Program-made: the position numbers and the translations under genes | Shown: positions 1 to 64,000 of the stretch, in pieces | How positions within the stretch are numbered: position 1 is the first letter of the stretch | How the letters are laid out: each line of letters starts with the position of its first letter | Source: Escherichia coli | GTDB taxonomy: Bacteria; Pseudomonadota; Gammaproteobacteria; Enterobacterales; Enterobacteriaceae | DNA length: 64,000 nt | Direction: 5' to 3' (one strand) | Assembly: GCF_024223415.1 (NCBI RefSeq) | Contig: NZ_CP100500.1 | The notes under the pieces: generated by a model | What the model saw: the letters and a program-made list of their open reading frames with translations, nothing else | Told to the model about the DNA's origin: nothing | Databases searched by the model: none

Positions 1-240
1 AGAGCTGCTTCAGTGCCAAGCTGATATTGCTCCTCGAGGTCGCATTCCTTCCCGGCAATGTTAACCGCTGTTTGAGTCGCCTGTGACGCTTCTTCAAGTA
101 TATGATTGATATTGTTGGCGGCATATCTCGCTCCCGCCAGGTACTCTGCTTTTGCGGAATACCAGAGCTGGATGTTCAAAATAGCGACACCGGTTATAAA
201 CAAGCATATCGCAACGATGATGGGTATGAGAGTATTGCGC
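1..240 (-). CDS. 5' fragment of a membrane-anchored protein, probably the ycgG/pdeG-like c-di-GMP phosphodiesterase; gene runs off the window start
   Basis: Minus-strand ATG at 238-240 opens a frame that continues past position 1 (MRNTLIPIIVAICLFITGVAILNIQLWYSAKAEY..., N-terminal TM helix). Position after ymgC fits K-12 synteny. Confidence 0.4.
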
Positions 241-577
241 ATTTGCTTGTCCCGGCCAAAGGGTTTAATACATGAAAATGACGTTCATTCGCTCGCGCTG
301 GCGTCTACAGAGAGCATGGTAGAGAGCATCACAAATATCCACGCCGAAGATAAAATTTTCTCCATCTTCATCTAACCTATTAATTATTGAGCACAATGTA
401 GGCAGAATTAAACAAATTAGGTGGGATATCAGGCGTCAAGAATGGAAAACGAGCGCTCTCCATTCCTGTTTGCCCCCTGATATTGCGGATATATTAAGAA
501 AGCATAACGCCTGAAATGCTCACTTTGCACCAGCATGATGATACAGCTGATGTTTATTCTATAACCTTACTCAAGTT

Positions 578-826
578 CTAAGAGAGCACGGATTCCCTGT
601 CATTAATAATGATATCCGTTAGTGTAGTCTTATGCATTTCAATGTACTGCAAGATTTGCAGATAGAGATCAGAAAGAATCACACTGGTTTCATCTTTTAA
701 ACGCAAGCGTAAAGCCTGATCAATAATATGACTATCAACATACCCATGCGTCATGAACACCTCCCTCTCGAGATTTTTAAACAAAGCACATTGAAAAATA
801 AATCTCTCTGGGATTGAATTATTCAT
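578..826 (-). CDS. ymgC: YmgC, small protein of the ycgZ-ymgABC biofilm/acid-stress operon
   Basis: 82-aa ORF, length and sequence consistent with E. coli YmgC; last gene of a four-gene minus-strand cluster divergent from bluF. Confidence 0.8.
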   Translation of the reverse strand: MNNSIPERFIFQCALFKNLEREVFMTHGYVDSHIIDQALRLRLKDETSVILSDLYLQILQYIEMHKTTLTDIIINDRESVLS

Positions 827-938
827 GTCAGCCTCGTAGAAATATTAACCCAATAAAATTATGCTGTGTATAGTCTAAAGCGACAGACAAAAATAAGATG
901 AATGAGTTTTCTATAAACTTATACTTAATAATTAAAAG

Positions 939-1205
939 TTACATGTCATCCGCTGTGTATCGCAACACGATTTCCAGTGTTTTTCTGATCACATCAGCTT
1001 TGAGAATATCACTTGTTGTTTCCAGGGAGTGTATCAGACTTAAGATAATATTTTTATTATTAACATTATCGCCTGAAAGCATTAAATTAGTCACAGCCTG
1101 CCCTAACACTGCTGACTCTTCTTCTAACAAATTACCCGAACTGCGAAAGTAACTTGATAACGCTTTATCAGTTATTGCATTATGAATTGTAGTATCTTCA
1201 AGCAT
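939..1205 (-). CDS. ariR: AriR (YmgB), regulator of acid resistance / biofilm
   Basis: 88-aa ORF matching AriR in length and synteny. Confidence 0.8.
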
Positions 1206-1233
1206 GGTAACCTCTCATCTTACTTATGAAATT

Positions 1234-1506
1234 TTAATGTATTCTGTTTATTTTCTTACCATTGAACATACTTTTATTGTCAGCTATCGCTGTTCTTCGG
1301 TTTGGCCCTCCTGTATCACTGTTGCTAAAATCACGAATTATGCTGTCAATTAAATCTCGTCGGAAAGCATTTTCCTCAGCCGATTTCATTACGAGTAATT
1401 GCTTAATAAGAGTCTGCACCGAAAAATTTATCTTCATGCGCAGTATCTGGAGCACCGCCTGGCCAGTAATTTCATATTTTATACTTTCATTATCAGATGT
1501 CTTCAT
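1234..1506 (-). CDS. ymgA: YmgA, RcsB connector protein
   Basis: 90-aa ORF matching YmgA in length and synteny. Confidence 0.75.
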   Translation of the reverse strand: MKTSDNESIKYEITGQAVLQILRMKINFSVQTLIKQLLVMKSAEENAFRRDLIDSIIRDFSNSDTGGPNRRTAIADNKSMFNGKKINRIH

Positions 1507-1548
1507 AACGACTTCATAGCTAACCTGTTAAATAATCAGGCTGTTGCA

Positions 1549-1785
1549 TTATTCAAAAAGCAACCCAATTAGTGCATTATAATGTTTCTGTTCCTCTTCC
1601 CCTGTCGCTTGTTCCAGTCGGCAAAGAAGTTTGGCACAAAGCGACTTTCGACTCAGATTACGTCCATCTTTCAAAATCTCAGTCACAATTTCCCCGAGAG
1701 TTTCCTGCTGAGTAGGCAAGTTAGCTTTTGCAAAGTAACGAGTGATTGCTCCCGCAGAATCTAAAGTCACTGAATTTTGATGCAT
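1549..1785 (-). CDS. ycgZ: YcgZ, small regulatory protein
   Basis: 78-aa ORF, first gene of the cluster divergent from bluF. Confidence 0.75.
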   Translation of the reverse strand: MHQNSVTLDSAGAITRYFAKANLPTQQETLGEIVTEILKDGRNLSRKSLCAKLLCRLEQATGEEEQKHYNALIGLLFE

Positions 1786-2098
1786 GCTACGCCTCTGTTA
1801 AAAATGTTAATCAATGTTAAGTGAGGTAACAATAGTAAACTTGTACGAAATATGTGTACAGAATGATAAATTAATTTTTTGCAATTAGTGCTAATGCATA
1901 TAAAACAATACGTTATGATAAAACATATTGCATCATTTAACTGACAACCTATACAAAAATTTTCGCCAACTCATGTTCAACTTTTTCCATTTTTTATCAA
2001 TGTAAAGAAACAGTTATGTTTTGGTATTAAAAGAAAGACACCGGAAGATATGTCTGTTACCGTCTTACTCTCGCCTCTCCCATTACCCTGGACAGTTA

Positions 2099-3310
2099 AT
2101 GCTTACCACCCTTATTTATCGTAGCCATATACGTGACGACGAACCTGTCAAAAAAATCGAAGAAATGGTTTCGATAGCAAATCGCAGGAACATGCAGTCT
2201 GACGTAACAGGGATCTTACTGTTTAATTGTTCTCATTTTTTCCAGCTTCTGGAAGGTCCGGAAGAACAGGTTAAAATGATATATCGGGCTATATGCCAGG
2301 CTCCACGGCACTATAATATTGTTGAGCTGCTGTGCGATTACGCGCCTGCTCGCCGTTTTGGCAAAGCGGGAATGGAATTATTTGATTTACGCCTGCACGA
2401 GCGAGATGACGTTTTACAGGCCGTATTCGACAAAGGCACATCAAAATTTCAGCTAACTTATGATGACAGAGCGCTACAATTTTTTCGTACTTTTGTCCTT
2501 GCAACCGAACAATCAACCTATTTCGAGATTCCTGCTGAAGACTCCTGGCTTTTTATCGCTGACGGATCTGATAAAGAACTTGATTCCTGTACCCTTTCAC
2601 CAAATATAAACAACCACTTTGCCTTTCATCCTATTGTTGATCCCTTATCGCGGCGGATAATCGCTTTTGAAGCCATTGTGCAAAAAAATGAAGACAGCCC
2701 GTCAGCTATAGCGGTTGGGCAGCGTAAAGACGGGGAAATCTACACAGCGGATCTCAAAAGTAAGGCGCTTGTATTCGCGATGGCACACGCACTTGAGCTC
2801 GGTGATAAAATGATATCAATCAATCTATTACCTATGACCCTGGTTAACGAGCCTGACGCAGTCTCTTTTTTACTTGATGAAATAAAGGCCAATGGTCTGG
2901 TGCCTGAACAAATCATCGTTGAATTTACTGAAAGTGAAGTCATATCTCGGTTTGATGAGTTTGCCGAAGCGGTTAAATCGCTAAAGGCTGCCGGTATCAG
3001 TGTAGCAATTGATCATTTTGGCGCAGGTTTTGCTGGTTTGTTACTCCTGTCACGCTTCCAGCCTGACAGAATTAAAATCAGTCAGGAATTGATTACCAAT
3101 GTTCATAAAAGCGGACCACGGCAGGCAATTATTCAGGCGATCATAAAATGCTGTACATCACTTGAAATTCAAGTCTCTGCTATGGGCGTGGCAACACCAG
3201 AAGAGTGGATGTGGCTTGAATCCGCAGGAATTGAGATGTTTCAGGGGGATCTGTTTGCTAAAGCTAAATTGAATGGTATCCCTTCCATAGCGTGGCCAGA
3301 AAAAAAATAA
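2099..3310 (+). CDS. bluF: BluF (YcgF), blue-light sensor with BLUF and degenerate EAL domains
   Basis: Internal ATG of ORF 2021-3310 gives the canonical 403 aa starting MLTTLIYRSHIRDDEP; BLUF-type N-terminus and EAL-like C-terminus. Confidence 0.9.
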   Translation: MLTTLIYRSHIRDDEPVKKIEEMVSIANRRNMQSDVTGILLFNCSHFFQLLEGPEEQVKMIYRAICQAPRHYNIVELLCDYAPARRFGKAGMELFDLRLHERDDVLQAVFDKGTSKFQLTYDDRALQFFRTFVLATEQSTYFEIPAEDSWLFIADGSDKELDSCTLSPNINNHFAFHPIVDPLSRRIIAFEAIVQKNEDSPSAIAVGQRKDGEIYTADLKSKALVFAMAHALELGDKMISINLLPMTLVNEPDAVSFLLDEIKANGLVPEQIIVEFTESEVISRFDEFAEAVKSLKAAGISVAIDHFGAGFAGLLLLSRFQPDRIKISQELITNVHKSGPRQAIIQAIIKCCTSLEIQVSAMGVATPEEWMWLESAGIEMFQGDLFAKAKLNGIPSIAWPEKK

Positions 3311-3505
3311 TTTTCAGCACATGATTTCATGTAAATCATCGTGAAAATGAATACGTTATGTTTAAATTTAATCCACATTAAAAATAATGTTTCATCCAAA
3401 TTAGCTGAAATCTTATTTATACTTTGTACAATTTTAGCGTATATTGTACAAAGTATTATTGGGTCGTGTACAGGCGACGGAGATTTATGACCGCAAGGAG
3501 GAATT

Positions 3506-4237
3506 GTGGCTTATTACAGCATTGGTGATGTTGCTGAACGTTGCGGGATTAATCCTGTCACTCTCCGGGCCTGGCAACGCCGCTACGGTTTGTTAAAACC
3601 ACAGCGCATTGAAGGCGGACACCGACTCTTTGATGAAGAAGACATACAACGTATCGAAGAGATCAAGCGTTGGATAAGTAATGGCGTCCCTGTAGGCAAA
3701 GTTAAAGCATTACTGGAAACCACCAGCCAGGATACGGAAGATGACTGGAGCCGCCTGCAAGAAGAGATGATGTCAATTCTTCGTATGGCTAATCCTGCCA
3801 AACTACGCGCGAGAATTATTTCACTGGGTCGAGAGTACCCAGTAGATCAATTGATTAATCATGTTTACCTTCCTGTTTGCCAGCGTCTCGTGCTTGATCA
3901 CAACACCTCCCGCATGATGAGCAGTATGTTTGACGGCGCATTAATTGAATATGCAGCAGCCTCGCTTTTCGAAATGCGCCGTAAGCCCGGTAAAGAAGCC
4001 ATTCTGATGGCGTGGAATGTTGAAGAGAGAGCTCGATTGTGGCTGGAAGCATGGCGTTTATCATTGTCAGGATGGCATATTTCTGTTCTTGCTGATCCCA
4101 TTGAATCACCGCGCCCGGAACTGTTCCCGACGCAAACATTGATTGTCTGGACAGGCATGGCACCAACGAGAAGGCAAAACGAACTTTTACAACACTGGGG
4201 TGAGCAAGGTTATAAAGTCATCTTTCATGCCCCCTAA
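3506..4237 (+). CDS. bluR: BluR (YcgE), MerR-family repressor
   Basis: 243 aa with N-terminal MerR-type HTH ([27 protein letters not shown]). Confidence 0.85.
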
Positions 4238-4457
4238 TTTCACCTTTATCCCGCCCCTTAGACAGAATGTTATAATCTGAACCCACAACAGCATTTGTAC
4301 CGGAGCTGGTCCGTTGCAAAATGCTCACCGGGAGAATTCAGGTAATCCCCCTTTCACACTTTGTACATATCACAGCCAAAGGACAGACCAGATTGAAGTG
4401 GTAAAACCGATCGTGCACACTACGCAGTCTCACAACTAACAAGAGGTTATTATCCTG

Positions 4458-4862
4458 ATGGATCAGGTCGTTGTTTTTCAAAAGATGTTTGAGCAAGTGA
4501 GAAAAGAGCAAAACTTCTCCTGGTTTTATTCAGAATTAAAACATCACCGTATTGCACATTACATTTATTATCTGGCTACGGATAACATCAGAATTATTAC
4601 TCACGATGACACGGTTTTGTTATTAAGAGGAACCAGGAACCTGTTAAAAGTTAGTACGACCAAGAACCCTGCTAAAATAAAAGAGGCCGCATTGCTTCAT
4701 ATTTGCGGAAAATCTACATTTCGGGAATACTGTTCAACACTGGCAGACGCGGGCGTTTTCCGTTGGGTTACTGATGTTAATCATAACAAACGCAGTTACT
4801 ACGCCATTGATAATACGCTTTTATATATTGAAGATGTAGAAAATAATAAACCATTAATCTAG
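4458..4862 (+). CDS. ycgX: YcgX, DUF1398-family protein
   Basis: 134-aa ORF in the expected position between bluR and iraM. Confidence 0.6.
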   Translation: MDQVVVFQKMFEQVRKEQNFSWFYSELKHHRIAHYIYYLATDNIRIITHDDTVLLLRGTRNLLKVSTTKNPAKIKEAALLHICGKSTFREYCSTLADAGVFRWVTDVNHNKRSYYAIDNTLLYIEDVENNKPLI

Positions 4863-5073
4863 CTAAAGTTGGATGCTTAAGAAATGCTTCATAATTCAGT
4901 AAGGCATTAGCATAATGGGAATAAAAGTACAGAGACTATCCCTATGGATGATAAATACTGTCCTTTTATTGCTACCCATAAATAATCACCAGGCCAATAC
5001 TATCAAATTGATATTTGAAATGTGATCACTTGACTTTCTATACGTTATTTTATAACGTTTAATATATTTATAA

Positions 5074-5121
5074 AAACAACGGGCGTGCCATACGCCCGTT
5101 TCAATACTTAACGCACATGTG
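5074..5121. repeat. ~46-bp repeat copy A containing hairpin aacgggcgtgccatacgcccgtt; near-duplicate of the icd terminator region
   Basis: Matches 5932-5978 with about 5 mismatches; seen directly. Confidence 0.7.
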
Positions 5122-5423
5122 TTTTGGTTTAGTCATCATCCAGTTATATGTATTTTAGCCAGGAACAGGTTAAACCTTTCCTATATAATTCAAAAATTGA
5201 AACCTTATTCTCATGTCATGCTTATATTCATTATTATCGTTATATAAAAAGGCAACCATAATGTTTAGCAAATTGGCACAAAGTAGCATAAAGGCTATGT
5301 TTTAATTACAGGATGGTCAGTCATTTGAATGTATAACATTATAGCTAAACAAATCTAAAACGAAGTGAATAATTTATTGTTTTCACTAAATCTCATTTTG
5401 TTTAAAATCCATTGAGATTCTTT

Positions 5424-5440
5424 GCTTTAAATTTTGTTTT
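5424..5440 (+). promoter_or_regulatory. Possible PhoP-box-like direct repeat upstream of iraM
   Basis: gcttta-N5-tgtttt resembles the (T/G)GTTTA-N5-(T/G)GTTTA PhoP box; iraM is a known PhoP target. Weak match. Confidence 0.25.
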
Positions 5441-5557
5441 ATATAAGCAATCGTTTTAATTAATTTATTTTTTGAAGGGGTAATATACTCATATGCAAAA
5501 TAAAGAAATGAACATCCAAATGAACTATATTAAATACCGTGGGATAAGACATAACAA

Positions 5558-5881
5558 ATGAAGTGGGTAGTAATTGACACGGTAATTCAACCTACATGCG
5601 GCATATCTTTTTCAGCCATATGGGGTGATATGAAAATGATTATCTGGTATCAATCTACTATATTTCTTCCTCCTGGAAGTATATTTACACTGGTTAAGCC
5701 TGGTATTATCCTTAAGGATAAAGAATATCCTATAACTATTTATAACATTGCACCATTCAACAAGAATTTATGGAGTTTACTCAAAAGCAGTCAAGAGTGT
5801 CCTCCAGGAGAAAGCGAAATAACAAATAAATGTTTGCATAAGAGTTGTATTATAAAAATATGCCCATATGGGCTCAAGTAA
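5558..5881 (+). CDS. iraM: IraM, anti-adaptor protein stabilising RpoS
   Basis: 107 aa, [23 protein letters not shown]...; AT-rich gene with AT-rich upstream region. Confidence 0.8.
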
Positions 5882-5931
5882 TGGGTTTTATATAAATATG
5901 CTCGATATGCTATTAATAATATCCACATAAA

Positions 5932-5978
5932 TAAAACAACGGGCGTGTTATACGCCCGTTTAAATATTTAACACATGT
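5932..5978 (-). terminator. icd intrinsic terminator (hairpin plus T-rich tail on the minus strand); repeat copy B
   Basis: Stem aacgggcg/cgcccgtt immediately 3' of the icd stop, followed on the minus strand by a T-rich run. Confidence 0.6.
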
Positions 5979-5983
5979 AGTGA

Positions 5984-7234
5984 TTACATATTTTTGATGA
6001 TCGCATCACCAAACTCTGAACATTTCAGCAGTTTAGCGCCTTCCATCAGACGTTCGAAGTCATAGGTTACGGTCTTCGCATTGATTGCGCCTTCCATACC
6101 TTTAACAATCAGGTCTGCGGCTTCGGTCCAACCCATGTGGCGTAACATCATCTCAGCAGAGAGAATAATAGAACCTGGGTTAACTTTGTCCTGACCGGCA
6201 TATTTCGGCGCAGTACCGTGGGTGGCTTCAAACAGGGCGCATTCGTCACCGATGTTTGCACCAGGGGCGATACCGATACCGCCAACCTGCGCTGCCAGGG
6301 CGTCAGAAATGTAGTCACCGTTCAGGTTCATACAGGCGATAACATCATATTCAGCCGGACGCAGCAGGATCTGTTGCAGGAATGCATCAGCAATCACGTC
6401 TTTAATGACGATCTCTTTGCCGGTATTCGGGTTTTTAACTTTCAGCCACGGGCCGCCGTCGATCAGTTCACCGCCAAATTCTTCACGCGCCAGCTGGTAG
6501 CCCCAGTCTTTAAACGCGCCTTCGGTGAACTTCATGATGTTGCCTTTGTGCACCAGGGTCACAGAGTCACGATCGTTAGCAATTGCGTATTCGATCGCTG
6601 CACGAACCAGACGTTTGGTGCCTTCTTCAGAACACGGCTTAATACCGATACCGCAATGTTCCGGGAAGCGAATTTTCTTCACGCCCATCTCTTCACGCAG
6701 GAATTTAATCACTTTCTCGGCGTCGGCAGAGTCTGCTTTCCATTCGATACCCGCATAAATGTCTTCCGAGTTTTCACGGAAGATAACCATATCGGTCAGT
6801 TCAGGGTGTTTAACCGGGCTTGGAGTGCCCTGATAGTAACGTACCGGACGCAGGCAGATGTAGAGATCCAGTTCCTGGCGCAGGGCAACGTTCAGAGAGC
6901 GAATACCGCCACCAACAGGAGTGGTCAGCGGACCTTTAATGGCAACGCGATATTCACGAATCAGATCAAGGGTTTCAGCAGGCAGCCAGACATCCTGACC
7001 ATAAACCTGTGTGGATTTTTCACCGGTGTAAATTTCCATCCAGGAGATTTTACGCTCGCCTTTATAGGCTTTCTCGACTGCAGCGTCGACCACTTTCAGC
7101 ATGGCTGGGGTTACATCTACACCGATTCCATCACCTTCAATGTAAGGGATAATCGGATTTTCAGGAACGTTGAGTTTGCCGTTTTGCAGGGTGATCTTCT
7201 TGCCTTGTGCCGGAACAACTACTTTACTTTCCAT
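5984..7234 (-). CDS. icd: Isocitrate dehydrogenase (NADP), intact 3' end
   Basis: 416 aa, full-length, [38 protein letters not shown]... Confidence 0.95.
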
Positions 7235-7405
7235 TCACCTCTCCTTCGAGCGCTACTGGTTTGCTCGTCTGCCACCACGTTGCATATGCGTTTGCGTCCT
7301 GCGATACGGATGCTTTAGAGCAATTTTTTGTTAATGATTTGTAATTGGCTTGTCAATACTACCCTATTGTTTGCCGTCATGAAAGATGCGCGTTATTAGG
7401 CTATA

Positions 7406-8059
7406 ATGCGGCAATTCATAATCTCTGAAAATACCATGCAAAAAACTTCTTTTAGAAATCACCAGGTTAAGCGATTCAGCTCGCAACGTTCTACCAGGCG
7501 TAAACCTGAAAACCAGCCCACGCGTGTGATCCTGTTCAATAAACCCTACGATGTTCTTCCGCAGTTCACCGATGAAGCCGGACGCAAAACATTAAAAGAA
7601 TTCATCCCGGTTCAGGGCGTTTATGCAGCAGGTCGTCTTGACAGAGATAGCGAAGGGTTATTGGTGCTGACCAATAATGGTGCACTACAGGCGCGTTTAA
7701 CCCAGCCAGGCAAACGCACTGGAAAAATCTATTATGTGCAGGTGGAAGGCATTCCCACACAAGACGCACTTGAAGCCTTGCGCAATGGCGTAACCTTAAA
7801 TGATGGCCCTACCCTGCCCGCCGGCGCGGAGCTGGTTGACGAACCCGCGTGGTTATGGCCGCGGAATCCACCAATTCGTGAACGCAAAAGTATTCCCACC
7901 AGCTGGCTGAAAATCACCTTATATGAAGGACGTAATCGCCAGGTGCGCCGCATGACCGCCCATGTTGGTTTCCCCACGCTGCGACTGATTCGTTATGCGA
8001 TGGGTGATTACACTTTGGATAATCTTGCTAATGGCGAATGGCGAGAAGTGACAGATTAA
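7406..8059 (+). CDS. rluE: 23S rRNA pseudouridine synthase RluE
   Basis: 217 aa; RluA/RsuA-type motifs; position between icd and nudJ. Confidence 0.8.
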
Positions 8060-8069
8060 GGATGCAAAA

Positions 8070-9691
<1,622 letters not shown>

Positions 9692-9726
9692 TTATTATCT
9701 TTACTTAAAACAAGGAAGCAGTGAAC

Positions 9727-10368
9727 GTGGCAAAGAATTACTATGACATCACCCTCGCCCTGGCCGGTATTTGTCAGTCGGCACGCCTGGTGCAACAACT
9801 CGCTCACCAGGGGCATTGTGATGCCGATGCGCTACACGTCTCACTCAACAGTATTATTGATATGAACCCCAGCTCGACGCTGGCGGTTTTTGGCGGTAGC
9901 GAAGCCAACCTGCGCGTCGGGCTGGAAACCCTGCTCGGCGTGCTCAATGCCAGCAGTCGCCAGGGCTTAAACGCCGAATTAACCCGCTACACACTCAGCC
10001 TGATGGTGCTTGAGCGCAAACTCTCCTCAGCGAAAGGTGCGCTCGACACTCTGGGCAACCGGATCAACGGCCTGCAACGCCAGCTCGAACACTTCGATTT
10101 ACAGTCCGAAACGCTGATGAGCGCGATGGCTGCTATCTATGTTGATGTGATTAGCCCGCTTGGCCCGCGCATTCAGGTCACCGGCTCCCCTGCTGTACTG
10201 CAAAGCCCACAAGTGCAGGCGAAAGTTCGCGCAACCCTGCTGGCAGGCATTCGCGCCGCCGTGCTCTGGCACCAGGTCGGCGGCGGACGTCTGCAACTGA
10301 TGTTTTCTCGTAATCGCCTGACCACTCAGGCAAAACAAATTCTTGCTCATTTAACCCCGGAGTTGTGA
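9727..10368 (+). CDS. hflD: HflD, lysogenisation regulator
   Basis: GTG start giving 213 aa (M)[28 protein letters not shown]. Confidence 0.8.
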
Positions 10369-11742
<1,374 letters not shown>

Positions 11743-11832
11743 ACTCATATCAGTGCCGGATGGCGATGCTGTCCGGCCTGCTTATTAAGATTATCCGCTT
11801 TTTATTTTTTCACTTTACCTCCCCTCCCCGCT

Positions 11833-11849
11833 GGTTTATTTAATGTTTA
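11833..11849 (+). promoter_or_regulatory. PhoP box of the autoregulated phoPQ promoter
   Basis: ggtttatttaatgttta is a perfect (T/G)GTTTA-N5-(T/G)GTTTA direct repeat about 60 bp upstream of the phoP ATG. Confidence 0.6.
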
Positions 11850-11909
11850 CCCCCATAACCACATAATCGCGTTACACTATTTTAATAATTAAGACAGGGA
11901 GAAATAAAA

Positions 11910-12581
11910 ATGCGCGTACTGGTTGTTGAAGACAATGCGTTGTTACGTCACCACCTTAAAGTTCAGATTCAGGATGCTGGTCATCAGGTCGATGACGCAG
12001 AAGATGCCAAAGAAGCCGATTATTATCTCAATGAACATTTACCGGATATTGCGATTGTCGATCTCGGATTGCCAGACGAGGACGGTCTGTCACTGATTCG
12101 CCGCTGGCGTAGCAATGATGTTTCACTGCCGATTCTGGTATTAACCGCCCGTGAAAGCTGGCAGGACAAAGTCGAAGTATTAAGTGCTGGTGCTGATGAT
12201 TACGTGACTAAACCATTTCATATTGAAGAGGTGATGGCGCGAATGCAGGCATTAATGCGGCGTAATAGCGGTCTGGCTTCACAGGTCATTTCGCTACCAC
12301 CGTTTCAGGTTGATCTCTCTCGCCGTGAATTATCTATTAATGACGAAGTGATCAAACTGACCGCGTTCGAATACACCATTATGGAAACGTTGATACGCAA
12401 TAATGGCAAAGTGGTGAGCAAAGATTCGTTAATGCTCCAACTCTATCCGGATGCGGAGCTGCGGGAAAGCCATACCATTGATGTACTGATGGGACGTCTG
12501 CGCAAAAAAATTCAGGCACAATATCCGCAAGAAGTGATTACTACCGTTCGCGGCCAGGGCTATTTGTTCGAATTGCGCTGA
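11910..12581 (+). CDS. phoP: Response regulator PhoP
   Basis: 223 aa, receiver domain plus winged-helix output domain. Confidence 0.95.
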
Positions 12582-14041
12582 TGAAAAAATTACTGCGTCT
12601 TTTTTTCCCGCTCTCGCTGCGGGTACGTTTTCTGTTGGCAACGGCAGCGGTAGTACTGGTGCTTTCGCTTGCCTACGGAATGGTCGCGCTGATCGGTTAT
12701 AGCGTCAGTTTCGATAAAACTACGTTTCGGCTGTTACGTGGCGAGAGCAATCTGTTCTATACCCTTGCGAAGTGGGAAAACAATAAGTTGCATGTCGAGT
12801 TACCCGAAAATATCGACAAGCAAAGCCCCACCATGACGCTAATTTATGATGAGAACGGGCAGCTTTTATGGGCGCAACGTGACGTGCCCTGGCTGATGAA
12901 GATGATCCAGCCTGACTGGCTGAAATCGAATGGTTTTCATGAAATTGAAGCGGATGTTAACGATACCAGCCTCTTGCTGAGTGGAGATCATTCAATACAG
13001 CAACAGTTGCAGGAAGTGCGGGAAGATGATGACGACGCGGAGATGACCCACTCGGTGGCGGTAAACGTCTACCCGGCAACATCGCGGATGCCAAAGTTAA
13101 CCATTGTGGTGGTGGATACCATTCCGGTGGAGCTAAAAAGTTCCTATATGGTCTGGAGCTGGTTTATCTATGTGCTCTCAGCCAATCTGCTGTTAGTGAT
13201 CCCGCTGCTGTGGGTCGCCGCCTGGTGGAGTTTACGCCCCATCGAAGCCCTGGCAAAAGAAGTCCGCGAACTGGAAGAACATAACCGCGAATTGCTCAAT
13301 CCAGCCACAACGCGAGAACTGACCAGTCTGGTACGAAACCTGAACCGATTGTTAAAAAGCGAACGCGAACGTTACGACAAATACCGTACAACGCTCACCG
13401 ACCTGACCCATAGTCTGAAAACGCCACTGGCGGTGCTGCAAAGTACGCTGCGTTCTCTGCGTAGTGAAAAGATGAGCGTCAGTGATGCTGAACCGGTAAT
13501 GCTGGAGCAAATCAGCCGCATTTCACAGCAAATTGGCTACTACCTGCATCGTGCCAGTATGCGCGGCGGGACATTGCTCAGCCGCGAGCTGCATCCGGTC
13601 GCCCCACTGCTGGACAATCTCACCTCGGCGCTGAACAAAGTGTATCAACGCAAAGGGGTCAATATCTCTCTCGATATTTCGCCAGAGATCAGCTTTGTCG
13701 GTGAGCAGAACGATTTTGTCGAGGTGATGGGCAATGTGCTGGATAATGCCTGTAAATATTGCCTCGAGTTTGTCGAAATTTCTGCAAGGCAAACCGACGA
13801 GCATCTCTATATTGTGGTCGAGGATGATGGACCCGGTATTCCATTAAGCAAGCGAGAGGTCATTTTCGACCGTGGTCAACGGGTTGATACTTTACGCCCT
13901 GGGCAAGGTGTGGGGCTGGCGGTAGCCCGCGAAATCACCGAGCAATATGAGGGTAAAATCGTCGCCGGAGAGAGCATGCTGGGCGGTGCGCGGATGGAGG
14001 TGATTTTTGGTCGCCAGCATTCTGCGCCGAAAGATGAATAA
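12581..14041 (+). CDS. phoQ: Sensor histidine kinase PhoQ
   Basis: 486 aa; start overlaps phoP stop (ATGA); TM-periplasmic-HAMP-HisKA-ATPase layout. Confidence 0.95.
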
Positions 14042-14049
14042 ATATGTCC
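14039..14049. repeat. Left copy of short direct repeat taaatatgtcc overlapping the phoQ stop codon; candidate attL core
   Basis: 10-bp perfect match aaatatgtcc with 29402-29411 (13/15 over tgaataaatatgtcc vs tgataaaatatgtcc). Confidence 0.5.
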
Positions 14050-14121
14050 TTTTATCACCGATATTAGTTAATATATTGATTTAATTAAAAATATACACAA
14101 ACAAAAGTGCCAAAAATCGCA

Positions 14122-14147
14122 AATTAACTACACCATTAACTACACCG
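14122..14147. repeat. Inner 26-bp direct repeat aattaactacaccattaactacaccg, left copy (two tandem 13-mers); alternative att core
   Basis: Exact 26/26 match to 29252-29277; followed on both sides by similar phased repeat arrays. Confidence 0.8.
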
Positions 14148-14163
14148 TTCGGCGCACTGTATG

Positions 14164-14189
14164 AAACAACGTGGAACAAATAGGCACAA
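14164..14189 (+). promoter_or_regulatory. 10-bp-phased NNACAA direct repeats (AAACAA, GAACAA, GCACAA); putative recombinase/RDF or regulator binding array
   Basis: Motifs start at 14164, 14174, 14184; same family as arrays at 21838, 27909 and 29284. Confidence 0.4.
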
Positions 14190-14366
14190 GAAATATAAAG
14201 GCGGGTAATTTTAAGGGGGCGTTGCTGTCGATATGGGGATCCACATAACGGGGCTACCTGGCTTTTTTTCCGGTTAAATGTCAATCAGGCTGGTGGGCTT
14301 TACCTGTTCGGTAGGTGTTATGATTATCGTAATACCTTTCCCCCAATGGGGTAAAAGCATCAACCG

Positions 14367-14911
14367 TAACGAAAGTCGTTATGGTTGCCACCGATACTCC
14401 AAATTTGGGTATCACGAGTAAGCCCCAAAATCTGGGTGTTACTCTTACTACCCAAACTACGGGTAGTTTCCGTAGTTTCATGGTCGAGTTGCAGATCTGC
14501 AACTCCCCCATCAACCACAGGCGAATTTCCGCCTTCGGTCATTCCTTAATCATCTGCGTAATCATAATGATTATTCAGCCAGCTCAATTTTGAGCTTTGC
14601 TTTAAGTTCAGCGAGTTACCGCGCCGACTTCCTCAAATTGAGGTTTCCGAAAATATCAGTGGGTTAGCGATTAAGCAGATGGATAATTAACCTGCGAAAA
14701 TTTCGCAGGTTACATCAGCGACGTAATTCTCGCTGTTCCTGCCCGGAGGTGTCGACGAATTTCGTCGGAACCTAAGCCTGCCGGGAAGTCCGTACGTTAA
14801 ACGTACGGAGTTAATTCGACATCACACACTACGTTGTCAATTTGCAAAGGAGGGGCGGAAATCACCATACCTGCCACCCTGTCATACAGAAAGGGATTAC
14901 GATAATCGTAA
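14367..14911. repeat. Palindrome-dense noncoding block (at least eight perfect or near-perfect inverted repeats of 13-21 bp)
   Basis: Palindromes at 14367-14381, 14454-14478, 14486-14505, 14581-14596, 14631-14643, 14691-14709, 14752-14766, 14789-14809, 14897-14911; no convincing ORF. Confidence 0.6.
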
Positions 14912-14987
14912 CAGGATACAACGCCGCCTGTAATCGTAACCAATTGATTTTTATGATGACGCAAATCTGCGTTATCAGTCCTCAAAG

Positions 14988-15278
14988 TTACCGCCGCAAC
15001 CGTTCCGGCTTCTTCCACTGATAAGTGTTTTTCGCGCTCTCCTGATACATCGCCACGCGTCGACGGTATGCCAGCAACTCTAGTACTCTGATTCGTATGT
15101 CGCGCATATCCACGCCGTTAAGCTCAATACCGTCACGGCGCATCACCTCCGCCACAACACGCACATAATTTTCGGCGGTCACGCTGTCCGGCTGCGTGGC
15201 CTGTTCGTCATGCTGCTGGCTGATTCCGGTAACGCGGCGGATTAATCCCAGTAGTTCGGCTTCGCTCATTCTCGTCAT
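14988..15278 (-). CDS. Hypothetical protein (96 aa) downstream of terL
   Basis: ORF start overlaps the terL stop (translational coupling geometry); no recognisable motif. Confidence 0.4.
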   Translation of the reverse strand: MTRMSEAELLGLIRRVTGISQQHDEQATQPDSVTAENYVRVVAEVMRRDGIELNGVDMRDIRIRVLELLAYRRRVAMYQESAKNTYQWKKPERLRR

Positions 15279-16936
15279 ACCCCATCAAACGCCGCAAGCC
15301 GCTCTTTGTGGCTGTCGCTCATATCGAATGCAAATTCCTCATGCTCTGCCTGGAATGTGCCAAACGCCATCAGCGCCGCAACGCTCGGGTCTATCTTGTT
15401 GGATGATTTTTTCTTGTTCGGCTTGATATTGGCGTTCGCGTCACTCTGCATCACAACATTACTCATTGACCAGGCCAGCACCGGATCACCACGATGCACA
15501 ATCACCTTCCGGTTAACAAAAACTTCGAACGATTTCGCCGCCGGACTGAAACGAAGGTATGTTTGCGGGAACGGCTCCACCTCAAATCCTGCGCCCTGTA
15601 GCTGCGTCATCAGGTGCGTGGCGTTCCATGTATCGAAGCCCACCAGCCGGATATTAAAATTTTCCGCGTCCTTCATGATGTCATCCCTGATACGGTCGTA
15701 ATCAATACAGTCGCCTGGCGTTGTGCGTATCCAGCCCGATTTTGCCCACTGGCGATAGATGGCGCGGTTTTTATTGGCGGGATTCTGTAGCTGCTGCTCC
15801 GGCAGATAATGACGGGAAACCAGCATGATGGTTTTACCAACCGGAAAGGCATAACACACGCTTGAAATATCATTTGTTGATGATAAATCCAGCCCCGCAT
15901 AGCACTCCTGCCCGTGTAAATCTTCCTCCGTGAACGTTCCGGCACACTCAGCCCATGCACCGTTACCCATCCACGGCGTAGCCCCCTGACACCAGATATT
16001 AAAGCGCTTTGTCATCATCTCCACCCACTGCGACGGAATACCCCGCGCTTTCTGGATGGTTGAGGCAAGTTTTTCACGATCGACGGAAACATCGATATTG
16101 GGATTCGCCTTTATCCACATCGCCGGATCGTCAACCTCGCTTTCATCATCCAGCTCGTAAATCATCACGAACATGGATTCATTAACCTCTTCACCATCCA
16201 GTATCTGACAGCAATAATCATAGTGCTGCTTACAGGCAGAAATAACGTTGCTTCCCGATGTGGTAATGGCGAATAACAGCCCGTCAGGACGCGCACCCAT
16301 CCCAAGTTCAAGCGCGGAATATACGCCGTTATCGGGGTGTAAATGGTATTCATCCACAATGGCAAGACTCGGGTTTGTCCCCTCAATGGTCGCCGCCTTT
16401 GCCGCCAGTGGCTTTAACAGGCTGTTGGTTTTCGGGTGTATCACCTTGTGCGCCTGAATATTTACCCGCTTTCGTAACGGTCGGGATAAAAGGCACATCT
16501 GACGCGCATCATCAAACACGATCCGCGCCTGATCACGACTCACGGCGGCGGTGTAAATATCCTGCTGCCCGTTTTCCATAACCAGAAACCAGTTAGCCAG
16601 GATAGCGGCGACCGTGGATTTGGCATTTTTTCGCGGTACTTCAATGAATGCGCTGGTGTATTTGCGCCGTCCGGTGGACTTAACCTTAAAGCCCAGGATG
16701 CACGCAAAGGCGAACTGCTGCCACGGCTCCAGTTCAATGGGGCTACCGCGCATTGCACCTTTTACGTGCGGGCACACCCTGGAAAAGGCAATAAACCGCT
16801 CCACGACCTCCGGATCGAACGTGTAAAGGGGGTTTTCAAGGTCAGAAAAATACCGTTTAACAGCCTGTTTCAGTCGTTTACAGGCCGTAATTTTGCCGTT
16901 TTTTACGCCTTCTGCGTACTCATGCCAGGCGGTCAA
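15275..16936 (-). CDS. terL: Terminase large subunit
   Basis: 553 aa; N-terminal ATPase region with P-loop-like PRKNAKST, C-terminal nuclease-like region; follows terS. Confidence 0.85.
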   Translation of the reverse strand: MTAWHEYAEGVKNGKITACKRLKQAVKRYFSDLENPLYTFDPEVVERFIAFSRVCPHVKGAMRGSPIELEPWQQFAFACILGFKVKSTGRRKYTSAFIEVPRKNAKSTVAAILANWFLVMENGQQDIYTAAVSRDQARIVFDDARQMCLLSRPLRKRVNIQAHKVIHPKTNSLLKPLAAKAATIEGTNPSLAIVDEYHLHPDNGVYSALELGMGARPDGLLFAITTSGSNVISACKQHYDYCCQILDGEEVNESMFVMIYELDDESEVDDPAMWIKANPNIDVSVDREKLASTIQKARGIPSQWVEMMTKRFNIWCQGATPWMGNGAWAECAGTFTEEDLHGQECYAGLDLSSTNDISSVCYAFPVGKTIMLVSRHYLPEQQLQNPANKNRAIYRQWAKSGWIRTTPGDCIDYDRIRDDIMKDAENFNIRLVGFDTWNATHLMTQLQGAGFEVEPFPQTYLRFSPAAKSFEVFVNRKVIVHRGDPVLAWSMSNVVMQSDANANIKPNKKKSSNKIDPSVAALMAFGTFQAEHEEFAFDMSDSHKERLAAFDGV

Positions 16937-17276
16937 GCTCGTCCTCTTCCTCTGTTTCCGGTGGATTTCTGCGTCGGCTTACCGGGTCAAAACCCAGCAA
17001 AGAAGCCATTTTGATCATTATTCTTTCTGCGTCAGCCTTTGCGCTCAGGGCGGGGTTTCTGCTCTCGCTGCCCTGACTGTTAACAATGCTGAACCCGCGC
17101 GTCGCAAGGTCTTCGACGGCTTTGCGGTATAGGGAGTAGTTAACGCAATACAGCTCAAGATTGCTCCAGTCGGCGGGGGTAAGGTCTTCCCGCCCGGAAA
17201 GCTGGCGCGATTTTTCCTTCCATTGCCTGACGGCAATTTCATCCAGGTAAGCGGGGGCTTTTGGTGGTCTTGCCAT
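16920..17276 (-). CDS. terS: Terminase small subunit (P27-family-like)
   Basis: Starts MARPPKAPAYLDEIAVRQWKE...; short basic N-terminus typical of P27-type TerS; overlaps the terL start. Confidence 0.6.
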   Translation of the reverse strand: MARPPKAPAYLDEIAVRQWKEKSRQLSGREDLTPADWSNLELYCVNYSLYRKAVEDLATRGFSIVNSQGSESRNPALSAKADAERIMIKMASLLGFDPVSRRRNPPETEEEDELDRLA

Positions 17277-17321
17277 GTTCTTTTTTCGCCCAATTATTTT
17301 CAAAAAAATTCCCGTGCACAA

Positions 17322-17565
17322 AAATTTGAGCAGGCGGTCGGTTCTGGGCAGGGTCGGGTTCGTCCTGAAAACTCCCCCCCACCCCGTCCGGCTGCCTCAT
17401 CAGCGATTGCGAAAACATTCCATGACCTCGCGGTCACGGTCGGTTAATCGCTTCGCTGTGGTGCGTTTTGTGCGCCCTGTCCTGTTGGCTTTGTGCTCTG
17501 TCTCCTGTGTCTTCCATGTGTCACGCTGCCTTATCAGTCCACGTATCAGCCTGGTTTGCTCCTGT
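17322..17565. other. Candidate cos/packaging site in the HNH-terS intergenic gap
   Basis: 244-bp noncoding gap with G-rich and C-rich tracts (ggcggtcggttctgggcagggtcggg, actcccccccacccc) at the position where HK97-like cos sites lie. Confidence 0.3.
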
Positions 17566-18006
17566 TCAGTCATCATCGCCATACATCCAGTCGTTACGGT
17601 GTGCCGCCCGTTCTTCCTGCTCGCGATACATGCCCGCTTTACGGTTTGCTTTCGTGGCTGGATCTTCCCGTGTGGTCTTACGGTTGTGGCACGTCTGGCA
17701 CAATGCCTGGTGATTCCACTCAGGCCAGAAGAGAACATCATTACCGCCATCGATGGGGATAATGTGATCCACCACCACGGCGGGCGTGTATATTCCTTTT
17801 TCCAGGCAATGCGCACATAACGGGTTTTTACTCAGGTACATAGCGCGGTATTTCTCCCACTGCCTCGTATACCCTCGCTCCCTGCTGCTGCCTCTCCGGC
17901 TGTCCTGCTGCTGGCGTGCGCTGCGTCTGTGCTCCTCACACTTCCCGGACTTCACGCGCCTGTTGCAGCCTGGTTGTGTGCATCGTCTCAATGGTTGCCA
18001 CGGCAT
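17566..18006 (-). CDS. HNH endonuclease (packaging-associated)
   Basis: 146 aa with Cys-His motif (CAHCLEKG...DHIIPIDGGND...ALCQTCHNRKT); sits next to terS as in HK97-like cos phages. Confidence 0.75.
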   Translation of the reverse strand: MPWQPLRRCTQPGCNRRVKSGKCEEHRRSARQQQDSRRGSSRERGYTRQWEKYRAMYLSKNPLCAHCLEKGIYTPAVVVDHIIPIDGGNDVLFWPEWNHQALCQTCHNRKTTREDPATKANRKAGMYREQEERAAHRNDWMYGDDD

Positions 18007-18302
18007 CAGTACACCCCCACATCACGATAAACCGACCAGAGCGCGGAAATCGTCAGGGGAATTTCTTTTGTATCGGTATCGCCAAGCGTTGTCCGGTACT
18101 CGTACAGTTGCGAGATGTACATCAGGCAACCAATTTTTATTGCAGGGGTAAATTCCAGGCCGTCATCAAAACGCCTGCCAATATGCTTCTGGCATACCTC
18201 CAGCGCCGCGCTTATGTATGCCTGAATCAGTGTGTCTTCTGTGTTACCATCTATGCGGCAGTGAAGTTTGGCCTCTTCCAGGGTTATTTTTTCTGCTGTC
18301 AT
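18006..18302 (-). CDS. Head-tail connector protein (gp6-like)
   Basis: 98 aa, MTAEKITLEEAKLHCRIDGNTEDTLIQAYISAALE... typical of phage gp6-like connectors. Confidence 0.55.
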   Translation of the reverse strand: MTAEKITLEEAKLHCRIDGNTEDTLIQAYISAALEVCQKHIGRRFDDGLEFTPAIKIGCLMYISQLYEYRTTLGDTDTKEIPLTISALWSVYRDVGVY

Positions 18303-18637
18303 TTTTCTGTACCCACCTTTGCCAGAATTTCCAGCCGGGTTCTTTTCGCATCAGGTAAGGGGATCCCGATGATATTAAGCGTGCTCCCGGCAAAAGCGCC
18401 GGTAAGCACTTTCAGGCGACTGGCGGCGGATATGTCGCCACGATAGCGAACCCATACCCGAATCGTTGCAGGTGCGGTTTCTGCGCCTGCGGTCAGTAAT
18501 TCCCGTCCGCTGATCCCCTTGACCTCTGCCCAGATGGTTTCCCCTTCCGTCCATATCTGCTGGATCGCACCTGACGGCAGGCGCTGTGTGGTAAATGTCA
18601 TAATCGTCACCCGGTCCCGCATCTTTCCGGCTATCAT
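18299..18637 (-). CDS. Head closure / head-tail adaptor protein
   Basis: 112 aa; size and position (after portal, before HNH) fit the head-tail joining family. Confidence 0.5.
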   Translation of the reverse strand: MIAGKMRDRVTIMTFTTQRLPSGAIQQIWTEGETIWAEVKGISGRELLTAGAETAPATIRVWVRYRGDISAASRLKVLTGAFAGSTLNIIGIPLPDAKRTRLEILAKVGTEK

Positions 18638-19851
18638 TCGTCACCGCCCTTACTGTTCTTGCTGATTGTCACTTCCTGCTTCCATGCCTGGCTGAACTCG
18701 TCGCCACCTTCACGCGGCGGCATTCCCTCACGCTCACGGGCTTCGTTCGGATTGATGATCCCGTTCTTAATCCCTTTCTCATACGTGGCGTAACGTTCGG
18801 TAGGGGTGGCGCGTAATAAATCGGCTGAATCAAACTCAACCAGATAACGGGTACCAGGTACGGGAGAAGCCACCAGCAAAGCAGCCTTGATTTGCTGTTC
18901 GAAGTTCGCCAGCCACGGGCGCATTGTCATGGTCAGAAACGCGCGGCTTGCCTCACTGAAATTGCTGTAGGTGCTGTTGCTGTATTCCTGCAAAAAAATC
19001 GGCGAGACGTTGAACATTCGGGCGATGTCTTCAATGGTAAAGCGACGGGAGGCCAGCCATTCAGCATCCTGATTACTCATGCCCAGCTGCTGATAGCTCA
19101 TACCCCCTTCAAGGATGGGCGTTTTTCCGGCGTTTCTGGCCCCTTTGTAGCGTTCCAGTGCGGCTAATGCCTGTTTGCCCTTCACGCCGTCCAGCCATTC
19201 GCCTGACGTGATAACCCCTGCCGCCATCATGCCATCACGCATCACGCTCGCGCCGTGGCGTTGTTGGGCCAGCCCAAGCCCCAGCGATTCGCGGCAGATG
19301 GTTACAGGTGAGCGCCCCATAAAGCCGTCATCCGTGGAGTAACGAAGGTGGAGAACCTCCCACGGTAAATAGTTGCGGGTGTTTCCGGTGTAGGCGTCAG
19401 TGATGCAGTAGCGCCAGTTATGCTCACCTGTCTGCTCCACGTTCACCGACTGCGGCGGGTAAGGATGTAAAGCCACCGGAAAACCATCACGCCCCCACTG
19501 AATAACCGCATAAGCATTACCGTTTAACAGGCAGTGGCGGATCATCATTCGCTTAAACTGGTAGGGGGTTTGCCATGCGTTCGGGCGCTCGTTGAGGATG
19601 TGATCGACCGGATGAGAATCAAGCCACTCGCGGGCCTCCTTCCCCTTCTCATTGCGTACCAGGTACAGGTAACACGGCATGGTAGCCACCGCCTCAGAGA
19701 TGACCGTCACGGCGTTCATGACGGCGGGCAGTGATTCCGCTGTCCCCGATGATACGTACTCACCCGCCCCCGTGTTCGATGTGCCCGCCAGCGCCATAAA
19801 TTCATCAAGCGTCATGCTGCGCTGCTCTTTTTTTCTTCTGAAAAGCCACAT
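18634..19851 (-). CDS. Portal protein (HK97 family-like)
   Basis: 405 aa; position between protease and connectors; composition typical of HK97-type portal. Confidence 0.8.
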   Translation of the reverse strand: MWLFRRKKEQRSMTLDEFMALAGTSNTGAGEYVSSGTAESLPAVMNAVTVISEAVATMPCYLYLVRNEKGKEAREWLDSHPVDHILNERPNAWQTPYQFKRMMIRHCLLNGNAYAVIQWGRDGFPVALHPYPPQSVNVEQTGEHNWRYCITDAYTGNTRNYLPWEVLHLRYSTDDGFMGRSPVTICRESLGLGLAQQRHGASVMRDGMMAAGVITSGEWLDGVKGKQALAALERYKGARNAGKTPILEGGMSYQQLGMSNQDAEWLASRRFTIEDIARMFNVSPIFLQEYSNSTYSNFSEASRAFLTMTMRPWLANFEQQIKAALLVASPVPGTRYLVEFDSADLLRATPTERYATYEKGIKNGIINPNEAREREGMPPREGGDEFSQAWKQEVTISKNSKGGDE

Positions 19852-19852
19852 A

Positions 19853-20425
19853 TCACACCCCCGCTAAATCCACCCACCAGCGGCGATTATCCGCACGCGG
19901 CATTTTTTCGGGGTGCTGCTCATACAGGGAACGGCGGGCCAGCTCCACGCCGGAATCGGGGTAAGCCGGTACCGATGTAACGGTAATTTCGTACAGTTCC
20001 GCCACCAGCACGGTACGAACGCATGGATCTGTTGTGGTATCCCATACATCCTTACGGGAGCGAAAGCCAAAGCTCATGCCGGATATATCACCGCGTTTAA
20101 CCAGTTCGATAACGTCGCGCCCTGTACTGGTATCCGGTGGGGTCAGTTCAAAGCGTAACCCTGTTTCGTCCTCTTCCAGTTTCAGCGTGCCGGAACGGGT
20201 GCGCCCCAGTAACATGCTGTGGTCATGCTCATACAGGCCGCGAACGTCATTACCCGCCGCAAGCCATTCAGTAAACGCCCCCCGCTGGAATTTTTCGTAA
20301 AACTCACCCCATAACAGTTCTGAAAGCTTATCCCAGCGAACAACGTAGCCCGTCAGCGTACCGGCTCCGCTCGTGGTGATTTCCGATGACCGGATTTCCA
20401 TACTCTTCATAATTTTTTCACCCAT
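19853..20425 (-). CDS. Prohead maturation protease (HK97 gp4-like)
   Basis: 190 aa immediately downstream of the capsid gene. Confidence 0.75.
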   Translation of the reverse strand: MGEKIMKSMEIRSSEITTSGAGTLTGYVVRWDKLSELLWGEFYEKFQRGAFTEWLAAGNDVRGLYEHDHSMLLGRTRSGTLKLEEDETGLRFELTPPDTSTGRDVIELVKRGDISGMSFGFRSRKDVWDTTTDPCVRTVLVAELYEITVTSVPAYPDSGVELARRSLYEQHPEKMPRADNRRWWVDLAGV

Positions 20426-20464
20426 AAAACACTAAAGGGGCTTTTAAGCCCCTTCTGTATGCTG

Positions 20465-21622
20465 TTAATCGTCGTCCTGTGGCAGTTCCAGAATCTTGAT
20501 CGCGTTCGAATCCACCACGCCACCGCCTAAATATTTCTGCGTGAAAATTTTGATGAAGCCCGGCTCTGTGATGTTGTCCGGTCTGGTGCGAACACCTGTT
20601 TCGTGATCAACAATGTAGTAACCGCGTTTGAAGTCACCCAGGGCAATAACGTTATCAGGCATAAACTCCAGATATTCGACCGGAAGGCCCAGCAACGTAT
20701 CAGGATCACCCGCCTGTAAACGGTCGCGCCAGATGTAATCACCGTTCGCGTTCTTCACCTTCTGAAGTTTTGCCGCCGTTGTGGAGTTAACCACCCATAC
20801 CGCGTTCTTGCGGTATTTTTTACGCAATGCAAATTTCAGGTCGATCAGCGGGTCCGCAGATGTCCACGCCAGACCGTGAGCGGGCTTGATAACCTGCAAC
20901 GTTCCGAAGTCGCGTTCTTTGTCGCTCTTCTCTGCACGGGGGACGGATAAAAAGCCTTTTGCTTTTTTGTCACCGTCGCCCACAACCAGATCGCTTTCTT
21001 CGGTTTCCGTGAAGGTGTCGCCAATCTCGGCCGTCAGCCATGAAAGGATGTCCACATCGGAAAAATCCACGATTTCCTGTGTGGTGCGCGGGTACGCATA
21101 GACCGGATACAGCTTAATGCTCACCTCGTTAATCTGCGGGGTGCTGGTCTGTTCGCGTGCCTTACCCTCTTCACCGTGGTTAACGGTCGCACCGCCAGCG
21201 GAAACAAGCTGCTTAAACTCGTTGCTGCTGATTTTCTTCACGGTACAGATGCGGCGCATGGTGGATTCATCCGCCAGCATTCGCATGATTTCGGTGTTCA
21301 GTTCGGGGATAACGGTATAACCACCATCAGCGGGAACGCCTGTACTTAATGCGCGGGTTTCACCTGTCAGAATGTAGTTGCGTAGTTCTGCGGGGTCAGT
21401 GGTCTGACTGCTTTTACCTGGCTTGCTGCGCTCTTCGTCTGCAATGGCTTCAAGGCGGGAAATGTCTTTATCGAGGGATTCAGCTTTAGCGCGTAATTCA
21501 TCAAATTTTGCGCCCTCAGCATCGTTAAGACTGCGGTTTTCTTTTTCCGCGTTCTCCAGCATGTCGCGCATCTGATTTTTAATGGCGGTTTTCTGCTGGC
21601 GTAATTCGATTATTCTCGGCAT
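20465..21622 (-). CDS. Major capsid protein, HK97 fold, with N-terminal coiled-coil scaffold (delta) domain
   Basis: ATG at 21622 gives MPRIIELRQQKTAIKNQMRDMLENAE... (delta domain) then capsid body; the longer ORF to 21667 would read through a terminator hairpin. Confidence 0.85.
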   Translation of the reverse strand: MPRIIELRQQKTAIKNQMRDMLENAEKENRSLNDAEGAKFDELRAKAESLDKDISRLEAIADEERSKPGKSSQTTDPAELRNYILTGETRALSTGVPADGGYTVIPELNTEIMRMLADESTMRRICTVKKISSNEFKQLVSAGGATVNHGEEGKAREQTSTPQINEVSIKLYPVYAYPRTTQEIVDFSDVDILSWLTAEIGDTFTETEESDLVVGDGDKKAKGFLSVPRAEKSDKERDFGTLQVIKPAHGLAWTSADPLIDLKFALRKKYRKNAVWVVNSTTAAKLQKVKNANGDYIWRDRLQAGDPDTLLGLPVEYLEFMPDNVIALGDFKRGYYIVDHETGVRTRPDNITEPGFIKIFTQKYLGGGVVDSNAIKILELPQDDD

Positions 21623-21660
21623 AAAAAAAAGTCCTGGGGTTAAGTAAGGAACTCCAGGAC
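21623..21660 (-). terminator. Intrinsic terminator on the minus strand directly abutting the capsid start codon
   Basis: Minus strand reads gtcctgg-(16 nt)-ccaggac followed by TTTTTTTT, then ATG of the capsid gene. Confidence 0.45.
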
Positions 21661-21837
21661 GCGGCAAAAACTCAACCGTTTTTCATAAGGAAATCAGCAA
21701 TCGCACCGATCGTTTTCCCGCCTGGTAATGAATATTGGCGAGCACATTAACAGGCGGGAAAGTGGCCCCAGCGTCCTGGCACCACGGGCGAGAATAATCA
21801 TGATTCAGTTCGAGTAAAATATGCCGATCCGCTCAGT

Positions 21838-21896
21838 GAACAACCTGGAACAACCACGAACAAATAATTTACAAAACCTGAAAAAATAAATAAACT
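21838..21896 (+). promoter_or_regulatory. Promoter of the 157-aa gene with phased upstream repeats: GAACAA x3 at 10-bp spacing, then -35 TTTACA, 17-bp spacer, -10 TAAACT
   Basis: GAACAA at 21838, 21848, 21858; TTTACA 21868-21873; TAAACT 21891-21896; AGGAGG SD at 21924 and ATG at 21938. Confidence 0.45.
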
Positions 21897-21937
21897 GTTC
21901 CGTACATTTTCTGCTCGTTAATCAGGAGGAACGAACT

Positions 21938-22411
21938 ATGTCAGAAAATGAACTGAAAAAAGCAATGTTCATTCAGCAACGATTGCAGATTCTCCACCTT
22001 GGTAAACACTATGATGAGTTCAGTGATTCTTACGTGTATGCCTGGGAGGCAGATGTTTATCCTTTCTTGCAGGATGGCGACGGAAGTATTCCTGCTCGCC
22101 CACATGAAATTTACGAAGAGTTTTTCGGCACATCTAAAAACAAAGCCAAAAAGATATACGATCGTCTGTGCAAAGCCTGGCACGACCAGGAGGCACTCAC
22201 ATTCTATAAACTAGAAAGTGAATATGGTGTAACAAGTAGCAGCATGCACAGATGGACACGAAGTGATTTACTTCACATCTGCCGCTATCTGTATCTTGAG
22301 GGGTGTTTCGATAAAGATTTCTGGGAAACATTACTGGAAAACGGAAAATGCCCAAGCGAAGCACTTTACCTTAGCGATGAATTTAATCGCGATACAGAGA
22401 TCGACTTCTAA
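21938..22411 (+). CDS. Hypothetical protein (157 aa), stand-alone opposite-strand cargo gene
   Basis: Strong SD and promoter, own bidirectional terminator; only plus-strand gene inside the structural/regulatory part of the island; no recognisable domain. Confidence 0.65.
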   Translation: MSENELKKAMFIQQRLQILHLGKHYDEFSDSYVYAWEADVYPFLQDGDGSIPARPHEIYEEFFGTSKNKAKKIYDRLCKAWHDQEALTFYKLESEYGVTSSSMHRWTRSDLLHICRYLYLEGCFDKDFWETLLENGKCPSEALYLSDEFNRDTEIDF

Positions 22412-22448
22412 AAAAATGGCCTGGAAAATACCAGGCCATTATTATTCT
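22411..22448. terminator. Bidirectional intrinsic terminator between convergent genes
   Basis: atggcctgg-aaaata-ccaggccat flanked by an A-run on one side and T-rich sequence on the other. Confidence 0.55.
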
Positions 22449-22695
22449 ACCGTTTCACGGGATCACGCATTCTGCGCCTTATTTTCCACAGATATTCGAT
22501 CATCGCTTCCACCTGCTCACGGTTGGTTGCGAAAATTTCCCCGGTCAGTGAGCTACGCAGAAAATCATGATGATCCACAAAAAATAACGCATCGGAAGAA
22601 AGCAGCCGGAGATATTTTTTTGCTGTCGTGCTTTCCAGATCATCAAAATCATGAAGCTTTTTATGTTGCTGGACTTCTTCAAATGTCACTGGCAT
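22447..22695 (-). CDS. Hypothetical protein (about 82 aa)
   Basis: Internal ATG (MPVTFEEVQQHKKLHDF...) downstream of the PerC-like gene. Confidence 0.45.
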   Translation of the reverse strand: MPVTFEEVQQHKKLHDFDDLESTTAKKYLRLLSSDALFFVDHHDFLRSSLTGEIFATNREQVEAMIEYLWKIRRRMRDPVKR

Positions 22696-22740
22696 GTTTC
22701 CTCCTGCTACCACGATACCAGAAACAGTTAACAACCGTTA

Positions 22741-23022
22741 TCAATTATCCCCTTTTTTAGGGTAGTTCCTGAACATCTCACCGCCAGGCTTCTGTAAGCC
22801 CATCCCGGTATGTGTGCGGTTTATGGCCTCTTTCAGTATTCCGAAATTATCCGGTATGACTGGTGGGCGTGCTGCCTTACGGATACATTCCGCGCGACGC
22901 TTTGCCACTTGTTCGCGCTCCTTGTCAGTGCTCACCAGCCACATAACATCAGCCCATCGCGCGGCCGCCCTCCGGTAAAATCCTTTCGCCTCCAGTTCCT
23001 CCGCTATCCGGTCATGTACCAT
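22741..23022 (-). CDS. PerC-family-like transcriptional regulator (tentative)
   Basis: About 93 aa from internal ATG: MVHDRIAEELEAKGFYRRAAARWADVMW...; the EAxGxxRRAAxxW motif resembles PerC-type activators. Confidence 0.4.
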   Translation of the reverse strand: MVHDRIAEELEAKGFYRRAAARWADVMWLVSTDKEREQVAKRRAECIRKAARPPVIPDNFGILKEAINRTHTGMGLQKPGGEMFRNYPKKGDN

Positions 23023-23032
23023 CGTCACCCCC

Positions 23033-23443
23033 TCAGAACGGAATATCATCACCGTAAGGGTCATCGCCTCCCGCTGGTGGCTGATTACCCTGTGTGCCTG
23101 TGGTTTTGCGTCTGTTCCCACCAGGACGTGCCGCACGCGCACTGATTACGCTGTCTGCGATAACCTGCCAGCCCTGCCGCGTTTCCCCGTTCTGTCCGGT
23201 CCACTGGCTGACCTGCATCGTGCCGGATACGCTGGCAACGTCGCCTTTTTGATGTTTAGCCAGAAAGTCGGCCTGTTTGCCAAATGCGATGACCGATAAC
23301 CATAACGTCGCCTGTCCGTCCTGTGCCTGGCCGCATGGTAAAGATACCGCCATACGCGCCAGCGTCATCGGTGTACCCTTACTGGTCTGTTTTACCTGCG
23401 GGTCGTCCACCAGCCGCCCGTAAGCTGCAATTTGTGCTGTCAT
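23033..23443 (-). CDS. ssb: Single-stranded DNA-binding protein
   Basis: 136 aa with OB-fold-like core and acidic C-terminal tail ending DDIPF. Confidence 0.85.
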   Translation of the reverse strand: MTAQIAAYGRLVDDPQVKQTSKGTPMTLARMAVSLPCGQAQDGQATLWLSVIAFGKQADFLAKHQKGDVASVSGTMQVSQWTGQNGETRQGWQVIADSVISARAARPGGNRRKTTGTQGNQPPAGGDDPYGDDIPF

Positions 23444-23452
23444 ATTGCCACC

Positions 23453-23758
23453 TCAGTGAAGCGATCCGGCGTTGTTCTTTTTCATCTCTTCCATCATTTT
23501 TTCAGTGAGCATTACGCACTGAAAACCCATGTTTTTGATGTCTACGGGTTTCATGCCTTTGTCAGTGGATATCACAGGCAGAATATCCTGATACACATCG
23601 CCGCCAGGGTAACTAAGCACACAAAGCGCCCATGATGCCACGGGTGAGGATCCTTGGTCTGTTTCAACCCACCAGCCTGGTGTAGCTGCGCTTATTTGCA
23701 GAATCGTGATCCGTCCGTTGTGCTTGTAAAATTTTTCACCACATTTTGGTTCGCTCAT
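23453..23758 (-). CDS. Hypothetical protein (101 aa)
   Basis: ORF in operon context between ssb and the ori region. Confidence 0.4.
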   Translation of the reverse strand: MSEPKCGEKFYKHNGRITILQISAATPGWWVETDQGSSPVASWALCVLSYPGGDVYQDILPVISTDKGMKPVDIKNMGFQCVMLTEKMMEEMKKNNAGSLH

Positions 23759-24006
23759 GCTTCCACCTCTCCGGTTTTAACGTTGATGGTTGTCACCTGT
23801 TCCGCTCCGGCAATCTCCCGTTCTGTCAGCGTGGCAAAATTTGCCGCTACCGTTGTCATGAATGCGCTTATCAGTTCGGGATGTGCTTTCGCGTATCCTT
23901 CTCCCGCGTGGCGGTCTATCGTTCTGATTGCCACCTTTAAGGCGTGCTCTGTCATGTCTAACGCTTTATATTTTGGCGCTGTCTTATCTCTGGTTTTTCT
24001 GTTCAT
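23755..24006 (-). CDS. Hypothetical protein (start uncertain)
   Basis: ORF 23755-24036 trimmed to an internal ATG because its 5' end runs into the iteron array. Confidence 0.3.
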   Translation of the reverse strand: MNRKTRDKTAPKYKALDMTEHALKVAIRTIDRHAGEGYAKAHPELISAFMTTVAANFATLTEREIAGAEQVTTINVKTGEVEA

Positions 24007-24225
24007 TCCCCACCACTCCCCACTTTTGCTCCCCACTTTTTAAATTCCCCACTTGCTCCCCACCTCGTTTTTTGAGTGAATCTAATGCTTTGTTTTTCAT
24101 TGCGTTTTTTGCTCCCCACTTTTTTGGATGTATACAGGTGGGAAAGTGGGGAATTATGTTTCAATTTTGTTAAATTCCCCACTCTCCCCACTTTTACTAC
24201 CCACTTTTTACAGTGGGTAAACATC
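24005..24225. repeat. Iteron array (at least 8 copies of tccccactttt-like units in both orientations around an AT-rich core); putative replication origin
   Basis: Repeats ctccccactttt, gctccccacttttt, attccccact and inverted gtgggaaagtgggg, immediately 3' of the primase/helicase gene. Confidence 0.6.
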
Positions 24226-25614
24226 ATCCCCATCGACACAAATCACGCCGTCTTTTTCCAGCTTGTACAGCCAGCGCCGGAAGTGCTTCATCTCATACCC
24301 CAGCTTTTTCATATCGTCGCGGAGAAGGGCGATAGTGCATGGCTCTTTGTGTGCCGTCCGCGTTCTGATGCACTGCCATAGCGCGGCGTGATTCTCCGAT
24401 TTGTTGCCTGCTTCCTCGATGCGCTCCAGTTCAGCAGGGGCGCGGGGAACGTCAATCACCACCATAGACACAATCTCTTCGCCATCTGTATCGGTGAACA
24501 CCTCCACGCTTTTAAGGTCGTATGCACTCTCTTTTGGCTCCTCTGCGTCCTTCATCTTCGTACACGCCGCCACCAGTGCTGTAACGTCTGAATTTTCCCG
24601 GCTGATTCGGTACTCTGCATCAAGCGCGGCACGGAATGCGCTGGAACCACGCGCCCCCTTTGTTTCATCCTTGCCGGAATGGTGAACCACCAGCACCGTG
24701 GCCCCTGTGGCCTGCTTTATCGCGTCACACCCCTGGATAAATGCGCCCATATCACGGGAATCATTTTCATCATTCCCACCAAAGCAACGGGCCAGTGTGT
24801 CGATCACAATCAGCCGCACATTTTCGCCCGTTCTGCTCTTAACAAGTCCGGCAGTCCTGATAACCTGCTCCACATAGTCAGGCGATGCAGGGAAAACAGG
24901 CGCGTTAATGATGCACAAATCTGTAACCACCTTGTCGTGGGTTATCTCCCACGCCTTAACGCGGCGTTTTACGCCCATGCTGCCTTCACCAGCGATATAG
25001 ATAACCGCCCCCTTACTTACCCTGCGGCCTCCCCATGCCATACCTGTGGCAACATGGCACGACCAGGAAATGGCGAGGAACGATTTATAAGAACCGCTGG
25101 CCCCGTAGGTGCTGCATAATGACTCAGCCGGAATAAGCCCCTTAATTACGTAGCTTTGCTGCGCGTCGAATCCCTCAGAACCCCATGAGATGGGAAGCGT
25201 GATTTTTCGCTTTCCGCCATTCATGACCAGGCTTTCCCCTCTCTCCCATGTTTCCCGTAGTCGTGGTAGCTGGTCGCTCCAGTCCTCCAGCAGTTCGAAA
25301 TTTTCAGAAAGTAGCCGCGCCTCCTGGACTCCGGCGATCGCCAGTTTTGTGGCAATGGTCAGCATCTGCATATCGTCCAGGTTTCCGGCGCGTATGACCT
25401 TTGCCCTGTATCGTCCTTCATCAACAATCTGTAAGTTGTCCAGTTCGCTTAACTGATAACGGCCCAGGTAAACCGGAGGGATGGGATCGCCTGCTTTTTT
25501 GGCCTGTGCAATCATGTAATGTTCTGCAAAGGAGTGAGCATTATCACCCGCAAAAATAACCGCCTCAGTGTGTTTATCTTTCGGTAACAGTTTTACGTTC
25601 GGTGCAAGTTTCAT
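24208..25614 (-). CDS. Replication protein: primase-like N-terminus plus RecA/DnaB-like AAA ATPase (pri-rep)
   Basis: 468 aa; Walker A-like IYIAGEGSMGVKRR and Walker B-like LIVIDTLARCFG, C-terminal winged-helix-like tail. Confidence 0.75.
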   Translation of the reverse strand: MKLAPNVKLLPKDKHTEAVIFAGDNAHSFAEHYMIAQAKKAGDPIPPVYLGRYQLSELDNLQIVDEGRYRAKVIRAGNLDDMQMLTIATKLAIAGVQEARLLSENFELLEDWSDQLPRLRETWERGESLVMNGGKRKITLPISWGSEGFDAQQSYVIKGLIPAESLCSTYGASGSYKSFLAISWSCHVATGMAWGGRRVSKGAVIYIAGEGSMGVKRRVKAWEITHDKVVTDLCIINAPVFPASPDYVEQVIRTAGLVKSRTGENVRLIVIDTLARCFGGNDENDSRDMGAFIQGCDAIKQATGATVLVVHHSGKDETKGARGSSAFRAALDAEYRISRENSDVTALVAACTKMKDAEEPKESAYDLKSVEVFTDTDGEEIVSMVVIDVPRAPAELERIEEAGNKSENHAALWQCIRTRTAHKEPCTIALLRDDMKKLGYEMKHFRRWLYKLEKDGVICVDGDDVYPL

Positions 25615-25898
25615 TTCTTACCCCCTGCGACCAGCATTTCACGGATTTTGCGGATATAACTTGCAGCACGTTTCTGATTAACGGCTTTACGATGGCCCAC
25701 CAGCGTGAAATCACGCCGGAACTGATAAACAGGCATAACGCAGTCATATTCGTAGCCTTCACGGCGGTAAGTTACGCGACGTTCCTCCACGCTTTTAATT
25801 GTTACCGTGCCGCCGTAGTTATCTTTGAAAATATCGCCGGGGCGGATTTCAGGCCGAGCGGGGCCGCTGGCAGTAAAGCCAGAATATTTAAGTTTCAT
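25611..25898 (-). CDS. Hypothetical protein (95 aa)
   Basis: Stop overlaps the pri-rep start; basic protein. Confidence 0.4.
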   Translation of the reverse strand: MKLKYSGFTASGPARPEIRPGDIFKDNYGGTVTIKSVEERRVTYRREGYEYDCVMPVYQFRRDFTLVGHRKAVNQKRAASYIRKIREMLVAGGKK

Positions 25899-25903
25899 TA
25901 TTT

Positions 25904-26137
25904 TTATTCTCCGGTGTGCTGTTCTTTATATCTGTCGTGCAATAGGTCTATTTCCTGCAACTCTGTTATTACAGGTTCAAGGAGAGTTATCAGAGATTTA
26001 ATAATCCGCGCATTCTTTACATCACGCTCATTATCGCCAAATGTATCTGGATACATTTGCAATATTTCGTACATACCTTCAGCGTAAGCAATGGCACTAA
26101 ATGCGCGGTCTATTGTTTCGAGGTAAATATCACGCAT
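25904..26137 (-). CDS. Hypothetical protein (77 aa)
   Basis: Compactly spaced ORF in the same operon. Confidence 0.4.
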   Translation of the reverse strand: MRDIYLETIDRAFSAIAYAEGMYEILQMYPDTFGDNERDVKNARIIKSLITLLEPVITELQEIDLLHDRYKEQHTGE

Positions 26138-26138
26138 A

Positions 26139-26387
26139 TTAATCCCCGTCCGTCGTTTTTCTTAAAATAACCTCTGTCACGAAATCAGCATAATCGGCGG
26201 CGATATTCAGTACATCAAGCCCCGTTGATTTATATTCTCTCGTGGAAAGTAAGAAAAAAGCCGCTCTAATAAGCTCTGGCATTGACGAAAGCGCATCAGC
26301 CGCATCATCAGGAACGCCGGAAAATTCCTGTTTCAGGGAATTAAAACGATCATCACGCATAACCCCCCCCATTTTCACAATCAGCAA
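26139..26387 (-). CDS. Hypothetical protein (82 aa)
   Basis: Compactly spaced ORF in the same operon. Confidence 0.35.
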   Translation of the reverse strand: MLIVKMGGVMRDDRFNSLKQEFSGVPDDAADALSSMPELIRAAFFLLSTREYKSTGLDVLNIAADYADFVTEVILRKTTDGD

Positions 26388-26634
26388 TCAGGATGGCTTT
26401 GGCCTCATTCAGTGCCATATCAGCGGTAAGCTGTGCGTAGGCCAGCAAATGCGGGATTATTGCCCCTGTATATTCCGTCTCTCTGGTAATGTGTTTTTCT
26501 GCGGTTGCTGCCGTGCATGAAATATCAATCAGCGCGTGCATCAGCGTTTTGATGGCTTCGGCGGCTGCGTCCGGACGGGTGTTATTGCACATGGCACACC
26601 TCCTGACGGATACGGGCGGCGAATACAGCGACAC
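26353..26634 (-). CDS. Hypothetical protein (start uncertain)
   Basis: ORF overlapping its neighbours; probable start at an internal ATG. Confidence 0.3.
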   Translation of the reverse strand: MSLYSPPVSVRRCAMCNNTRPDAAAEAIKTLMHALIDISCTAATAEKHITRETEYTGAIIPHLLAYAQLTADMALNEAKAILIADCENGGGYA

Positions 26635-26780
26635 AACCGGACGGGCAACGGTTACGCGCTTCGCGTTCCGTCCAGGCGGTCACGTGGATAATTTGAGATT
26701 CTCCGGCACTCAGTGCCAGAAAACGCCACACAAAGGCGGTTTGTGTGTGCGCTAGTCGTGGGGTATGCTGTGTTCCAGCC
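26582..26780 (-). CDS. Hypothetical small protein (about 66 aa), first gene of the leftward early operon
   Basis: C-terminal part of spurious 267-aa ORF, from ATG near 26780: MAGTQHTPRLAHTQTAFVWRF...; divergent from the RHH gene. Confidence 0.35.
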
Positions 26781-26867
26781 ATAATCGTTACTCCTGTTAA
26801 CGGTTTGGTTAGACGCCCTGCATGTGTTACAGCACTGCGGGGCGTTGTCTTTTTAACGGCTTTCGTG

Positions 26868-26917
26868 ATAGGGTGTACACCTATCAAGCAAAAAAATAAC
26901 GCTATAGGTGTACACAT
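26868..26917. promoter_or_regulatory. Two operator-like palindromes centred on GTGTACAC in the divergent regulatory region
   Basis: atagggtgtacacctat (26868-26884) and tataggtgtacacat (26903-26917); the second overlaps the RHH start codon. Confidence 0.45.
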
Positions 26918-27110
26918 GTCAACAGTTATTAAGCGAGATAAAAAACCAAAGGGAACAGGAAAAGCCCCCCCATTCCATATGCGAATAGCTCCAGAACTGA
27001 AAGAGCAGTTTGATAATGAGGCCAGCAATGATGGGGTAAGCCTAGCCAACTGGCTTAAAGAGTTGGGACGCAGTGAACTGAAGCGGCGCGGTATAGAACC
27101 CAAAGGTTGA
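26916..27110 (+). CDS. Ribbon-helix-helix (Arc/MetJ-like) DNA-binding protein; candidate island repressor
   Basis: About 64 aa from internal ATG: MSTVIKRDKKPKGTGKAPPFHMRIAPELKEQFDNEASNDGVSLANWLKELG; only regulator on the plus strand, divergent from the early operon. Confidence 0.5.
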   Translation: MSTVIKRDKKPKGTGKAPPFHMRIAPELKEQFDNEASNDGVSLANWLKELGRSELKRRGIEPKG

Positions 27111-27143
27111 TAGCCCACCAGCAAGCCAGGACACTGATCACAT

Positions 27144-27171
27144 TGGCCACCGTGACAGGTGGCCTTTTCTT
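27144..27171 (+). terminator. Intrinsic terminator after the RHH gene
   Basis: ggccacc-gtgaca-ggtggcc followed by ttttcttt. Confidence 0.5.
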
Positions 27172-27437
27172 TGCCCGTTATCCGGCAATTGTGGCGCTTC
27201 GCCACACGGTTGATATAATCCCACTGCTCATATTCATTTTTTGCGCAGCAGGTAAATTGTTCAGAAAGGCGGCTCCTTATCGGGGCCGCTTTTTTTATGC
27301 CTGAAAAACCGCGATTTTGTTGTTTTTCAGTTTCACAAGGCCGAACGAAGCCCCGCCCCTGTTCCGGCGTATATCCAGTCTTCATGGTTAAATCTCTGTA
27401 TTAGTGGATGGGTGGCGGCTGTGTGCCGCCAGTCTTT

Positions 27438-27626
27438 TTAGTGAACTGCCTCGCAGCTTTCCTTCCATGCCAGAACTTCGGATAAAGACCAGCCAACGGA
27501 ACGACCGCCCAGCTTACGCCGTGATGGGAATTGTCCGGCCTTTTCCAGGCGGTAGCGGCATGAGCGGCTAAGCCCTGTTAGCTTTTCGCATTCTTTTTCA
27601 CGTATAAAACGATCAGTGCTTAACAC
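27438..27626 (-). CDS. alpA: AlpA-family phage transcriptional regulator / excisionase-like
   Basis: 62 aa, LTGLSRSCRYRLEKAGQFPSRRKLGGRSVGWSLSEVLAW matches the AlpA/Xis HTH pattern; adjacent to int. Confidence 0.75.
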   Translation of the reverse strand: MLSTDRFIREKECEKLTGLSRSCRYRLEKAGQFPSRRKLGGRSVGWSLSEVLAWKESCEAVH

Positions 27627-27908
27627 TATTGCCCCCTTTCGTTTCTTAAAGAGTTATTTCGTGTTCTATTGCGTTGGTATGTGTCTGATTGTGTCAGGGT
27701 GATTCAGAGTTGGCAAATGTTGATGGCGGGTATTTTACAGAAACGGGGTGATTTTAATAAAAAACATTTTAATTCAGTATTATGCAAAGGCATAAAATCT
27801 CGTTTCATGCCTTTTTTCTCACTATTTAAAGCGTTATTCGCTAATGTATAAAAAACCAGTTGAGCATTAAAAATCAGCAACTTATAAATCTGTATATTTT
27901 TTGGCCTC

Positions 27909-27954
27909 TTGTTCGTGGTTGTTTCACGTTGTTGCGTATTGTTGCACGTTGTAT
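27909..27954 (-). promoter_or_regulatory. Five 10-bp-phased direct repeats (TTGTT on plus strand = AACAA on minus) between int and alpA
   Basis: TTGT motifs start at 27909, 27919, 27929, 27939, 27949. Confidence 0.5.
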
Positions 27955-28000
27955 CTGTGCACTTATCCAGTATGCGCATACTGAAAAAACACGAAAAAAA

Positions 28001-29248
28001 TTATTTTCTTCTGGCTACTGGTAGCGTGGTTACGTTTTCATGTGCTCCCGCCAGTATCTCCAACCGCTCCACCCACATATCCAGCGCATTGCGTTTCGCA
28101 TCCAGATAACGGGAATGATTATAAACTCGCTGCATTCCTGGCATCTGGTGGCCTGTAAGCTGCTCCACGACATGCGGATCAACGCCTAAATCGTTCAGCA
28201 TGGTTGTAAAGGTGCGCCGGATGTCATGCAGTGACCAGTGAGGGTGTTTAAGCCTCCTGTGCACTAATCTGCCGTACTGCGACACGCTGGTTTCCTGTTT
28301 CACTTCCCCCAGCAATAAGTCCGTGTGCCTGTTCTGCTCCACCAGCTGCGTGACGAACGGCAGTATCGCTTCCGGTATGGGCCGGAATATGGCTACCTTC
28401 GTTTTGCTGTGCTCCTTCGGAACGGTCCAGAGCATTTCGGTAAAATCCCACTCGCCGATCTCCGATAACCTCAGTTCTACTGTCCTGCATCCGAAGACAA
28501 TCAGGAGGCGGATTAGTGCGACGTAGTAAGGGGAAAATATTTTTTTGTCCAGTGCCTGCAATAATTCGCCAAGTTCTTTGTTACTTAAGACACGCTGACT
28601 TATATCCGGTTTTTTCCCAACGTCAGCCACACTCATATCATCAAGAACGTTGCTGATTGCATAGCGCCGCTTCCGGCAGAACTTAAGCGCCTGTTTGCAT
28701 GTCTGTAGCAGGAACCCGGCGGAAACAGGGGCTTGCTTTGCCACCCGATCAAAACAGGCCAGCCAGTGCCGTAGCTCGCATTTATCCAGCGGCATAGGGC
28801 CAATGTGCTGTATTACGTGATTATTTAGCCGCTTTTTCAGTGGGTCATAATCCACACGGTTTTCCTTTGCGTACGACTCAAGCCAGTAGGTGAGCGCATC
28901 GCCAACCGTTACAGGCTTTAACGCTTCCTGTACGGTGTAATTCATCTCATGACGTGGATTTTTCCCCTCAGCCAGCCATGCGCGACACTGGGCGGCTTTT
29001 TCCCTGGCTGATTTCAGGCTCAGATCAGGATAATTTCCCAGCTTAATGCGTTCCGGTGGTGCGCCCCTTCCCGTTCCGGCCCTGTAAGTGAAATACCAGG
29101 TTAAAAGGCCGCTGGTTGAATGCCTGACGGTCAGGTTTCCACCGTCATTAAGAAAGGCTGTTTTTTGGGCGGGTGTGCCGTTGATTTTCCTTAGCTGTGT
29201 ATCACTCAGTTTGTTAAGTGCTCTGCGCATAATTTTGATTCCGGTCAT
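28001..29248 (-). CDS. int: Tyrosine-type site-specific integrase (P4-like)
   Basis: About 415 aa; N-terminal arm-binding-like region, catalytic HDIRRTF...HQMPGMQRVYNHSRY; start codon (GTG 29251 or ATG 29248/29230) abuts the 26-bp repeat. Confidence 0.9.
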   Translation of the reverse strand: MTGIKIMRRALNKLSDTQLRKINGTPAQKTAFLNDGGNLTVRHSTSGLLTWYFTYRAGTGRGAPPERIKLGNYPDLSLKSAREKAAQCRAWLAEGKNPRHEMNYTVQEALKPVTVGDALTYWLESYAKENRVDYDPLKKRLNNHVIQHIGPMPLDKCELRHWLACFDRVAKQAPVSAGFLLQTCKQALKFCRKRRYAISNVLDDMSVADVGKKPDISQRVLSNKELGELLQALDKKIFSPYYVALIRLLIVFGCRTVELRLSEIGEWDFTEMLWTVPKEHSKTKVAIFRPIPEAILPFVTQLVEQNRHTDLLLGEVKQETSVSQYGRLVHRRLKHPHWSLHDIRRTFTTMLNDLGVDPHVVEQLTGHQMPGMQRVYNHSRYLDAKRNALDMWVERLEILAGAHENVTTLPVARRK

Positions 29249-29251
29249 CAC

Positions 29252-29277
29252 AATTAACTACACCATTAACTACACCG
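29252..29277. repeat. Inner 26-bp direct repeat, right copy
   Basis: Exact match to 14122-14147. Confidence 0.8.
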
Positions 29278-29283
29278 ATCGTT

Positions 29284-29319
29284 GCACAAAGGGCTACAAC
29301 GTGAAACAAGCTGGAACAA
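29284..29319 (+). promoter_or_regulatory. 10-bp-phased NNACAA repeats (GCACAA, CTACAA, AAACAA, GAACAA) upstream of int on the opposite strand
   Basis: Motifs start at 29284, 29294, 29304, 29314; homologous to the array at 14164-14189. Confidence 0.4.
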
Positions 29320-29399
29320 GAAAAATCACAAATTTGTTTATAATCAAAAACATAATGCACAATCTGAAACATTATGAAACGGCAAAAAACACTAATTGA

Positions 29400-29411
29400 T
29401 AAAATATGTCC
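29400..29411. repeat. Right copy of short direct repeat taaaatatgtcc; candidate attR core
   Basis: Matches the sequence at the phoQ stop codon (14039-14049). Confidence 0.5.
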
Positions 29412-29478
29412 ATACTTCACGCATTACGTTAAGCATCCGTTATAATCGGTTGCAGATACCAGCCTGTGGATGCTTAAC

Positions 29479-30600
29479 ATGGAATACCAACTCACTCTTA
29501 ACTGGCCCGATTTTCTTGAACGTCACTGGCAGAAACGCCCGGTGGTGTTAAAACGCGGCTTTAATAATTTTATTGACCCGATCTCTCCAGACGAGTTGGC
29601 GGGTCTGGCGATGGAAAGCGAAGTCGACAGTCGACTGGTCAGTCACCAGGATGGCAAATGGCAGGTCAGCCACGGTCCGTTCGAAAGCTACGATCATCTC
29701 GGTGAAACCAACTGGTCATTACTGGTACAGGCAGTGAACCACTGGCATGAGCCGACCGCCGCGCTGATGCGACCGTTCCGTGAACTACCGGACTGGCGTA
29801 TTGATGATCTGATGATCTCTTTTTCTGTACCTGGCGGCGGCGTCGGCCCGCATCTCGATCAGTACGACGTGTTTATCATTCAGGGTACCGGACGTCGTCG
29901 CTGGCGAGTGGGCGAAAAGCTGCAAATGAAACAGCACTGTCCGCACCCTGATCTGTTACAGGTCGATCCGTTCGAAGCCATCATCGATGAAGAGCTGGAG
30001 CCTGGCGATATTCTTTATATTCCGCCAGGATTCCCGCATGAAGGCTACGCGCTGGAAAATGCGATGAACTATTCCGTGGGTTTTCGCGCGCCAAATACGC
30101 GGGAATTAATTAGCGGATTTGCCGATTATGTGCTGCAACGTGAACTGGGCGGCAACTACTACAGCGATCCGGATGTTCCACCTCGCGCTCATCCTGCGGA
30201 CGTTCTGCCGCAAGAGATGGATAAACTGCGTGAGATGATGCTCGAATTGATCAACCAGCCGGAACACTTTAAGCAATGGTTTGGCGAGTTTATATCCCAG
30301 TCACGTCATGAACTGGATATCGCTCCGCCAGAGCCGCCTTATCAGCCGGATGAAATCTACGATGCGCTGAAACAAGGTGATGTGCTGGTGCGCCTGGGTG
30401 GTCTGCGCGTATTGCGCATTGGCGACGACGTGTATGCCAATGGTGAGAAGATCGATTCCCCGCACCGTCCGGCACTGGATGCACTCGCCAGCAACATTGC
30501 GCTGACTGCGGAGAATTTTGGCGATGCGCTGGAAGATCCGTCATTCCTCGCGATGCTCGCGGCGCTGGTCAATAGCGGGTATTGGTTCTTCGAAGGGTAA
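29479..30600 (+). CDS. roxA: Ribosomal protein uL16 arginine hydroxylase RoxA (YcfD), cupin/JmjC-like
   Basis: 373 aa from internal ATG, MEYQLTLNWPDFLERHWQKRP... Confidence 0.9.
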   Translation: MEYQLTLNWPDFLERHWQKRPVVLKRGFNNFIDPISPDELAGLAMESEVDSRLVSHQDGKWQVSHGPFESYDHLGETNWSLLVQAVNHWHEPTAALMRPFRELPDWRIDDLMISFSVPGGGVGPHLDQYDVFIIQGTGRRRWRVGEKLQMKQHCPHPDLLQVDPFEAIIDEELEPGDILYIPPGFPHEGYALENAMNYSVGFRAPNTRELISGFADYVLQRELGGNYYSDPDVPPRAHPADVLPQEMDKLREMMLELINQPEHFKQWFGEFISQSRHELDIAPPEPPYQPDEIYDALKQGDVLVRLGGLRVLRIGDDVYANGEKIDSPHRPALDALASNIALTAENFGDALEDPSFLAMLAALVNSGYWFFEG

Positions 30601-30611
30601 GTTTGGATTTA

Positions 30612-30680
30612 AGCCGGATGCGGCGCTGATTGCGCCTTATCGTGCCTGCATGCACTGAACGCCTGTAGGCACGATAAGTA
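30612..30680. repeat. REP-like palindromic element between roxA and pepT
   Basis: gccggatgcggcg...cgccttatc and cgtgcctgca...tgtaggcacg imperfect palindromes typical of REP sequences. Confidence 0.4.
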
Positions 30681-30745
30681 TGTGGACCAGTGTCAATATA
30701 ACGGTTTCATCCCGGTAATTGGCAGTCCACATACGCATCGGGCAA

Positions 30746-31975
30746 TCACGACTTCCGTTGCGCCGTTAACTCGGCAATACGGACGATCACCTGCACCGCT
30801 TTTTCCATACCTTCCAGAGTCACAAACTCATGCTTACCATGATAGTTGTAACCGCCAGTGAACAGGTTCGGGCACGGTAATCCCATAAACGACAACTGCG
30901 CGCCGTCGGTACCACCGCGGATCGGTTTCAGTTCCGGTTCAATATCGCAGTCACGCATCGCCTGCTGGGCGATATCGAGAATATGCGGATGCTCAACCAC
31001 TTTCTCGCACATATTGTAGTAACTGTCTTCAATCACCAATTCAATGTAGCAATCAGGATGTAACCCTTTGCCCACTTTTTTGGCGATCTCCATCATTTTA
31101 CGTTTACGCGCTTCAAACTGTTTACGGTCGAAATCACGGATGATGTAGTGCATATCGGCCCGTTCAACGGTGCCTTTCATGCTCGCCAGGTGATAGAAAC
31201 CTTCATAGCCTTCTGTCATTTCCGGGCTTTCATCCGCCGGAACTTCCGCATGAATACGTGCCGCCAGCGACAGCGCATTTACCATCACTCCTTTCGCCGT
31301 GCCCGGATGAACATTGTTACCGACAATTTTGATATTGACCGATGCGGCGTTGAAGTTTTCAAACTCCAGTTCGCCTACGCCACCACCATCAACAGTGTAA
31401 GCCCAGCGGGCATCGAAGGCATCAACATCAAAATGTTTCGCCCCTTTGCCCACTTCTTCATCCGGGGTAAAGGCGACGCGAATATCACCATGCGGAATGT
31501 TTTTCTGTTGCAATACCGCCAGCGCGGTCATGATTTCTGCAATACCTGCTTTGTCATCGGCACCTAACAAGGTTTTACCATCGGTGGTAATCAGCGTCTG
31601 ACCCAGTAGCTGATGCAGCACCGGGAACATAACCGGTGATAAAACTTCATCGCCGATACCCAGCGCAATATCGCCACCGCGATAGTTTTCAACAATTTGC
31701 GGATTCACATTTTTGCCGCTGCAATCCGGTGAGGTATCCACATGAGAAATAAAGCCAATCGCCGGGATATCGCCAGGGACGTTAGCCGGTAACGTCGCCA
31801 TCAAAGTGCCCTTCTCACTTAAGGTCACATTGATAAGCCCCATCTCTTCGAGCTGCTCTTTCAGCAGATGCAATAACTTCCATTGGCCTTCCGTGCTGGG
31901 AACCTGTCTCACCCCTGCTTTTGATTGGGTATCCAGAGACACGTAGTTCAAAAATCGCTCAAGTAGTTTATCCAT
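30746..31975 (-). CDS. pepT: Peptidase T (tripeptide aminopeptidase)
   Basis: 408 aa from internal [24 protein letters not shown]... Confidence 0.9.
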
Positions 31976-32224
31976 GTAGTCACCCTCACTTTTTGTGACA
32001 ACATTATTAAGAAGCAAGAAAAGACAAATATTGCGTCAGGTCACTTTTACCCCTGCAAGCGGGAATATTTATCAGCATTACCTTAATGAATATAAAGCTA
32101 AGCCAGTAATTCACAACAAAGATTGGCGATTCAAGCGGTTTGCCGTAGAATTACCGCCCTCATTAAGAGTCACCAAGGTGGTTAACCACAAACCCCGCAT
32201 CGGTAAGCCATCCGTTGCGTTTAC

Positions 32225-33361
32225 ATGGGACAGAGTAAAAAATTGAATAAACAACCGAGTTCGCTTTCACCGCTGGTGCAATTGGCGGGAATTCGCAAAT
32301 GCTTTGATGGTAAAGAGGTCATTCCCCAGTTGGATCTGACTATCAACAATGGCGAGTTCCTCACGCTGCTTGGCCCTTCTGGCTGCGGTAAAACAACCGT
32401 TCTTCGCCTGATTGCAGGTCTGGAAACTGTTGATTCCGGACGCATCATGTTGGATAACGAGGACATCACCCACGTTCCGGCGGAAAACCGCTATGTGAAC
32501 ACTGTTTTCCAAAGCTACGCACTTTTCCCCCACATGACCGTGTTCGAAAATGTGGCCTTTGGGTTGCGCATGCAAAAAACCCCCGCTGCTGAAATTACGC
32601 CCCGCGTGATGGAAGCCCTGCGGATGGTGCAGCTGGAAACCTTCGCTCAACGTAAACCGCATCAGCTCTCTGGTGGTCAACAGCAACGCGTCGCCATTGC
32701 TCGCGCGGTGGTTAACAAGCCTCGTCTGTTGTTGCTGGATGAGTCGCTCTCAGCGCTGGATTACAAACTGCGTAAGCAAATGCAGAACGAGCTGAAAGCG
32801 TTACAGCGTAAGCTTGGCATTACATTCGTCTTCGTGACTCACGATCAGGAAGAAGCACTCACCATGTCAGATAGGATTGTGGTGATGCGCGATGGTCGCA
32901 TTGAGCAAGACGGCACGCCGCGTGAAATCTACGAAGAGCCGAAAAACCTGTTTGTTGCCGGGTTCATTGGCGAAATCAATATGTTTAACGCCACTGTCAT
33001 CGAACGTCTCGACGAGCAGCGCGTACGCGCCAACGTTGAAGGCCGCGAATGTAATATCTACGTTAACTTCGCCGTTGAACCGGGGCAAAAACTGCATGTT
33101 CTGCTGCGCCCGGAAGACTTACGTGTTGAAGAGATTAACGACGACAACCACGCTGAAGGGCTGATTGGTTACGTTCGCGAGCGTAACTACAAAGGCATGA
33201 CGCTGGAGTCGGTTGTTGAACTGGAAAATGGCAAGATGGTGATGGTCAGCGAATTCTTCAATGAAGACGATCCTGACTTTGACCACTCTCTCGACCAAAA
33301 AATGGCCATTAATTGGGTAGAAAGCTGGGAGGTCGTACTGGCTGATGAAGAACACAAGTAA
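32225..33361 (+). CDS. potA: Spermidine/putrescine ABC transporter ATPase PotA
   Basis: 378 aa with Walker [10 protein letters not shown] and ABC signature LSGGQQQR. Confidence 0.95.
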
Positions 33362-33374
33362 GTTCCAGAATGTA

Positions 33375-34202
33375 GTGATTGTCACTATTGTCGGTTGGCT
33401 TGTGTTGTTTGTCTTTCTGCCCAACCTGATGATCATTGGCACCAGCTTTTTGACCCGCGACGACGCCAGTTTTGTCAAAATGGTCTTTACGCTGGATAAC
33501 TACACGCGTCTGCTCGATCCGCTCTATTTTGAAGTGCTATTGCACTCGCTGAATATGGCGCTGATCGCCACCCTCGCCTGCCTGGTGCTGGGCTACCCGT
33601 TTGCCTGGTTTCTGGCGAAGCTGCCACACAAGGTGCGTCCGCTGCTGCTGTTTCTGCTGATTGTTCCCTTCTGGACCAACTCACTGATTCGCATCTACGG
33701 GCTGAAAATTTTCCTCAGCACCAAAGGCTATCTCAACGAGTTTTTGCTCTGGCTGGGCGTTATCGACACACCAATCCGTATCATGTTCACGCCCAGTGCG
33801 GTGATTATCGGTCTGGTTTACATTCTGCTGCCGTTTATGGTGATGCCACTGTACTCCAGTATCGAAAAACTGGATAAGCCGTTGCTTGAGGCGGCGCGCG
33901 ATCTCGGTGCCAGCAAGTTACAGACTTTTATCCGCATCATTATTCCACTGACGATGCCGGGGATTATTGCCGGATGTCTGCTGGTGATGCTGCCAGCGAT
34001 GGGCCTGTTCTATGTGTCCGACCTGATGGGCGGTGCGAAAAACCTGCTGATCGGTAACGTCATCAAGGTACAGTTCCTCAATATTCGTGACTGGCCGTTT
34101 GGTGCAGCCACCAGCATTACGCTGACTATCGTAATGGGCCTGATGTTGCTGGTTTACTGGCGCGCTTCTCGTCTGCTGAATAAAAAGGTGGAACTCGAAT
34201 GA
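33375..34202 (+). CDS. potB: Spermidine/putrescine ABC transporter permease PotB
   Basis: GTG start giving 275 aa (M)IVTIVGWLVLFVF...; multi-TM permease. Confidence 0.85.
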   Translation: MIVTIVGWLVLFVFLPNLMIIGTSFLTRDDASFVKMVFTLDNYTRLLDPLYFEVLLHSLNMALIATLACLVLGYPFAWFLAKLPHKVRPLLLFLLIVPFWTNSLIRIYGLKIFLSTKGYLNEFLLWLGVIDTPIRIMFTPSAVIIGLVYILLPFMVMPLYSSIEKLDKPLLEAARDLGASKLQTFIRIIIPLTMPGIIAGCLLVMLPAMGLFYVSDLMGGAKNLLIGNVIKVQFLNIRDWPFGAATSITLTIVMGLMLLVYWRASRLLNKKVELE

Positions 34203-34993
34203 TCGGTCGACTGCTTCGCGGCGGTTTTATGACCGCTATCTACGCGTACCTGTATATCCCAATCATTATTTTGATTGTGAACTCCTTTAACAGCTCGCGC
34301 TTTGGCATCAACTGGCAGGGTTTTACCACTAAATGGTATAGCTTGCTGATGAACAACGACAGCCTGTTACAGGCAGCGCAGCATTCACTAACAATGGCGG
34401 TGTTTTCGGCGACGTTTGCTACGCTTATCGGTTCACTGACGGCAGTTGCACTGTACCGTTATCGCTTTCGTGGTAAGCCGTTCGTTAGCGGAATGCTGTT
34501 TGTGGTAATGATGTCACCAGATATCGTGATGGCAATTTCGCTGCTGGTGCTGTTTATGCTGCTGGGTATTCAGCTTGGCTTCTGGTCGCTGCTGTTCTCG
34601 CATATCACCTTCTGCCTGCCATTTGTGGTGGTGACGGTGTATTCGCGCCTGAAAGGTTTTGACGTGCGAATGCTGGAAGCGGCGAAAGATCTCGGTGCCA
34701 GCGAATTTACCATTCTGCGAAAAATCATTCTGCCACTGGCAATGCCAGCGGTGGCGGCGGGCTGGGTGTTAAGCTTTACCCTGTCGATGGACGATGTGGT
34801 GGTTTCTTCGTTCGTCACCGGGCCGAGTTATGAAATTCTGCCGTTAAAAATTTATTCGATGGTCAAAGTCGGCGTATCGCCGGAAGTTAACGCGCTGGCA
34901 ACCATATTACTGGTGCTGTCGCTGGTGATGGTTATTGCCAGCCAGCTTATTGCTCGTGATAAAACGAAAGGTAACACAGGGGACGTTAAATGA
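34199..34993 (+). CDS. potC: Spermidine/putrescine ABC transporter permease PotC
   Basis: 264 aa; start overlaps potB stop. Confidence 0.9.
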   Translation: MIGRLLRGGFMTAIYAYLYIPIIILIVNSFNSSRFGINWQGFTTKWYSLLMNNDSLLQAAQHSLTMAVFSATFATLIGSLTAVALYRYRFRGKPFVSGMLFVVMMSPDIVMAISLLVLFMLLGIQLGFWSLLFSHITFCLPFVVVTVYSRLKGFDVRMLEAAKDLGASEFTILRKIILPLAMPAVAAGWVLSFTLSMDDVVVSSFVTGPSYEILPLKIYSMVKVGVSPEVNALATILLVLSLVMVIASQLIARDKTKGNTGDVK

Positions 34994-36036
34994 AAAAATG
35001 GTCACGCCACCTGCTCGCGGCGGGTGCTCTGGCACTGGGCATGAGCGCCGCTCACGCCGATGACAACAACACGCTGTATTTCTACAACTGGACCGAGTAC
35101 GTGCCGCCAGGACTGCTTGAACAGTTCACCAAAGAAACCGGTATTAAGGTTATCTATTCGACTTACGAGTCGAACGAAACCATGTATGCCAAGCTGAAAA
35201 CGTACAAAGACGGTGCCTATGACCTGGTGGTTCCTTCAACCTATTACGTCGATAAAATGCGTAAAGAAGGGATGATCCAGAAGATCGACAAGTCGAAGTT
35301 AAGCAATTTCAGCAACCTCGATCCAGACATGCTCAACAAGCCGTTTGACCCGAATAACGACTACTCCATTCCGTATATCTGGGGGGCGACGGCGATTGGC
35401 GTTAACGGTGATGCGGTGGATCCGAAATCCGTTACCAGCTGGGCCGATCTGTGGAAGCCTGAGTACAAAGGCAGCCTGCTGCTGACCGACGATGCCCGTG
35501 AAGTGTTCCAGATGGCGCTACGTAAGCTGGGCTACTCCGGTAACACCACCGATCCGAAAGAGATTGAAGCTGCATATAACGAGCTGAAAAAACTGATGCC
35601 AAACGTCGCAGCGTTTAACTCCGATAACCCGGCTAACCCGTACATGGAAGGCGAAGTTAACCTCGGCATGATCTGGAACGGTTCTGCTTTCGTTGCACGC
35701 CAGGCGGGTACGCCTATTGACGTGGTGTGGCCGAAAGAAGGCGGCATATTCTGGATGGACAGCCTGGCGATCCCGGCAAATGCCAAAAACAAAGAAGGCG
35801 CGCTGAAATTGATCAACTTCCTGCTGCGCCCGGATGTGGCAAAACAGGTTGCTGAAACTATCGGTTATCCAACGCCAAACCTTGCGGCGCGTAAGCTGTT
35901 AAGTCCAGAAGTGGCGAACGATAAGACGCTCTACCCGGATGCTGAAACCATTAAAAATGGCGAATGGCAGAATGACGTTGGCGCAGCCAGCAGCATTTAT
36001 GAAGAGTATTATCAGAAGCTGAAAGCAGGACGTTAA
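34990..36036 (+). CDS. potD: Spermidine/putrescine periplasmic binding protein PotD
   Basis: 348 aa with signal peptide. Confidence 0.95.
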   Translation: MKKWSRHLLAAGALALGMSAAHADDNNTLYFYNWTEYVPPGLLEQFTKETGIKVIYSTYESNETMYAKLKTYKDGAYDLVVPSTYYVDKMRKEGMIQKIDKSKLSNFSNLDPDMLNKPFDPNNDYSIPYIWGATAIGVNGDAVDPKSVTSWADLWKPEYKGSLLLTDDAREVFQMALRKLGYSGNTTDPKEIEAAYNELKKLMPNVAAFNSDNPANPYMEGEVNLGMIWNGSAFVARQAGTPIDVVWPKEGGIFWMDSLAIPANAKNKEGALKLINFLLRPDVAKQVAETIGYPTPNLAARKLLSPEVANDKTLYPDAETIKNGEWQNDVGAASSIYEEYYQKLKAGR

Positions 36037-36044
36037 TTCAGCAA

Positions 36045-36073
36045 GCGGGCGGTGGTATTACCGCCCGTTTTTT
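36045..36073 (+). terminator. Intrinsic terminator of the pot operon
   Basis: gcgggcggt...accgcccg hairpin followed by tttttt, 9 bp after the potD stop. Confidence 0.65.
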
Positions 36074-36150
36074 AGTTAGCAAGGATGTGGCTAATGAGTC
36101 AGGACAGTAAAGTTTTATCCCGCTCTTTCGTCGGTATTGTGGTCCGCTTG

Positions 36151-36179
36151 TAGGCCTGATAAGCGTAGCGCATCAGGCA
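36151..36179. repeat. REP element
   Basis: taggcctgataagcgtagcgcatcaggca, classic REP palindrome. Confidence 0.6.
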
Positions 36180-36191
36180 ATGCTTCCTGCT

Positions 36192-37013
36192 TTATAATCC
36201 CTTCAGCAACTTTTCAACAAATTCTGGCACCACCTGGCTTGCCGGGCCGTAATATTTCTCGGCAAATTCATTACCAACCTGACTCGGTTCAAGATTCAGT
36301 TCCACGGTGTGCGCGCCATGCAGTTTCGCTTCGTGAACAAACCCAGCCGCCGGATAAACATGCCCCGAAGTACCAATGGCAATGAAAATATCGGCCATCG
36401 ACAACGCCATATAAATTTCATCCATGCCGAGTGGCATTTCGCCAAACCACACTACGTGCGGGCGCAAGGGTGCCGGGAACTGGCAGCAATGGCATTTATC
36501 TTCTGGGGTAACGTCTACGGTCCAGTCGAGAACCTGACCACTTTGTGAACAACGAACTTTCAGCAGTTCCCCATGCATATGAATCACATTGGTATTACCT
36601 GCGCGTTCATGCAGGTTGTCTATATTCTGCGTCACCAGCAAAAAGCGATCGCCGAGAGCATCTTGCAGTTTAGCCAGCGCAAGATGCGCGGCGTTAGGCT
36701 GAATTTCTGGCTGCTGCAGCTGTCGACGACGGGCGTTATAAAACGCTTGCACCAGTTCAGGATCGCGATCGAAACCTTCCGGCGTTGCCACATCTTCAAC
36801 CCGATGTTCTTCCCACAGGCCATCTGCGGCGCGAAAGGTACGAATACCTGATTCCGCAGAAATTCCTGCCCCTGTCAGTACGAGTACTCTTGGTTTTTCC
36901 ATTGCTTCCGGCACCACTTTATCTCTGAAAAAAATACGCTGACGCAAACGCTCGCGCAGGCGGCGTTTATTTTTACGAAAACGACTTAACCGATGACCCC
37001 GACGCGACAGCAT
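36192..37013 (-). CDS. cobB: NAD-dependent protein deacylase CobB (sirtuin); may end 6 codons early relative to the K-12 form
   Basis: 273 aa, [19 protein letters not shown]...[14 protein letters not shown]; ends ...KLLKGL, with KAGSIA-stop encoded in the next frame. Confidence 0.85.
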
Positions 37014-37028
37014 AGCAACCTCTGTTGT

Positions 37029-37940
37029 TTAATCGGTTAGATGTAGGAAGGCCGCACCACGCATTCCTCCCGCATCACCGTGGCGCGCACGTTCAATGCG
37101 CGGAACACGAGCTACAGGTAAGAGATGACGAGGCAGCCTGTCCGCCAGTTGCGTTGTGATTGCCGGGAAATTCGATAAGCCACCACCAATGACGACCAGG
37201 TCAGGGTCAACAATGGTCAGGATATTTCCCAGACAAACCGCTAATAAATCCAGATAACGCTCAACGTGCGCCCTTGCCTGCTCATCGCCTTGATCATAAA
37301 GCGCAATAATTTCGGGAGCCTGCAACGGTTGATGATAATAGTGTTGATACAGCCACGCAAAACCGCGACCAGACAGATAATTTTCAATGCAGCCATGCTG
37401 ACCACAGCCGCAGCGGCGTAACGGGAAATCCAACCCCATCATGGTTAACGCATCAACCGGCAGACGCATATGGCCAAACTCGCCGGTAATGTAGCTTTTA
37501 CCAGTAATCGGTTTGCCGTTGAAAATCAGCCCGCCGCCAACGCCGGTGCCGAGAATCAACCCCATCACCAACGGATATTGCGTAAATTCGTCATCCCAGG
37601 CTTCTGAAAGGGCAAAACAGTTGGCATCGTTATCAAGGCGTACATCGCGATCAAGACGTGCGCTCAGGTCGGCACGCAGCGGTTTGCCGCTGGCAGCGGG
37701 GACATTAGCGGCATACAGCGTACCATCTTCTGTTTCCGGCATTCCCGGAATACCGATGCCGACAGAACCTTTACAGCCAAAACGTTGGTCAGCTTCAGCT
37801 ACCAGCTCACACACTGCATCTAAAAATGCGTCATAGCTGTCACGCGGTGTCGGCACCCGCTTTTCCCACTGCAACTGCCGACCGCTATCAAACACGCCAA
37901 GCGCAATTTTTGTTCCACCAATATCAAACCCGTAATACAT
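37029..37940 (-). CDS. nagK: N-acetyl-D-glucosamine kinase NagK
   Basis: 303 aa from internal [21 protein letters not shown] (ROK family). Confidence 0.9.
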
Positions 37941-37968
37941 TGCCACTCCTTGTTTTAATGTACTGCCT

Positions 37969-41217
<3,249 letters not shown>

Positions 41218-41367
41218 TCAATCGGCTAAATTGCCATGTTTTATCATCAATCTTGCCGCCTGATCTTAATCTGAAAAATCATCCAATACAGACAGATACC
41301 CATTACACCTCGGGTCATAACCCGCAGGATCAACCGCATGTAAATTAAAAAAGAGCGTGTTGTCCTG

Positions 41368-42441
41368 ATGAAACAAAAAGAGCTATGGATTAACCAGATC
41401 AAAGGGTTATGTATTTGTCTGGTCGTGATTTATCACTCGGTAATTACCTTTTATCCGCATATGACCACTTTTCAGCATCCGTTATCGGAAGTCCTGAGCA
41501 AATGCTGGATCTATTTCAATCTTTACCTTGCACCCTTTCGTATGCCGGTTTTTTTCTTTATTTCCGGCTATTTGATTCGCCGCTATATCGACAGCGTGCC
41601 GTGGGGAAATTGTCTCGATAAACGCATCTGGAGCATCTTCTGGGTGCTGGCGCTTTGGGGCATTGTCCAGTGGCTGGCGTTAAGTGCGCTGAATCAGTGG
41701 CTGGCACCTGAGCGCGATTTAAACAATGCCTCCAATGCTGCTTATGCCGATTCCACCGGTGAGTTCCTGCACGGGATGATCACCGCCAGCACCAGCTTGT
41801 GGTATCTGTATGCGTTAATTGTCTATTTCGTGGTATGTAAAATTTTTAGCCGTCTGGCGCTGCCACTATTCGCCTTGTTTGTACTGCTGAGTGTGGCGGT
41901 TAATTTCGTTCCCACGCCGTGGTGGGGAATGAACAGTGTGATCCGCAATTTGCCTTATTACAGCCTTGGCGCATGGTTTGGCGCAACAATAATGACCTGT
42001 GTTAAAGAGGTGCCGTTGCGCCGCCATCTGCTGATGGCTTCTTTGCTTACCGTTCTGGCGGTCGGTGCCTGGTTGTTTACTATCTCGCTGCTGTTGTCGC
42101 TGGTATCGATTGTGGTGATCATGAAGCTGTTTTATCAATACGAGCAACGATTCGGTATGCGCTCCACCAGCCTGCTGAATGTGATTGGCTCCAACACCAT
42201 TGCTATCTACACCACCCATCGCATTCTGGTTGAAATATTCAGCTTAACTCTGCTTGCGCAAATGAACGCAGCACGCTGGTCGCCGCAAGTCGAACTGACA
42301 CTCCTGCTGGTTTATCCCTTTGTCAGTTTGTTCATCTGTACTGTTGCGGGCTTGCTGGTGAGAAAACTTTCACAGCGTGCATTCAGCGATCTGTTGTTCT
42401 CCCCGCCTTCACTGCCCGCTGCCGTCAGTTACTCCCGCTAA
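41368..42441 (+). CDS. ycfT: Inner membrane protein YcfT (acyltransferase-3-like)
   Basis: 357 aa, multi-TM. Confidence 0.7.
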   Translation: MKQKELWINQIKGLCICLVVIYHSVITFYPHMTTFQHPLSEVLSKCWIYFNLYLAPFRMPVFFFISGYLIRRYIDSVPWGNCLDKRIWSIFWVLALWGIVQWLALSALNQWLAPERDLNNASNAAYADSTGEFLHGMITASTSLWYLYALIVYFVVCKIFSRLALPLFALFVLLSVAVNFVPTPWWGMNSVIRNLPYYSLGAWFGATIMTCVKEVPLRRHLLMASLLTVLAVGAWLFTISLLLSLVSIVVIMKLFYQYEQRFGMRSTSLLNVIGSNTIAIYTTHRILVEIFSLTLLAQMNAARWSPQVELTLLLVYPFVSLFICTVAGLLVRKLSQRAFSDLLFSPPSLPAAVSYSR

Positions 42442-42568
42442 GCCATCGCCCCAGCCGGGGCGATTCAATTTGCTAAACCATGTCGATTACGGATAATGAA
42501 CAGCATTGCTTATCAGAGATATGCCCCCATATGTTGAGGCATATCCTAACGAGAATCTGACAACCGTT

Positions 42569-45500
42569 ATGCCTGAACAATATCGTTATACGCTGCCCGT
42601 CAAAGCGGGTGAGCAGCGTCTGCTGGGCGAGTTAACCGGCGCTGCCTGCGCGACGCTGGTGGCGGAAATTGCCGAACGTCACGCCGGTCCGGTGGTACTC
42701 ATTGCACCAGATATGCAAAATGCCCTGCGTTTGCATGATGAAATCAGCCAGTTCACCGATCAGATGGTGATGAATCTGGCGGACTGGGAAACCCTCCCTT
42801 ACGACAGTTTTTCGCCTCATCAGGACATTATCTCCTCGCGCCTTTCCACCCTTTACCAGCTACCGACGATGCAGCGTGGCGTACTGATTGTTCCGGTGAA
42901 TACGCTTATGCAGCGCGTTTGCCCACACAGTTTTCTCCACGGTCATGCGCTGGTGATGAAAAAAGGTCAGCGCCTGTCACGAGATGCATTACGAACCCAA
43001 TTGGACAGCGCCGGTTATCGCCATGTTAACCAGGTGATGGAACACGGCGAATACGCCACGCGCGGCGCGTTGCTGGATCTCTTCCCGATGGGGAGTGAGC
43101 TACCTTATCGTCTTGATTTCTTTGATGATGAAATCGACAGTCTGCGGGTGTTTGACGTCGACAGCCAGCGCACGCTGGAGGAAGTAGAAGCGATCAATCT
43201 GTTGCCTGCGCACGAATTTCCGACCGATAAAGCGGCGATTGAACTGTTCCGCAGCCAGTGGCGCGATACCTTCGAAGTGAAGCGCGACCCGGAACATATT
43301 TATCAGCAAGTGAGTAAAGGCACATTACCTGCCGGGATCGAGTACTGGCAGCCGCTATTCTTCAGCGAACCACTGCCGCCACTGTTCAGTTATTTTCCTG
43401 CCAATACGCTGCTGGTGAATACTGGCGATCTGGAAAACAGTGCCGAACGTTTTCAGGCAGATACGCTGGCGCGTTTTGAGAATCGCGGCGTCGATCCGAT
43501 GCGCCCACTGTTGCCACCACAATCGCTCTGGCTGCGGGTGGACGAGCTCTTCTCAGAGCTGAAAAACTGGCCGCGGGTGCAGCTAAAAACTGAACATTTA
43601 CCGACAAAAGCCGCGAATGCCAATTTAGGTTTCCAGAAACTGCCAGACCTGGCCGTTCAGGCACAACAAAAAGCGCCGTTGGATGCGCTGCGTAAGTTCC
43701 TCGAGACTTTCGATGGTCCGGTGGTGTTCTCGGTAGAAAGTGAAGGTCGCCGTGAAGCGCTGGGTGAACTGCTCGCGCGAATTAAAATTGCTCCGCAACG
43801 CATTATGCGTCTTGATGAAGCCAGCGACCGTGGGCGTTATCTGATGATTGGCGCTGCCGAACATGGTTTTGTCGATAAGGTGCGTAACCTGGCGCTGATT
43901 TGCGAAAGCGATCTGCTCGGTGAACGCGTTGCCCGCCGTCGTCAGGACTCTCGCCGCACCATCAACCCCGATACACTGATCCGCAACCTCGCGGAGCTGC
44001 ATATTGGTCAGCCGGTAGTCCATCTGGAGCACGGCGTCGGTCGTTATGCCGGAATGACCACGCTGGAAGCTGGCGGCATTACTGGCGAGTACCTGATGCT
44101 CACCTATGCCAACGACGCCAAACTGTATGTTCCGGTGTCGTCACTGCATCTGATTAGCCGTTACGCAGGTGGCGCGGAAGAAAACGCCCCGCTGCATAAA
44201 CTTGGCGGTGATGCGTGGTCACGCGCGCGGCAGAAAGCGGCGGAAAAAGTGCGTGATGTGGCGGCGGAATTGCTGGATATCTACGCGCAACGCGCCGCCA
44301 AAGAGGGCTTCGCGTTTAAACACGATCGTGAGCAGTATCAGTTGTTCTGCGACAGCTTCCCGTTTGAAACCACGCCGGATCAGGCTCAAGCCATTAATGC
44401 GGTGCTTAGCGACATGTGTCAGCCGCTGGCAATGGATCGTCTGGTGTGCGGCGATGTTGGCTTTGGTAAAACAGAAGTGGCGATGCGCGCCGCTTTCCTG
44501 GCAGTAGATAACCATAAGCAGGTGGCGGTGCTGGTGCCTACCACCCTTCTCGCGCAGCAGCATTACGACAACTTCCGCGACCGTTTCGCCAACTGGCCGG
44601 TACGTATCGAAATGATCTCCCGTTTCCGCAGCGCCAAAGAGCAGACGCAAATCCTTGCGGAAGTGGCGGAAGGGAAAATCGATATTCTGATCGGTACGCA
44701 CAAACTGCTGCAAAGTGACGTCAAGTTTAAAGATTTAGGCCTGCTGATTGTCGATGAAGAACACCGCTTCGGGGTGCGTCATAAAGAGCGCATTAAAGCG
44801 ATGCGCGCGAACGTGGATATTCTGACGCTTACTGCAACGCCGATCCCACGTACGCTGAATATGGCAATGAGCGGAATGCGTGACCTGTCGATTATCGCCA
44901 CGCCGCCCGCCCGTCGTCTGGCAGTTAAAACCTTTGTCCGTGAGTACGATAGTCTGGTGGTTCGGGAGGCGATCCTGCGTGAAATTTTGCGCGGGGGGCA
45001 GGTTTATTATCTCTACAATGATGTGGAAAACATCCAGAAAGCCGCCGAACGGCTGGCAGAACTGGTGCCAGAAGCGCGGATCGCCATCGGTCACGGGCAG
45101 ATGCGCGAGCGCGAACTGGAACGGGTGATGAATGATTTCCATCATCAACGTTTCAACGTGCTGGTTTGTACAACCATTATCGAAACCGGGATCGACATCC
45201 CGACAGCCAACACCATTATCATTGAACGCGCGGATCACTTCGGTCTGGCGCAGCTGCACCAGTTACGCGGTCGCGTCGGACGTTCGCATCATCAGGCATA
45301 TGCATGGTTGCTGACACCGCATCCAAAAGCGATGACTACCGATGCACAAAAACGTCTTGAAGCAATTGCCTCGCTGGAAGATCTCGGTGCAGGTTTTGCG
45401 CTGGCAACGCACGATCTGGAGATTCGCGGCGCGGGTGAACTGCTTGGCGAAGAACAAAGCGGCTCAATGGAAACCATCGGTTTCTCGCTGTATATGGAGT

Positions 45501-46015
45501 TGCTGGAAAACGCCGTCGATGCACTGAAAGCCGGACGCGAGCCGTCGCTGGAAGATCTCACCAGCCAGCAAACAGAAGTCGAGCTGCGGATGCCGTCGCT
45601 ATTGCCAGATGATTTCATTCCTGACGTGAATACGCGTTTGTCGTTCTACAAACGTATTACCAGCGCCAAAACGGAAAACGAACTGGAAGAGATCAAAGTC
45701 GAGCTTATCGATCGCTTCGGCCTGCTGCCGGATCCGGCGCGTACCCTGCTGGATATTGCCCGTCTGCGCCAACAAGCGCAGAAACTGGGGATCAGGAAGC
45801 TGGAAGGTAATGAGAAAGGCGGGGTGATCGAATTTGCCGAGAAGAATCACGTTAATCCGGCCTGGTTGATTGGTTTGCTGCAAAAACAGCCGCAGCATTA
45901 CCGCCTTGATGGTCCGACGCGCCTGAAATTTATTCAGGATTTGAGCGAGCGGAAAACGCGTATCGAATGGGTTCGCCAGTTTATGCGTGAACTGGAAGAG
46001 AACGCGATCGCTTAA
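42569..46015 (+). CDS. mfd: Transcription-repair coupling factor Mfd
   Basis: 1148 aa from internal ATG, MPEQYRYTLPVKAGEQRLLGEL...; helicase motifs GDVGFGKTEV and DEEHRFG. Confidence 0.95.
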   Translation: MPEQYRYTLPVKAGEQRLLGELTGAACATLVAEIAERHAGPVVLIAPDMQNALRLHDEISQFTDQMVMNLADWETLPYDSFSPHQDIISSRLSTLYQLPTMQRGVLIVPVNTLMQRVCPHSFLHGHALVMKKGQRLSRDALRTQLDSAGYRHVNQVMEHGEYATRGALLDLFPMGSELPYRLDFFDDEIDSLRVFDVDSQRTLEEVEAINLLPAHEFPTDKAAIELFRSQWRDTFEVKRDPEHIYQQVSKGTLPAGIEYWQPLFFSEPLPPLFSYFPANTLLVNTGDLENSAERFQADTLARFENRGVDPMRPLLPPQSLWLRVDELFSELKNWPRVQLKTEHLPTKAANANLGFQKLPDLAVQAQQKAPLDALRKFLETFDGPVVFSVESEGRREALGELLARIKIAPQRIMRLDEASDRGRYLMIGAAEHGFVDKVRNLALICESDLLGERVARRRQDSRRTINPDTLIRNLAELHIGQPVVHLEHGVGRYAGMTTLEAGGITGEYLMLTYANDAKLYVPVSSLHLISRYAGGAEENAPLHKLGGDAWSRARQKAAEKVRDVAAELLDIYAQRAAKEGFAFKHDREQYQLFCDSFPFETTPDQAQAINAVLSDMCQPLAMDRLVCGDVGFGKTEVAMRAAFLAVDNHKQVAVLVPTTLLAQQHYDNFRDRFANWPVRIEMISRFRSAKEQTQILAEVAEGKIDILIGTHKLLQSDVKFKDLGLLIVDEEHRFGVRHKERIKAMRANVDILTLTATPIPRTLNMAMSGMRDLSIIATPPARRLAVKTFVREYDSLVVREAILREILRGGQVYYLYNDVENIQKAAERLAELVPEARIAIGHGQMRERELERVMNDFHHQRFNVLVCTTIIETGIDIPTANTIIIERADHFGLAQLHQLRGRVGRSHHQAYAWLLTPHPKAMTTDAQKRLEAIASLEDLGAGFALATHDLEIRGAGELLGEEQSGSMETIGFSLYMELLENAVDALKAGREPSLEDLTSQQTEVELRMPSLLPDDFIPDVNTRLSFYKRITSAKTENELEEIKVELIDRFGLLPDPARTLLDIARLRQQAQKLGIRKLEGNEKGGVIEFAEKNHVNPAWLIGLLQKQPQHYRLDGPTRLKFIQDLSERKTRIEWVRQFMRELEENAIA

Positions 46016-46156
46016 GGTAAATCGGGGGCGTTTCTGCGCCCCATCTACAACATTTACAAATTCTTTGCACTTCCCTGCACTATCCGACACTGTCACCATC
46101 CATAATTCAGGCTTATCTGTTTATTACAATAACCTTATATTTATTATGGATTTTTG

Positions 46157-47119
46157 GTGATGATCAAAACGCGTTTTTCTCGCTGGCTAACGTTTTTTAC
46201 GTTCGCCGCTGCCGTGGCGCTGGCGCTACCGGCAAAAGCCAACACCTGGCCGCTGCCGCCAGCGGGCAGTCGTCTGGTTGGCGAAAACAAATTTCATGTG
46301 GTGGAAAATGACGGTGGTTCTCTGGAAGCCATCGCCAAAAAATATAACGTCGGCTTTCTCGCTCTATTACAGGCTAACCCCGGCGTTGATCCTTACGTAC
46401 CGCGCGCGGGCAGCGTGTTAACGATCCCGTTGCAAACCCTACTTCCAGACGCGCCGCGCGAAGGCATTGTGATCAACATTGCGGAGCTTCGTCTCTATTA
46501 CTACCCGCCGGGTAAAAATTCGGTAACCGTGTATCCAATAGGTATTGGTCAGTTAGGTGGTGACACGCTGACACCGACAATGGTGACCACCGTTTCTGAC
46601 AAGCGTGCAAACCCAACCTGGACGCCAACGGCAAACATCCGAGCCCGTTATAAAGCACAGGGAATTGAGTTGCCTGCGGTGGTTCCGGCTGGACCGGATA
46701 ACCCAATGGGCCATCATGCGATTCGTCTGGCGGCCTATGGCGGCGTTTATTTGCTTCATGGTACGAACGCCGATTTCGGCATTGGCATGCGGGTAAGTTC
46801 TGGCTGTATTCGTCTGCGGGATGACGATATCAAAACACTCTTTAGCCAGGTCACCCCAGGCACCAAAGTGAATATCATCAACACTCCGATAAAAGTCTCT
46901 GCCGAACCAAACGGTGCGCGTCTGGTTGAAGTACATCAGCCGCTGTCAGAGAAGATTGATGACGATCCGCAGCTGCTGCCAATTACGCTGAATAGCGCAA
47001 TGCAATCATTTAAAAATGCAGCACAAACTGACGCTGAAGTGATGCAACATGTGATGGATGTCCGTTCCGGGATGCCGGTGGATGTCCGCCGTCATCAAGT
47101 GAGCCCACAAACTCTGTAA
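46157..47119 (+). CDS. ldtC: L,D-transpeptidase LdtC (YcfS)
   Basis: About 320 aa with signal peptide; YkuD-type catalytic motif (HGT...SSGCIRL). Confidence 0.8.
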   Translation: MMIKTRFSRWLTFFTFAAAVALALPAKANTWPLPPAGSRLVGENKFHVVENDGGSLEAIAKKYNVGFLALLQANPGVDPYVPRAGSVLTIPLQTLLPDAPREGIVINIAELRLYYYPPGKNSVTVYPIGIGQLGGDTLTPTMVTTVSDKRANPTWTPTANIRARYKAQGIELPAVVPAGPDNPMGHHAIRLAAYGGVYLLHGTNADFGIGMRVSSGCIRLRDDDIKTLFSQVTPGTKVNIINTPIKVSAEPNGARLVEVHQPLSEKIDDDPQLLPITLNSAMQSFKNAAQTDAEVMQHVMDVRSGMPVDVRRHQVSPQTL

Positions 47120-47201
47120 ATCCTGGATAAAAAAAATCCCCGCGACACGGCATGTCGCGGGGAAAAAATCAGCAGTAGCAGGCATTAATGAGGGTTAATG
47201 C

Positions 47202-47459
47202 TTATTTATAAATTACTGCTGTTCCATGGAGGGTATTCGGACCGGTTACAGAAGTAATACGGAAAGATTTTGCGCCCATCTCATCCGCTTTTTGCGCCAG
47301 CTGCTCTTCCAGCGATCCCAGATTTGTCCCCGCGTTAGCACTGATTGTACCGACTTTTTGTTGGCCTTCTGGCGTTGACTGAACTTCGACAGCCGCAAAG
47401 CTGGCAAATGACATGGAGCTTAAAATCGCCGCAGCGATGAGGGTTTTTACGTTTTTCAT
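47202..47459 (-). CDS. bhsA: Multiple stress resistance protein BhsA (YcfR)
   Basis: 85 aa with signal peptide, YdgH/BhsA family. Confidence 0.8.
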   Translation of the reverse strand: MKNVKTLIAAAILSSMSFASFAAVEVQSTPEGQQKVGTISANAGTNLGSLEEQLAQKADEMGAKSFRITSVTGPNTLHGTAVIYK

Positions 47460-47699
47460 AATAGTGGCCTTATGCAGATGAATGACGTCGCAAGCAATTA
47501 CTTAACGATCGATAACTAAATGATAGATGTGATCTGGATCACATACAAGATATTTTTTATAACAATCATTAATTAATTTAAAAATCTTTAAATTTCAGTT
47601 AAATAGAAAGCAATTATTTTTATGGGATCTGGACTGGTGAACGGAGGTGATTATTTTTATAATAACCTTTCATTCACAGTCACCAGGTACAACGGCATC

Positions 47700-48332
47700 A
47701 TGGCAACTGACTCAACACAATGTGTAAAAAAAAGCCGTGGCCGCCCAAAAGTGTTCGACAGGGATGCCGCGCTTGATAAGGCCATGAAATTGTTCTGGCA
47801 ACACGGTTATGAAGCGACTTCTCTTGCGGACCTCGTCGAAGCGACCGGAGCCAAAGCGCCCACGCTATACGCGGAATTTACCAACAAAGAGGGGTTATTT
47901 CGTGCCGTTCTCGACCGCTATATCGATCGTTTTGCCGCTAAGCATGAAGCACAGCTGTTTTGTGAAGAGAAAAGCGTGGAGTCTGCGCTGGCTGACTATT
48001 TTGCTGCCATCGCCAACTGCTTTACCGGCAAAGACACCCCGGCAGGCTGCTTCATGATCAACAACTGCACCACCCTCTCCCCAGATTCAGGAGATATCGC
48101 CAATACGTTGAAATCACGCCATGCGATGCAAGAGCGCACTTTGCAGCAGTTTTTATGTCAACGACAAGCGCGCGGGGAAATCCCGACCCACTGTGACGTG
48201 ACACATCTGGCAGAATTCCTTAATTGTATTATTCAGGGGATGTCGATCAGCGCACGCGAAGGTGCATCGCTGGAAAAACTGATGCAGATTGCCGGAACGA
48301 CTTTGCGTTTATGGCCCGAACTGGTGAAATAA
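47700..48332 (+). CDS. comR: TetR-family repressor ComR (YcfQ)
   Basis: 210 aa from internal ATG, MATDSTQCVKKSRGRPKVFDRDAALDKAMKLFWQHGYEATSLADL (TetR HTH). Confidence 0.75.
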   Translation: MATDSTQCVKKSRGRPKVFDRDAALDKAMKLFWQHGYEATSLADLVEATGAKAPTLYAEFTNKEGLFRAVLDRYIDRFAAKHEAQLFCEEKSVESALADYFAAIANCFTGKDTPAGCFMINNCTTLSPDSGDIANTLKSRHAMQERTLQQFLCQRQARGEIPTHCDVTHLAEFLNCIIQGMSISAREGASLEKLMQIAGTTLRLWPELVK

Positions 48333-48393
48333 GTCGCAAAAAAAGCCCCTCAGCCTGAGCGAATGAGGGGCCAAATTGCAGAGTACAGCCTTG

Positions 48394-48934
48394 TTATACT
48401 TTGTTATTCAAAATCAGTTGCCCGTTACTATCTAGCGGGATCTGCGTACCCGGATCGCGGTCCATGCGGATTTTGCCCTGCTGATCGCCAATCTTATAGG
48501 TCACATCATAACCGAGCATTTTTTCTGACTTGTCATACACCGTTTTACAACGCTGTTGCGTAGTCGTGTAAGTATCGCTTTCCTGGAGAGAGCCCTGGAT
48601 CTGGTTACCGGCATATCCCCCCCCCCAGCGCCCCCACAACAGTGGCGACATCTTTACCACGACCACCACCAAACTGATGCCCTATCACGCCGCCAGCAAC
48701 AGCGCCGAGCACCGACCCGGTAATGCGATTTTCATCCTGCACCGGTCGACGATGGGTCACTGTGACGTTGCGACACTCCTGACGCGGTGTTTTAACCGTT
48801 TCCTTGATTGGGGTTGCAGAAACAACCTGAGCGTATTGCGGGCCACGTTCAAACACGTTCAGACTGGCCACTGCCGCTACGCCAAGCGCAGCTGCGACAC
48901 CAATCCCGATACCCGCCAACATTGATTTATTCAC
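48394..48934 (-). pseudogene. ycfJ: ycfJ interrupted by a frameshift at a C10 homopolymer (48617-48626)
   Basis: ORFs 48605-48973 and 48394-48672 overlap and together reconstruct one YcfJ-like protein, joining at GALGGG/YAGNQIQ; span is one nucleotide longer than an in-frame gene. Confidence 0.7.
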
Positions 48935-49059
48935 GGGAATACCTCCTTCTTTGCAGTTATGCCAATCATGCAAGCGAAGGAGAAAAGCAGCTATCAGACA
49001 GAAGATGAAAAGCGCGGGAATGGCTGGAAATACTTAAGGATTCGGAGGAGTCTGAAGGA

Positions 49060-49160
49060 ATGCCTGATGCGACGCTTAACGCGTCTTATCAGGCCTACCG
49101 CTCGTACCATTTGTCCAGGGCGGATGAGGCGTTTATGCCACATCCGCCAGTGTACGTCGA
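49060..49160. repeat. REP/BIME cluster between ycfJ and ndh
   Basis: gcctgatgcgacgcttaacgcgtcttatcaggcctac plus a second hairpin ggcggatgaggcgtttatgccacatccgcc. Confidence 0.65.
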
Positions 49161-50465
49161 TTAATGCAACTTCAAACGCGGACGGATAACGCGGTTAATA
49201 CTCCCCACCAGCATCATTAATCCGGTTTTAAAGTAACCATGCAGCGCAATCTGATGCATTCGGTATAGCGAGATATATACAAAGCGCGCAATTCGTCCTT
49301 CAATCATCATTGAGCCGCGCGTCAGGTTACCCATCAGGCTACCAACGGTGGAGAAGTTCGACAGCGATACCAGTGAACCATGATCTTTATACTGATAATT
49401 TTTCAGCGGCTTACCGTTCATCTGCGCCAGAATGTTGTTCATTGCGCAAGTCGCCATCTGGTGTGCAGCCTGAGCACGCGGCGGAACAAAGCCCCCTTCC
49501 GGACGCGGGCATGACGCGCAGTCGCCAATAGCGTAAATATCTGGATCGCGGGTGGTTTGCAGCGTCGGTTCCACCACCAGCTGGTTGATACGGTTAGTTT
49601 CAAGACCACCGATATCTTTCAGGAAGTCTGGCGCTTTGATCCCGGCTGCCCATACCATCAGATCAGCCTCAATATATTCACCATCTTTAGTGTGCAGGCC
49701 GCCTTCATCAGCACTGGTGACCATGGTTTGCGTCAGCACGCGAACGCCAAGTTTCGTTAGCTCGTTGTGGGCCGCAGCAGAGATACGTGGCGGTAATGCA
49801 GGCAAAATACGTTCTCCCGCTTCTACCAGCGTTACGTTCAGGGCTTCGTTGGTCAGGCCTTTGTAACCGTAGCTGTGCAGTTGCTTGACCGCGTTGTGCA
49901 ATTCAGCGGAGAGTTCTACACCCGTCGCGCCGCCGCCGACAATCGCAATGTTCACTTTGCCATTCGCGCCCAGGTTGGCGGAGTATTTCAGGAACAGATT
50001 CAGCATCTCCTGGTGGAAGCGACGCGCCTGGTGCGGGTTATCGAGGAAAATGCAGTTCTCTTTGACACCTGGCGTATTGAAATCGTTAGAGGTGCTACCC
50101 AGCGCCATTACCAGGGTGTCATAGGCGATTTTACGTTCCGGAACCAGCAGTTCACCTTTCTCATCGCGCAGTTCTGCAATAGTGATTGTTTTCGCTTCAC
50201 GATCAATATCAATGACGGAACCCAGCTGGAACTGGAAACCATGATTGCGCGCATGGGCCAGATAGCTCAACGCATCGACGCCTTCATCAAGCGAGCCAGT
50301 CGCCACTTCGTGCAGCAGCGGTTTCCACAGGTGGCTGTGATTACGATCGACCAGCGTAATTTTGGCTTTTTTCTTGCGTCCCAGCTTATGCCCCAGCTGT
50401 GTTGCCATTTCCAGCCCACCAGCACCGCCGCCGACAATCACAATTTTTTTCAATGGCGTAGTCAA
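49161..50465 (-). CDS. ndh: NADH dehydrogenase II (Ndh)
   Basis: 434 aa from TTG start, (M)[18 protein letters not shown]...; two Rossmann GxGxxG motifs. Confidence 0.9.
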
Positions 50466-50734
50466 CGTGACCCCCTTAAATTTATTAACCAATTGTTAAT
50501 TAATGGTTATTAACATAGCTCTTAATTAACAACAGGTTACAGCAATGAAAATGTTCTTCGCTATTGAGAATAACATGAATGGTGCATTGGTCATACCAAA
50601 ATTGATGTTAATCAAGTTTTGTTGCTGAAAAGATAGGCGACTTTACCGGGTGAGATCAAAAAACAGAGTTTATTGTTTATTATTTGAGCGAATTTGTGAG
50701 AGTGATATAGAGTGAGGGGTGTATGTAGGGCGTT

Positions 50735-50860
<126 letters not shown>

Positions 50861-50864
50861 GCAT

Positions 50865-51407
50865 TTACCCGAGGGTTTTGAACGCTTTAATGCGCTGCAA
50901 ATGCGGGGAGATATTCTTGAATTTGTGCGTCTGCTCTTCGTCCCAGACAATCTCGTAATAATGATGCAACTCTTCAGATGTCCGCTGGCTGTTAAGCGCT
51001 TCATCATTACGCGACAAAATCACCAGGCAACGATCGCGATTCTTCTCGCGGAAGTTGGTCACACACTTAGTGGCAATATCGGCATACTCTTCCGGGCGAT
51101 CAATCTTGCCTTCCATGTTCTCATAAGGGAACAAATTAGGGTTGAAGATCACCTGGCGGATATCGCAAAGAAAACCAATCCGTTCCGCCCAGTATCCGCC
51201 CAGACCAACGCCGCAAATCAGGGGACGCTCGTCGACGTTCAGTTGCAACATTTTGTCCACTTCTTTGAGCAGATGCTGCATATCATGTTTCGGATGCCGC
51301 GTACTGTAGCTTATCAAGCGTACATCCGGGTCAATAAACTGCAATTGTAAGACTTTCTCGTGGTTACCCGGACTGTTAGAGTCAAAACCGTGTAAATAGA
51401 TAATCAT
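50865..51407 (-). CDS. ycfP: Esterase-like protein YcfP (alpha/beta hydrolase, UPF0227)
   Basis: 180 aa from internal [21 protein letters not shown]... Confidence 0.8.
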
Positions 51408-51429
51408 CGCTTCCTCACATAAGCCAGGG

Positions 51430-53270
<1,841 letters not shown>

Positions 53271-53290
<20 letters not shown>

Positions 53291-53912
53291 CTTTACCTGA
53301 CCAGATAATTTCGCCCGTCTGCACCAGCATCAGCTGCATTTGTAGGGTCGGAGCGTTAACGTTGCCAGAGGCGCTGGAGTACAGCACGTAATGAGCGCCG
53401 ACATTGCGGGCAATGCCTATGGCTTTACTACGGGTGCCTAAACTATCCTGCGGCGACAAACCTAACTGTTGCTTAGCCATCGACAGCTGCTGGGCGGAAA
53501 CCAGGGTAAATTTCCCGTTATTAGCCAGCGCATTTCGCAGCGTTTCGGTCGCTTCTGCGGCATTCAGCGAACCGTTAGTACGGTTGTTAACGCTATCAAC
53601 CAGCAGGACGCTACCCGCAGTCACCCCGTCAGCCCCAAGCATCTTACTGACCATCGGCTGCATTGCGCCATTCCAGTCATAATGGCGAATATGCGGCGCA
53701 GGCGGTGCAGTTTGATCTTCGTGCTCAATTGGGCCTGGCTGCTGCGGGATCGTCGGCACCGAGGGCACTGTGGGGACAGGCTGTTGTGGCTCGGCTGGTT
53801 GTTCCGGCGCTGGTTTCACTTCTTCTACCGGTGCAGGTTCACGTTGCCCCACACACCCGGCGAGAAACATCGCCAGCGCGGTAATCAAGGCGTAGCGACT
53901 CATTTTTGTCAT
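53271..53912 (-). CDS. lpoB: Outer membrane lipoprotein LpoB (PBP1B activator)
   Basis: 213 aa, lipobox LAGC, proline-rich linker. Confidence 0.85.
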
Positions 53913-53925
53913 CAAGATTCACCCC

Positions 53926-54303
53926 TTACAAATATAGATAAAGTCTGACTTTGTGCGCCCCCAGAAAATTGGCGCTGCCATACAGCGTTACCGCCGAATG
54001 TGCGGGAATGGTAACGCTGCGTGGCCTTTCCAGAGGATGCATTTCCAGCCCTCTGGCGTCATACCAGTAAAAACGATAATGAACGGTAACGGGTTCTTGC
54101 CTTTCGTTATAAAGCGTTGAGGATGCTGAAGGTTGAATATCAGACGTCGAAAGGACGGGCTTTTCTGCACTGATGCCCGCAGCCAATAAAGATGACTCCA
54201 TCACCAGCGATTGCTCATCATTCACCGGAATTTCCGGATGTGAACGACAGCCCACCAGCAGTAACAACGCCAGAGACACCAACCCAAAGCATCCTTTTCT
54301 CAT
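53926..54303 (-). CDS. ycfL: Lipoprotein YcfL
   Basis: 125 aa with lipobox LVGC. Confidence 0.75.
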   Translation of the reverse strand: MRKGCFGLVSLALLLLVGCRSHPEIPVNDEQSLVMESSLLAAGISAEKPVLSTSDIQPSASSTLYNERQEPVTVHYRFYWYDARGLEMHPLERPRSVTIPAHSAVTLYGSANFLGAHKVRLYLYL

Positions 54304-54305
54304 CG

Positions 54306-54665
54306 TTACAGACCTTTATGCGCCAGCATTGGTCCCAGCGGACGGCCACCCAACAAGTGCATATGGATGTGGTAAACCTCTTGTCCGCCATGGCGGTTGG
54401 TGTTCATGATCAGACGATAGCCATCTTCGGCAATACCTTCTTGCTCAGCAATTTTTGCCGCTACGGTGATCATGCGTCCCAGCGCCTGCTCATGCTCAGC
54501 TGACACGTCGTTCACAGTCGGAATGAGGATATTCGGAATGATCAGAATATGCGTTGGCGCTTGCGGCGAAATATCGCGAAACGCCGTTACCAGATCATCC
54601 TGGTAGACGATATCGGAGGGGATCTCACGACGAATAATTTTGCTGAATATAGTTTCTTCTGCCAC
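54306..54665 (-). CDS. hinT: Purine nucleoside phosphoramidase HinT (HIT family)
   Basis: 119 aa from GTG start; HIT motif HIHMHLL. Confidence 0.85.
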
Positions 54666-54998
54666 GACATTTTCCTTTTTCAAATAGCCATGCGTTGCGC
54701 CATGCTACGCCGCGCCACACTGCGAGTATAGAGTATGGTCGAGTTAAACCTGCTCTTTCAACCTTAACTCACGATTTCTTAAGCAAAAAATCGTTTTGCT
54801 GCCGTATATATCTCCATTATTCCCATTTCTGCCTGCGAATGCGCTGAAAAGACATTCTCTGTTTGGTTTACACGACAAATATGAATGCGTATATTTCTCA
54901 TTTGCATTTACAAACAAAATTATTCGCACACTAAATATAACCGCTCATCACCCTCCTCCGGCATGAGCCTGACGACAACATAAACCAAGAGATTTCAA

Positions 54999-57191
54999 AT
55001 GCTTTCAACACAATTTAACAGGGATAATCAATATCAAGCCATCACCAAACCGTCACTACTTGCCGGTTGCATAGCATTGGCACTATTACCTTCTGCCGCT
55101 TTTGCTGCACCAGCCACTGAAGAAACGGTGATTGTTGAGGGTTCAGCCACAGCTCCAGATGATGGCGAAAATGATTACAGCGTAACGTCTACCTCTGCGG
55201 GTACCAAAATGCAGATGACTCAACGTGATATTCCTCAGTCGGTCACTATTGTTAGCCAGCAGCGGATGGAAGATCAGCAGTTACAAACGCTGGGCGAAGT
55301 GATGGAAAACACGCTGGGGATCAGCAAAAGTCAGGCGGATTCCGATCGTGCTCTTTATTATTCCCGCGGATTCCAGATCGATAACTATATGGTTGATGGT
55401 ATCCCCACCTATTTTGAATCGCGCTGGAATCTGGGCGACGCACTTTCTGATATGGCACTGTTTGAACGCGTAGAAGTAGTGCGTGGCGCGACAGGACTCA
55501 TGACCGGGACGGGTAATCCATCTGCGGCAATTAATATGGTTCGAAAACACGCGACCAGTCGTGAATTTAAAGGCGATGTCTCGGCGGAATACGGTAGCTG
55601 GAACAAAGAACGGTATGTGGCGGATTTACAAAGCCCACTCACCGAAGACGGTAAAATCCGCGCGCGAATTGTCGGCGGCTACCAGAATAACGACTCATGG
55701 CTGGACCGCTACAATAGTGAAAAGACCTTCTTCTCCGGCATTGTCGATGCTGATTTAGGCGATCTTACGACGCTTTCAGCCGGTTACGAATATCAGCGCA
55801 TTGATGTTAATAGCCCAACCTGGGGCGGTTTACCGCGCTGGAATACTGATGGCAGCAGCAACAGTTACGATCGCGCACGCAGTACCGCACCTGACTGGGC
55901 GTACAACGATAAAGAGATCAACAAGGTCTTTATGACCCTGAAGCAGCGGTTTGCTGATACCTGGCAAGCGACACTGAATGCCACCCACTCTGAAGTCGAA
56001 TTTGACAGCAAAATGATGTATGTCGATGCCTATGTAAACAAAGCGGATGGTATGCTGGTTGGGCCATACAGTAATTATGGACCTGGCTTTGATTATGTCG
56101 GCGGCACCGGTTGGAACAGTGGCAAACGTAAAGTTGATGCGCTGGATTTGTTCGCTGACGGTAGTTATGAATTGTTTGGTCGTCAGCACAATCTAATGTT
56201 TGGTGGCAGTTACAGCAAACAAAACAATCGTTACTTCAGTTCATGGGCCAACATCTTCCCGGATGAAATTGGCAATTTCTACAACTTTAATGGCAATTTC
56301 CCACAAACCGACTGGTCACCACAGAGCCTGGCGCAGGACGATACCACACATATGAAATCGTTATATGCTGCCACTCGTGTCACCCTTGCCGATCCGCTGC
56401 ATCTGATCCTCGGCGCACGTTATACCAACTGGCGGGTTGATACGCTGACTTACAGCATGGAGAAAAACCACACCACGCCTTACGCTGGTCTGGTGTTTGA
56501 CATCAATGACAACTGGTCGACCTACGCCAGCTATACCTCTATTTTCCAGCCGCAAAATGATCGTGACAGTTCAGGCAAATATCTGGCTCCAATCACCGGT
56601 AACAACTACGAGCTGGGTCTGAAATCGGACTGGATGAATAGCCGTCTGACCACCACGTTAGCCATCTTCCGTATTGAGCAGGATAATGTCGCTCAGTCCA
56701 CCGGTACACCTATCCCCGGCAGCAACGGCGAAACCGCCTATAAAGCGGTGGATGGGACAGTCAGTAAAGGTGTGGAATTTGAACTCAACGGCGCAATTAC
56801 CGACAACTGGCAGCTGACATTTGGCGCAACGCGCTATATTGCAGAGGATAACGAAGGAAACGCCGTTAATCCTAATCTGCCTCGCACCACGGTTAAAATG
56901 TTCACCAGCTACCGGTTGCCTGTCATGCCAGAGTTGACGGTCGGCGGTGGTGTTAACTGGCAAAATCGCGTGTATACCGACACCGTGACACCGTATGGCA
57001 CCTTCCGCGCCGAGCAAGGTAGCTACGCGCTGGTGGATCTCTTCACCCGCTACCAGGTGACGAAAAACTTCTCGTTACAGGGAACGTCAATAACCTGTTC
57101 GACAAAACCTACGATACCAACGTGGAAGGTTCTATCGTCTACGGCGCACCGCGTAATTTCAGCATTACCGGCACGTATCAATTCTGAATAA
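54999..57191 (+). CDS. fhuE: TonB-dependent ferric coprogen/rhodotorulic acid receptor FhuE, with a -1 frameshift about 35 codons before the normal end
   Basis: 730-aa ORF; after ...VTKNFSLQG the frame changes near 57081, while the adjacent frame encodes NVNNLFDKTYDTNVEGSIVYGAPRNFSITGTYQF-stop. Confidence 0.85.
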   Translation: MLSTQFNRDNQYQAITKPSLLAGCIALALLPSAAFAAPATEETVIVEGSATAPDDGENDYSVTSTSAGTKMQMTQRDIPQSVTIVSQQRMEDQQLQTLGEVMENTLGISKSQADSDRALYYSRGFQIDNYMVDGIPTYFESRWNLGDALSDMALFERVEVVRGATGLMTGTGNPSAAINMVRKHATSREFKGDVSAEYGSWNKERYVADLQSPLTEDGKIRARIVGGYQNNDSWLDRYNSEKTFFSGIVDADLGDLTTLSAGYEYQRIDVNSPTWGGLPRWNTDGSSNSYDRARSTAPDWAYNDKEINKVFMTLKQRFADTWQATLNATHSEVEFDSKMMYVDAYVNKADGMLVGPYSNYGPGFDYVGGTGWNSGKRKVDALDLFADGSYELFGRQHNLMFGGSYSKQNNRYFSSWANIFPDEIGNFYNFNGNFPQTDWSPQSLAQDDTTHMKSLYAATRVTLADPLHLILGARYTNWRVDTLTYSMEKNHTTPYAGLVFDINDNWSTYASYTSIFQPQNDRDSSGKYLAPITGNNYELGLKSDWMNSRLTTTLAIFRIEQDNVAQSTGTPIPGSNGETAYKAVDGTVSKGVEFELNGAITDNWQLTFGATRYIAEDNEGNAVNPNLPRTTVKMFTSYRLPVMPELTVGGGVNWQNRVYTDTVTPYGTFRAEQGSYALVDLFTRYQVTKNFSLQGTSITCSTKPTIPTWKVLSSTAHRVISALPARINSE

Positions 57192-57246
57192 CACCTGTAA
57201 AAAAGGCAGCCATCTGGCTGCCTTAGTCTCCCCAACGTCTTACGGA

Positions 57247-58680
57247 TTAGTGGTTACGGATGTACTCATCCATCTCGGTTTTCAGGTTATCGGATTTAGT
57301 ACCGAAAATCGCCTGAACACCAGAACCAGCAACCACTACGCCCGCTGCGCCCAGTTTCTTCAGGCCGGCCTGATCCACTTTAGACACATCAGCAACGCTG
57401 ACGCGCAGACGGGTAATACATGCGTCGAGGTTAGTAATGTTTTCTTTACCACCAAATGCAGCAACCAGAGCCGGTGCCATTTCGCTGGTACCTGTCGCTT
57501 TTGCATCTTCAGTCGCGTCTTCACGACCCGGCGTTTTCAGATCCAGTGCTTTAATCAGCACGCGGAAGATGGTGTAGTAAACAATCGCATAACCGATACC
57601 GACGATCGGGAACAGCCACAGTTTGCTGCTGTTACCAGACAGAACGATGAAGTCGATCAGACCGTGCGAGAACGACGTACCGTCACGCATCCCCAGAAGA
57701 ATACAGATTGGGAATGCCAGGCCTGCCAGAATCGCGTGGATGATGTACAGGATCGGCGCAACGAACATGAAGGAGAACTCGATCGGCTCGGTGATACCGG
57801 TCAGGAACGAGGTCAGCGCCGCGGAGATCATAATACCGCCCACTTTCGCGCGGTTTTCTGGTTTAGCAGAGTGCCAGATAGCAATTGCGGCAGCTGGCAG
57901 ACCGTACATTTTGAACAGGAAGCCACCAGACAGTTTACCCGCAGTCGGGTCACCCGCCATATAACGCGGAATGTCGCCGTGGAAAACCTGACCTGCTGCG
58001 TTGGTGTATTCACCAATCTGCATCTGGAAAGGTACGTTCCAGATGTGGTGCAGACCAAACGGTACCAGGCAACGTTCGATGAAACCGTAAATGCCAAACG
58101 CAACTACCGGGTTCTGGTAAGCAGCCCACTGAGAGAAGGTCTGGATTGCAGAACCAATCGGCGGCCAAATGAAGGACAGCACAACGCCAGTAAAGATGGC
58201 AGCCAGGCCAGAAATGATCGGCACAAAGCGTTTACCGGCAAAGAAGCCAAGATACTCAGGCAGCTTAATACGGTAGAAACGGTTAAACATGTACGCTGCG
58301 ATCGCACCGGAGATAATCCCTCCGAGTACGCCAGTATCCGCCAGGTGTTTAGAGGCGATTTCTTCAGCAGGTAAATGCAGTACCAGTGGCGCAACCACGG
58401 CCATGGTTTTAACCATGATGCCATAGGCAACAACTGCGGCCAGCGCGGATACGCCATCGTTATTGGTAAAGCCGAGGGCGACACCGATCGCAAAAATCAG
58501 TGGCATGTTTGCAAAGACGGAACCGCCTGCTTCTGCCATAACATGCGATACAACGGCGGGCAGCCAGCTGAAATTCGCGGAACCGACGCCCAGCAGAATA
58601 CCTGCGATAGGCAGTACGGATACCGGCAGCATCAGCGATTTACCGACCTTTTGCAGGTTAGCAAATGCATTCTTAAACAT
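57247..58680 (-). CDS. ptsG: Glucose-specific PTS enzyme IICB (PtsG)
   Basis: 477 aa, multi-TM EIIC domain plus C-terminal EIIB (CITRLR). Confidence 0.95.
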
Positions 58681-58974
58681 AATTGAGAGTGCTCCTGAGT
58701 ATGGGTGCTTTTTTTACGTTCTCACGCGTGGCAAGGGGGGAGAGCCTCGCCGTGTACAGGGCATCTAAGCGCCCTTTATTTATTACACAGAGTAAAATAA
58801 TTCAGTGCCAATTTGTTTGACGGCTATCACGTTTCAACTTCAGATCATTGGAGAAGTTGCACATTTTGACAAAACATATGTCACAATATTTCAAACGTGG
58901 TTATTCACCGCCCAATTTTCGGCGGTGAACTTTACTCGTTTTAGCCATTAATTACGAGCTTTAAAAAAACTCAT

Positions 58975-59772
58975 TCAACGGATGGATTGAAGGCGGGAAG
59001 CGTCGATGTGAAACAGACGGGCGAAGTTATCGGTGGTTACCTGCGCCAGTTCTTCAACGGCAACACCTTTCAACACAGCCATGTATTCTGCAACGTCACG
59101 AACCATCGCAGGTTGATTCTCTTTTCCTCGATGCGGTACCGGCGCAAGGTAAGGTGAGTCAGTTTCCACCAGTAACCGATCCAGGGGGACATAACGCGCA
59201 GCATCGCGCAGTTGCTCCGCATTACGGAAGGTCACAATGCCGGAAAAGGAGATGTAAAATCCGAGATCCAGTAATTTGCCCGCCGTTTCTCTGTCCTCTG
59301 TAAAACAGTGTAGTACGCCACCGCAATCCGTCACTTTTTCTTCGCGCAGAATTGCCAGCGTATCGGCGCGGGCGTCACGGGTATGGACGATAACCGGCTT
59401 GTTCAGTTCACGACCAATTTGGATATGATGGATGAAGGACTCTTGCTGACGTACTTTAGTTTCCGGTGTGTAATAATAATCCAGCCCGGTTTCACCCAGC
59501 GCTACAACACCCTCTTCTGCCGCCAGACGGCGTAAATCTTCTACATCGTAGGGATCATTCTGGTTGAGTGGATGCACGCCACAAGAAAATACGACGTTGT
59601 CACGTTCGCCTACCAGATCCCGCATGTGTAAATAACCCGGTAATGTTGTGGCGACTGCCAGACAAAATTTCACATCGCGTGCGGCGGCTTTCGCCAGAAC
59701 GTCATCCACGTCCTTATGCAAAGATTCATAATCCAGACCATCGAGATGGCAGTGTGAGTCGACTAAAAACAT
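58975..59772 (-). CDS. ycfH: TatD-family metal-dependent DNase YcfH
   Basis: 265 aa from internal [14 protein letters not shown]... Confidence 0.85.
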
Positions 59773-59782
59773 GATGTCTCTC

Positions 59783-60787
59783 TTAAAGATGAGGAACCGG
59801 TAGCACAACGCCCGGTTGCAGGTAATGCTCAATACGCAGTAAAAGATCGGTGATGAGAAGCTCGCGGTTGATGCCTGTGACAGATATTAACTGTTCACGA
59901 ATGTGGCAAACATCCCCCAGTATAGCCTGCAGGCGCGAGGGAGAAAGATGGTTTGCTAGTTCGACGACCAGGCCCGGCACATCAACATTGGTCACCTGCG
60001 CAGCGCCATGATGGCGTTTTAGCGCATCCATCAGCAACGTTGCCAGCCAGTGTAAACGCGCCGGAGCTTGTTCATGATTAAGGGCCGCCAGCAGCGAATA
60101 CCAGTCGCCCGATGGCACGCTATATGCCAACGCCTGACACAATGTTTCACGAGCCTGCCAGTTATCTCCCTGAAACAACGCCAGTGCCGCGCCAGGCGAA
60201 CCGGCGCTTAAGCGCAATGCGGCAAGTAATGCATCCTGTGACATTGTCACTTCGCGTGAAAGCCAGGTCACGGCGTACTGTTCCGGCGGCGGCGCAAGGT
60301 AATGTAACCGACAACGACTACGTAATGTTGCCAGTAAACGTTCAGGCTCGTGGGTAGCCAGGAAAAACCAGGTTTCTGCTGGTGGCTCTTCAAGCGTTTT
60401 CAGCAATGCGTTAGCCGCGGCGTCGGTTAGTAAGGCAGCATCGGTTACCCAGACAACTTTCGCACCACCTAAGCGTGCGTGCTCATTCAGCTTTTCGGTG
60501 ACCTCACGTACCGCATCAATGCCCAGCGCATTTTTCCCTTTTTCGGGAGCCAGGGTGTAGTAATCGGGATGCGTGCCAGCCTGCATCAACTGACATCCAC
60601 GACAGTGACCGCAACTTTTGTGGCCCTGCGGTTGTTGGCAGAGTAAATAACGGCTCAGGGCGTAGATTAAAGCATCATCGCCCATGCCCGGTAACGCCTG
60701 AATGAGTAGCGCATGGTGACCTCTTCCGGCCTGATAGCTGGCTACCAGTTTTTCGAAATCAGGTCGTAACCATGGATACCATCTCAT
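59783..60787 (-). CDS. holB: DNA polymerase III delta-prime subunit HolB
   Basis: 334 aa, [28 protein letters not shown]... Confidence 0.9.
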
Positions 60788-61425
60788 GCGTCCAACTCCT
60801 TCACCCAGTGGGTCACGGTAGTGCGGATTGCATCCATCACGGCCTCCAGCGGCTGGGTGGCATCAATGGTATGAATACTTTTATCTTGTGCAGCCAGTTC
60901 CAGATAGCGGGCGCGGGTGCGATTAAAGAAATCGAAAGACTCTTGCTCAATACGATCCAGCTCGCCGCGCGCACGCGCGCGTTTTAAGCCAACTTCCGGG
61001 GTAACATCGAGATAGAGCGTTAAGTCGGGGCGAAAATCCCCGAGAACAGCATCACGCAGTGTTGCCAGCATATGTTGGTCAATACCACGTCCTCCGCCCT
61101 GATACGCCTGAGTGGAGAGATCGTGACGATCGCCAATCACCCAGGTGCCGTTAGCCAGCGCAGGTTTGATGACCGTTTCTACCAGTTGAACGCGCGCGGC
61201 ATAAAACATCAGAACTTCGGCTTTATCGGTAATGACTTCATCGCCTACCGATTTGATATCCAGCACCAGGCTTCTTAACTTTTCGGCAAGTTGCGTACCG
61301 CCAGGTTCCCGAGTGAAAACCATGTCGCGGATACCCAGTTGCTCGAGCGTCTCAACCACCACATTACGCGCGGTAGTTTTGCCTGCGCCTTCCAGCCCCT
61401 CAATGACGATATACTTACTGCGCAT
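60784..61425 (-). CDS. tmk: Thymidylate kinase
   Basis: 213 aa, P-loop [10 protein letters not shown]. Confidence 0.9.
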
Positions 61426-62437
61426 TTTTTTCCTTAAGCACTTTCAGATAATCCTGCACAGACTTGTTATGACTGGCAAGATTGGTATTAAACGTGTGAC
61501 CACCTTTACCATCGGCCACAAAATAGAGATACGGCGTTTTTGCCGGATGCGCAGCAGCCTTCAGCGAATCCGCCCCCGGCGTAGCTATCGCACCTGGCGG
61601 CAAACCGGTAATGGTATAGGTGTTATACGCTGTCGGCGTTTCCAGGTCTGCACGAGAAAGTTTGCCATTATAACGCTCTCCCATCCCGTAAATCACGGTT
61701 GGGTCGGTCTGCAGGCGCATACCAATGCGTAAACGGTTGATAAATACCGAGGCAACCTGATCGCGTTCACTGGCAACGGCGGTTTCTTTTTCGATAATTG
61801 ATGCCATCGTCACCAGCTGATTTTTATCTTTATAAGGCAGACCGTCCGCACGCCCTTCCCAGGCGCTATCGACCGCTTTCACCATTTTCTTGTGCGCTCG
61901 CTTGAGTAACGCGACATCGGTGGTATTGGCGGTATACATCCAGGTGTCTGGCCAGAACCAACCTTCAATCCACTCCGGGTTTTCCAGTTCAAGTGCCTGC
62001 GCTACGGTGATGTACTTATCATCGCTCAGCGTGTGCTTGATATACGGGGCCTCACGCAATTGCTTGAGGTAGTCGCTCAGACGCATCCCTTCTACCAGTC
62101 GCAGCGGGAACTGTGCTTCTTTACCGCTTTCCAACAATTTCAGCATCTCGCGCACGGTCATCTGCGGTGTAAAGCGGTAAGTCCCGGCTTTAAAGTGAGA
62201 AAGATCCGGTTCGATACGCAGCAACCATTGAAAAACCCGTGGGCGATTGATGATCTTATCGGCATAAAGCTGTTCACCAAGCGCCAGACGTCCGGTCCCT
62301 GGCTTCAGGGTAAATATCGTCTCTTCTTTGATAAGCAATTTGCTGTCGGCAAGATAGCGAACCTTCCAGACGCCCACACCAGCGGCGATACCCAGTACCA
62401 CCAGCAATAACAAGATTATCAATAACACTTTTTTCAT
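61415..62437 (-). CDS. mltG: Endolytic murein transglycosylase MltG (YceG)
   Basis: 340 aa, N-terminal TM anchor, YceG-like domain. Confidence 0.85.
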
Positions 62438-62439
62438 GA

Positions 62440-63249
62440 CTAATTCGGGCGCTCACAAAGTGGGGCTAAGTATTCATATAACGTTGCTGACGAAAAGGAG
62501 ACATCGCCACAGGCACGTACGGGCATCACTGGCATTAACGCATTACAAATAACCATCTCATCTGCCTGCAACGCCTCTTCCAGAGAAGCTTGCACTTCGA
62601 CAAGCTGATAAGAGGATTGTGCCAGTAAACGGATACAGAATTGTCGCATAATGCCGTTAACACCTGCCTGATCCAGTCGCGGCGTATAAACTACATTGCC
62701 CTTCCGCCAGAACAAATTAGCCGCACAGCATTCCGTAACCCACCCTTCGCTGTCAAGGACCAGCGCCTCATCAGCGTTTGTCTGCTCAAGATGAGAGCGA
62801 ATCAATACTTGCTCAAGCCGATTAAGATGTTTAATACCTGCAAGATGAGGATTGCGCCCCAGCCGCACCGGGCTTAGCGCCAACGTCATCCCCTCGTTAC
62901 GCAAACGGTAGTAATGTGCAGGATAAGCCGTAACGGAGAGAATCCGCGTTGCCGGTCCACTGTTCAATGTGCTGTACCCTCGCCCGCCACTACCGCGACT
63001 GATCACGACTTTCAGTACACCATTTTGCTGTTCTGCTGCCAGCGTTTTCATCTCTTGTTCAAGCTGAGGCCAGAAGTCACAGGAAATCATCAACCGCTGA
63101 CAAGCATCCTGTAGTCGCTGGATATGCGCCGATAACAAACTGACTTTACCGTCGATAACTCTGGCGGTGGTAAAACAACCATCACCAAACTGCGTTGCCC
63201 GATCGCTTACTGCCAGCGATTCCTGCTTATGACCGTTAATTAAGAACAT
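62440..63249 (-). CDS. pabC: Aminodeoxychorismate lyase PabC
   Basis: 269 aa, class IV aminotransferase fold. Confidence 0.85.
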
Positions 63250-63321
63250 ACCGGCTCCTTATCAGAGAATTGTTAGTGTGGCAGCATGTTCACTACGGAA
63301 CAAGTCGGAATAAAAGCTAAG

Positions 63322-63350
63322 AAAAAAGGCCCGCAAGCGGACCTTTTATA
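63322..63350 (-). terminator. Intrinsic terminator downstream of fabF
   Basis: ggtccgc-ttg-cgggcc hairpin followed by ttttttc on the minus strand. Confidence 0.5.
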
Positions 63351-63368
63351 AGGGTGGAAAATGACAAT

Positions 63369-64000
<632 letters not shown>

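Follow-up and report, generated by a model that had tools for sequence, protein, structure and literature searches.

In Escherichia coli K-12, the 3' end of icd is occupied by the e14 element. The stretch of E. coli DNA analysed here, 64 kb in length and referred to as the window in the following, carries icd in close vicinity of iraM. The locus raises the question of whether the site used by e14 is empty in this strain and, if so, where the strongly divergent end of the gene comes from.

icd, its terminator and the junction with iraM

The gene for NADP-dependent isocitrate dehydrogenase, icd (5984-7234, minus strand), is present as a reading frame of 416 codons plus stop without any interruption, as judged from the list of open reading frames (ORFs) and from the translation, and it encodes an intact protein of 416 aa. 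A terminator scan revealed a terminator-like hairpin that begins 24 nt past the icd stop codon. This intrinsic-terminator hairpin (5938-5960, minus strand) features a 9-bp stem with six GC pairs followed by GTTTTATTTA, and the 71 nt around it yield an RNA fold of -21.7 kcal/mol (z = -3.2 versus shuffles). The next gene, iraM (5558-5881, plus strand), is convergent with icd and encodes the anti-adaptor protein with a length of 107 aa, as derived from its translation and from the annotation of matching records. Nothing lies between hairpin and iraM. The initial annotation had described a full-length icd with an uninterrupted 3' end and a terminator directly followed by iraM; both statements agree with the translated 416-aa reading frame and with the positions of hairpin and iraM, and 5925-7234 is the correct span for icd including its terminator.

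The spacer between icd and iraM (5882-5983) comprises 102 nt and is collinear throughout with the icdC-iraM spacer of K-12; a remnant of any element was not found in it by the three-way alignment with K-12. On its other side, icd is neighbored by rluE (7406-8059, plus strand), which is transcribed divergently and was identified from the ORF list and the annotation of matching records. Over the 2,151 nt from 5300 to 7450, 20 E. coli records match at 99% or more, with O78 strain 3 at the top (99.9%). In this top match, YmgK, iraM, icd and rluE are annotated and no gene intervenes. An alignment of icd and the 350 nt downstream did not reveal a single base differing from the O78 strain 3 copy.

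On the protein level, K-12 and window differ by D398E and E414K. E414K was considered as a novel enzyme variant and this was ruled out, as icd of the window is identical to that of O78 strain 3, the product of which is annotated as WP_000444487.1. The same protein is annotated in C41(DE3), JX21CE8, deer strain 48 and DJH_137urine. The ORF list also contains a 366-codon ORF (6218-7318, plus strand) that runs antisense to the conserved icd coding sequence over its whole length and is probably a by-product of the icd coding strand.

Absence of e14

In the annotation of K-12 MG1655, the cryptic prophage e14 begins at icd nt 1087 and ends immediately ahead of the icdC pseudogene (165 nt), with iraM as the next gene. 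The location of e14 in the icd 3' end of K-12, on which the initial annotation had built, is in accordance with this. The order in K-12 icd::e14 is thus attL icd tail, e14, attR icdC and iraM, and e14 accounts for the 15.2 kb that separate icd nt 1086 from icdC. The flanking genes are the same in the window, which is without the element. Past the icd stop codon, the window aligns with the icdC-iraM side of K-12 in the three-way alignment and not with the left end of e14, and if e14 is notionally excised, window and K-12 are collinear on the icdC-iraM side. The tail supplied by e14 (K-12 attL) is not the one present in icd of the window, from which it differs at 13 of 165 positions within the tail and at 16 of 53 past the stop codon; the respective number for icdC is 12 of 165.

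When the 15-kb interior of e14 was compared with the 64-kb window by blastn, no match was obtained. A tblastn comparison of 23 e14 products with the window returned a sole match, between part of the terminase YmfN and the TerL protein of the island described below, with 30% identity. We rejected this match as a relic of e14 and attribute it to generic homology within the terminase family, the island being unrelated. The e14 genes intE, xisE, lit, pinE, mcrA and the ymf genes are absent next to icd, as concluded from the blastn and tblastn comparisons with the window. Neither a second icd fragment nor icdC occurs in the window, where the only blastn match to icd at word size 7 is the gene in question. 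The initial annotation had declared e14 missing and had named e14-derived sequence or an icd pseudogene copy in the window as findings that would speak against this. Both were looked for and neither was detected, so that its claim holds for the e14 attachment site and for the 64-kb window.

Alignment of the icd 3' region with K-12 and with strains free of e14, which had been suggested as a check, yielded the empty-site arrangement of e14-free genomes. B strains such as C41(DE3) and also O78 strain 3 share the gene order ymgK-iraM-icd-rluE and the 102-nt spacer with the window. The last approximately 200 nt of icd vary between lineages, with seven differences from the window in the tail of C41(DE3) and twelve in that of the e14-free strain H2. 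The observation of an empty site is a statement of synteny relative to reference genomes, and the question of whether it occurs more often than by chance is not applicable.

The island downstream of phoQ

The window is collinear with both K-12 and O78 strain 3 apart from an insertion of 15,352 bp between phoQ and roxA (14050-29401, minus strand), which was delimited by the break of synteny with these two genomes and characterized with PHROGs and Pfam. Direct repeats of 10 bp, AAATATGTCC, are located at 14040-14049 and 29402-29411, the left one overlapping the phoQ stop codon, and both phoQ (486 aa) and roxA are intact. The island starts 6.8 kb away from the icd site and directly past the phoQ stop, in line with the earlier mention of a different mobile element about 7 kb off at phoQ.

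The island encodes a tyrosine integrase (28001-29251), a repressor-like protein (26582-27385) and a RepA/AAA_25 helicase (24208-25614), and further products are a DUF4222 protein, a single-stranded DNA-binding protein (SSB) and PerC. A capsid and packaging set consists of major capsid protein, prohead protease, portal, head closure protein Hc1, head-tail adaptor Ad1, HNH nuclease, TerS and TerL, with matches to phrog_10, 80, 12, 40 (Ad1), 25 (Hc1), 144 (HNH), 83 (TerS) and 9 (TerL). No match to a tail, lysis or holin family was obtained among the 20 island ORFs scanned, a set that did not include all ORFs under 60 aa. Capsid-forming satellites of the cfPICI type have been defined by gene set and size (PMC10085698). 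In agreement with this definition, the island has a size of about 15 kb, carries integrase, regulator and replication genes at one end, possesses its own capsid and packaging genes (capsid, protease, portal, adaptor/connector, HNH, TerS, TerL) and lacks recognizable tail and holin genes. It deviates from the definition in featuring a RepA-type AAA_25 helicase, SSB and PerC, whereas an AlpA or primase domain was not identified by the scans run. The best match in E. coli has 96.5% identity over 93% of the query, and related islands at a coverage of at least 80% are present in 22 genomes, some of the matches taking in the phoQ and roxA flanks. Judged by its gene content, the island is predicted to be a tail-less, capsid-encoding, cfPICI-like satellite and not a prophage. 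It is unrelated to e14.

The surroundings offer some further observations. At the beginning of the window (1-3400), the ycgZ-ymgA-ariR-ymgC/bluF region upstream of bluR is kept. In the matching region of O78 strain 3 (L002, 14057-18100), ycgH is truncated and an ISKpn26 element (IS5-like) is present. As the bluF/ycgZ region differs in this way, the strain from which the window stems is not O78 strain 3. Only about 25 nt separate cobB and potD (around 36116-36142) in the window and likewise in O78 strain 3, while K-12 has ycfZ and ymfA at this place (about 1.3 kb).

The icd attachment site and the phages that use it

Phages of the e14/21 type integrate by tyrosine-integrase recombination close to icd nt 1087. 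Since they bring along their own version of the final 165 nt of icd and of the terminator, icd stays intact in the lysogen, while the native tail is displaced to a position next to iraM and forms the icdC pseudogene, equivalent to attR. Excision by Int and Xis brings the native tail back. Excision of e14 has indeed been found to restore icd via icdC (bioRxiv 10.64898/2026.06.14.732165; PMC6379469), and the phage 21 site in icd is used by further lambdoid prophages (PMC12803456). The window represents the state without any integration event, in which icd continues through its own tail and terminator to iraM.

Phages that use the icd site carry icd from nt 1087 or 1093 to nt 1251 plus approximately 53 nt with the terminator, and arm-type sites, int and xis follow. 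A copy of this part of icd next to int is found in phage 21 (OL657228), ev017, the 21-like prophage of ECOR38 (AF017626), O157:H7 (Z1832) and a prophage remnant in DJH_137urine. Together with NC-SV of strain NC101, these represent phage 21-type icd prophages that use the same attB as that of the window; they have integrase and excisionase past the terminator where the window has iraM. Correspondingly, 21-type integrase and excisionase genes directly follow icd in occupied genomes. In the window, the segment that is duplicated in attP of e14/21-type phages consists of the last 165 nt of the icd coding sequence and 53 nt with the terminator (5931-6148, minus strand), and the phage matches span exactly this segment, the icd tail.

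The 5' edge of attB was located by aligning the window with attL and attR of K-12, attL and attR of DJH_137urine and attP of phage 21 and ev017. In this alignment of attB, attL, attR and attP sites the shared att sequence starts at ATG(Y)T(R)CGCCA(Y)ATGGG, corresponding to 6148-6128 of the window. The putative edge (6128-6148, minus strand) thus reads ATGTTACGCCACATGGGTTGG, the exact crossover point being inferred. Both att sites (attL and attR) of the DJH_137urine 21-type remnant have this same sequence, and K-12 and phage 21 deviate from it at synonymous positions only. The attB variant of the window is ATGTTACGCCAC as compared to ATGCTGCGCCAC in K-12, and we expect it to be integration-competent. 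Every testable defining feature of an unoccupied icd attB is found at this locus, namely a full-length icd, no phage DNA on its 3' side, no icdC nearby and the shared att sequence. Nothing that we found contradicts the reading as an empty site. Scans of the whole window with Rfam at gathering threshold and for tRNAs did not return any match, and accordingly neither a C0293-like sRNA nor a tRNA att site is present.

The remnant in DJH_137urine (L014, 37027-48422) is an 11-kb decayed prophage of the 21 type that resides between icd and icdC. The genes int, xis and exo and a fragment of bet are retained, accompanied by IS1 and an mcrBC-like restriction system. The remnant can be described as a grounded prophage whose defence cargo is analogous to mcrA in e14.

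Occurrence of the empty site in E. coli

Among the complete genomes of E. coli, 5,426 in total, icd and iraM are contiguous in approximately 3,018 (about 56%). A left e14 junction as in K-12 is present in 283 of the 5,426 (5%), in 280 of them with at least 99% identity, and the genomes concerned are mostly K-12 derivatives. A phage-21-type tail with integrase adjoins icd in 1,624 genomes (30%). The empty icd site is therefore the modal state in E. coli, with K-12 as the exception, and an intact icd abutting iraM is ordinary and already known. As e14 is essentially a peculiarity of K-12, its absence does not say anything special about the strain.

Variability of the icd tail

While the arrangement is ordinary, the tail of icd deviates strongly from K-12. 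The first 1,086 nt of the gene contain 17 differences (1.6%), twelve of them in nt 1-1040 (about 1.2%) and five in nt 1041-1086, as compared to 13 in the last 165 nt (7.9%). The divergence of the tail exceeds that of nt 1-1040 with p = 4e-6 to 6e-6 in Fisher's exact test. Over the complete 218 nt, the tail differs at 15 positions from the ancestral copy in K-12, icdC, and from strain H2. The best match in the phage collection is AF017626, a record with icd tail and integrase of the 21-like prophage in strain EC38 (ECOR38), from which the tail differs at only three of 218 positions (98.6% identity). The prophage copy of ECOR38 has the base of the window at 13 of the 15 sites that separate the window from icdC and H2. 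This resemblance ends exactly at the end of the attP homology, beyond which the native iraM flank follows. Identity of the tail to ev017 and 4A7, both virion-derived, amounts to about 96-97% (seven to eight differences in 212 nt) and identity to phage 21 to 93.4%.

Similar tails are not confined to phages. The tails of the unoccupied strains JX21CE8, ECNB21-M121 and deer strain 48 exhibit three differences from that of the window, equal to the ECOR38 prophage copy. In DJH_137urine, the phage-side copy differs from the window tail at three positions and the displaced host-side (attR) copy at six. A 207-nt query covering the tail of the coding sequence (5984-6190) matched 22 records with at least 99%, 1,013 with 95-99% and 4,379 with 90-95% identity.

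Elevated divergence was also noted outside the tail. Compared with H2 and a notionally cured K-12, the values are 11% for icd nt 1041-1086, 7.3% for the tail, 5.7% for the terminator, about 5% for iraM and 4.6-5.8% upstream of iraM. K-12 and H2 differ from the window at five synonymous sites in the segment corresponding to icd nt 1041-1086 (6149-6194). The five sites are grouped within 25 nt immediately on the upstream side of the edge of e14/21 homology, and O157:H7 Z1832 has the version of the window in this part. iraM and its flanks (5558-5881 and upstream to about 4800) differ by approximately 4-6% from K-12, H2 and C41(DE3), as compared to about 1.2% for the first 1,040 nt of icd. The raised diversity beside this prophage hotspot hence reaches past the segment that is duplicated by the phages.

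Phage D2 carries a longer piece of icd (nt 968-1251) with host-type sequence. At least two lengths of the icd tail therefore exist among phages, and the D2 fragment points to icd-integrating phages of a second class, whose crossover would be situated further upstream.

The polymorphism of the icd tail and its connection with prophages of the 21/e14 type have been known since the 1990s. Wang, Whittam and Selander reportedly described a replacement polymorphism of the icd 3' end in natural E. coli in 1997 (J Bacteriol 179:6551), in which substitutions are said to accumulate in the final 165 nt of the gene and to match prophage-borne copies. AF017626 is presumably the GenBank record of that study. 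The pattern in the window is of the same kind and adds one more strain, here at an empty site; it differs in that divergence is also raised upstream of nt 1087 and into iraM.

Origin of the icd tail

The data support the view that the icd tail of the window is one variant of a hypervariable, mosaic pool common to hosts and icd-integrating phages, and its similarity to phage copies fits the known exchange of icd tails between the two. In our opinion, 5931-6148 is thus very probably best explained as an unoccupied attB of e14/phage-21-type lambdoid phages, with a tail drawn from this shared pool, most likely via prophage traffic. The tail may have reached the lineage by homologous recombination or gene conversion between a phage-borne and the resident tail with subsequent loss of the prophage. 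Alternatively, a phage-type tail allele may have been imported from another strain. The description of the icd 3' end as uninterrupted is therefore adequate for the intact reading frame and does not extend to an untouched 3' end, as the tail belongs to a hypervariable class exchanged with phages.

We considered the excess divergence of the tail as proof of a phage footprint and downgraded this argument, since divergence is also elevated in iraM and ahead of nt 1087 and since window-like tails occur on the host side. Because of these host-side tails, the divergence beyond the 218 nt and the host-type tail of phage D2, a footprint is not claimed outright. Instead of replacement of the tail, recombination at the locus or deep allelic lineages may account for part of the divergence.

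Other explanations have to be weighed against the unoccupied attB with a tail from the shared pool. That e14 is present in the strain and integrated outside the window appears highly improbable. Nothing in the window favours it apart from the logical limit of a 64-kb view, icd is the only e14 site seen here (in the K-12 annotation and in all 283 genomes with an e14 junction), this site is empty in the window, and the genomes closest by icd locus, O78 strain 3 and others, are likewise empty. A different proposal is that the tail is the fossil of a 21-like lysogeny and that a recent ancestor lost the prophage by a mechanism that did not involve Int/Xis. RecA-dependent deletion between the distal ends of the duplicated tails, or gene conversion followed by excision, would both leave a phage-type tail joined to the native iraM flank. 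The similarity to the phage copy does stop exactly at the end of the attP homology with the native flank thereafter, and the tail is closer to the copies in ECOR38 (3/218 differences, with the base of the window at 13 of the 15 sites that differ in icdC and H2) and in ev017 and 4A7 (7-8/212) than to icdC (15/218). With 21-type prophages in icd of 1,624 genomes, exposure should be frequent, and the 11-kb remnant in DJH_137urine demonstrates that such prophages decay in place. We nevertheless regard this course of events as rather unlikely, given that tails are no less similar in other unoccupied strains and in one host-side attR copy, that divergence is found outside the phage-homologous segment, in iraM and upstream of nt 1087, and that phage D2 with its host-type icd nt 968-1251 shows that phages capture host tails, which renders the direction of transfer ambiguous. 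The sample on which this comparison is based comprises about a dozen loci.

The very tails that weaken the fossil scenario, those at the empty sites of JX21CE8, ECNB21-M121 and deer strain 48 and the attR copy of DJH_137urine, would be expected if the site had never been occupied in the lineage, the tail were a native allele and phages had copied their tails from related strains. Lineages also differ by about 5% in the adjoining iraM region, and the tails of phages are as diverse as those of hosts (92-98.6% identity). This scenario is conceivable, yet we do not consider it the probable one: simple vertical descent does not readily account for 7% divergence in the tail and 11% in the adjoining upstream segment when the remainder of icd diverges by about 1.2%, and the window tail is rare, with only 22 records at 99% or above. 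An unoccupied attB whose tail was drawn from the pool shared by hosts and phages remains our preferred explanation.

Implications

The annotation of the locus as icd, terminator, iraM and unoccupied attB can be considered confident. The icd locus does not hold anything new, given that an empty site is found in most E. coli genomes and that the polymorphism of the tail is already known. The neighboring 15.4-kb element past phoQ should be annotated as a putative capsid-forming satellite and not as a prophage. Phylogeny or MLST-style inference should not rely uncritically on the last approximately 200 nt of icd, because the segment is exchanged with prophages. Should the tail indeed be the fossil of a 21-like lysogeny, the C-terminus of a core enzyme of the TCA cycle, including residue 414 (Lys instead of the Glu in K-12), would be phage-derived without any prophage being present at the site. 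Such a phage-derived C-terminus of isocitrate dehydrogenase would constitute one more case of a phenomenon that has already been described.

Follow-up and report, generated by a model that had tools for sequence, protein, structure and literature searches.

The crossover site of a capsid-forming phage satellite next to phoQ in Escherichia coli and its putative integrase and AlpA sites

The window, a 64,000-nt stretch of Escherichia coli contig NZ_CP100500.1 that we analysed as a whole, carries next to phoQ a 15,362-bp (~15.4-kb) capsid-forming PICI (cf-PICI), a phage satellite. Its insertion point lies one base past the stop codon of phoQ, in the ycfD(roxA)–phoQ site that the prototype Gram-negative satellite EcCICFT073 also uses. 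The size, with one core copy counted, was derived from the spacing of a short outer repeat, AAATATGTCC, which is the crossover site and the sole sequence common to attL, attR and the empty attB. Nested within it are longer repeats that belong to the element and combine two distinct kinds of site: tandem 12-mers, which on sequence and analogy are probably integrase arm-type sites, and ACAA repeats phased at 10 bp, which on similar grounds are probably sites for the excisionase and activator AlpA. We consider this overall model, with an outer-repeat core, 12-mers for integrase and ACAA arrays for AlpA, to be likely. The element adds another capsid-forming satellite to those at a known site, with a nested-repeat layout ordinary for such elements.

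The island and its flanking genes are as follows.
12581–14041, plus strand: phoQ, intact ORF with stop TAA at 14039–14041, carrying the phoQ annotation wherever it matches an E. coli genome.
14050–29404: cf-PICI body, delimited by ORFs, profile hits and repeat spacing.
27438–27626, minus strand: alpA (62 aa), Pfam PF05930, E 5.6e-18, of the Phage_AlpA family of excisionases/transcriptional regulators.
28001–29251, minus strand: int, a P4-type tyrosine integrase, with start GTG 29251, or ATG 29230 as annotated in relatives.
29470–30600, plus strand: roxA (ycfD), intact ORF.

The cf-PICI body encodes TerL, TerS, HNH, adaptor, head closure, portal, protease and capsid, as well as SSB, a RepA-type helicase, an Icd-like protein, AlpA and Int. 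PHROGs and NCBIfam profiles identified the capsid-forming module set (capsid, protease, portal, connectors, HNH, TerS and TerL), and tail and lysis genes were neither found in the element nor annotated in a 96.5%-identical relative. The int gene, alpA and the replication module are co-directional, and the size fits the Gram-negative PICI range of ~10–15 kb. Int contains arm-binding (Arm-DNA-bind_3, E 4.5e-17), core-binding (Phage_int_M, E 1.2e-3) and catalytic (Phage_integrase, E 9.5e-17) domains, which together with the identity block and inverted half-sites described below are among the features of a complex (lambda-type) att site. The PHROG annotation of alpA is ‘excisionase and transcriptional regulator’. 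Against a phage collection, the element's matches were limited to partial and distant ones in head genes. The phoQ–roxA site is occupied in about 11% of complete E. coli genomes, and CFT073 carries its PICI there. At the four occupied sites inspected individually, phoQ–roxA is an attachment site of PICIs rather than prophages, all four (4/4) holding PICI-type elements. No tRNA gene was found in the window, and tRNA-targeting insertion was therefore rejected.

An earlier note on this DNA had favoured the outer repeat as recombination core and had set alignment with an island-free locus as the test beforehand. The repeat is exact at 14040–14049 and 29402–29411. Strain SC423, whose locus lacks the island, has ...GATGAATAAATATGTCCATACTTCACGC... 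there, exactly as predicted for an outer-repeat core, so we identify AAATATGTCC as the crossover site; the empty site contains one copy of this 10-mer and zero copies of the inner module. The ~75-bp phoQ–roxA spacer expected after removal of the element was also found, with phoQ ending at 402 and roxA beginning at 478 in the empty locus L001. In island-free genomes, sampled evenly across the match ranking, the left-flank match stops at 14046–14049 and the right-flank match begins at 29402. Since these matches end and start at the 10-mer, segments 14050–14121 and 29278–29399 and the inner 26-bp repeat belong to the element and are missing from empty sites, which bears out the suspicion that the DNA between outer and inner repeats is element-like. 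The published att core of EcCICFT073 at ycfD–phoQ, GGACATATTT, is the reverse complement of AAATATGTCC (PMC6092414). The crossover-site question is settled, and its answer was already in the literature.

At base level, the two junctions are made up as follows.
14036–14042: bacterial half-site GAATAAA, on the attL side.
14040–14049: attL identity block AAATATGTCC, with a predicted 7-bp overlap TATGTCC at 14043–14049.
14050–14056: element-side core half-site C′, TTTTATC, read from the sequence as a perfect inverted repeat of GATAAAA at 29398–29404.
29398–29411: attR, with half-site C GATAAAA (29398–29404) and overlap TATGTCC (29405–29411); identity block 29402–29411.

In the rebuilt attP core (GATAAAA-TATGTCC-TTTTATC), perfectly inverted half-sites flank the 7-bp overlap, which is the likely strand-exchange region; in the relative L002, the identity between attL and attR shrinks to TATGTCC. 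Five other att types share this inverted half-site layout, as does one observed attP. The identity block differs in sequence but not in position in relatives at tqsA, smrA/abgR, yifB, clpS/cspD and thiM/rcnR, and each of these blocks lies between (G/T)A(T/G)AAA(A/T) and an A/T-rich partner. The earlier note had proposed that integration regenerates the phoQ stop codon. As the likely exchange region begins one base past TAA, we infer instead that phoQ keeps its own stop, of which the identity block covers just the last two bases.

The attP junction of the excised circle would read ...CACTAATTGATAAAATATGTCCTTTTATCACCGATATTAG.... Exact searches for this phoQ-type junction gave zero matches in viral contigs and six in metagenome contigs, all of them chance matches to unrelated AT-rich coding sequence without PICI arms; most IMG/VR proviral contigs have been cut at the start codon of int and lack the arm. 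A metagenomic 11.1-kb contig (L048) holds the intact attP of a tqsA-type sibling, whose junction is exactly as predicted and whose core has one 12-mer pair to either side. Among complete relatives, the nearest (96.5% identity over 93% of the element) likewise sits in tqsA, not phoQ, and the window integrase is 90% identical to the tqsA-type integrase.

The inner repeat is an exact 26-mer, AATTAACTACACCATTAACTACACCG, at 14122–14147 and 29252–29277. It consists of a flanking base, two 12-mers ATTAACTACACC and a further flanking base, so that the tandem unit is 12 bp and not the 13 bp previously proposed. Beyond it, the imperfect similarity noted before extends to a 75-nt direct repeat with 79% identity (family D1). 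Exact copies of ATTAACTACACC occur at 14123–14134, 14135–14146, 29253–29264 and 29265–29276, in the two arms only.
14123–14146, plus strand: P′ arm 12-mer pair ATTAACTACACC, beginning 73 bp past the overlap; candidate arm-type sites for the integrase.
29253–29276, plus strand: P arm 12-mer pair ATTAACTACACC, directly upstream of the int start and ending 128 bp before the overlap.
14069–14081, minus strand: IHF-consensus match AATCAATATATTA (read as WATCAANNNNTTR on the minus strand), tentatively an IHF site, in P′ arm block ATTGATTTAATTAAA.
The block ATTGATTTAATTAAA is conserved in the P′ arm alignment of relatives.

The arm-site reading of the inner modules draws on the arm-binding domain of the integrase, on fixed distances across six cores and on the sibling attP with a module on each side. 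Relatives using six different targets have 12-mer pairs in their arms at conserved distances from the core: on one side they follow the overlap by 72–73 bp (also in L011), and on the other they precede it by 128–130 bp. The 12-mer sequence shifts with the integrase N-domain: ACTGACCACACA is the variant in both arms of L011, AGTGACTACACC accompanies a VKYLTSG variant of the N-domain and TTTAGTTATACG is the counterpart in the unrelated proL lineage. The far-arm variant agrees with the integrase type in L004 and L011 and disagrees in L003 and L008, L003 being a mosaic with a type-B integrase and a type-A far arm. The P-arm 12-mers lie less than 25 bp from the int start, so their co-variation with the N-domain could reflect linkage rather than co-evolution. 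The earlier idea that the inner modules are element-internal arm-type sites thus holds as to element DNA and fits the arm layout, with two kinds of site in each module.

The second kind, the phased ACAA repeat, is enriched in the window: Markov-1 simulations predicted 0.06 runs of at least three ACAA at 9–11 bp spacing and five were found, and an ACAA pattern search gave 9 matches against 1.8 expected. Arrays stand at both island ends, as first described, and two more lie inside the element.
14164–14189, plus strand: P′ arm array, three (R)AACAA at 10-bp phasing, proposed AlpA sites.
21838–21874, plus strand: internal array of 3–4 ACAA repeats, intergenic, upstream of the capsid operon; kept in capsid-forming relatives (L003, L004, L011).
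27907–27952, minus strand: alpA-upstream array of five ACAA phased at 10 bp, oriented with alpA and lying in the gap that separates it from the int stop.
29286–29319, plus strand: P arm array of four ACAA phased at 10 bp, with the 12-mers on one side and the core on the other.
29366–29380, plus strand: core-proximal GAAAC pair, 10 bp apart; relatives have CGAACA repeats at the same position.

Arrays in both arms and upstream of alpA were present in 11/11 relatives examined; the capsid-forming members of this set also have the capsid-operon array. The orientation of that array is opposite to the operon's, a point against the overall model. About 280 bp separate the alpA-upstream array from alpA, and the DNA there is AT-rich. 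AlpA activates PalpA-lacZ of EcCICFT073 (PMC6092414), and the responsive fragment includes the equivalent array and no 12-mer. Binding to direct repeats spaced by one helical turn is typical of directionality factors, which can regulate promoters too (PMC7498355). The proL lineage, whose AlpA is unrelated, has CACCGGA as its phased repeat, again in the arm and directly upstream of alpA. Within the present lineage co-variation is weak, since AlpA variants at 55–60% identity use a near-identical AACAA core. We see about an even chance that phased ACAA is the AlpA operator at four places, serving excision in both att arms, autoactivation at its own gene and packaging at the capsid operon. If so, the cis-elements of the master regulator of Gram-negative PICIs would be mapped for the first time, and the coupling of excision and induction would be explained; the same logic predicts CACCGGA as the operator of the proL lineage. 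Scans of the P arm, P′ arm and alpA-upstream region for promoters and terminators gave nothing over shuffle expectation, and the int and alpA promoters were not placed. Replication iterons were rejected as an explanation of the ACAA arrays; separate CCCCAC-containing repeats lie directly downstream of the helicase gene (23997–24210).

The 26-mer is the longest exact repeat bracketing the island, and the original PICI table gives the same 26-mer as ‘att site core’ of EcCIDI14. On that basis it could itself be the crossover core, as the earlier note had allowed, with the DNA between inner and outer repeats being chromosomal. The empty sites, which lack both the 26-mer and the two intervening segments, refute this, and we give it practically no credence. 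In EcCIDI14, moreover, it is the outer junction, ~73 and ~128 bp outside the 26-mers, that borders the interrupted ISEc45 transposase gene, and in the sibling attP (L048) the two modules flank a separate core. Because empty or interrupted sites place the junction elsewhere, the inner modules are mislabelled as “att cores” in that table for the EcCIDI14 and yejM-luxR groups. Choosing the longest flanking repeat, as happened there, shifts island boundaries by ~75–130 bp, and the right arms and cores matter for engineering islands as delivery vehicles and for mapping targets. The mosaic structure of elements at the phoQ site, exemplified by L003, would also allow the inner modules to be non-functional leftovers, for instance of tandem-island recombination. 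This is very improbable, as module order and spacing are kept across six target specificities, down to 62–70% integrase identity, despite diverged surrounding arm sequence.

Both motif classes occur in both arms, so the assignments might be swapped, with ACAA serving the integrase and the 12-mers binding AlpA or another factor. Consistent with this, and against the assignment of the P-arm arrays to AlpA, an EcCICFT073 Pint-lacZ fusion gave no response to AlpA (PMC6092414), and its fragment, mapped approximately, spans the whole P arm with its arrays. We nevertheless regard a swap as distinctly improbable: ACAA arrays are also found upstream of alpA and the capsid operon, far from att; the AlpA-responsive fragment has an array and no 12-mer; the 12-mers vary with the integrase N-domain; and phasing by the helical turn is typical of directionality factors (PMC7498355). 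It is somewhat less improbable, though still unlikely, that the arrays bind a factor other than AlpA (the helper-phage inducer of alpA, an island protein or a host nucleoid protein) and that only the 12-mers act in recombination. Helper phages switch on alpA transcription through an inducer (PMC6092414), and the distance of the array from alpA and its AT-rich surroundings would suit such a protein. Against it, AlpA alone activates the array-containing PalpA fragment, the motif becomes CACCGGA with an unrelated AlpA, contrary to a shared host factor, and directionality factors act between arm-type sites and core, where the P-arm array sits.

In the overall model, strand exchange would occur in the 7-bp TATGTCC between the inverted core-type half-sites. 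The P4-type integrase would dock on the 12-mers through its N-terminal arm-binding domain, and the four copies would serve an integrase tetramer bridging the arms to the core. AlpA, as recombination directionality factor, would bind the phased ACAA cooperatively beside the 12-mers, and from the copies of this repeat that precede alpA and the capsid operon it would activate transcription. A single protein would thereby couple excision to induction. A base-level attP model is now at hand for a widespread satellite family, and a candidate AlpA operator is defined and testable.

P2 Int/Cox and P4 Int/Vis combine a complex attP with a heterobivalent integrase and a dual-purpose directionality factor. 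At sequence level, and with arm-site binding predicted, the rebuilt attP of the window element resembles the complex attP of lambda Int/Xis, 186 Int/Apl and KplE1 IntS/TorI (PMC7498355, PMC2951348) as well as that of the P2 and P4 systems. Shared features are a 7-bp overlap enclosed by inverted half-sites, distinct repeated sequences in each arm, direct repeats phased at 10–11 bp in an arm and at promoters, and an int gene that abuts the arm so that its upstream region overlaps att sites. Among satellites, EcCICFT073 (Fillol-Salom et al. 2018, PMC6092414) has the same site and 10-bp core, an alpA-int-arm region 89% identical and an AlpA protein 95% identical to those of the window element, and the same 12-mers and ACAA arrays. 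Its integrase function and circularisation were demonstrated experimentally (PMC6092414); the arm sites, inverted core half-sites and alpA-upstream array are absent from its description (PMC6092414). It has capsid-redirection genes where the window element has a full capsid and terminase module. EcCIEDL933-like cf-PICIs (Alqurainy et al., bioRxiv 10.1101/2022.09.08.507074) are ~15.4 kb with the same gene set; the window element is a different copy from EcCIEDL933, at one of several att sites of the family; the preprint lists six attB sites (bioRxiv 10.1101/2022.09.08.507074). Helper-phage-dependent induction and transfer were shown for relatives (PMC6092414; bioRxiv 10.1101/2022.09.08.507074). 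Unlike the complex attP systems, the window element has its entire 75-bp module of 12-mer pair and array in both arms, as a direct duplication, and its AlpA belongs to a protein reported to activate, in contrast to the repressors Apl and Cox.

Both repeat pairs at the island ends are as the earlier note described them. The outer repeat AAATATGTCC has exact copies at 14040-14049 and 29402-29411 (repeat-finder family D14, start-to-start spacing 15,362 in the window), and the phoQ stop TAA occupies 14039-14041. The inner pair (family D1) is a 75-nt direct repeat with 79% identity, its first 26 nt exact. The note favoured the outer repeat as the recombination core and the inner modules as element-internal, with a 26-mer core as the alternative. 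With each junction as query, a search of 5,426 complete E. coli genomes gave junction-spanning matches in about 583-599 of them (11%). In all island-free genomes among rows sampled evenly across the ranking, the left-query match stopped at 14046-14049 and the right-query match began at 29402. The empty locus of strain SC423 reads GATGAATAAATATGTCCATACTTCACGC, letter by letter the site predicted for an outer-repeat core; its left and right matches share exactly the 10-mer, and the phoQ–roxA spacer is 75 bp, as short as anticipated. The 26-mer and the segments 14050-14121 and 29278-29399, whose native presence in an island-free locus was named as the observation against an outer core, are absent from the empty sites (junction search; SC423 locus), which excludes the inner-core alternative. 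The outer repeat is the crossover site.

The CFT073 satellite EcCICFT073, the prototype Gram-negative phage-inducible chromosomal island (PICI), sits at the same phoQ–roxA site (Fillol-Salom et al. 2018, PMC6092414). Its published att core, GGACATATTT at ycfD-phoQ (Table S1, PMC6092414), is the reverse complement of the outer repeat, and its circularisation and int-attP-dependent integration were shown experimentally (PMC6092414). Neither the crossover site nor the type of element is new. The 15,362-bp island carries the following genes:

TerL, P27-type TerS, HNH endonuclease
head-tail adaptor, head closure protein, portal, prohead protease, major capsid protein
SSB, RepA-type helicase, Icd-like protein
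AlpA (PF05930)
P4-type integrase with Arm-DNA-bind_3, Phage_int_M and Phage_integrase domains

A 96.5%-identical relative has the same genes annotated, with neither tail nor lysis genes. This gene content matches the definition of a capsid-forming PICI given for EcCIEDL933 (Alqurainy et al., bioRxiv 10.1101/2022.09.08.507074).

When the right and left ends are joined, they rebuild an attP core, GATAAAA-TATGTCC-TTTTATC, in which a 7-bp spacer separates the halves of a perfect 7-bp inverted repeat:

29398-29404, C half-site GATAAAA
29405-29411 = 14043-14049, overlap TATGTCC
14050-14056, C' half-site TTTTATC

As read from its sequence, the rebuilt core has the classical layout, an overlap region between two core-type half-sites. 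Three lines of evidence support a 7-bp window. In ECCNB12-2 (L002) the attR copy is AAGTATGTCC, so that attL/attR identity shrinks to TATGTCC. Relatives with 62-97% identical integrases use five other targets, where the identity block differs while its position is the same and the half-sites are similar.

Core half-sites and overlaps at the five other targets
tqsA: C GATAAAA, overlap TGCTGTT, C' ATATATA
smrA/abgR: C TATAAAA, overlap TCACGAT, C' ATTTATA
yifB: C TATAAAA, overlap ATCCGCT, C' ATTTATA
clpS/cspD: C GATAAAT, overlap AACTATC, C' ATTTATA
thiM/rcnR: C GAGAAAA, overlap TACGGGT, C' ATTTCTT

Finally, L048, an 11.1-kb metagenome-derived viral contig, holds an intact tqsA-type attP whose junction GATAAAATGCTGTTATATATAAC is exactly that predicted from RM10042 attR and attL (275 of 297 shared positions identical to the RM10042-derived attP). 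Because the predicted overlap starts one base past the TAA, phoQ retains its native stop, and the proposal that integration regenerates it is only loosely true. Two IMG/VR contigs (L034 and L036) have TATGCCC in place of TATGTCC at phoQ–roxA, as read from attR alone. In another (L045), P arm and core are of the tqsA type (GATAAAATGCTGTTAT) but adjoin a non-tqsA flank, TGATTCACGGCCTGG...; the site is either a secondary one or belongs to a different host species.

The same ambiguity between core and inner module recurs in the literature. The "att site core" listed for EcCIDI14 is the reverse complement of the 26-mer, and that of the yejM-luxR PICI group is a tandem 12-mer module (Table S1, PMC6092414). 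We compared these entries with NZ_CP009072.1 (L018), K-12 (L019) and NC_017652.1 (L020). In clone D i14 the island splits an ISEc45 transposase gene; the outer junction (TATAAAA-TCAC...), where the gene fragments join the island, is ~128 and 73 bp beyond the 26-mers. The ATCC 25922 island joins the chromosome at the tRNA-Pro 3' end, and the 12-mers are absent from the K-12 empty site of that target. The true junctions lie ~75-130 bp outside the listed modules; in both entries an arm module was mistaken for the core. The NmCIFF6 entry (TTTGGTAACACGTTTAGTAACAC) looks like another such listing.

The 26-mer does contain tandem units, of 12 bp rather than the 13 first reported: ATTAACTACACC starts at 14123, 14135, 29253 and 29265, and exact copies are confined to the two arms. 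In every relative the int-proximal pair lies 20-40 bp upstream of the int start and ends 128-130 bp ahead of the overlap; the far-end pair begins 72-73 bp past it. The 12-mer sequence varies with the integrase N-terminal domain.

12-mers and integrase N-domains
ATTAACTACACC: ...VRHSTSGLL...
AGTGACTACACC: ...VKYLTSG(K/I)L... (L003, L004, L008, L036)
ACTGACCACACA, both arms: 62%-identical N-domain of L011 (unrelated to L007)
TTTAGTTATACG: unrelated proL-targeting lineage

The relatives L007 and L008 have near-identical core-binding and catalytic domains but differ in N-domains and int-proximal 12-mers, and L036 combines a type-B N-domain and type-B 12-mers with the phoQ site, so the N-domain, along with its 12-mers, moves independently of core specificity. 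Physical linkage could account for this co-variation, as the int-proximal pair sits beside the int 5' end; in the far arm, 12-mer and integrase type agree in L004 and L011 and disagree in L003 and L008. Two pairs make four sites, which suits an integrase tetramer. On these sequence patterns, the tandem 12-mers are probably integrase arm-type sites. The P' arm also holds a conserved block, ATTGATTTAATTAAA, with a full IHF consensus (14069-14081, minus strand), and a P-arm block, AATCAAAAACATAATG, is nearly invariant among relatives; as sites, both are inferred at consensus level. The arm architecture is probably that of an ordinary complex attP, previously undescribed for this family.

The phased ACAA motifs reported beside the 26-mers are real (9 pattern-search hits against 1.8 expected). 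Five runs of three or more phased motifs occur in the window, where simulated sequence predicts 0.06; four lie in the element, two of them far from its ends:

21838-21874, plus strand, internal ACAA run
27907-27952, minus strand, internal ACAA run

All 11 relatives examined have arrays of 3-6 repeats in both arms and another between the int stop and alpA, in alpA orientation; capsid-forming elements have a further array upstream of the capsid operon. The P-arm array lies between the 12-mers and the core, with a second short pair of repeats 20-40 bp from the core. We located published reporter fragments by placing their primers on CFT073 (L005). The PalpA-lacZ fragment activated by AlpA (pJP2038; Fillol-Salom et al. 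2018, PMC6092414) spans 14140-14595 there and includes a six-repeat array at 14482-14535. In the proL lineage (EcCIATCC25922), AlpA is unrelated and the phased repeat is CACCGGA, with three copies beside the core, two farther out in the arm and two immediately ahead of the alpA start codon; the motif differs and the dual location is retained.

A directionality factor can use its repeats at promoters as well, as P2 Cox does. Such factors typically bind direct repeats one helical turn apart, and 186 Apl likewise uses the same repeats at promoters (PMC7498355); in KplE1 the int upstream region overlaps arm and directionality-factor sites (PMC2951348). We lean, narrowly, towards AlpA binding the ACAA arrays as candidate sites. 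This reading is weakened by the Pint-lacZ fusion, which does not respond to AlpA (PMC6092414) and whose fragment (L005 15253-16100, approximate mapping) contains the whole P arm. If confirmed, the AlpA-operator reading would be the sole new part of this analysis.

A 157-aa ORF (21938-22411, plus strand), opposite in strand to the rest of the island, lies 64 bp downstream of the internal ACAA array at 21838-21874. It has no NCBIfam or PHROGs match, is present in L003 and absent from L004 and L011, and may be an accessory gene. A 267-aa ORF (26582-27385, minus strand) has a match to the Icd-like cell-division inhibitor family over its final 44 residues only, the first ~215 having no family match. 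Directly downstream of the RepA-type helicase gene, CCCCAC-containing repeats at 23997-24210 comprise three copies of TTTTGCTCCCCACTTTTT ~84 bp apart and a 46-nt pair 168 bp apart, and are probably the island's replication origin. A non-coding stretch of ~800 bp (14200-14990) at the end away from int, conserved among relatives, carries a 25-nt inverted repeat (14316-14340 and 14889-14913, 92% complementary) as well as a GGGGATCC(A/C)C palindrome, and may be the packaging (cos) region.

Follow-up and report, generated by a model that had tools for sequence, protein, structure and literature searches.

A 15,362-bp insertion separates phoQ from roxA in the window, the 64,000-nt stretch of Escherichia coli contig NZ_CP100500.1 that was analysed. 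Alignment of both junctions with the empty phoQ–roxA site of E. coli K-12 places it at 14050-29411, exactly the extent that a sequence-only reading had proposed for an insertion relative to K-12. The phoQ gene ends at 14041; with the gene length of K-12, the start of roxA falls at 29479. The same alignment delimits a 15-bp direct repeat (D12), with the attL core TGAATAAATATGTCC at 14035-14049, overlapping the phoQ stop codon, and the attR core TGATAAAATATGTCC at 29397-29411; attB in K-12 is TGAATAAATATGCCC. Both ends of the element abut core genes and the remaining window is collinear with K-12, showing that the block does not lie inside a larger prophage. All genes but two are on the minus strand, as had been claimed, the plus-strand exceptions being orf157 (21938-22411) and an RHH gene (26916-27110). 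The block had also been called low in GC, which does not hold. Its GC content is 50.4% compared to 49.8% in the flanks, which rules out low GC as a sign of foreign origin, and low values are confined to the sub-regions 14050-14987 (43.6%) and 21668-22740 (42.8%). The 15.4-kb element that E. coli O157:H7 EDL933 (NZ_CP008957.1) carries between roxA and phoQ was identified as EcCIEDL933, the cf-PICI (capsid-forming PICI) prototype, by its size and gene content, which match the published description. The nearest whole-element relative among 5,426 complete genomes is the GF60 cf-PICI (E. coli, NZ_CP172185.1).

The att cores are accompanied by two kinds of repeat. A doubled 12-bp motif, ATTAACTACACC x2, at 14122-14147 (plus strand) begins about 80 bp from the core centre and is a candidate arm-type site for the integrase. 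The second doubled copy (29252-29277, plus strand) has its nearest edge about 127 bp from the core centre. A doubled motif has been described in the attP of HE-PICIs, with the geometry of the arms found here (PMC10111431). AACAA repeats phased at 10 bp occupy 14163-14192 in the attL arm, where they are kept in the EDL933 and GF60 elements, and 29296-29325 in the attR arm (both plus strand). Within the element, a phased array of 4-5 copies fills part of the int–alpA gap (27905-27960, minus strand) and is also kept in EDL933 and GF60. Another (21839-21863, plus strand) precedes the start of the capsid gene by 217-241 bp, in a gap where both relatives likewise have an AACAA array. The arrays fall into four position classes, namely the two att arms, the stretch ahead of alpA and the stretch ahead of the capsid operon.

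Gene content was identified by PHROG, NCBIfam and Pfam profile searches. These bore out the tyrosine integrase, the AlpA-type regulator, the RHH repressor-like gene divergent from a string of small ORFs, the SSB and the PerC-like regulator that had been read from the sequence. The integrase (28001-29230) matches Pfam Arm-DNA-bind_3 and Phage_integrase, and the AlpA-family regulator or excisionase (27438-27626) matches phrog_2790 (E = 1e-17). The RHH gene is divergent from the early operon and matches phrog_228 (E = 8e-6), which hints that its product may be Arc-like. Its frame and stop codon, together with a 3-nt in-frame indel, are kept in EDL933, where the gene is unannotated. A 267-aa ORF spanning this gene (26582-27385) was rejected as spurious read-through, the real genes being an Icd-like ORF (26582-26782, minus strand) and the opposite-strand RHH gene. 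The Icd-like ORF belongs to a series of early-operon small ORFs (25611-26782, minus strand), which also includes DUF4222-like, phrog_2196, phrog_2512/24341 and phrog_5146 members.

The replication module is centred on Rep (24208-25614, minus strand), a RepA-family helicase with a Pfam AAA_25 domain at residues 146-317 (E = 5.8e-42) and a match to phrog_2850. The protein had been read as a primase/helicase. The RepA-type helicase part stands, but Pfam and PHROG detected no primase domain in Rep, therefore priming must be supplied by the host or by a domain that escaped detection. Directly after rep, nine RGTGGGGAR iterons surround an AT-rich spacer and mark the origin (24006-24192, minus strand). 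This iteron array had been noticed earlier, and the clustering is pronounced: nine of the 11 matches in the whole window fall in this interval, only 1.26 matches are expected across the window, and every shuffle gave fewer than 11. Two small conserved ORFs (23453-24036; phrog_27268 and phrog_1231), a single-stranded DNA-binding protein (23033-23443; TIGR00621 above cut-off, phrog_44) and a PerC-family transcriptional activator (22741-23022; Pfam PF06069, E = 2.6e-37) follow, all on the minus strand.

The head and packaging operon, also on the minus strand, begins with a 385-aa major capsid protein of the HK97 fold (20465-21622; TIGR01554 above the curated cut-off), which matches the solved EcCIEDL933 capsid (PDB 9GYI) with E = 2.7e-252. 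It is followed by an HK97-family (S78) prohead protease (19853-20425; TIGR01543, 179.4 bits, cut-off 59) and an HK97-family portal protein (18634-19851; TIGR01537, 254.7 bits, cut-off 112). These three matches above curated cut-offs place the head genes in the HK97 family, as the earlier reading implied. Next are the head closure protein Hc1 (18299-18637; TIGR01563 above cut-off, phrog_25) and the gp6-like connector, the head-tail adaptor Ad1 (18006-18302; TIGR01560 above cut-off, phrog_40). Both are divergent alleles, with 54% and 68% identity, respectively, to their counterparts in the EDL933 element. An HNH endonuclease acting as packaging accessory (17566-18006; phrog_144, E = 6e-43), a 60-aa basic ORF between HNH and terS (17400-17582; phrog_3173, annotated by PGAP in relatives), the P27-family small terminase TerS (16920-17276; TIGR01558 above cut-off, phrog_83) and the large terminase TerL (15275-16936; phrog_9, E = 1e-181) complete the packaging set. 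A further frame, orf59 (17239-17418), was set aside as spurious because the genes overlapping it are better supported. The operon is closed by orf96 (14988-15278; phrog_1561), a small conserved protein whose homologues are located after terL in cf-PICIs and after DUF1441 or terS genes in classical PICIs.

Tail compatibility is set by adaptor and connector proteins. The closure/adaptor allele pair of the window occurs in 16 of the 5,426 genomes, and the nearest phage homologues of the closure protein (63-69% identity) are found in Klebsiella temperate phages and in Escherichia phage Fraca. As this allele is rare, the element probably accepts a different set of tails from EcCIEDL933, and the cassette may retarget heads to other tails.

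The HNH–terS intergenic region contains a G-rich motif, GACGGGGTGGGGGGGAGTTTTCAGGAC (17362-17388, minus strand), that is kept in E. coli, Serratia and Edwardsiella elements. One linear record, LR881103.1, ends exactly at ...TTTTCAGGAC, although the record is possibly rotated by convention and about 70 nt of the window's intergenic region are absent from it. Conservation and the ends of this record together suggest that the motif is most likely the cos site. The stretch GTTACCGCGCCGACTT may resemble the lambda cosN and is regarded as a lead.

Divergent from the capsid operon, orf157 (21938-22411, plus strand) is an accessory gene that cf-PICIs of Edwardsiella and Serratia also carry at this position. 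Its 157-aa product has no match in Pfam, PHROG, NCBIfam or PADLOC. An AF2 model reached a pLDDT of 90, and relatives of the fold were found; the gene may provide a new accessory function, as an antitoxin-like or anti-defence protein. A bidirectional terminator-like hairpin (22415-22440) lies between orf157 and the early operon, followed by orf95 (22447-22734, minus strand; phrog_1957). PADLOC gave no defence-system match for ten proteins, comprising orf157, orf95, small ORFs of the early and replication modules, orf96 and Rep.

Beyond orf96, the terminal non-coding region contains a conserved and strongly structured segment (14380-14600; folding z = -8.0, either strand) that also occurs in classical PICIs. 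It is present in 709 of the 5,426 genomes and, at all five loci inspected, is downstream of an orf96 homologue and close to the satellite end. In an alignment of five sequences the stems are mostly invariant and some changes are uncompensated. Rfam gave no match at gathering thresholds across the whole window. Relaxed-threshold matches in the terminal region, to manA (21.6 against 55.2 bits) and to a potassium-channel editing signal, were treated as chance. An exact 20-mer from the segment was absent from the species-representative genome collection. A known phage cos was likewise rejected as an identity for the region, as distant BLAST against phages gave only a marginal 35-nt roi/ant match (E = 9e-4). 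The structured region may be an RNA or a packaging site that the element shares with classical PICIs.

This gene content indicates that the phoQ–roxA block is very probably an intact cf-PICI, a mosaic sibling of EcCIEDL933 that a P4-type tyrosine integrase has inserted at the attB of the phoQ stop. The family, its prototype and the phoQ–roxA integration site are all already described. An integrase with att repeats, AlpA, a Rep/iteron origin and a full head operon are combined in about 15.4 kb, in agreement with the earlier cf-PICI reading. At 15,362 bp the element has the genome size of a small-capsid satellite (about 15 kb), and its own replication module consists of the AAA_25 Rep and the nine-copy iteron origin, with no primase domain detected. 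The complete head and packaging module that had been proposed was recovered by HMMs gene for gene, from capsid, protease and portal through closure, adaptor and HNH to TerS and TerL, and the cf-PICI gene order ascribed to it is identical in the EDL933 element. The reported absence of tail, baseplate, holin and endolysin genes was upheld, with no PHROG match to such families for any ORF of at least 50 aa in the block, gaps included. The packaging backbone is found at a coverage of at least 80% in 416 of the 5,426 genomes, and close relatives are integrated at different att sites, tqsA and thiM among them.

A decayed, immobile prophage stripped of its tail and lysis genes would also carry phage-derived head and packaging genes. 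The window contains no helper prophage, and cf-PICI function is here predicted from homology, both of which leave some room for such a remnant. However, none of the 25 assigned genes is shortened relative to its homologues, and each head and packaging protein aligns without truncation to its EDL933 counterpart. Intact and contiguous modules had also been cited in the earlier reading as speaking against decay. The block ORFs include no fragments of tail, lysis or lambdoid early genes, and the identical compact layout recurs at several att sites in hundreds of genomes. The integrase–AlpA–Rep half is of satellite rather than prophage type, and the EDL933 sibling is experimentally mobile. We consider a cryptic remnant improbable.

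Still less probable is a classical PICI or P4-like satellite that travels in helper-made capsids and uses its head genes only to interfere with the helper. The element has Int, AlpA, Icd-like and DUF4222 proteins, orf96 and the terminal non-coding segment in common with classical E. coli PICIs, and capsid-like genes can occur in the latter. Against this, it encodes a portal, adaptor, closure protein and TerL, the components by which SatelliteFinder excludes classical PICIs, and it lacks an Rpp/DUF1441 gene. The block ORF matches include no sid, psu, delta or alpha primase, leaving Int, AlpA and Icd-like as the only classes shared with P4. Deletion of those EcCIEDL933 proteins that are 93-98% identical abolishes transfer of the island and leaves helper transfer. 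A domesticated, gene-transfer-agent-like head module packaging host DNA is scarcely credible: the next solved relatives of the capsid after 9GYI are from the Rhodobacter capsulatus GTA (E = 1.5e-46), but the element has its own integrase, att sites, origin and replication genes, variable sites with a patchy distribution, and a cos-type HNH/P27 terminase set instead of a headful GTA set.

For the preferred cf-PICI interpretation, we infer helper dependence, excision and particle formation, and a cycle can be proposed by homology to EcCIEDL933 and EcCICFT073; the Rep domain, the iterons and their position are seen in the sequence. A helper phage would switch on alpA; in EcCICFT073, AlpA self-activation and helper-dependent alpA expression have been demonstrated. 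AlpA and Int would then excise the island, and Rep would fire the iteron origin directly downstream of its gene, together with the island's own SSB. The head and packaging operon, set apart behind the terminator and the divergent orf157, would be expressed separately. Its HK97-fold capsid protein, protease and portal would build small T=4 heads with room for about 15.4 kb, TerS, TerL and HNH would cut and package the island from cos, and the closure and adaptor proteins would finish the tail-less heads. Helper lysis would free these heads, which would become infectious on docking onto siphovirus tails. Cf-PICIs move genes between strains and even genera with their own DNA-filled heads and any compatible tail, and the docking-cassette allele of an island predicts which phages are able to move it.

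The AACAA arrays could be operators of one island protein, for which AlpA, in a role like that of P4 Vis, is the most plausible candidate. If true, this operator set would couple excision, self-activation and head-operon expression. A joint reading, in which AACAA forms one operator set, the closure/adaptor cassette retargets tails, and orf157 and the structured region are new accessory functions, is tentative and on balance rather doubtful as a whole.

Classical Gram-negative PICIs of the EcCICFT073 type and helper-embedded PICIs resemble the window element in Int, AlpA, Icd-like, DUF4222, SSB, PerC and orf96, in the structured segment downstream of orf96, and in the doubled att-arm motif at spacings of about 80 and 130 bp. 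They differ in having no portal, adaptor, closure, HNH or TerL genes; instead, the helper terminase is redirected via Rpp or TerS and helper capsid proteins are used. The HK97-like siphoviruses HK97 and HK106 have in common with the element the HK97-fold capsid with prohead protease, the HK97-family portal, the gp6-like adaptor, HNH-dependent cos packaging and a P27-type TerS. Unlike these phages of about 40 kb, the element of about 15 kb lacks tail, lysis and lambdoid immunity genes, and the capsids are T=7 in HK97-like siphoviruses compared to T=4 in the prototype EcCIEDL933. Megablast of the element against 50,697 phage records returned only short stretches, in four of them.

EcCIEDL933 uses the same phoQ–roxA attB and att core region, belongs to the same 15.4-kb class and has the same gene order from int to orf96, with AACAA arrays in the same four position classes. 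Identities to the window proteins are 95% for Int, 95% for AlpA, 98% for SSB, 98% for the capsid protein, 97% for the protease, 95% for the portal, 93% for TerL and 87% for TerS. The prototype requires alpA, makes its own small capsids (T=4, 47.5 nm; PDB 9GYI) and needs all packaging genes, borrowing only helper tails. Apart from the divergent adaptor and closure proteins, HNH (78%) and PerC (67%) are also less alike. The replicases differ in kind: that of EcCIEDL933 is a 710-aa DUF927 protein, whereas the window Rep (468 aa) is RepA-like and of the AAA_25 type, with 46% identity over 127 aa. EDL933 also lacks orf157, orf101 and two early small ORFs, and its terminal non-coding region is without the structured core at 14388-14528. 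The GF60 element, in contrast, is 96.5% identical in nucleotide sequence over 93% of the block, and identity reaches 99-100% for most of its proteins, among them orf157, Rep, AlpA and the adaptor/closure cassette. It sits in tqsA, with an integrase of only 90% identity and a different att core, and is missing the RHH gene and the 14328-14994 segment. In the window element, the integrase of the O157 prototype is joined to the body of a normally tqsA-sited island, a replicase different from the prototype's and a rare docking cassette. This natural chimera illustrates the modularity of the family and is convenient for testing tail specificity and Rep/ori specificity.

In the K-12 reference, phoQ and roxA are separated by 75 bp, and this interval provides an empty site for comparison. 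Alignment of both junctions with the K-12 empty site placed the attL core (TGAATAAATATGTCC) at 14035–14049 and the attR core (TGATAAAATATGTCC) at 29397–29411, with TGAATAAATATGCCC as the K-12 attB. The insertion therefore spans 14050–29411 (15,362 bp), exactly the boundaries proposed in the sequence-only reading. The att core overlaps the phoQ stop codon (14039–14041). Outside the element, the window and K-12 align collinearly, at ~98.5% identity, with two exceptions. The e14 prophage is absent at icd, so the bluF–ymgA side runs directly into icd (1–5932), and a ycfZ–ymfA segment of ~1.3 kb is missing at about 36137–36142. Comparison of the window with K-12 revealed no other prophage DNA next to the block, and the 64-kb window contains no tRNA genes. 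The block had been described as low in GC, yet its content is 50.4% vs 49.8% in the flanks; only two parts are low in GC, the non-coding stretch at the end of the element (43.6%) and the accessory slot holding orf157 and orf95 (42.8%).

Genes were assigned by PHROG, NCBIfam and Pfam searches, and several exceeded the curated NCBIfam cut-offs by wide margins. Read from the roxA side, the minus strand encodes an integrase (28001–29230; Arm-DNA-bind_3 and Phage_integrase domains) and AlpA (27438–27626), the latter assigned by profile searches. An early operon follows, comprising an Icd-like ORF (26582–26782), four small conserved ORFs and a DUF4222-type ORF, and leads to Rep (24208–25614), two small ORFs, SSB, PerC (22741–23022; PF06069, E = 2.6e-37) and orf95. 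The head-packaging operon, also on the minus strand, begins with the HK97 major capsid protein (20465–21622) and continues through the HK97 prohead protease, HK97 portal, head closure Hc1, adaptor Ad1, HNH, a 60-aa basic ORF, P27-family TerS, TerL and orf96. Only two genes lie on the plus strand, orf157 (21938–22411), which has no family assignment, and an Arc-like RHH gene (26916–27110). The searches matched the integrase, AlpA, RHH, SSB and PerC genes and the complete head and packaging module, all of which had been recognized from the sequence alone. Among element ORFs of at least 50 aa, unassigned gaps included, none matched tail, baseplate, holin or endolysin families, in agreement with the proposed lack of tail and lysis genes. 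PerC/Pch proteins regulate LEE virulence genes in EPEC and EHEC; the PerC of the island may target the head operon or host genes.

Rep had been called a primase/helicase. Its residues 146–317 form a helicase-type AAA_25 domain, but profile searches detected no primase domain, so the wording overstates the evidence in that part. Immediately after rep, as had been noted, is an iteron array: RGTGGGGAR occurs nine times in 187 bp, the copies flanking an AT-rich spacer. The motif has 11 matches in the 64-kb window vs 1.26 expected, and 0 shuffles reached 11. The nine-copy cluster has the layout of a typical iteron origin. A bidirectional terminator-like hairpin (22415–22440) closes the early operon, so transcription of the head operon must start from a separate promoter within 21623–21937. 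Another terminator-like hairpin, at 20434–20455, separates the capsid gene from the protease gene and might set the ratio of their expression. In the window, a 267-aa minus-strand frame fuses the Icd-like ORF to a long ORF lying across the RHH gene. The RHH frame is conserved, although unannotated, in the EDL933 and FORC_042 islands, with an identical stop position and a 3-nt indel that stays in frame; the long minus-strand ORF called by PGAP is therefore probably spurious. At the corresponding EDL933 locus (22616–22801 of the extracted region), PGAP instead places a 744-bp hypothetical gene, the "gene downstream of alpA", on the strand opposite to RHH; this call may be an annotation artefact.

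Capsid-forming PICIs (cf-PICIs) have been described in the literature, with EcCIEDL933 as the prototype. This 15.4-kb island carries int, alpA and rep together with capsid, protease, portal, connectors, HNH, TerS and TerL, and lacks tail genes. It requires alpA, is induced by phages HK106 and HK446, and builds its own small capsids (T=4, 47.5 nm; PDB 9GYI), the helper contributing tails only. The EDL933 chromosome (NZ_CP008957.1) has a 15.4-kb element between roxA and phoQ that matches this description, and on the basis of its size and content we identified it as EcCIEDL933; the site is not named in the main text of the prototype paper. Site and gene order are identical in the window element and the EDL933 element. 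Protein identity between them is highest for the major capsid protein and SSB (98% each), protease (97%), portal, Int and AlpA (95% each) and TerL (93%), and falls through TerS (87%), HNH (78%), adaptor (68%) and PerC (67%) to head closure (54%) and Rep (46% over 127 aa, the EDL933 counterpart being a 710-aa DUF927 protein). The capsid protein of the window element matches PDB 9GYI at E = 2.7e-252. Every head and packaging protein aligns over its full length, and the module is therefore intact. The SatelliteFinder cfPICI definition comprises 11 core components and forbids tails and holins; all components that can be tested from sequence are present. Together with the missing tail genes and the EcCIEDL933-like element at the same site, these components support the cf-PICI reading. 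The element is thus not a discovery of a new kind; the evidence supports a previously undescribed, mosaic member of an experimentally characterised family, at the prototype's own locus.

The non-coding DNA contains a repeated signal. AACAA-N5-AACAA occurs eight times in the window (0.30 expected; 0 shuffles reached 8), and seven of these matches fall inside the element in four clusters. Phased 10-bp repeats are found in the attL arm (14163–14192), 217–241 bp upstream of the capsid gene start (21839–21863) and in the attR arm (29296–29325), and the int–alpA gap upstream of alpA holds 4–5 phased copies (27905–27960). Arrays occupy the same four position classes in the EDL933 element, where they account for all 6 matches of the 49-kb locus, and in GF60, where they account for all 7. 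Classical thiM-site PICIs have the arm array, and no arrays occur in a cf-PICI of Serratia whose AlpA-family protein is longer (94 aa). The arrays may constitute the operator set of one island-encoded DNA-binding protein. The P4 Vis protein has a dual role, and by analogy with Vis, AlpA would be the most plausible binder. The arms also contain a doubled ATTAACTACACC motif (alternatively written as doubled ACTACACC) at 14122–14147 and 29252–29277, with nearest edges ~80 bp and ~127 bp from the att core centre on the two sides; these are probably Int arm sites. A doubled motif at 81 and 132 bp spacing has been reported as unique to helper-embedded PICIs (PMC10111431). The geometry is mirrored in the window, whereas the sequence differs.

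Proteins related to orf157 form a small Enterobacterales family. In all three cf-PICI loci whose context was inspected, the gene stands upstream of the capsid gene and is oriented divergently from it; it occupies this position in cf-PICIs from E. coli, Serratia and Edwardsiella. Fold matches to the confident AF2 model (pLDDT 90) of this all-helical, 157-aa protein are a set of uncharacterised 150-aa proteins, some carrying fused RHH, AbrB or WYL domains and one with a SocA/Panacea antitoxin-like label, a hint that the protein could be antitoxin-like.

The HNH–terS interval contains a G-rich motif (17362–17388) that is conserved in elements of E. coli, Serratia and Edwardsiella. The end of LR881103.1, a linear 16.5-kb record of a cf-PICI-like genome obtained from an induced lysate, falls at this motif, which we consider a candidate cos site. 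LR881103.1 is a "phage" record from a Klebsiella lysate with cf-PICI architecture; its 2.3-kb gene right after terL (2036–4333), annotated as a tape measure protein, is probably a mis-named accessory gene in a post-packaging variable slot.

The phoQ-side end of the element, 14050–14987 (940 bp), is non-coding and unusually structured (folding z = −8.0 and −6.5). Its structured core (14380–14600) has no Rfam family, occurs in 709 of 5,426 E. coli genomes and, in 5/5 loci inspected, classical PICIs and cf-PICIs alike, follows an orf96 homologue close to the satellite end; the EDL933 element lacks it. Segment 14700–14990 is found in only two other genomes, within a classical PICI. The region is a candidate RNA, terminator cluster or packaging site. 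A unit of AGTTACCGCGCC(G/A)ACTTCC followed by a short hairpin is present in one or two copies in the window (14610–14630, 14975–14987) and in three or four after orf96 in the EDL933 element (34760–35500 of the extracted region); it may faintly resemble lambda cosN. In NZ_CP145668.1, a lambdoid prophage has its major capsid gene interrupted by a helper-embedded PICI (4153–12138), which ends in the same orf96 and structured segment, adjoining an abortive-infection family gene.

From the sequence we read att-bounded integration, an Int arm-binding domain, Rep with an iteron origin and a separate head operon, with tail and lysis genes missing. By extension from experiments on EcCIEDL933 and EcCICFT073, a helper would induce alpA, and AlpA would then activate itself and the island. 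Excision and then replication would follow, T=4 heads would assemble and be filled by HNH-dependent cos packaging, and the tail-less heads would be released and docked onto helper tails.

The exact element is absent from all 5,426 complete E. coli genomes compared. The best match, GF60 (NZ_CP172185.1), is 96.5% identical over 93% of the block, but its island is inserted in tqsA, with an integrase 90% identical to that of the window and a different att core. Conversely, the phoQ–roxA islands of EDL933 and FORC_042 have the integrase type in common with the window (95–97%), but show ~88% identity outside the integrase and differ in replicase. At coverage of at least 80%, the packaging backbone is present in 416 of the 5,426 genomes and the whole block in 18; the closure/adaptor allele, at nucleotide identity of at least 95%, is present in 16. 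He et al. found that adaptor and connector proteins decide the tail choice of a cf-PICI head, and that some islands differ in this cassette though their packaging modules are otherwise identical. The window element is a case of such cassette-swapped islands, useful as a natural chimera. Identity of its closure protein is 63–69% with the homologues in temperate phages of Klebsiella and in phage Fraca vs 54% with that of EcCIEDL933, and we infer that its tail partners differ from HK106.

Follow-up and report, generated by a model that had tools for sequence, protein, structure and literature searches.

The palindrome-rich stretch at positions 14367-14911 of the window, by which we mean the whole 64,000-nucleotide piece of Escherichia coli DNA analysed here, is a real, non-coding end-piece of a phage-satellite island and is built from reusable short hairpin modules. 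By analogy with the BIME-1/RIP elements of the E. coli chromosome, and with a probability of about 0.4, we propose that this block could be a BIME-like cis-acting end module in which 3'-UTR hairpins are combined with IHF-bent DNA next to attP. The original prediction had drawn attention to the inverted repeats; it had missed a repeated IHF-site-plus-palindrome unit, an ordered modular architecture, a Chi site and a probable attP arm.

The original prediction counted at least eight perfect or near-perfect inverted repeats. All eight were found in place, together with three further palindromes (14367-14381, 14559-14573 and 14716-14735). Perfect inverted repeats with a stem of at least 7 bp number ten in 14367-14911 against 0.27 expected (500 dinucleotide-preserving shuffles; mean 0.27, sd 0.53, maximum 3), and among all 711-bp windows of the 64-kb sequence, with a mean hairpin count of 0.62, the palindrome block is the maximum. 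Single-strand folding of the block gave z-scores of -7.7 for the minus strand and -12.2 for the plus strand. The statement that the block holds no convincing ORF was upheld for the frames tested: ORFs of 47-77 aa exist, and the five tested (59-77 aa) match no PHROG family, on which ground we set aside a coding-sequence reading of the block. Gene callers sometimes predict ORFs of 50-61 aa in sibling blocks, without Pfam support. Every palindrome had been said to differ in sequence, which is true inside the window, but several fall into common module families and into a repeated unit; that they are not copies of one operator is supported. Nor is the block a series of simple terminators, since a scan of 13900-15400 for intrinsic terminators found none on the minus (sense) strand. 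One weak site lies on the plus strand (14581-14596), so that the claim of no palindrome being followed by a T-run is nearly right, and the total of such sites is not above that in shuffles.

The host element is a 15.4-kb capsid-forming PICI (14042-29414) inserted at the stop codon of phoQ, which ends at 14041; its boundaries are defined by direct repeat D12 (14035-14058 versus 29397-29420). The assignment follows from a length of about 15 kb, an int gene, a primase-helicase and its own HNH, TerS, TerL, portal, protease and capsid genes, without tail genes. PHROG matches were obtained for TerL, TerS, HNH, primase-helicase and SSB, and the portal, protease and capsid genes were assigned here by ORF size and order only; Pfam labels in sibling loci agree with the capsid-forming PICI gene set. 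The island recombinase, typed by position and size only, is a 416-aa integrase gene at the right end (28001-29251) that is transcribed away from att, which places the block upstream of int in the circular form. The non-coding terminal module extends over 14053-14987, between p93, the last late gene, and the attL core. The earlier proposal that the block is the 3' end of the minus-strand late packaging transcript is supported by its position directly 3' of p93 on the minus strand, in the late operon and with no terminator before it.

Table 1. Features of the terminal module between the att core and p93 (window coordinates)
Feature	Positions	Strand	Remarks
attL core (AAATATGTCC region)	14042..14052		overlaps phoQ end; island left boundary; direct repeat D12
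IHF consensus AATCAATATATTA beside att core	14069..14081	-	strict WATCAANNNNTTR match at sequence level
Module I, two direct repeats (TTAACTACACC x2)	14122..14147	+	likely integrase arm-type sites; repeat D1
Module W palindrome	14229..14250		GGATCC (Dam GATC) centre; inverted repeat I3
Chi site GCTGGTGG in conserved module S	14289..14296	+	orientation opposite to the 10 Chi sites carried by island genes
Module P hairpin CCTTTCCCCCAATGGGGTAAAAG	14335..14357		conserved across blocks
Module N hairpin CAACCGTAACGA-AAG-TCGTTATGGTTG	14361..14387		inverted repeat I7; conserved across blocks
Long imperfect hairpin containing module Y	14395..14465		33-nt arms, 73% complementary; inverted repeat I1
Module K, four AACTAC copies (two direct, two inverted)	14447..14478		two mutually exclusive hairpins, 14447-14467 and 14454-14478 (9-bp arms, 7-nt loop)
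Module G, perfect 20-bp palindrome GAGTTGCAGATCTGCAACTC	14486..14505		GATC centre
GGCGAATTTCCGCC hairpin	14520..14533		perfect form GGCGGAATTCCGCC in L014 and L018
TAATCATAATGATTA palindrome	14559..14573		common to many blocks
Diverged array unit	14575..14618	-	linker GTAACTCGCTGAACTTAAAGCAA and palindrome AGCTCAAAATTGAGCT (14581-14596); plus strand scores as weakly terminator-like
Canonical 49-nt array unit	14619..14667	-	covariance model R1, 72 bits, E = 9e-21; IHF-consensus-like linker CTAACCCACTGATAT, outer helix, AAA/AAG internal loop, palindrome CCTCAATTTGAGG (14631-14643)
25-nt palindrome TAACCTGCGAAAATTTCGCAGGTTA (CGAAATTTTCG family)	14688..14712		12-bp arms, 1-nt centre; contains the originally listed 14691-14709
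CAGCGA-N8-TCGCTG hairpin	14716..14735		conserved in PKF11 and A34
CGACGAATTTCGTCG palindrome	14753..14767		AGGT/ACCT outer complementarity at flanks; in only 2-3 of 5,426 complete genomes
TCCGTACGTTAAACGTACGGA palindrome	14789..14809		10-bp arms; A34 differs at central base only
TTACGATAATCGTAA palindrome	14897..14911		
Inverted unit-like element	14936..14972	+	R1 match on plus strand, 13.3 bits; strict IHF consensus (14937-14949, minus strand), A-tract, adjoining hairpin ACGCAAATCTGCGT (14959-14972); same arrangement in L029
p93	14988..15278	-	96-aa ORF; homologues start at second Met (93 aa); last late-operon gene

Read in the direction of the genes, on the window minus strand, the array of 49-nt units is followed by modules G-K-Y, then by N-P-S-A-W with the Chi site, and finally by the arm repeats, the IHF site and the att core, and this order is fixed across blocks. 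At the outer end the 26 nt of module I recur at 29252-29277, just upstream of int; clpS-site islands likewise have this repeat within the island, and other att classes show variant repeats. Islands at other att sites carry a homologous IHF-consensus site (TTAATTAAATCAATNNNTTR) beside the core, and such a core-adjacent site is present in every att class. Direct repeats of the arm type flank the core and an IHF consensus lies near it, which at the sequence level marks about 14053-14400 as probably the attP arm of a tyrosine integrase. This segment overlaps the left edge of the stretch originally flagged. Module W (TGGGGATCCCCATATCG) is kept in most of the 56 distinct blocks that we compared, and Chi in the module S orientation is present in about 85% of them. 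Module K is kept in 16 distinct variants and module G is near-invariant in all 16 distinct G-K-Y variants.

The array itself consists of units of about 49 nt, in which an IHF-consensus linker YAANNNNTTGATW, the reverse complement of WATCAANNNNTTR, precedes a variable palindrome, which continues outward as a longer, interrupted hairpin. The tandem array begins at the p93 stop codon, which the first unit overlaps in sibling islands. Covariance model R1 collected 126 units (67 distinct) from 70 sources, and covariance analysis across the homologous islands showed that pairing is kept in the array units, with 91% of cells paired as compared to 77% in shuffles and at most 57% in slid controls, and with a covariation score of 0.418 as compared to 0.202 in shuffles. 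For the outer helix of the unit the value hardly exceeds that of a composition control (87.2% versus 85.0%), and a 3x3 purine internal loop flanked by complementarity is conserved. Within each locus all R1 matches lie on one strand, which is that of p93 where p93 is present. The window has only one canonical unit, and its longest palindromes (14688-14911) are rare variants found in 2-3 genomes.

The invariant columns of the linker are the specified positions of the IHF consensus, and its N positions vary. The strict consensus occurs 2.96 times per kb in the 56 blocks as compared to 0.043 per kb in upstream island DNA (about 68-fold), and 102 of its 115 matches in blocks share one orientation. 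The IHF sites of the array linkers are putative sites, defined at the level of the consensus. Their enrichment, the position-specific conservation of the linker and the strict IHF match retained by the inverted unit in the window would all fit a purely DNA-level nucleoprotein scaffold, in which IHF-bound linkers and cruciform-prone or protein-bound palindromes make up an architectural arm and RNA folding is irrelevant. Such a scaffold would serve site-specific recombination, as an oversized attP P' arm, or the management of supercoils or packaging, and the block does adjoin the arm repeats, the core-proximal IHF site and Chi. The array is, however, separated from the att core by 500-900 bp, more than the known sizes of attP, its units always start at the p93 stop codon in the same orientation as p93, and module K is unchanged when the arm repeats, and with them the att class, change. 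Palindromes of 13-25 bp are moreover short for stable cruciforms and complementarity across the conserved purine loop would be meaningless in duplex DNA, so that we regard this scaffold as unlikely. A role of the array as an IHF decoy was rejected on grounds of abundance, since a cell contains tens of thousands of IHF dimers.

Compensatory changes are found in the array units and also outside them. Module Y changes from GATACCC/GGGTATC to GATCCCC/GGGGATC in L071, the variants of module P keep their pairing (ACCCCA/TGGGGG, CCGCCA/TGGTGG and CCACCA/TGGTGG), and the palindrome at 14688-14712 has a compensated form, CTACG...CGTAG, in strain A34 and relatives in L003 and L015. These changes show that pairing or symmetry itself is conserved, and they therefore favour a role of the hairpin or palindrome structure over many sequence-specific operators. 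A cluster of operators bound by several dimeric proteins of the island, the helper phage or the host, one of the three possibilities given in the original prediction, would account for the large number of true palindromes whose arms are G+C-rich and whose centres are A/T-rich, a pattern known from helix-turn-helix operators, and for the good preservation of each palindrome type across islands (e.g. CCTCAATTTGAGG and GAGTTGCAGATCTGCAACTC). But with about 12 or more unrelated palindrome types it would need equally many proteins, the types swap freely between islands of the same gene content, and the two-arm changes preserve symmetry rather than sequence. The palindromes of the block are also absent from the island regulatory regions, and the sole repeat family that ties the block to the rest of the island matches at 16 of 18 positions, within a coding region. 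We hold operators to be a very improbable explanation.

The strand on which the structure might act was judged from several measures. Folding energies of sense and antisense strands are about equal, the sense strand being lower in 28 of 56 blocks, and single-mismatch variants comprise ten G.T and ten A.C changes with no strand bias. True palindromes, with centres of 0-2 nt, make up 47% of the distinct hairpins as compared to 27% in the background, and their centres are 78% A/T and their arms G+C-rich; both this excess and the lack of strand bias are in line with the DNA scaffold described above. Sense-strand G.U pairs are abundant in the outer helix of the unit but derive from about three inherited positions, and a strand assignment based on them found no support in block-wide energies, in polymorphic mismatches or in an outer-helix-only control. 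Evidence for one transcribed strand is weak, and the data single out neither RNA nor DNA.

The gene next to the array, p93, is an orphan that corresponds to phrog_1561, a PHROG of unknown function, and forms a narrow family of 38 clusters with a conserved basic tail, YQWKKPERLRR. It gave no match in Pfam or the PDB and no tblastn match in 50,697 phage records, and its predicted structure, a three-helix model with a pLDDT of 73, has no fold match, RNA-binding folds included. Identity of p93 with Rpp was rejected because p93 has no PDB match although crystal structures of RppC have been reported (PMC6739421). The link between p93 and the array is tight: 57 of 67 matches to the leader pattern sit just 3' of p93, and a duplicated arrangement, p93'-array-p93, also occurs.

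This linkage would be expected if the array were co-transcribed with p93 and processed to small hairpin RNAs, possibly bound by p93, that act in trans as a decoy, a sponge or an interference agent against the helper phage or the host. The extended hairpin with its conserved purine internal loop and many sense-strand G.U pairs, the basic tail of p93 and an A/U-rich linker that could be an RNase E site are compatible with such an RNA or ribonucleoprotein. An Rfam search of the window gave no gathering-level match, and the best, a weak one to manA RNA (RF01745; 21.6 bits against a gathering threshold of 55.2) lacks the pseudoknot, does not recur in nine other loci and was judged to be chance. A CsrB/RsmZ-type sponge for CsrA was rejected as 54 arrays have 1.65 GGA motifs per 100 nt, about the random level. 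By inspection, a ToxI-like type III antitoxin array was also rejected: palindromes differ between units, and the att site and host genes follow, with no gene called and hence no toxin gene. Since p93 has no RNA-binding fold match either and the G.U bias is inherited from few positions, trans-acting RNAs seem to us a doubtful proposition. On a broader view p93 and the IHF-site/hairpin array may form a dedicated, previously unrecognised module of Escherichia PICIs that acts beyond its own operon, the array being either processed to small hairpin RNAs or folded with IHF, and perhaps p93, into a DNA structure. It may for example interfere with helper-phage expression or packaging, or control the switch of the satellite between replication and integration. 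We consider this quite unlikely; if true, it would add a new nucleic-acid-based layer to the conflict of satellite and helper, rather than a passive 3' end.

Parts of the block were matched in 1,597 of 5,426 complete E. coli genomes (about 29%), at a median of one place each and always at PICI ends. The block is therefore neither absent from related islands nor unconserved there. The layout of p93 followed by a gene-less block is found in two packaging types, HNH/TerS/TerL PICIs and capsid-E/D/Nu1-type PICIs, and at no fewer than four integration sites (at least phoQ, clpS, mdtJ/ydgV and thiM). The 56 distinct blocks have 7.9 hairpins of at least 7 bp per kb, and upstream island DNA has 0.73 per kb. 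A blastn search of 50,697 phage records gave no match to the block, a protein scan of genome contigs for taxonomic spread gave none, and a DNA-pattern scan returned only chance-level single matches in unrelated taxa; as judged by these comparisons the array unit is demonstrated in Escherichia-type PICIs only.

Module content is mosaic, block length varies from 0.7 to 1.4 kb, and central bases of palindromes flip between strains. From this the block could be largely a by-product, a recombination junction whose palindromes arose by template switching and unit duplication and which is tolerated as a spacer; it would possibly tune genome length for cos packaging and, apart from the att arm and Chi, lack any function that depends on sequence. 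Fold-back copying indeed yields perfect palindromes with 0-1-nt centres. Yet module order is conserved, module sequences are near-invariant across att classes, hairpin density is some 10-fold above the rest of the island with pairs kept by compensation, and IHF-pattern conservation is position-specific, and we find an origin as a mere by-product improbable.

Plasmids and phages have hairpin-based single-strand initiation (ssi) signals and primosome assembly sites, which a dense and sequence-diverse cluster such as this one resembles. The island encodes its own primase-helicase and SSB, and single-strand DNA hairpins could serve replication, for instance by priming the complementary strand in the formation of rolling-circle concatemers. 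The iterons of the replication origin are, however, 10 kb from the block, beside the primase gene, there is no overall strand bias, and neither the IHF consensus nor the tie to the stop codon of p93 would find an explanation; such a function is extremely unlikely.

We infer the mechanism of the BIME-like end module from the BIME-1/RIP (RIB) elements of E. coli, which reportedly consist of extragenic REP palindromic units at operon 3' ends that flank an IHF site. Like them the block is extragenic, with short palindromes clustered where a transcription unit has its 3' end, directly after the p93 stop codon and with no ORF that has family support, and it has mosaic motifs, an IHF consensus in linkers beside and between palindromes, and hairpins without U-tracts. 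Unlike them it has no similarity to the REP consensus (GCCKGATGCGRCG...CTTATCMGGCCTAC), a pattern search with up to three mismatches having found none in 14042-14990 and REPs at 30613 and 49062 only. Its units are moreover tandem and direct, on one strand per locus, instead of alternating in Y/Z orientation, each has a different palindrome, and the copies are always linked to p93 and sit at PICI ends only, whereas BIME-1/RIP elements are dispersed in hundreds of copies.

The end module would thus act in cis, as do the BIME/RIP elements that end chromosomal operons. The late transcript would enter the array without meeting a terminator and its hairpins would fold in the 3' UTR, where they could stop exonucleases that work from the 3' end and reduce transcription out into the neighbouring DNA; on the opposite strand, weak hairpins that resemble terminators may reduce read-in from phoQ. 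IHF would bind the linkers and bend the region that adjoins the attP arm, and the Chi site could shield a linear or rolling-circle DNA end from RecBCD. With its repeated, partly conserved units the block would also mark the junction at which satellites swap packaging and integration modules. Several observations speak against this BIME-like model: the palindromes are not REPs, the units are direct and the sense strand has no U-tracts; neither folding energies nor G.T/A.C mismatches single out the sense RNA; the excess of true palindromes is needless for an RNA hairpin; the outer helix barely exceeds its control; a passive 3' UTR leaves the tight p93-array linkage unexplained; and the window holds a single canonical unit and longest palindromes that are rare.

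Other known systems share parts of this architecture. As in lambda attP with the sib retroregulator, an att arm with IHF and arm-type sites has structured elements immediately beyond it, and integration parts these elements from int while excision rejoins them; unlike sib, the block is upstream and not downstream of int in the circular form and has many hairpins instead of one RNase III site, with no duplex of RNase III length. Tandem palindromic units of 40-50 bp with IHF as an architectural partner recall sopC of F (12 x 43 bp) and parS of P1 (an IHF site flanked by ParB boxes), but the sopC palindrome is identical in each unit and has one binding protein, whereas block palindromes differ and there are no partition genes. 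ToxI/CptI type III antitoxins are likewise arrays of tandem units of about 36-49 nt, on mobile elements in conflict with phages; their units are near-identical, unlike those of the block, which forms hairpins and not pseudoknots, has no endoribonuclease toxin gene and ends at att.

PICIs have a major part in gene transfer and phage interference in E. coli, and their maps are drawn from genes alone; in the PICI and cf-PICI literature searched there was no mention of palindromes, hairpins or non-coding elements at this island end. The 0.7-1.4 kb at one end of a PICI are a conserved and highly structured non-coding module, which makes the block a concrete candidate for an element that acts in cis on expression of the late operon, mRNA stability, recombination at att or helper interference. 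If the BIME-like reading is right, mobile elements would have evolved their own version of the BIME architecture, independent of REP sequences.

Some further elements were looked for. No tRNA or tmRNA was found in the block, and integron attC was rejected by inspection, as GCCTAAC is present in some linkers without a matching GTTAGGC after the hairpin. A search for a lambda-type cos found no cosN in the window island; in Nu1-type sibling islands exact cosN pairs lie upstream of p93, outside the block.

The island (15.4 kb) starts immediately past the phoQ stop codon, and the chromosomal order in the window is icd ... purB-phoP-phoQ, island, roxA-pepT-pot, with PhoP and PhoQ called from the ORF list in agreement with the RefSeq annotation at sibling loci. 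Its att core is a short repeat around AAATATGTCC, and an island-borne 26-nt sequence, AATTAACTACACCATTAACTACACCG, is found at both ends; as AATTAACTACACCATTAACTACACCG also occurs at the ends of clpS-inserted islands, we read the pair as most likely integrase arm-type sites. Every island gene except one lies on the minus strand, in the order int, repressor-like gene, primase-helicase, SSB, activator and late operon (portal, protease, capsid, connectors, HNH, TerS, TerL and a 96-aa ORF, p93, with 93-aa homologues). The portal, protease, capsid and connectors were assigned by ORF size, by order and by a Pfam label for connectors at sibling loci, and the gene content is the capsid-forming PICI set (bioRxiv 10.1101/2022.09.08.507074). 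The block, a non-coding end module (14053-14987), is placed between p93 and attL.

Elsewhere in the island, the sole plus-strand gene encodes 157 aa, has no PHROG match and may be accessory cargo; downstream of it lies a bidirectional terminator-like hairpin with a T-run. The gap without genes between HNH and TerS, judged by what is seen in HK97-type phages, is likely the cos site of this capsid-forming PICI, and 3-4 iterons immediately downstream of the primase-helicase gene are probably the island replication origin. Direct repeats of TTGTTC precede the portal gene, where the late operon starts; they reappear beside the integrase arm repeats in the block and in the sibling locus L003 and may be sites of one regulator, possibly AlpA-like.

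Coordinates of features in the window and, where a locus is named, in sibling loci
Feature	Position	Strand	Remark
att core	14035-14058; 29397-29420
AATTAACTACACCATTAACTACACCG	14122-14147; 29252-29277
int	28001-29251	minus
primase-helicase	24208-25614	minus
HNH	17566-18006	minus
TerS	16920-17321	minus
TerL	15275-16936	minus
p93	14988-15278	minus	96-aa ORF
157-aa gene	21938-22411	plus
hairpin and T-run	~22405-22440
HNH-TerS gap	17322-17565		245 bp
iterons TTTTGCTCCCCACTTTTT	23997-24210		spacing 83-85 bp
TTGTTC repeats, portal	~21850-21880	minus
TTGTTC repeats, block	~14180-14200
TTGTTC repeats, L003	~1020-1050 nt past p93 stop
canonical unit	14619-14667	minus	sole canonical model match in window, 72 bits
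diverged unit	14575-14618	minus	adjoins canonical unit
inverted unit-like element	14936-14972	plus	beside p93 stop; strict IHF match retained
module G	14486-14505		20-bp palindrome
module K	14447-14478		AACTAC motif set
module Y			GATACCC hairpin
module S			carries Chi site
module W			GGATCC at centre
Chi	15640, 18870, 19874, 20002, 23407, 23669, 24687, 25697, 27115, 28339	minus
Chi	14289, 23073	plus	14289: conserved, inside block, opposite to sense-oriented copies
lambda cosN pair, L003, L004, L005, L008	~2058/2186; 2925	plus; minus	also L023, L025, L034
TPP riboswitch, below threshold	L018 4258-4375; L144 1084-1218; L145 73-207

The original prediction described a palindrome-dense stretch without a convincing ORF. 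All the palindromes that it listed are present and three further ones were found. Counting perfect inverted repeats with a stem of at least 7 bp and a loop of at most 8 nt, 14367-14911 holds 10, against 0.27 +/- 0.53 (maximum 3) in 500 dinucleotide-preserving shuffles; 711-bp frames across the whole window average 0.62 hairpins and the block is their maximum. Folding of either strand is much more stable than that of shuffled sequence (z = -7.7 and -12.2, one value per strand). Five block ORFs (59-77 aa) fall in no PHROG family, and a tRNA search of the block found none. GATC, the Dam site, occurs just twice in 14042-14987, each time exactly central in a conserved palindrome: GGATCC at 14238 (module W) and AGATCT at 14494 (module G).

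Across the sibling blocks a repeated unit is seen. In gene direction (window minus strand) it consists of a linker of consensus CTAACCCGYTGATATTTTCGGAAA, a palindrome of 13-27 nt and A(A/G)G(T/C)CGG, with about 12 palindrome types, among them CCTCAAtTTGAGG, CCTGCAaTGCAGG, TCCCCCAtTGGGGGA, CAGCCaacGGCTG, AGCGCAAaaTTGCGCT and CCAATTTCCACAGaCTGTGGAAATTGG. Read on the complementary strand, the linker gives the IHF consensus WATCAANNNNTTR. When 32 distinct units are aligned without gaps, the columns that never change (T2 A3 A4, T10 G11 A12 T13, W14) coincide precisely with the positions that the consensus specifies, and its four N positions are variable. Strict matches to the consensus number 2.96 per kb across 56 distinct blocks; the 369 kb of island DNA upstream of them has 0.043 per kb. 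Of the 115 block matches, 102 share a single orientation. Those opposite are mostly one conserved site immediately adjoining the att core, the place expected for an attP IHF site, and the scan therefore appears to find real sites.

Outside the unit palindrome lies a 3x3 purine internal loop (AAA/AAG), which is conserved, and past this loop pairing resumes in a second helix: TTTCGG/TCGGCG, with variants including CCA/TGG, CCAG/CTGG and CCCGA/TCGGG. A covariance model of the unit (126 units, 67 distinct, 70 sources) gives hits that at each locus all lie on one strand, that of p93 wherever the gene is present, and the first match often begins at the p93 stop codon. Conserved pairing, which the original prediction had proposed to look for across homologous islands, is evident there: 91% of cells pair, against 77% in shuffles, a covariation score of 0.418 against 0.202, and at most 57% in a slid-partner control. 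Window palindromes outside the units (Table) are rarer module variants.

The array is tied to p93. The leader pattern was found in 67 IMG/VR contigs, mostly satellite-sized, and lies just 3' of the p93 gene in 57; exceptions looked at were L062, with a decayed p93 upstream, and L056, with an opposite-strand, weakly p93-like ORF. In L037 (11861-12903) an internally deleted p93-like ORF (59 aa), a unit array and a full p93 gene stand in tandem, so the p93-array module can duplicate as a unit. p93 itself is an orphan: the family is narrow, there are no matches in Pfam, PDB or phage records, and the predicted three-helix structure has no fold neighbours. Its invariant C-terminal coding sequence (…TGGAAGAAGCCGGAACGGTTGCGGCGGTAAC; 14988-15030, minus strand) resembles the junction of array-unit 3' trailer and next linker, …AAGCCGGAA…/…GGCGCGGTAAC; the gene end and the array may reflect common origin or a nucleotide-level constraint.

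The block is conserved as a kind, in mosaic fashion, rather than being absent or unconserved in related islands. Megablast with 14042-15278 matched 1,597 of 5,426 complete E. coli genomes, none over more than 80% of its length. Two phoQ-site islands are identical over the att-proximal ~460 nt; beyond it, short segments with palindromes have been inserted, deleted or replaced, until the two match again at the 96-aa gene. At 20 loci from exact-protein look-ups with two 93-aa homologues, p93 terminates an HNH/TerS/TerL or a capsid-E/decoration-D/Nu1-like operon and is followed by 0.7-1.4 kb without a supported gene, then clpS, mdtJ/ydgV, thiM or phoQ. Sibling blocks draw on a common palindrome vocabulary in fixed order: unit array (1-5 units), G-K-Y or, in some blocks, the alternative M-H, then N-P-S-A-W, arm repeats and att core. 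Compensatory changes were seen in the module Y hairpin (L071), the module P hairpin (via a G.T intermediate) and the 25-nt palindrome 14688-14712 (strain A34). The window's longest palindromes (14688-14911) are a rare variant, complete in two clonal genomes and partial in one more. A neutral recombination junction or length spacer would suit such segment exchange and not the compensatory changes; we regard it as improbable. Scans of one genome per species gave chance matches only, and the unit is therefore demonstrated only in Escherichia-type PICIs.

In M-H-bearing blocks, and not in the window, four GTGAC motifs in helical phasing (10-11 bp spacing; L003, ~405-445 nt past the p93 stop) look from their sequence like a protein-binding iteron set. 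The thiM-site islands adjoin a TPP riboswitch scoring 34-36 bits (Rfam gathering threshold 54.3); the riboswitch may share sequence with the att site or have been altered by it.

Several observations favour a folded single strand: pairing is kept through two-sided changes, the unit's flanking complementarity spans a conserved non-complementary loop and is without meaning in duplex DNA, G.U pairs are numerous on the sense strand, and the array follows directly on the p93 stop codon, no terminator intervening. Against sense RNA only, the outer helix alone pairs at 87.2%, barely above a composition control (85.0%), its G.U pairs represent about three inherited positions, sense folding energy is lower in 28 of 56 blocks (no sense/antisense difference), and single-mismatch variants are G.T and A.C in equal number (10 each). 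A trans-acting RNA or p93 ribonucleoprotein appears unlikely, a little less so than the neutral junction.

True palindromes (0-2-nt centres) make up 47% of distinct hairpins against 27% in the background, with 78% A/T in centres and 47% in arms, which speaks for symmetry of the duplex, ready opening into cruciforms or a fold-back copying origin. Operators for multiple proteins we consider more doubtful than the neutral junction; single-strand DNA priming sites are very improbable. The IHF consensus, Chi site and arm repeats belong to the DNA level. A scaffold of DNA alone, or an extended attP arm, is the foremost alternative, albeit unlikely. The most economical view would be that the module works at both RNA and DNA levels. 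Chromosomal BIMEs are thought to do so.

BIME-1/RIP is indeed the closest known system, having in common position, palindrome mosaic and IHF site (here consensus only); the block lacks the REP consensus, alternating orientation and genome-wide dispersal and is therefore not a member. It is not a lambda sib analogue because its orientation relative to int differs. An intrinsic terminator series (the original prediction had already excluded simple terminators for want of T-runs), an Rfam family (none at threshold), a CsrA sponge, a ToxI-type array and an attC array were rejected, and the PICI papers searched do not mention the block. The feature is genuine, extreme in statistical terms and conserved in many islands; what emerges, beyond the original description, is a modular end-piece of IHF sites and palindromes tied to p93.

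We tentatively propose, at a probability of about 0.4, that the block is a BIME-like cis-acting end module. Its anatomy, conservation, covariation and motif enrichment were established directly; transcription through the block, IHF binding and any effect on RNA or recombination we infer. Late transcription would pass from p93 into the array, whose hairpins would fold in the 3' UTR, stabilising the upstream message and damping read-out toward attL that, in the circular form, would run on toward attP and int. On the opposite strand some weakly terminator-like units would face phoQ, which matters because the island displaced whatever came after phoQ. IHF would bend the linker DNA adjoining the attP arm, and Chi at 14289, oriented the opposite way, would halt RecBCD coming from the terminase-gene end, with the ten sense-oriented sites covering the other direction.

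Chi (GCTGGTGG) is about threefold enriched in the island, whose 15.4 kb hold 10 sense-oriented copies (0.65 per kb, against 0.22 in the flanking chromosome), which suggests RecBCD protection of the satellite; no Gam-like inhibitor was seen among the island genes searched. The lambda cosN GGGCGGCGACCT is absent from the window island. Two exact copies are present in sibling PICIs whose TerS is Nu1-like. They are inverted to each other on either side of the gene for it, with ~70 bp between the second copy and the p93 gene downstream, in agreement with the cos1/cos2 pair that PMC6092414 reports for EcCICFT073.

Follow-up and report, generated by a model that had tools for sequence, protein, structure and literature searches.

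An integrated element occupies positions 14122-29277 of the window (the whole 64-kb stretch of DNA that we analysed), bounded by a 26-bp direct repeat, AATTAACTACACCATTAACTACACCG, whose copies at 14122-14147 and 29252-29277 are the probable attL and attR and give an excised size of 15,130 bp. It sits between phoQ and roxA, the same site as the island of Escherichia coli O157:H7, and the phoPQ genes beside it are ~99% identical to those of E. coli. Size, integration and att repeats all fit a capsid-forming PICI (cf-PICI; ~10-18 kb), as do the modules that it carries, namely a tyrosine integrase, an AAA_25 (RepA-like) helicase, a DUF4222 protein, an SSB and a PerC protein; the integrase, replication and regulation annotation is equivalent in two relatives (L001 and L002). 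No tail or lysis family was matched among the island ORFs scanned, several small ORFs being left unassigned. The element, of 15.1 kb and devoid of tail and lysis genes, is a cf-PICI of the EcCIEDL933 type, a satellite and not a phage.

On the minus strand, Pfam assigns in order capsid, prohead protease, portal, head-completion protein, gp6-like connector, HNH, terS and terL (Table 1), in agreement with the order published for Proteobacterial cf-PICIs, capsid-protease-portal-connectors-hnh-terS-terL (10.1101/2022.09.08.507074). The best-known members, EcCIEDL933 of E. coli O157:H7 and KpCIDSM30104 of K. pneumoniae, share with the island the type of element and the gene order int...rep...capsid-protease-portal-connectors-hnh-terS-terL; their induction depends on a helper, and they make small capsids and use helper tails for transfer (10.1101/2022.09.08.507074; 10.1101/2025.02.11.637232). 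For EcCIEDL933, an HK97-like phage such as HK106 has served as the helper. Cf-PICI hnh, terS and terL are each needed for transfer, and mutations in the packaging module of EcCIEDL933 abolished it in all cases except that of the hypothetical gene 1792, whose loss reduced it severely (Alqurainy et al., 10.1101/2022.09.08.507074). A cos site just upstream of terS is an ordinary and expected feature of an HNH-terS-terL module in this known system. Elsewhere in the island, the last gene before att, a 96-aa ORF (14988-15278, minus strand; phrog_1561, of unknown function), overlaps the end of terL and has conserved counterparts in relatives. A PerC-family transcriptional activator is encoded at 22741-23142 (minus strand), and between capsid and perC, on the opposite strand, lies a 157-aa ORF (21938-22411, plus strand) that has no Pfam match and may be either an accessory gene or spurious.

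Table 1. Features of the island and of its packaging region in window coordinates. Identities are mean pairwise values over 17 representatives; signed positions count from the predicted cut.
Feature	Coordinates	Strand	Basis or conservation
Whole cf-PICI island	14122-29277		26-bp direct repeat AATTAACTACACCATTAACTACACCG; repeat search
terL, large terminase, ATPase and nuclease domains	15275-16936	-	PF03354, PF20441
terS, P27-family small terminase	16920-17276	-	Terminase_4 PF05119, E 3e-23; phrog_83
Leader with SD segment	17277-17293	-	identity 0.61
T-tract/GAAAATAA	17294-17308	-	identity 0.98; 13 of 15 columns invariant
Candidate TerS-binding element, +12 to +37 (GTGCACGGGAA then TTTTTTTGAAAATAA; T-tract from +23)	17294-17319	-	
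GTGCACGGGAA	17309-17319	-	identity 0.71
CTCAAATTTTT, +1 to +11, most conserved block	17320-17330	-	identity 0.99; 10 of 11 columns invariant
CGACCGCCTG, predicted cohesive end, -10 to -1	17331-17340	-	identity 0.76
Hypervariable 18-nt patch of constant length	17344-17361	-	identity 0.62; 2 of 18 columns invariant; no indels
Block A, GGGGTGGGGGGGAG-TTTTCAGGAC, -55 to -32	17362-17385	-	identity 0.92-0.93
Linker	17386-17402	-	identity 0.51
57-aa ORF	17400-17573	-	translation; phrog_3173; annotated CDS in RefSeq relatives
Small-ORF codons compared	17403-17441	-	identity 0.76
HNH endonuclease, gp74-like packaging accessory	17566-18006	-	PF01844, E 2.8e-8; phrog_144, E 6e-43
gp6-like connector	18006-18302	-	Pfam
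Head block upstream of HNH	18006-21667	-	PF05065, PF04586, PF04860, PF05521, PF05135
Head-completion protein	18299-18637	-	Pfam
Portal	18634-19851	-	Pfam
Prohead protease	19853-20425	-	Pfam
Capsid	20465-21667	-	Pfam

The first-pass annotation had described a noncoding gap of 244 bp at 17322-17565, the only sizeable one in the packaging operon, as the place of a cos site. About 70% of that interval is coding, however, as it is largely filled by a 57-aa ORF with a full-length match to phrog_3173 (E 4.9e-27), which opens with an ATG at 17573, 8 nt inside the end of HNH. In addition, the start codon of terS is the ATG at 17276 and not a TTG upstream (17321). The ORF boundaries leave a true spacer of 123 bp, 17277-17399 on the minus strand. 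No other gap in the operon comes near this size: the second largest measures 39 bp and the other genes overlap or abut. The claim of a single sizeable gap thus holds for the 123-bp spacer, but not with the bounds 17322-17565. With a small gene in the supposed gap, another start for terS, and a satellite instead of a phage, the annotation of the locus is corrected on three points.

The small protein is conserved as a protein across lineages, with a C-terminus of the form ..RDRE(V/L)xECFRNR kept across 89 distinct variants; the ECFRNR-like terminal motif is invariant, and the 8-nt overlap couples translation of the ORF to that of HNH. Its family, phrog_3173, is of unknown function. A packaging accessory role might be imagined for this protein, which lies between HNH and the putative cos, but is speculative, as is any correspondence with gene 1792 of EcCIEDL933.

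The G-rich and C-rich tracts quoted previously are both found on the plus strand, at 17333 (GGCGGTCGGTTCTGGGCAGGGTCGGGTTCG) and 17371 (ACTCCCCCCCACCCCGTCCGGC), and the whole window has just four G/C homopolymer runs of at least seven, among them the C7 run at 17374. The strongest sign that these tracts are more than chance comes from their conservation across relatives. We gathered the homologous spacer from ~300 loci in E. coli and Klebsiella genomes and IMG/VR contigs, and aligned 17 representatives that were pairwise less than 96% identical, scoring each segment by mean pairwise identity. Read in the direction of the genes, the window has the succession TGA-linker-GGGGTGGGGGGGAGTTTTCAGGAC-GAACCCGACCCTGCCCAG-AAC-CGACCGCCTG-CTCAAATTTTT-GTGCACGGGAA-TTTTTTTGAAAATAA-leader-ATG. 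The conserved blocks of this noncoding DNA reach identities of 0.92-0.99, as against 0.76 for the codons of the small ORF and 0.51-0.62 for the linker, patch and leader (Table 1). Moreover, the distances between blocks are fixed: block A ends exactly 34 nt before AAATTTTT in 98 of the 99 distinct intact spacers. Noncoding blocks better conserved than the adjacent genes, and held at fixed distances, indicate that the spacer is a DNA site recognised by proteins. Between the nearly invariant flanking blocks, the segment made of the predicted cohesive end and the 18-nt patch (17331-17361, minus strand) varies in sequence at constant length, and does so even between elements that are ~95% identical overall.

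Conserved blocks directly upstream of terS could also be signals that control transcription or translation of terS-terL (a promoter, a terminator, an antiterminator or a leader), with cos lying elsewhere in the island. One could take the T-rich stretch and GAAAATAA for promoter-like or UP-like DNA, and a terminator-like hairpin was called nearby, at 17420-17439, although inside the 57-aa ORF. No sigma-70-like promoter or terminator was predicted in gene orientation within 17277-17399, a search of the spacer against Rfam gave no match, and its predicted RNA fold is not unusual (z = -1.1); a promoter, a terminator or a structured RNA was accordingly discarded as the cause of the conservation. 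The segment that holds the leader and the Shine-Dalgarno sequence is, on the contrary, among the least conserved parts of the spacer, and the ends of linear relatives described below map to the spacer and nowhere else. We consider control signals very improbable as an explanation of the blocks, which are better read as a protein-binding site. Pairing of the G-run with the C-rich block, as a hairpin or dyad, was also dismissed on direct reading, their complementarity being parallel and not antiparallel; nor does the spacer show any symmetric dyad of the cosN kind.

The position of the packaged ends can be approached through relatives whose records are linear, and three independent ones break within the homologous spacer, weaker cases included. 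The first, vB_KppS-Ant (LR881103), derives from particle DNA of a K. pneumoniae DSM 30104 lysate sequenced from a Nextera XT library (PMC8006926). This linear record of 16,548 bp has the order terS-terL-...-int-...-capsid...HNH-small ORF; it begins 22 nt before terS and finishes 37 nt past the small ORF, so that 69 bp of spacer are absent. It halts right after block A and picks up just past GAAAATAAA, and it is otherwise 100% identical to the integrated K. pneumoniae copy (GCA_000742135.1) over the ~1.9 kb compared on either side of the spacer. Tagmentation libraries under-sample the ends of molecules, and a hole centred on one point in a linear record is what fixed physical ends would be expected to leave. 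The record, deposited as 'Escherichia phage vB_KppS-Ant' (LR881103.1), is a cf-PICI by gene content; its source paper calls it a filamentous ssDNA prophage (PMC8006926). A further record, MF417951, has been cited as 90% similar to it.

The second is a metagenomic contig, IMGVR_UViG_3300022664_000095, a complete and collinear relative of 15,518 bp in which terS starts at 61 and the small ORF ends at 15,457. Its first bases are CTCAAATTTTT and its last base lies 21 nt past block A, so that the two ends together hold 21 + 3 = 24 nt of a stretch that counts 34 nt in intact spacers: exactly 10 nt are absent. Each of the 124 distinct intact spacers examined at the junction has these 10 nt, including that of the closest intact relative of the contig (L114), which differs from it by 2 mismatches over 120 flanking nt and reads CACCCGCCCC at the join. 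Two weaker cases lend further support. One contig (L201) ends a single nucleotide from the same position, and in the record PQ569648 the cf-PICI part breaks on both sides of the spacer, running from the start of terS to 5 nt before the stop of the small ORF. The latter entry (PQ569648.1, Klebsiella phage P12620-1; 106,503 bp) contains a linear cf-PICI of 15.9 kb at ~90,645-106,503, and looks like a chimeric assembly in which a cf-PICI was appended to ~90 kb of unrelated phage sequence.

The same permutation in vB_KppS-Ant and in the metagenomic contig, both of which end inside the homologous spacer, bears out the earlier proposals that cos lies between HNH and terS and that the packaged DNA starts with terS-terL and ends with capsid...HNH. 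The linear order terS-terL-hypothetical gene-att junction-int-replication-capsid...HNH-small ORF is thereby supported. Headful packaging, with a pac site and not a cos in the spacer, would be compatible with a recognition site next to terS, as such TerS-proximal sites also occur in pac systems. It is hard to reconcile with linear relatives of unit length (15,518 and 16,548 bp) whose ends are fixed at this site and not permuted. In addition, packaged cf-PICI DNA has been reported to carry cohesive cos ends and to form concatemers through them (He et al., 10.1101/2025.02.11.637232), and a gp74-like HNH protein beside the terminase is the hallmark of HNH-dependent cos packaging (PMC3592412; 10.1101/2022.05.10.491410). 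Headful packaging consequently appears extremely improbable. We infer instead, with good support, that the spacer is a cos and that the packaged genome runs from terS-terL to HNH and the small ORF. More specifically, 17277-17399 is very likely the cos of the 15.1-kb cf-PICI, which would be cut with the assistance of HNH to leave 10-nt 3' cohesive ends.

Transferred by alignment to the window, the ends of the metagenomic contig predict a left end (+1) at 17330, with CTCAAATTTTT running toward terS, and a last duplex base of the right end at 17341. The cohesive end would be 17331-17340, 5'-CGACCGCCTG-3' on the minus strand and CAGGCGGTCG on the plus strand. We infer with moderate support that the nicks fall at 17330|17331 and 17340|17341, for a 10-nt 3' overhang. 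Arbitrary linearisation of a circular or integrated template loses no bases, and the loss of 10 nt is therefore read as a single-stranded 3' end; the deficit would, depending on the library type of the contig, correspond to 3' extensions removed during end repair. The 3' polarity would follow from this loss, as opposed to a duplication, of bases in one assembly and from the analogy with HK97. With the left end so placed, the ATG of terS lies at +55, and it is exactly at +1 that the most conserved block of the spacer begins.

Even with cos in the spacer, artefacts of assembly could account for where the cut is placed and for the 10-nt 3' overhang, the true nicks lying elsewhere in 17277-17399, for instance in the patch, or having another length or polarity. 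Both ends at single-base resolution come from one contig only, and the other ends are scattered: one contig stops 1 nt from the same position (L201), another at about +10 (L174), and vB_KppS-Ant falls short by 21 and 38 nt. Assemblies could, moreover, be interrupted at the G-run and at the variable patch. A further contig (L073) starts at the stop of the small ORF, and we treated its end and that of L174 as unrelated assembly ends. The relatives that provide end evidence are ~70-85% identical to the window in the spacer region; none of the copies from the lineage of the window itself (33 IMG/VR contigs), the O157 type (36) or the L080 type (6) ends at the site, which is internal in all of them. 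Nevertheless, repeats or strain variation fail to explain a complete, permuted contig with a clean deficit of 10 nt, the predicted +1 falls at the edge of the most conserved block, and the overhang has the length known from HK97. We therefore regard an artefactual cut as unlikely.

Among the phages with mapped ends, HK97 offers a close comparison of layout. Its DNA is cleaved between -1 and +1 to leave a 10-nt 3' overhang, with the gp74 HNH protein stimulating cutting (PMC11331095; 10.1101/2022.05.10.491410), and its sequence was deposited from its cos ends. The arrangement HNH-cos-terS-terL of HK97 is mirrored in the window by HNH-spacer-terS-terL, and the proteins are homologous for two of the partners: the island TerL is 27% identical to HK97 gp2 (E 1e-49) and the island HNH 36% identical to gp74 (E 1e-16). 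HK97 TerS binds +15 to +29 (CTAACCCGATTTTTT) through one specific G:C pair and an essential A-tract that starts at +24 (PMC11331095). With the cut as predicted, the cf-PICI spacer has GCACGG at +14 to +19 and an invariant T-tract at +23 to +29, facing a TerS of another family; the T-tract would start at +23 as compared with +24, and terS at +55 as compared with ~+50. In both systems a G-run also lies ~30-55 nt before the cut, and the overhang lengths agree if the prediction for the cf-PICI is right. As the cut was placed without recourse to these similarities, they provide an independent check of consistency.

The resemblance does not extend to the DNA itself. By eye, an alignment of the two sites is striking (G-run, GACCGCC, T7 tract, spacing), but an nhmmer profile of the spacer run against the circularised HK97 genome missed the cos junction, its best matches lying elsewhere with E >3, and homology to HK97 cos was rejected. 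Likewise, BLASTP detected no similarity between the island TerS and HK97 gp1, and homology between them was set aside; the island protein belongs to the P27 family (PF05119). As the cos sequences are dissimilar and the small terminases are of different families, the comparison is one of layout only, and the spacer is best described as a distinct cos that would work like that of HK97 without being a copy of it. The kinship with HK97-like cos phages proposed in the first-pass annotation is correct for the arrangement and for the homology of HNH and TerL, but not for the nature of the element, a satellite, nor for the cos DNA. Of the two tracts quoted there, the G-rich one holds the predicted overhang together with a hypervariable patch, whereas the C-rich one belongs to a flanking block ~32-55 nt away from the cut. 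Three further differences set the island apart from HK97: the 57-aa gene between HNH and cos, packaging genes located after the capsid genes and not before them, and a tail-less satellite lifestyle. Among phages with mapped ends, no close relative was found, the nearest true phages sharing only ~36% identity in TerL, and megablast and blastn searches of phage records matched only cf-PICI-like records.

Lambda provides a more distant parallel. Its cos consists of cosQ, cosN and cosB, in this order, upstream of Nu1, and is cut to 12-nt 5' overhangs by a terminase that is unrelated in sequence and needs no HNH protein. The spacer has a similar tripartite layout before the gene for the small terminase, with a conserved block, a predicted nicking region and a putative A/T-rich protein-binding region, but the lambda site differs by its 5' 12-nt overhangs and HNH-free cleavage, and to regard block A as cosQ-like is speculation. 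Satellites packaged from a cos are also known in the cos-type SaPIs (such as SaPIbov5) and in phage P4. These carry the cos of their helper and use its terminase and capsid proteins (10.1101/2022.09.08.507074), in contrast to the island, which brings a cos, a terminase, an HNH protein and capsid genes of its own.

Taken together, these elements suggest the following mechanism. Upon induction by a helper phage, the island would excise at the 26-bp att repeats and replicate into concatemers. The P27-family TerS would probably recognise the invariant DNA in front of its own gene, CTCAAATTTTT at +1 to +11 and the T-tract/GAAAATAA at +23 to +37; a cosB-like candidate for TerS binding, of speculative status, is the whole of +12 to +37. 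TerL, with the gp74-like HNH nuclease, would make two nicks 10 nt apart, leaving 10-nt 3' ends (CGACCGCCTG). The DNA would be packaged from its terS end (17330), terL being followed by the att junction, int and the genes for replication and capsid, until the next cos is reached; the right end would finish with HNH, the small ORF and block A (17341). The direction of packaging and the pairing of proteins with blocks are likewise predictions. Block A could serve in termination, as a cosQ-like element, or be contacted by HNH or TerL, both being speculative.

The predicted cohesive end itself is hypervariable, with 17 different 10-mers at this position among 124 distinct spacers. The cohesive end and the 18-nt patch vary while the spacing is fixed to the base, from which it might be proposed that the nuclease cuts at a measured distance from the invariant flanking blocks and not at a given sequence, although we hold this idea to be rather doubtful. 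If it were true, the variable cohesive end could act as a lineage barcode that limits annealing between the ends of different cf-PICIs, or with those of helper DNA, co-packaged in one cell. Packaging of a cf-PICI and of its helper is mutually exclusive (10.1101/2022.09.08.507074), with which a distinct cos sequence is consistent and which a defined cos would help to explain.

The analysis locates the predicted start and end of the packaged genome of the satellite. We found no published coordinates of a cf-PICI cos cut in the searchable literature, and what is added here for the Enterobacterial cf-PICI family is a prediction of the cut at the level of the base, together with the pattern of a variable cohesive end and patch between flanks and spacing that are fixed. 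A defined minimal cos would also be useful for DNA delivery vectors based on cf-PICIs.

The HNH-terS region is present in 533 of 5,426 complete E. coli genomes, nearly all of them 80-96% identical to the window. The blocks of the spacer are conserved in EcCIEDL933 and KpCIDSM30104, but in this region the window carries a different allele, with ~80-84% identity to the O157 copy and ~70% to that of Klebsiella; its predicted overhang 10-mer, CGACCGCCTG, is unique among the cf-PICIs compared. The closest E. coli match to the packaging region is found in strain TUM1886 (L001, NZ_CP128970.1), with 96% identity over 1.15 kb and 99% over the central 525 bp. The island of that strain lies at another chromosomal site, between allC and allE, which suggests that packaging modules are exchanged between cf-PICIs with different integration modules.

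Follow-up and report, generated by a model that had tools for sequence, protein, structure and literature searches.

A structured leader with a putative gate at the capsid start codon of an EcCIEDL933-type capsid-forming satellite in Escherichia coli

Results and Discussion

The capsid gene of an EcCIEDL933-type capsid-forming PICI (cf-PICI) in E. coli is preceded by a conserved leader made of three stem-loops (H1, H2, and H3), the last of which is followed by a run of U residues that reaches the start codon. As the best explanation, which we hold tentatively and at a little short of an even chance, we propose a dual gate in which H3 blocks the capsid start site and, in the EcCIEDL933 lineage, also attenuates transcription through its seven or eight U residues (U7-8). 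A sigma-70-type promoter would produce a 163-nt leader, and H3 would act as its gate on the capsid start site. When folded, H3 pairs the AGGA and ends 9 nt before the AUG; binding of the 30S subunit should be hindered because the only SD-like element is paired and the hairpin ends so close to the start codon. In the EcCIEDL933-type lineage H3 appears to have been remodelled and to have gained the U7-8 tail, a gain that would most likely make it a leader attenuator as well, with part of the transcripts ended just before the AUG. Expression would need H3 to be unformed or opened. The candidate for opening is pairing of GCGUCCUGG in the 5' arm of H3 with CCAGGACGC at the apex of H1, probably aided by an island or host factor, and a factor from a helper phage would not be needed. 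The conserved role of H3 is thus proposed to be, probably, start-site gating, with termination added in one leader type (type A).

cf-PICIs make their own capsids and move between species via borrowed phage tails; control of their packaging operon is a subject that the published cf-PICI descriptions we consulted do not take up. The leader and its promoter offer a concrete control point for capsid output, and an H3 gate could help explain the spontaneous appearance of tail-less capsids.

The island and its packaging module

The window, that is, the whole 64-kb stretch of DNA that was analysed, consists of E. coli chromosomal genes (purB, phoPQ, ycfD, and pepT) around an island of ~14.5 kb. The island spans roughly 14.9-29.3 kb of the window and carries minus-strand genes (Table 1). 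The published definition of cf-PICIs comprises int and alpA, a replication module, genes for capsid, protease, portal, HNH, TerS, and TerL, a size of 10-15 kb, and the lack of tail and lysis genes. We found int, alpA, a replication module, and an HK97-type packaging module in the island, and neither tail nor lysis genes. Its leader and capsid gene are 96-98% identical to those of islands in ~310 complete E. coli genomes, many of them O157:H7. Because of this identity to the O157:H7 islands and a gene content that fits the definition, we assign the island by sequence to the EcCIEDL933 type of cf-PICI.

An identical or near-identical island, annotated likewise, occurs in strain GF60 (L001). There it is flanked by a tqsA pseudogene and mdtJI, and in the window by phoQ and ycfD (14041-14988 and 29251-29470 in the comparison with L001). 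With such different flanks, the same packaging module occupies different chromosomal sites, probably with different integrases.

Table 1. Features of the island in the window
Feature	Coordinates	Strand	Remarks
Integrase	29251-28001	minus	island ORF map
alpA	27626-27438	minus	62-aa product, Phage_AlpA/excisionase type
RepA-type helicase	25614-24208	minus	
SSB	23443-23033	minus	
PerC-family protein, full-length	23022-22741	minus	Pfam PF06069, E 2.6e-37
82-aa protein gene	22695-22447	minus	
157-aa ORF	21938-22411	plus	opposite to other island genes; strong SD AGGAGG
Conserved upstream element, 49 nt	21838-21886	minus	TTTGTAAA box 21875-21868; two GGTTGTTC repeats
-35 hexamer TTTACT (inferred)	21813-21818	minus	position conserved: TTTACA, TTTTTA or TTTACY
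-10 hexamer TATTCT (inferred)	21791-21796	minus	TATNYT in 31/31 unique promoter regions
H1	21762-21785	minus	GTGGTGCCAG-GACG-CTGGGGCCAC; 5'-terminal stem-loop
H1 apex CCAGGACGC	21771-21779	minus	exact 9-nt complement of 21662-21654
H2	21714-21761	minus	long stem-loop, core CCCGCCUG/CAGGCGGG
GCGUCCUGG	21654-21662	minus	H3 5' arm plus 2 nt; pairs with H3 3' arm or H1 apex
H3 hairpin	21631-21660	minus	GTCCTGG (21660-21654) pairs with CCAGGAC (21637-21631)
SD-like AGGA	21635-21632	minus	at -13 to -10, in H3 3' arm, paired to UCCU of 5' arm
T8/U8 tract	21630-21623	minus	directly 3' of stem, no gap
Packaging module		minus	HK97-type capsid (21622-20465), protease, portal, two connector proteins, HNH, TerS, TerL
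HK97-fold major capsid gene	20465-21622	minus	TIGR01554, E 5.6e-88; start ATG 21622
GC-rich hairpin just after capsid stop	20434-20455	minus	terminator scan

The 157-aa ORF sits in the spot before the packaging module that has been reported as variable and is expected to hold immune systems; it had no family match in NCBIfam, PHROGs, or PADLOC. A bidirectional terminator (22415-22440) lies directly at its end. A promoter-like site precedes it on the plus strand (21868-21896), and its likely -35, TTTACA (21868-21873), matches, as reverse complement, a portion of the TTTGTAAA box that is invariant in the element upstream of the capsid promoter. Between alpA and the replication genes, a weak, sub-threshold match to the model of the SymR antitoxin RNA was seen on the plus strand (26777-26849; 24.7 bits against a gathering threshold of 61, E 0.53), which is probably due to chance.

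Promoter, upstream element, and leader

Regions upstream of capsid genes were taken from E. coli genomes, from one genome per species (Citrobacter, Erwinia, Hafnia, Winslowiella, Gilliamella, and Pasteurellaceae), and from IMG/VR. A common leader plan was found in 81 related loci, among which 31 promoter/upstream regions are unique. The two hexamers are present in all 31, with a -35 consensus of TTTWYN and a spacer of 16 nt, and the -10 lies exactly 5 nt before H1 in all 81 loci. Such a fixed distance would place H1 at the 5' end of the RNA, with transcription starting near 21785 at the first G of H1. We read the hexamers as a sigma-70-type promoter that belongs to the packaging operon itself.

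Upstream of the -35, the 49-nt element combines the TTTGTAAA box, invariant across genera, with two GGTTGTTC repeats (21855-21848 and 21845-21838) 10 bp apart. It is the sole segment shared (92-100% identity) with ~130 E. coli genomes whose leader is of another kind, and probably serves as a site for an activator or as an operator. Both in those ~130 islands and in O157, the upstream operon has its terminator immediately ahead of the element. With the upstream operons insulated by their own terminators, the packaging operon would depend on this promoter and leader.

The predicted leader of 163 nt is composed of H1, H2, a pyrimidine-rich linker, and H3, which adjoins the AUG. In 25 representative sequences, H1 was paired in 100% of cells, with four compensatory pairs. 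H2, judged from the fold of each sequence on its own, pairs in every lineage despite unrelated stems (CCACCCGG/CCGGGUGG, GGCCGUUUAA/UUAAACGGCC, and CCGUCAG/CUGACGG). A joint RNAalifold analysis of both leader types recovered H1 alone because H2 and H3 cannot be aligned between types.

Rfam covariance models gave no match with E up to 1 in the 15-30 kb part of the window and none to the leaders of four type-B loci; MIR821 matches in one of the loci compared (L002, from E. coli ATCC 43886) were spurious and located elsewhere than the leader. No Rfam family covers the leader. A search of 50,697 phage records returned it from cf-PICI-like entries only, and we found no mention of a promoter or terminator of the packaging operon in the published descriptions of cf-PICIs. 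These comparisons identify H1-H2-H3 as a conserved, previously undescribed structured mRNA leader. The order proposed in the first-pass annotation of this DNA, with a promoter, a short leader (~160 nt by our analysis), a hairpin with a U-tract, and then the late genes, is therefore supported, as the promoter is kept in the 31 unique upstream regions. O157 Sakai, on which dRNA-seq and Term-seq have been performed (Sy et al., 2020), should have a near-identical leader.

Two further observations were made in the loci collected. The 106-kb record of Klebsiella phage P12620-1 carries a cf-PICI-type leader, capsid, protease, and portal near one end (L108, 98625-105664) and may represent a chimeric assembly or a satellite packaged with the phage. 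Downstream of the primase gene in L002 (4207-4469), a long symmetric structured region gave spurious plant microRNA matches on both strands and may be the replication origin of that island.

The H3 hairpin and its U-tract

The H3 stem has 7 bp, five of them G-C. Its apical region measures 16 nt, in which an inner GUU/AAC helix adds three pairs across a 1x1 A.C mismatch and leaves an 8-nt loop. The T8 tract abuts the ATG (21622-21620) with zero bases between. The local fold reaches -14.1 kcal/mol, compared with -7.1 +/- 2.2 kcal/mol for 200 dinucleotide shuffles (z = -3.19; 0/200 as good). The first-pass description of a hairpin and eight T's directly before the capsid ATG was confirmed.

To place H3 among other sites, we scanned both strands of the 64-kb window for runs of at least seven T's that follow, without a gap, a hairpin whose fold reaches -12 kcal/mol or better. 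Five such sites were found, H3 being one and the remaining four lying at gene ends. On a d'Aubenton-Carafa-type score, H3 received +21 with T8 and +14 with T7, and the bidirectional terminator at 22415-22440 received +15. With its GC-rich stem followed by an ungapped U8 on the transcribed strand, H3 resembles the true terminators of the window and would qualify as an intrinsic terminator. A simple terminator scan does not pick it, because only loops of 3-8 nt are allowed there. Whether counted as the 16-nt apical region or as 8 nt with the inner helix and 1x1 mismatch, the loop is bigger than in typical intrinsic terminators, and the termination efficiency of H3 is uncertain given this large apical region. 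The U8 may act as the tail of a terminator, as a U-rich spacer helping translation, or as both. For transcripts of the plus strand a terminator was considered and rejected, as on that strand GCGGCAAAAAC, rather than a run of T's, comes after the stem.

Natural variants of H3 in type-A leaders mostly keep the pairing. In four loci, a CC>TT (CC>UU) variant turns the A.C mismatch into A-U and one G-C pair into G-U, which yields 11 continuous bp and -14.6 kcal/mol. Two of the other variants are compatible with the stem, one adds a bulge, and one is disruptive (CCAGGAC to CCATGAC in L054). Because the variants mostly keep the stem and the position of H3 is conserved, we judge H3 to be under selection. 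Defined mutations in the leader could be used for tuning or silencing the production of satellite particles; for a U-tract variant, the replacement sequence for T8 (21630-21623) is TTCTTCTT.

Comparison of leader types

Only type A, the kind found in the window and in O157, has GUCCUGG...CCAGGAC followed by U7 or U8. Type B comprises a second set of E. coli islands, Citrobacter, Erwinia, Hafnia, Winslowiella, two phage-database records, and many IMG/VR contigs. Its H3 (GGUUUCACG...CG(A)GAAACC) stops 3-6 nt short of the AUG, lacks a U-tract, and has a terminator score of -90; it is invariant in sequence, and the structure therefore has no covariation support. H3 adjoins the AUG in every enterobacterial lineage, at a distance of 3-6 nt or, with the U-tract between, of 9 nt. 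All lineages with the structured leader lack a good SD and have pyrimidine-rich sequence beside H3.

Type C leaders lack H1-H3 entirely and are A/C-rich with no SD before the capsid AUG. The same operon is kept behind them, and the structured leader would therefore be dispensable in some lineages. Type C loci (L092, L097, L098, L101, L102, and L106; IMG/VR) were seen to retain the TTTGTAAA box and a small terminator-like hairpin. The more distant Pasteurellaceae islands have an ordinary AGGAG SD.

Among homologous leaders the U-tract is thus confined to type A. Because H3 outside type A has no T-tract and a terminator score of -90, termination cannot, on this comparison, be its conserved, family-wide function, and would at most be a lineage-specific addition in type A. 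Within type A the sequences are at least 96% identical, so that conservation of the T-tract says little. The earlier view of the hairpin as a terminator gate consequently holds in part: the sequence here is of terminator grade, but the T-tract is lacking from the H3 of other lineages.

Capsid start codon and translation

Several observations point to ATG 21622 as the right start of the capsid gene. It is the start annotated by PGAP, capsid homologues all begin at the equivalent Met, and position 2 of the TIGR01554 profile falls at residue 8 of the protein that starts there. The tract is T7 in 32/40 type-A loci and T8 in 8/40, and the alternative TTG at 21667 is therefore out of frame with the capsid ORF in most of these close relatives. 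The first-pass annotation had likewise dismissed the TTG; the PGAP start, the homologous Met, and the T7 frame provide stronger grounds for doing so.

The duplex of the SD-like AGGA with the anti-SD of 16S rRNA amounts to -4.0 kcal/mol, compared with -8 to -12 kcal/mol for most other island genes, which makes it the weakest SD in the island; the type-B value is about -3 kcal/mol. It had been stated that no SD lies between the hairpin and the ATG. This is literally true, but the weak AGGA sits inside the 3' arm of H3, paired to UCCU. H3 spans -38 to -9 relative to the AUG, and the start region is thus paired within the ribosome footprint, as in SD sequestration. Because H3 sequesters the only SD-like element, translational gating would explain it equally well as termination does. 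The leader also contains small ORFs (MKNG-stop and one of 17 codons whose start lies in the H2 loop); these are without an SD and are present in type A only.

Other elements of the operon were also inspected. A recurrence of the same design (hairpin, U-rich run, and AUG without SD) at the protease gene was rejected, as relatives have GGAG or AGGTGA SDs there; the pattern was an artefact caused by which start codon had been taken. The annotated protease start is ATG 20425 (190 aa), and a second ATG at 20410, preceded by GGGTGA and matching the start in O157 islands, is probably the true one. The hairpin after the capsid stop codon has an equivalent in most relatives checked and is probably a partial terminator or an mRNA stabiliser, raising capsid mRNA relative to the downstream genes.

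Complementarity between H1 and H3

The 5' arm of H3 is complementary to the apex of H1 as well as to its own 3' arm. The equivalent pair in type B (AGACGUGA/UCACGUCU) covers 7-8 nt, extendable to ~11 bp, in the same alignment register and with compensatory changes. In an alignment of nine leaders, the GACG loop and its CGUC partner are invariant and the flanking positions change in concert; in the set of 25 leaders, one sequence has a GGCG loop that still pairs via G-U. The H1:H3 pairing was found in 84% of cells (25 sequences) versus at most 42% in shifted registers, with four compensatory pairs, although this covariation comes essentially from one split between the A and B lineages. The probability that the complementarity arose by chance is ~0.002 for type A and 0.011 for type B.

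Compared with H1 plus H3, the alternative H1:H3 conformer loses 6-9 kcal/mol of stability; for GCGUCCUGG its cost over the MFE is +9.2 kcal/mol. Folded H3 would therefore be the default state, and its opening would need a factor or a kinetic effect. Pairing with the H1 apex is a possible way to open H3.

Search for an override factor

A terminator in front of the capsid gene had been expected to be overridden by antitermination. Searches of the island proteins against PHROGs, NCBIfam, Pfam, and the PDB found no member of the Q, N, Ogr/Delta, or RNA-binding antiterminator families, and the sigma-dependent pause element TANN[AT]T is absent from +1 to +30 in both type-A and type-B leaders. The AlpA antiterminator of P. 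aeruginosa (PaAlpA) acts via a DNA element embedded in the promoter and a terminator just upstream of the first gene, and structures of PaAlpA with RNAP have been reported. The island AlpA was rejected as a protein of this type, as a phmmer search against all PDB chains with E up to 10 matched 8c3t only.

PerC is encoded within 1.5 kb upstream in 37/40 type-A loci versus 4/40 type-B loci, an association that is confounded because perC is physically adjacent to the leader. The PerC-like protein of EcCIEDL933 has been reported to have no effect on LEE1, and PerC-like genes of PICIs have been treated as accessory virulence regulators. We consider PerC as an override factor to be a lead only. In the type-B cf-PICI of E. 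coli ATCC 43886 (L002, 5201-5731), a gene for a ProQ/FinO-family RNA-binding protein lies a few hundred bases upstream of the leader, a hint that control may act on RNA in some islands.

For EcCIEDL933 and a relative from Klebsiella, filled capsids without tails have been reported at significant levels when no helper was induced, and overexpression of alpA alone drives capsid production of the EcCIEDL933 type. An override encoded by a helper is therefore unnecessary and silencing of the genes is not tight, so that any gate would have to be leaky or opened from within the cell. The proposals of an antitermination override and of capsid genes kept silent until a helper or island factor is present are thus weakened. 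Taken as a whole, the first-pass reading stands for the hairpin, the layout, and the ATG start, and is weakened or left without support for conserved termination, a detectable antiterminator, the helper requirement, and tight silence.

Weighing the alternatives

The explanation closest to the first-pass reading is that H3 with U8 is an efficient dedicated terminator and that the operon is silent until a Q-like or PaAlpA-like protein of the island or helper modifies RNA polymerase at the promoter. The terminator-grade sequence speaks for it, and both lambda PR'-tR' and P. aeruginosa alpB offer a parallel to the succession of a promoter, a leader (163 nt here), a terminator, and the first gene. 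The terminator-like hairpin after the capsid gene would need read-through too, several small island proteins have no assigned function, and PerC co-occurs with the leader type. We nevertheless find this rather unlikely: homologues of the known factors were not detected, the island AlpA leading to 8c3t only; there is no -10-like pause element in the first 30 nt; capsids are made without a helper phage; the co-occurrence of PerC may simply reflect its physical linkage to the leader, and PerC is not known to act in antitermination; and in sister lineages, where promoter, H1, and H2 are the same, a terminator that would need overriding is missing. A role of H3 in translation or mRNA stability only is an explanation that we regard as doubtful but as a serious minority one. 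The likeness to a terminator would then be incidental, termination would be negligible given the large loop, and U8 would be a site for ribosomal protein S1 or a spacer that replaces the pyrimidine-rich linker found 5' of H3 in other lineages. In its favour, H3 is ancestral to the family in a form that lacks a U-tract, which is also the commonest form, every lineage lacks a good SD and has pyrimidine-rich sequence beside H3, type C has neither hairpin nor SD in its A/C-rich leader, capsids arise spontaneously, and the loop is atypically large for a terminator. Against it, a 7-bp GC-rich stem with U7-8 is close to a minimal sufficient signal for E. coli RNA polymerase. H3-U8 scores as high as a genuine terminator of the island, and some termination is therefore hard to avoid.

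It is quite improbable, in our view, that H1 and H2 form a cis-acting antiterminator RNA of the put kind, so that H3-U8 and the hairpin after the capsid gene would always be read through and H3 would be translational only. Two adjacent stem-loops at the very start of the transcript, of which H1 keeps its sequence and H2 its structure, would suit such an RNA, as would a long operon with internal terminator-like hairpins, and a U-tract could then arise in type A without apparent cost. However, no sequence or model match to known RNA families was obtained, the likeness is one of architecture, and type C keeps the same operon without H1-H3. Least credible, and very improbable, is that the inverted repeats act as DNA, either as the operator of a regulator or as a packaging (cos) element. 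The repeats in question, CCAGGACGC and GCGTCCTGG, lie ~110 bp apart and could be paired operators, and the stem contains CCWGG Dcm sites. Yet each repeat lies in a stem-loop backed, on the transcribed strand, by compensatory changes or structure-preserving variants, and the asymmetric U-tract suggests a strand-dependent signal. In the gene order of HK97, cos lies between the HNH and TerS genes, and by this analogy it would be expected there in the island as well.

Comparison with known systems

The alpBCDE genes of P. aeruginosa likewise have an intrinsic terminator immediately upstream of the first gene, in a prophage-like setting and with a regulator named AlpA. Despite the shared name, the 62-aa AlpA of the island has no detectable homology to that regulator, and no AlpA-binding element was identified. 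Attenuators and riboswitch-like dual platforms resemble H3 in the AGGA:UCCU pairing, the U-tract, and the upstream competitor for the 5' arm. Unlike in riboswitch-like leaders, the competitor here is itself tied up in a stable hairpin at the 5' end, switching would cost 6-9 kcal/mol, and there is no Rfam match. The put RNA of phage HK022, a cis-acting antiterminator RNA, is alike in having two stem-loops right after the promoter of a long phage-type operon with terminators, a likeness of architecture only.

The layout is shared with the lambda PR'-6S and StxS leaders that end in tR' under the control of Q, with a promoter, a leader of ~160-260 nt, and an intrinsic terminator before late or structural genes. 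In contrast to lambda late control, the island has neither a Q homologue nor a pause-inducing -10-like element; in contrast to tR', H3 abuts the start codon and contains the SD-like element, and sister lineages keep the leader without the terminator. IsrK of the Gifsy-1 prophage, as summarised by Sy et al. (2020), is a further system close to this one. A terminated leader of the EcCIEDL933 lineage could accumulate as a small RNA, as StxS does. In its broadest and unlikely form, our proposal by analogy is that H1-H2-H3 constitutes an undescribed class of cis-regulatory RNA that would time cf-PICI capsid production across Enterobacterales through a switch between H3, as gate on start site and terminator, and H1:H3 driven by an island or host signal, and that in the EcCIEDL933 lineage the terminated leader of ~160 nt would also accumulate as a stable small RNA that has its own function, like StxS.
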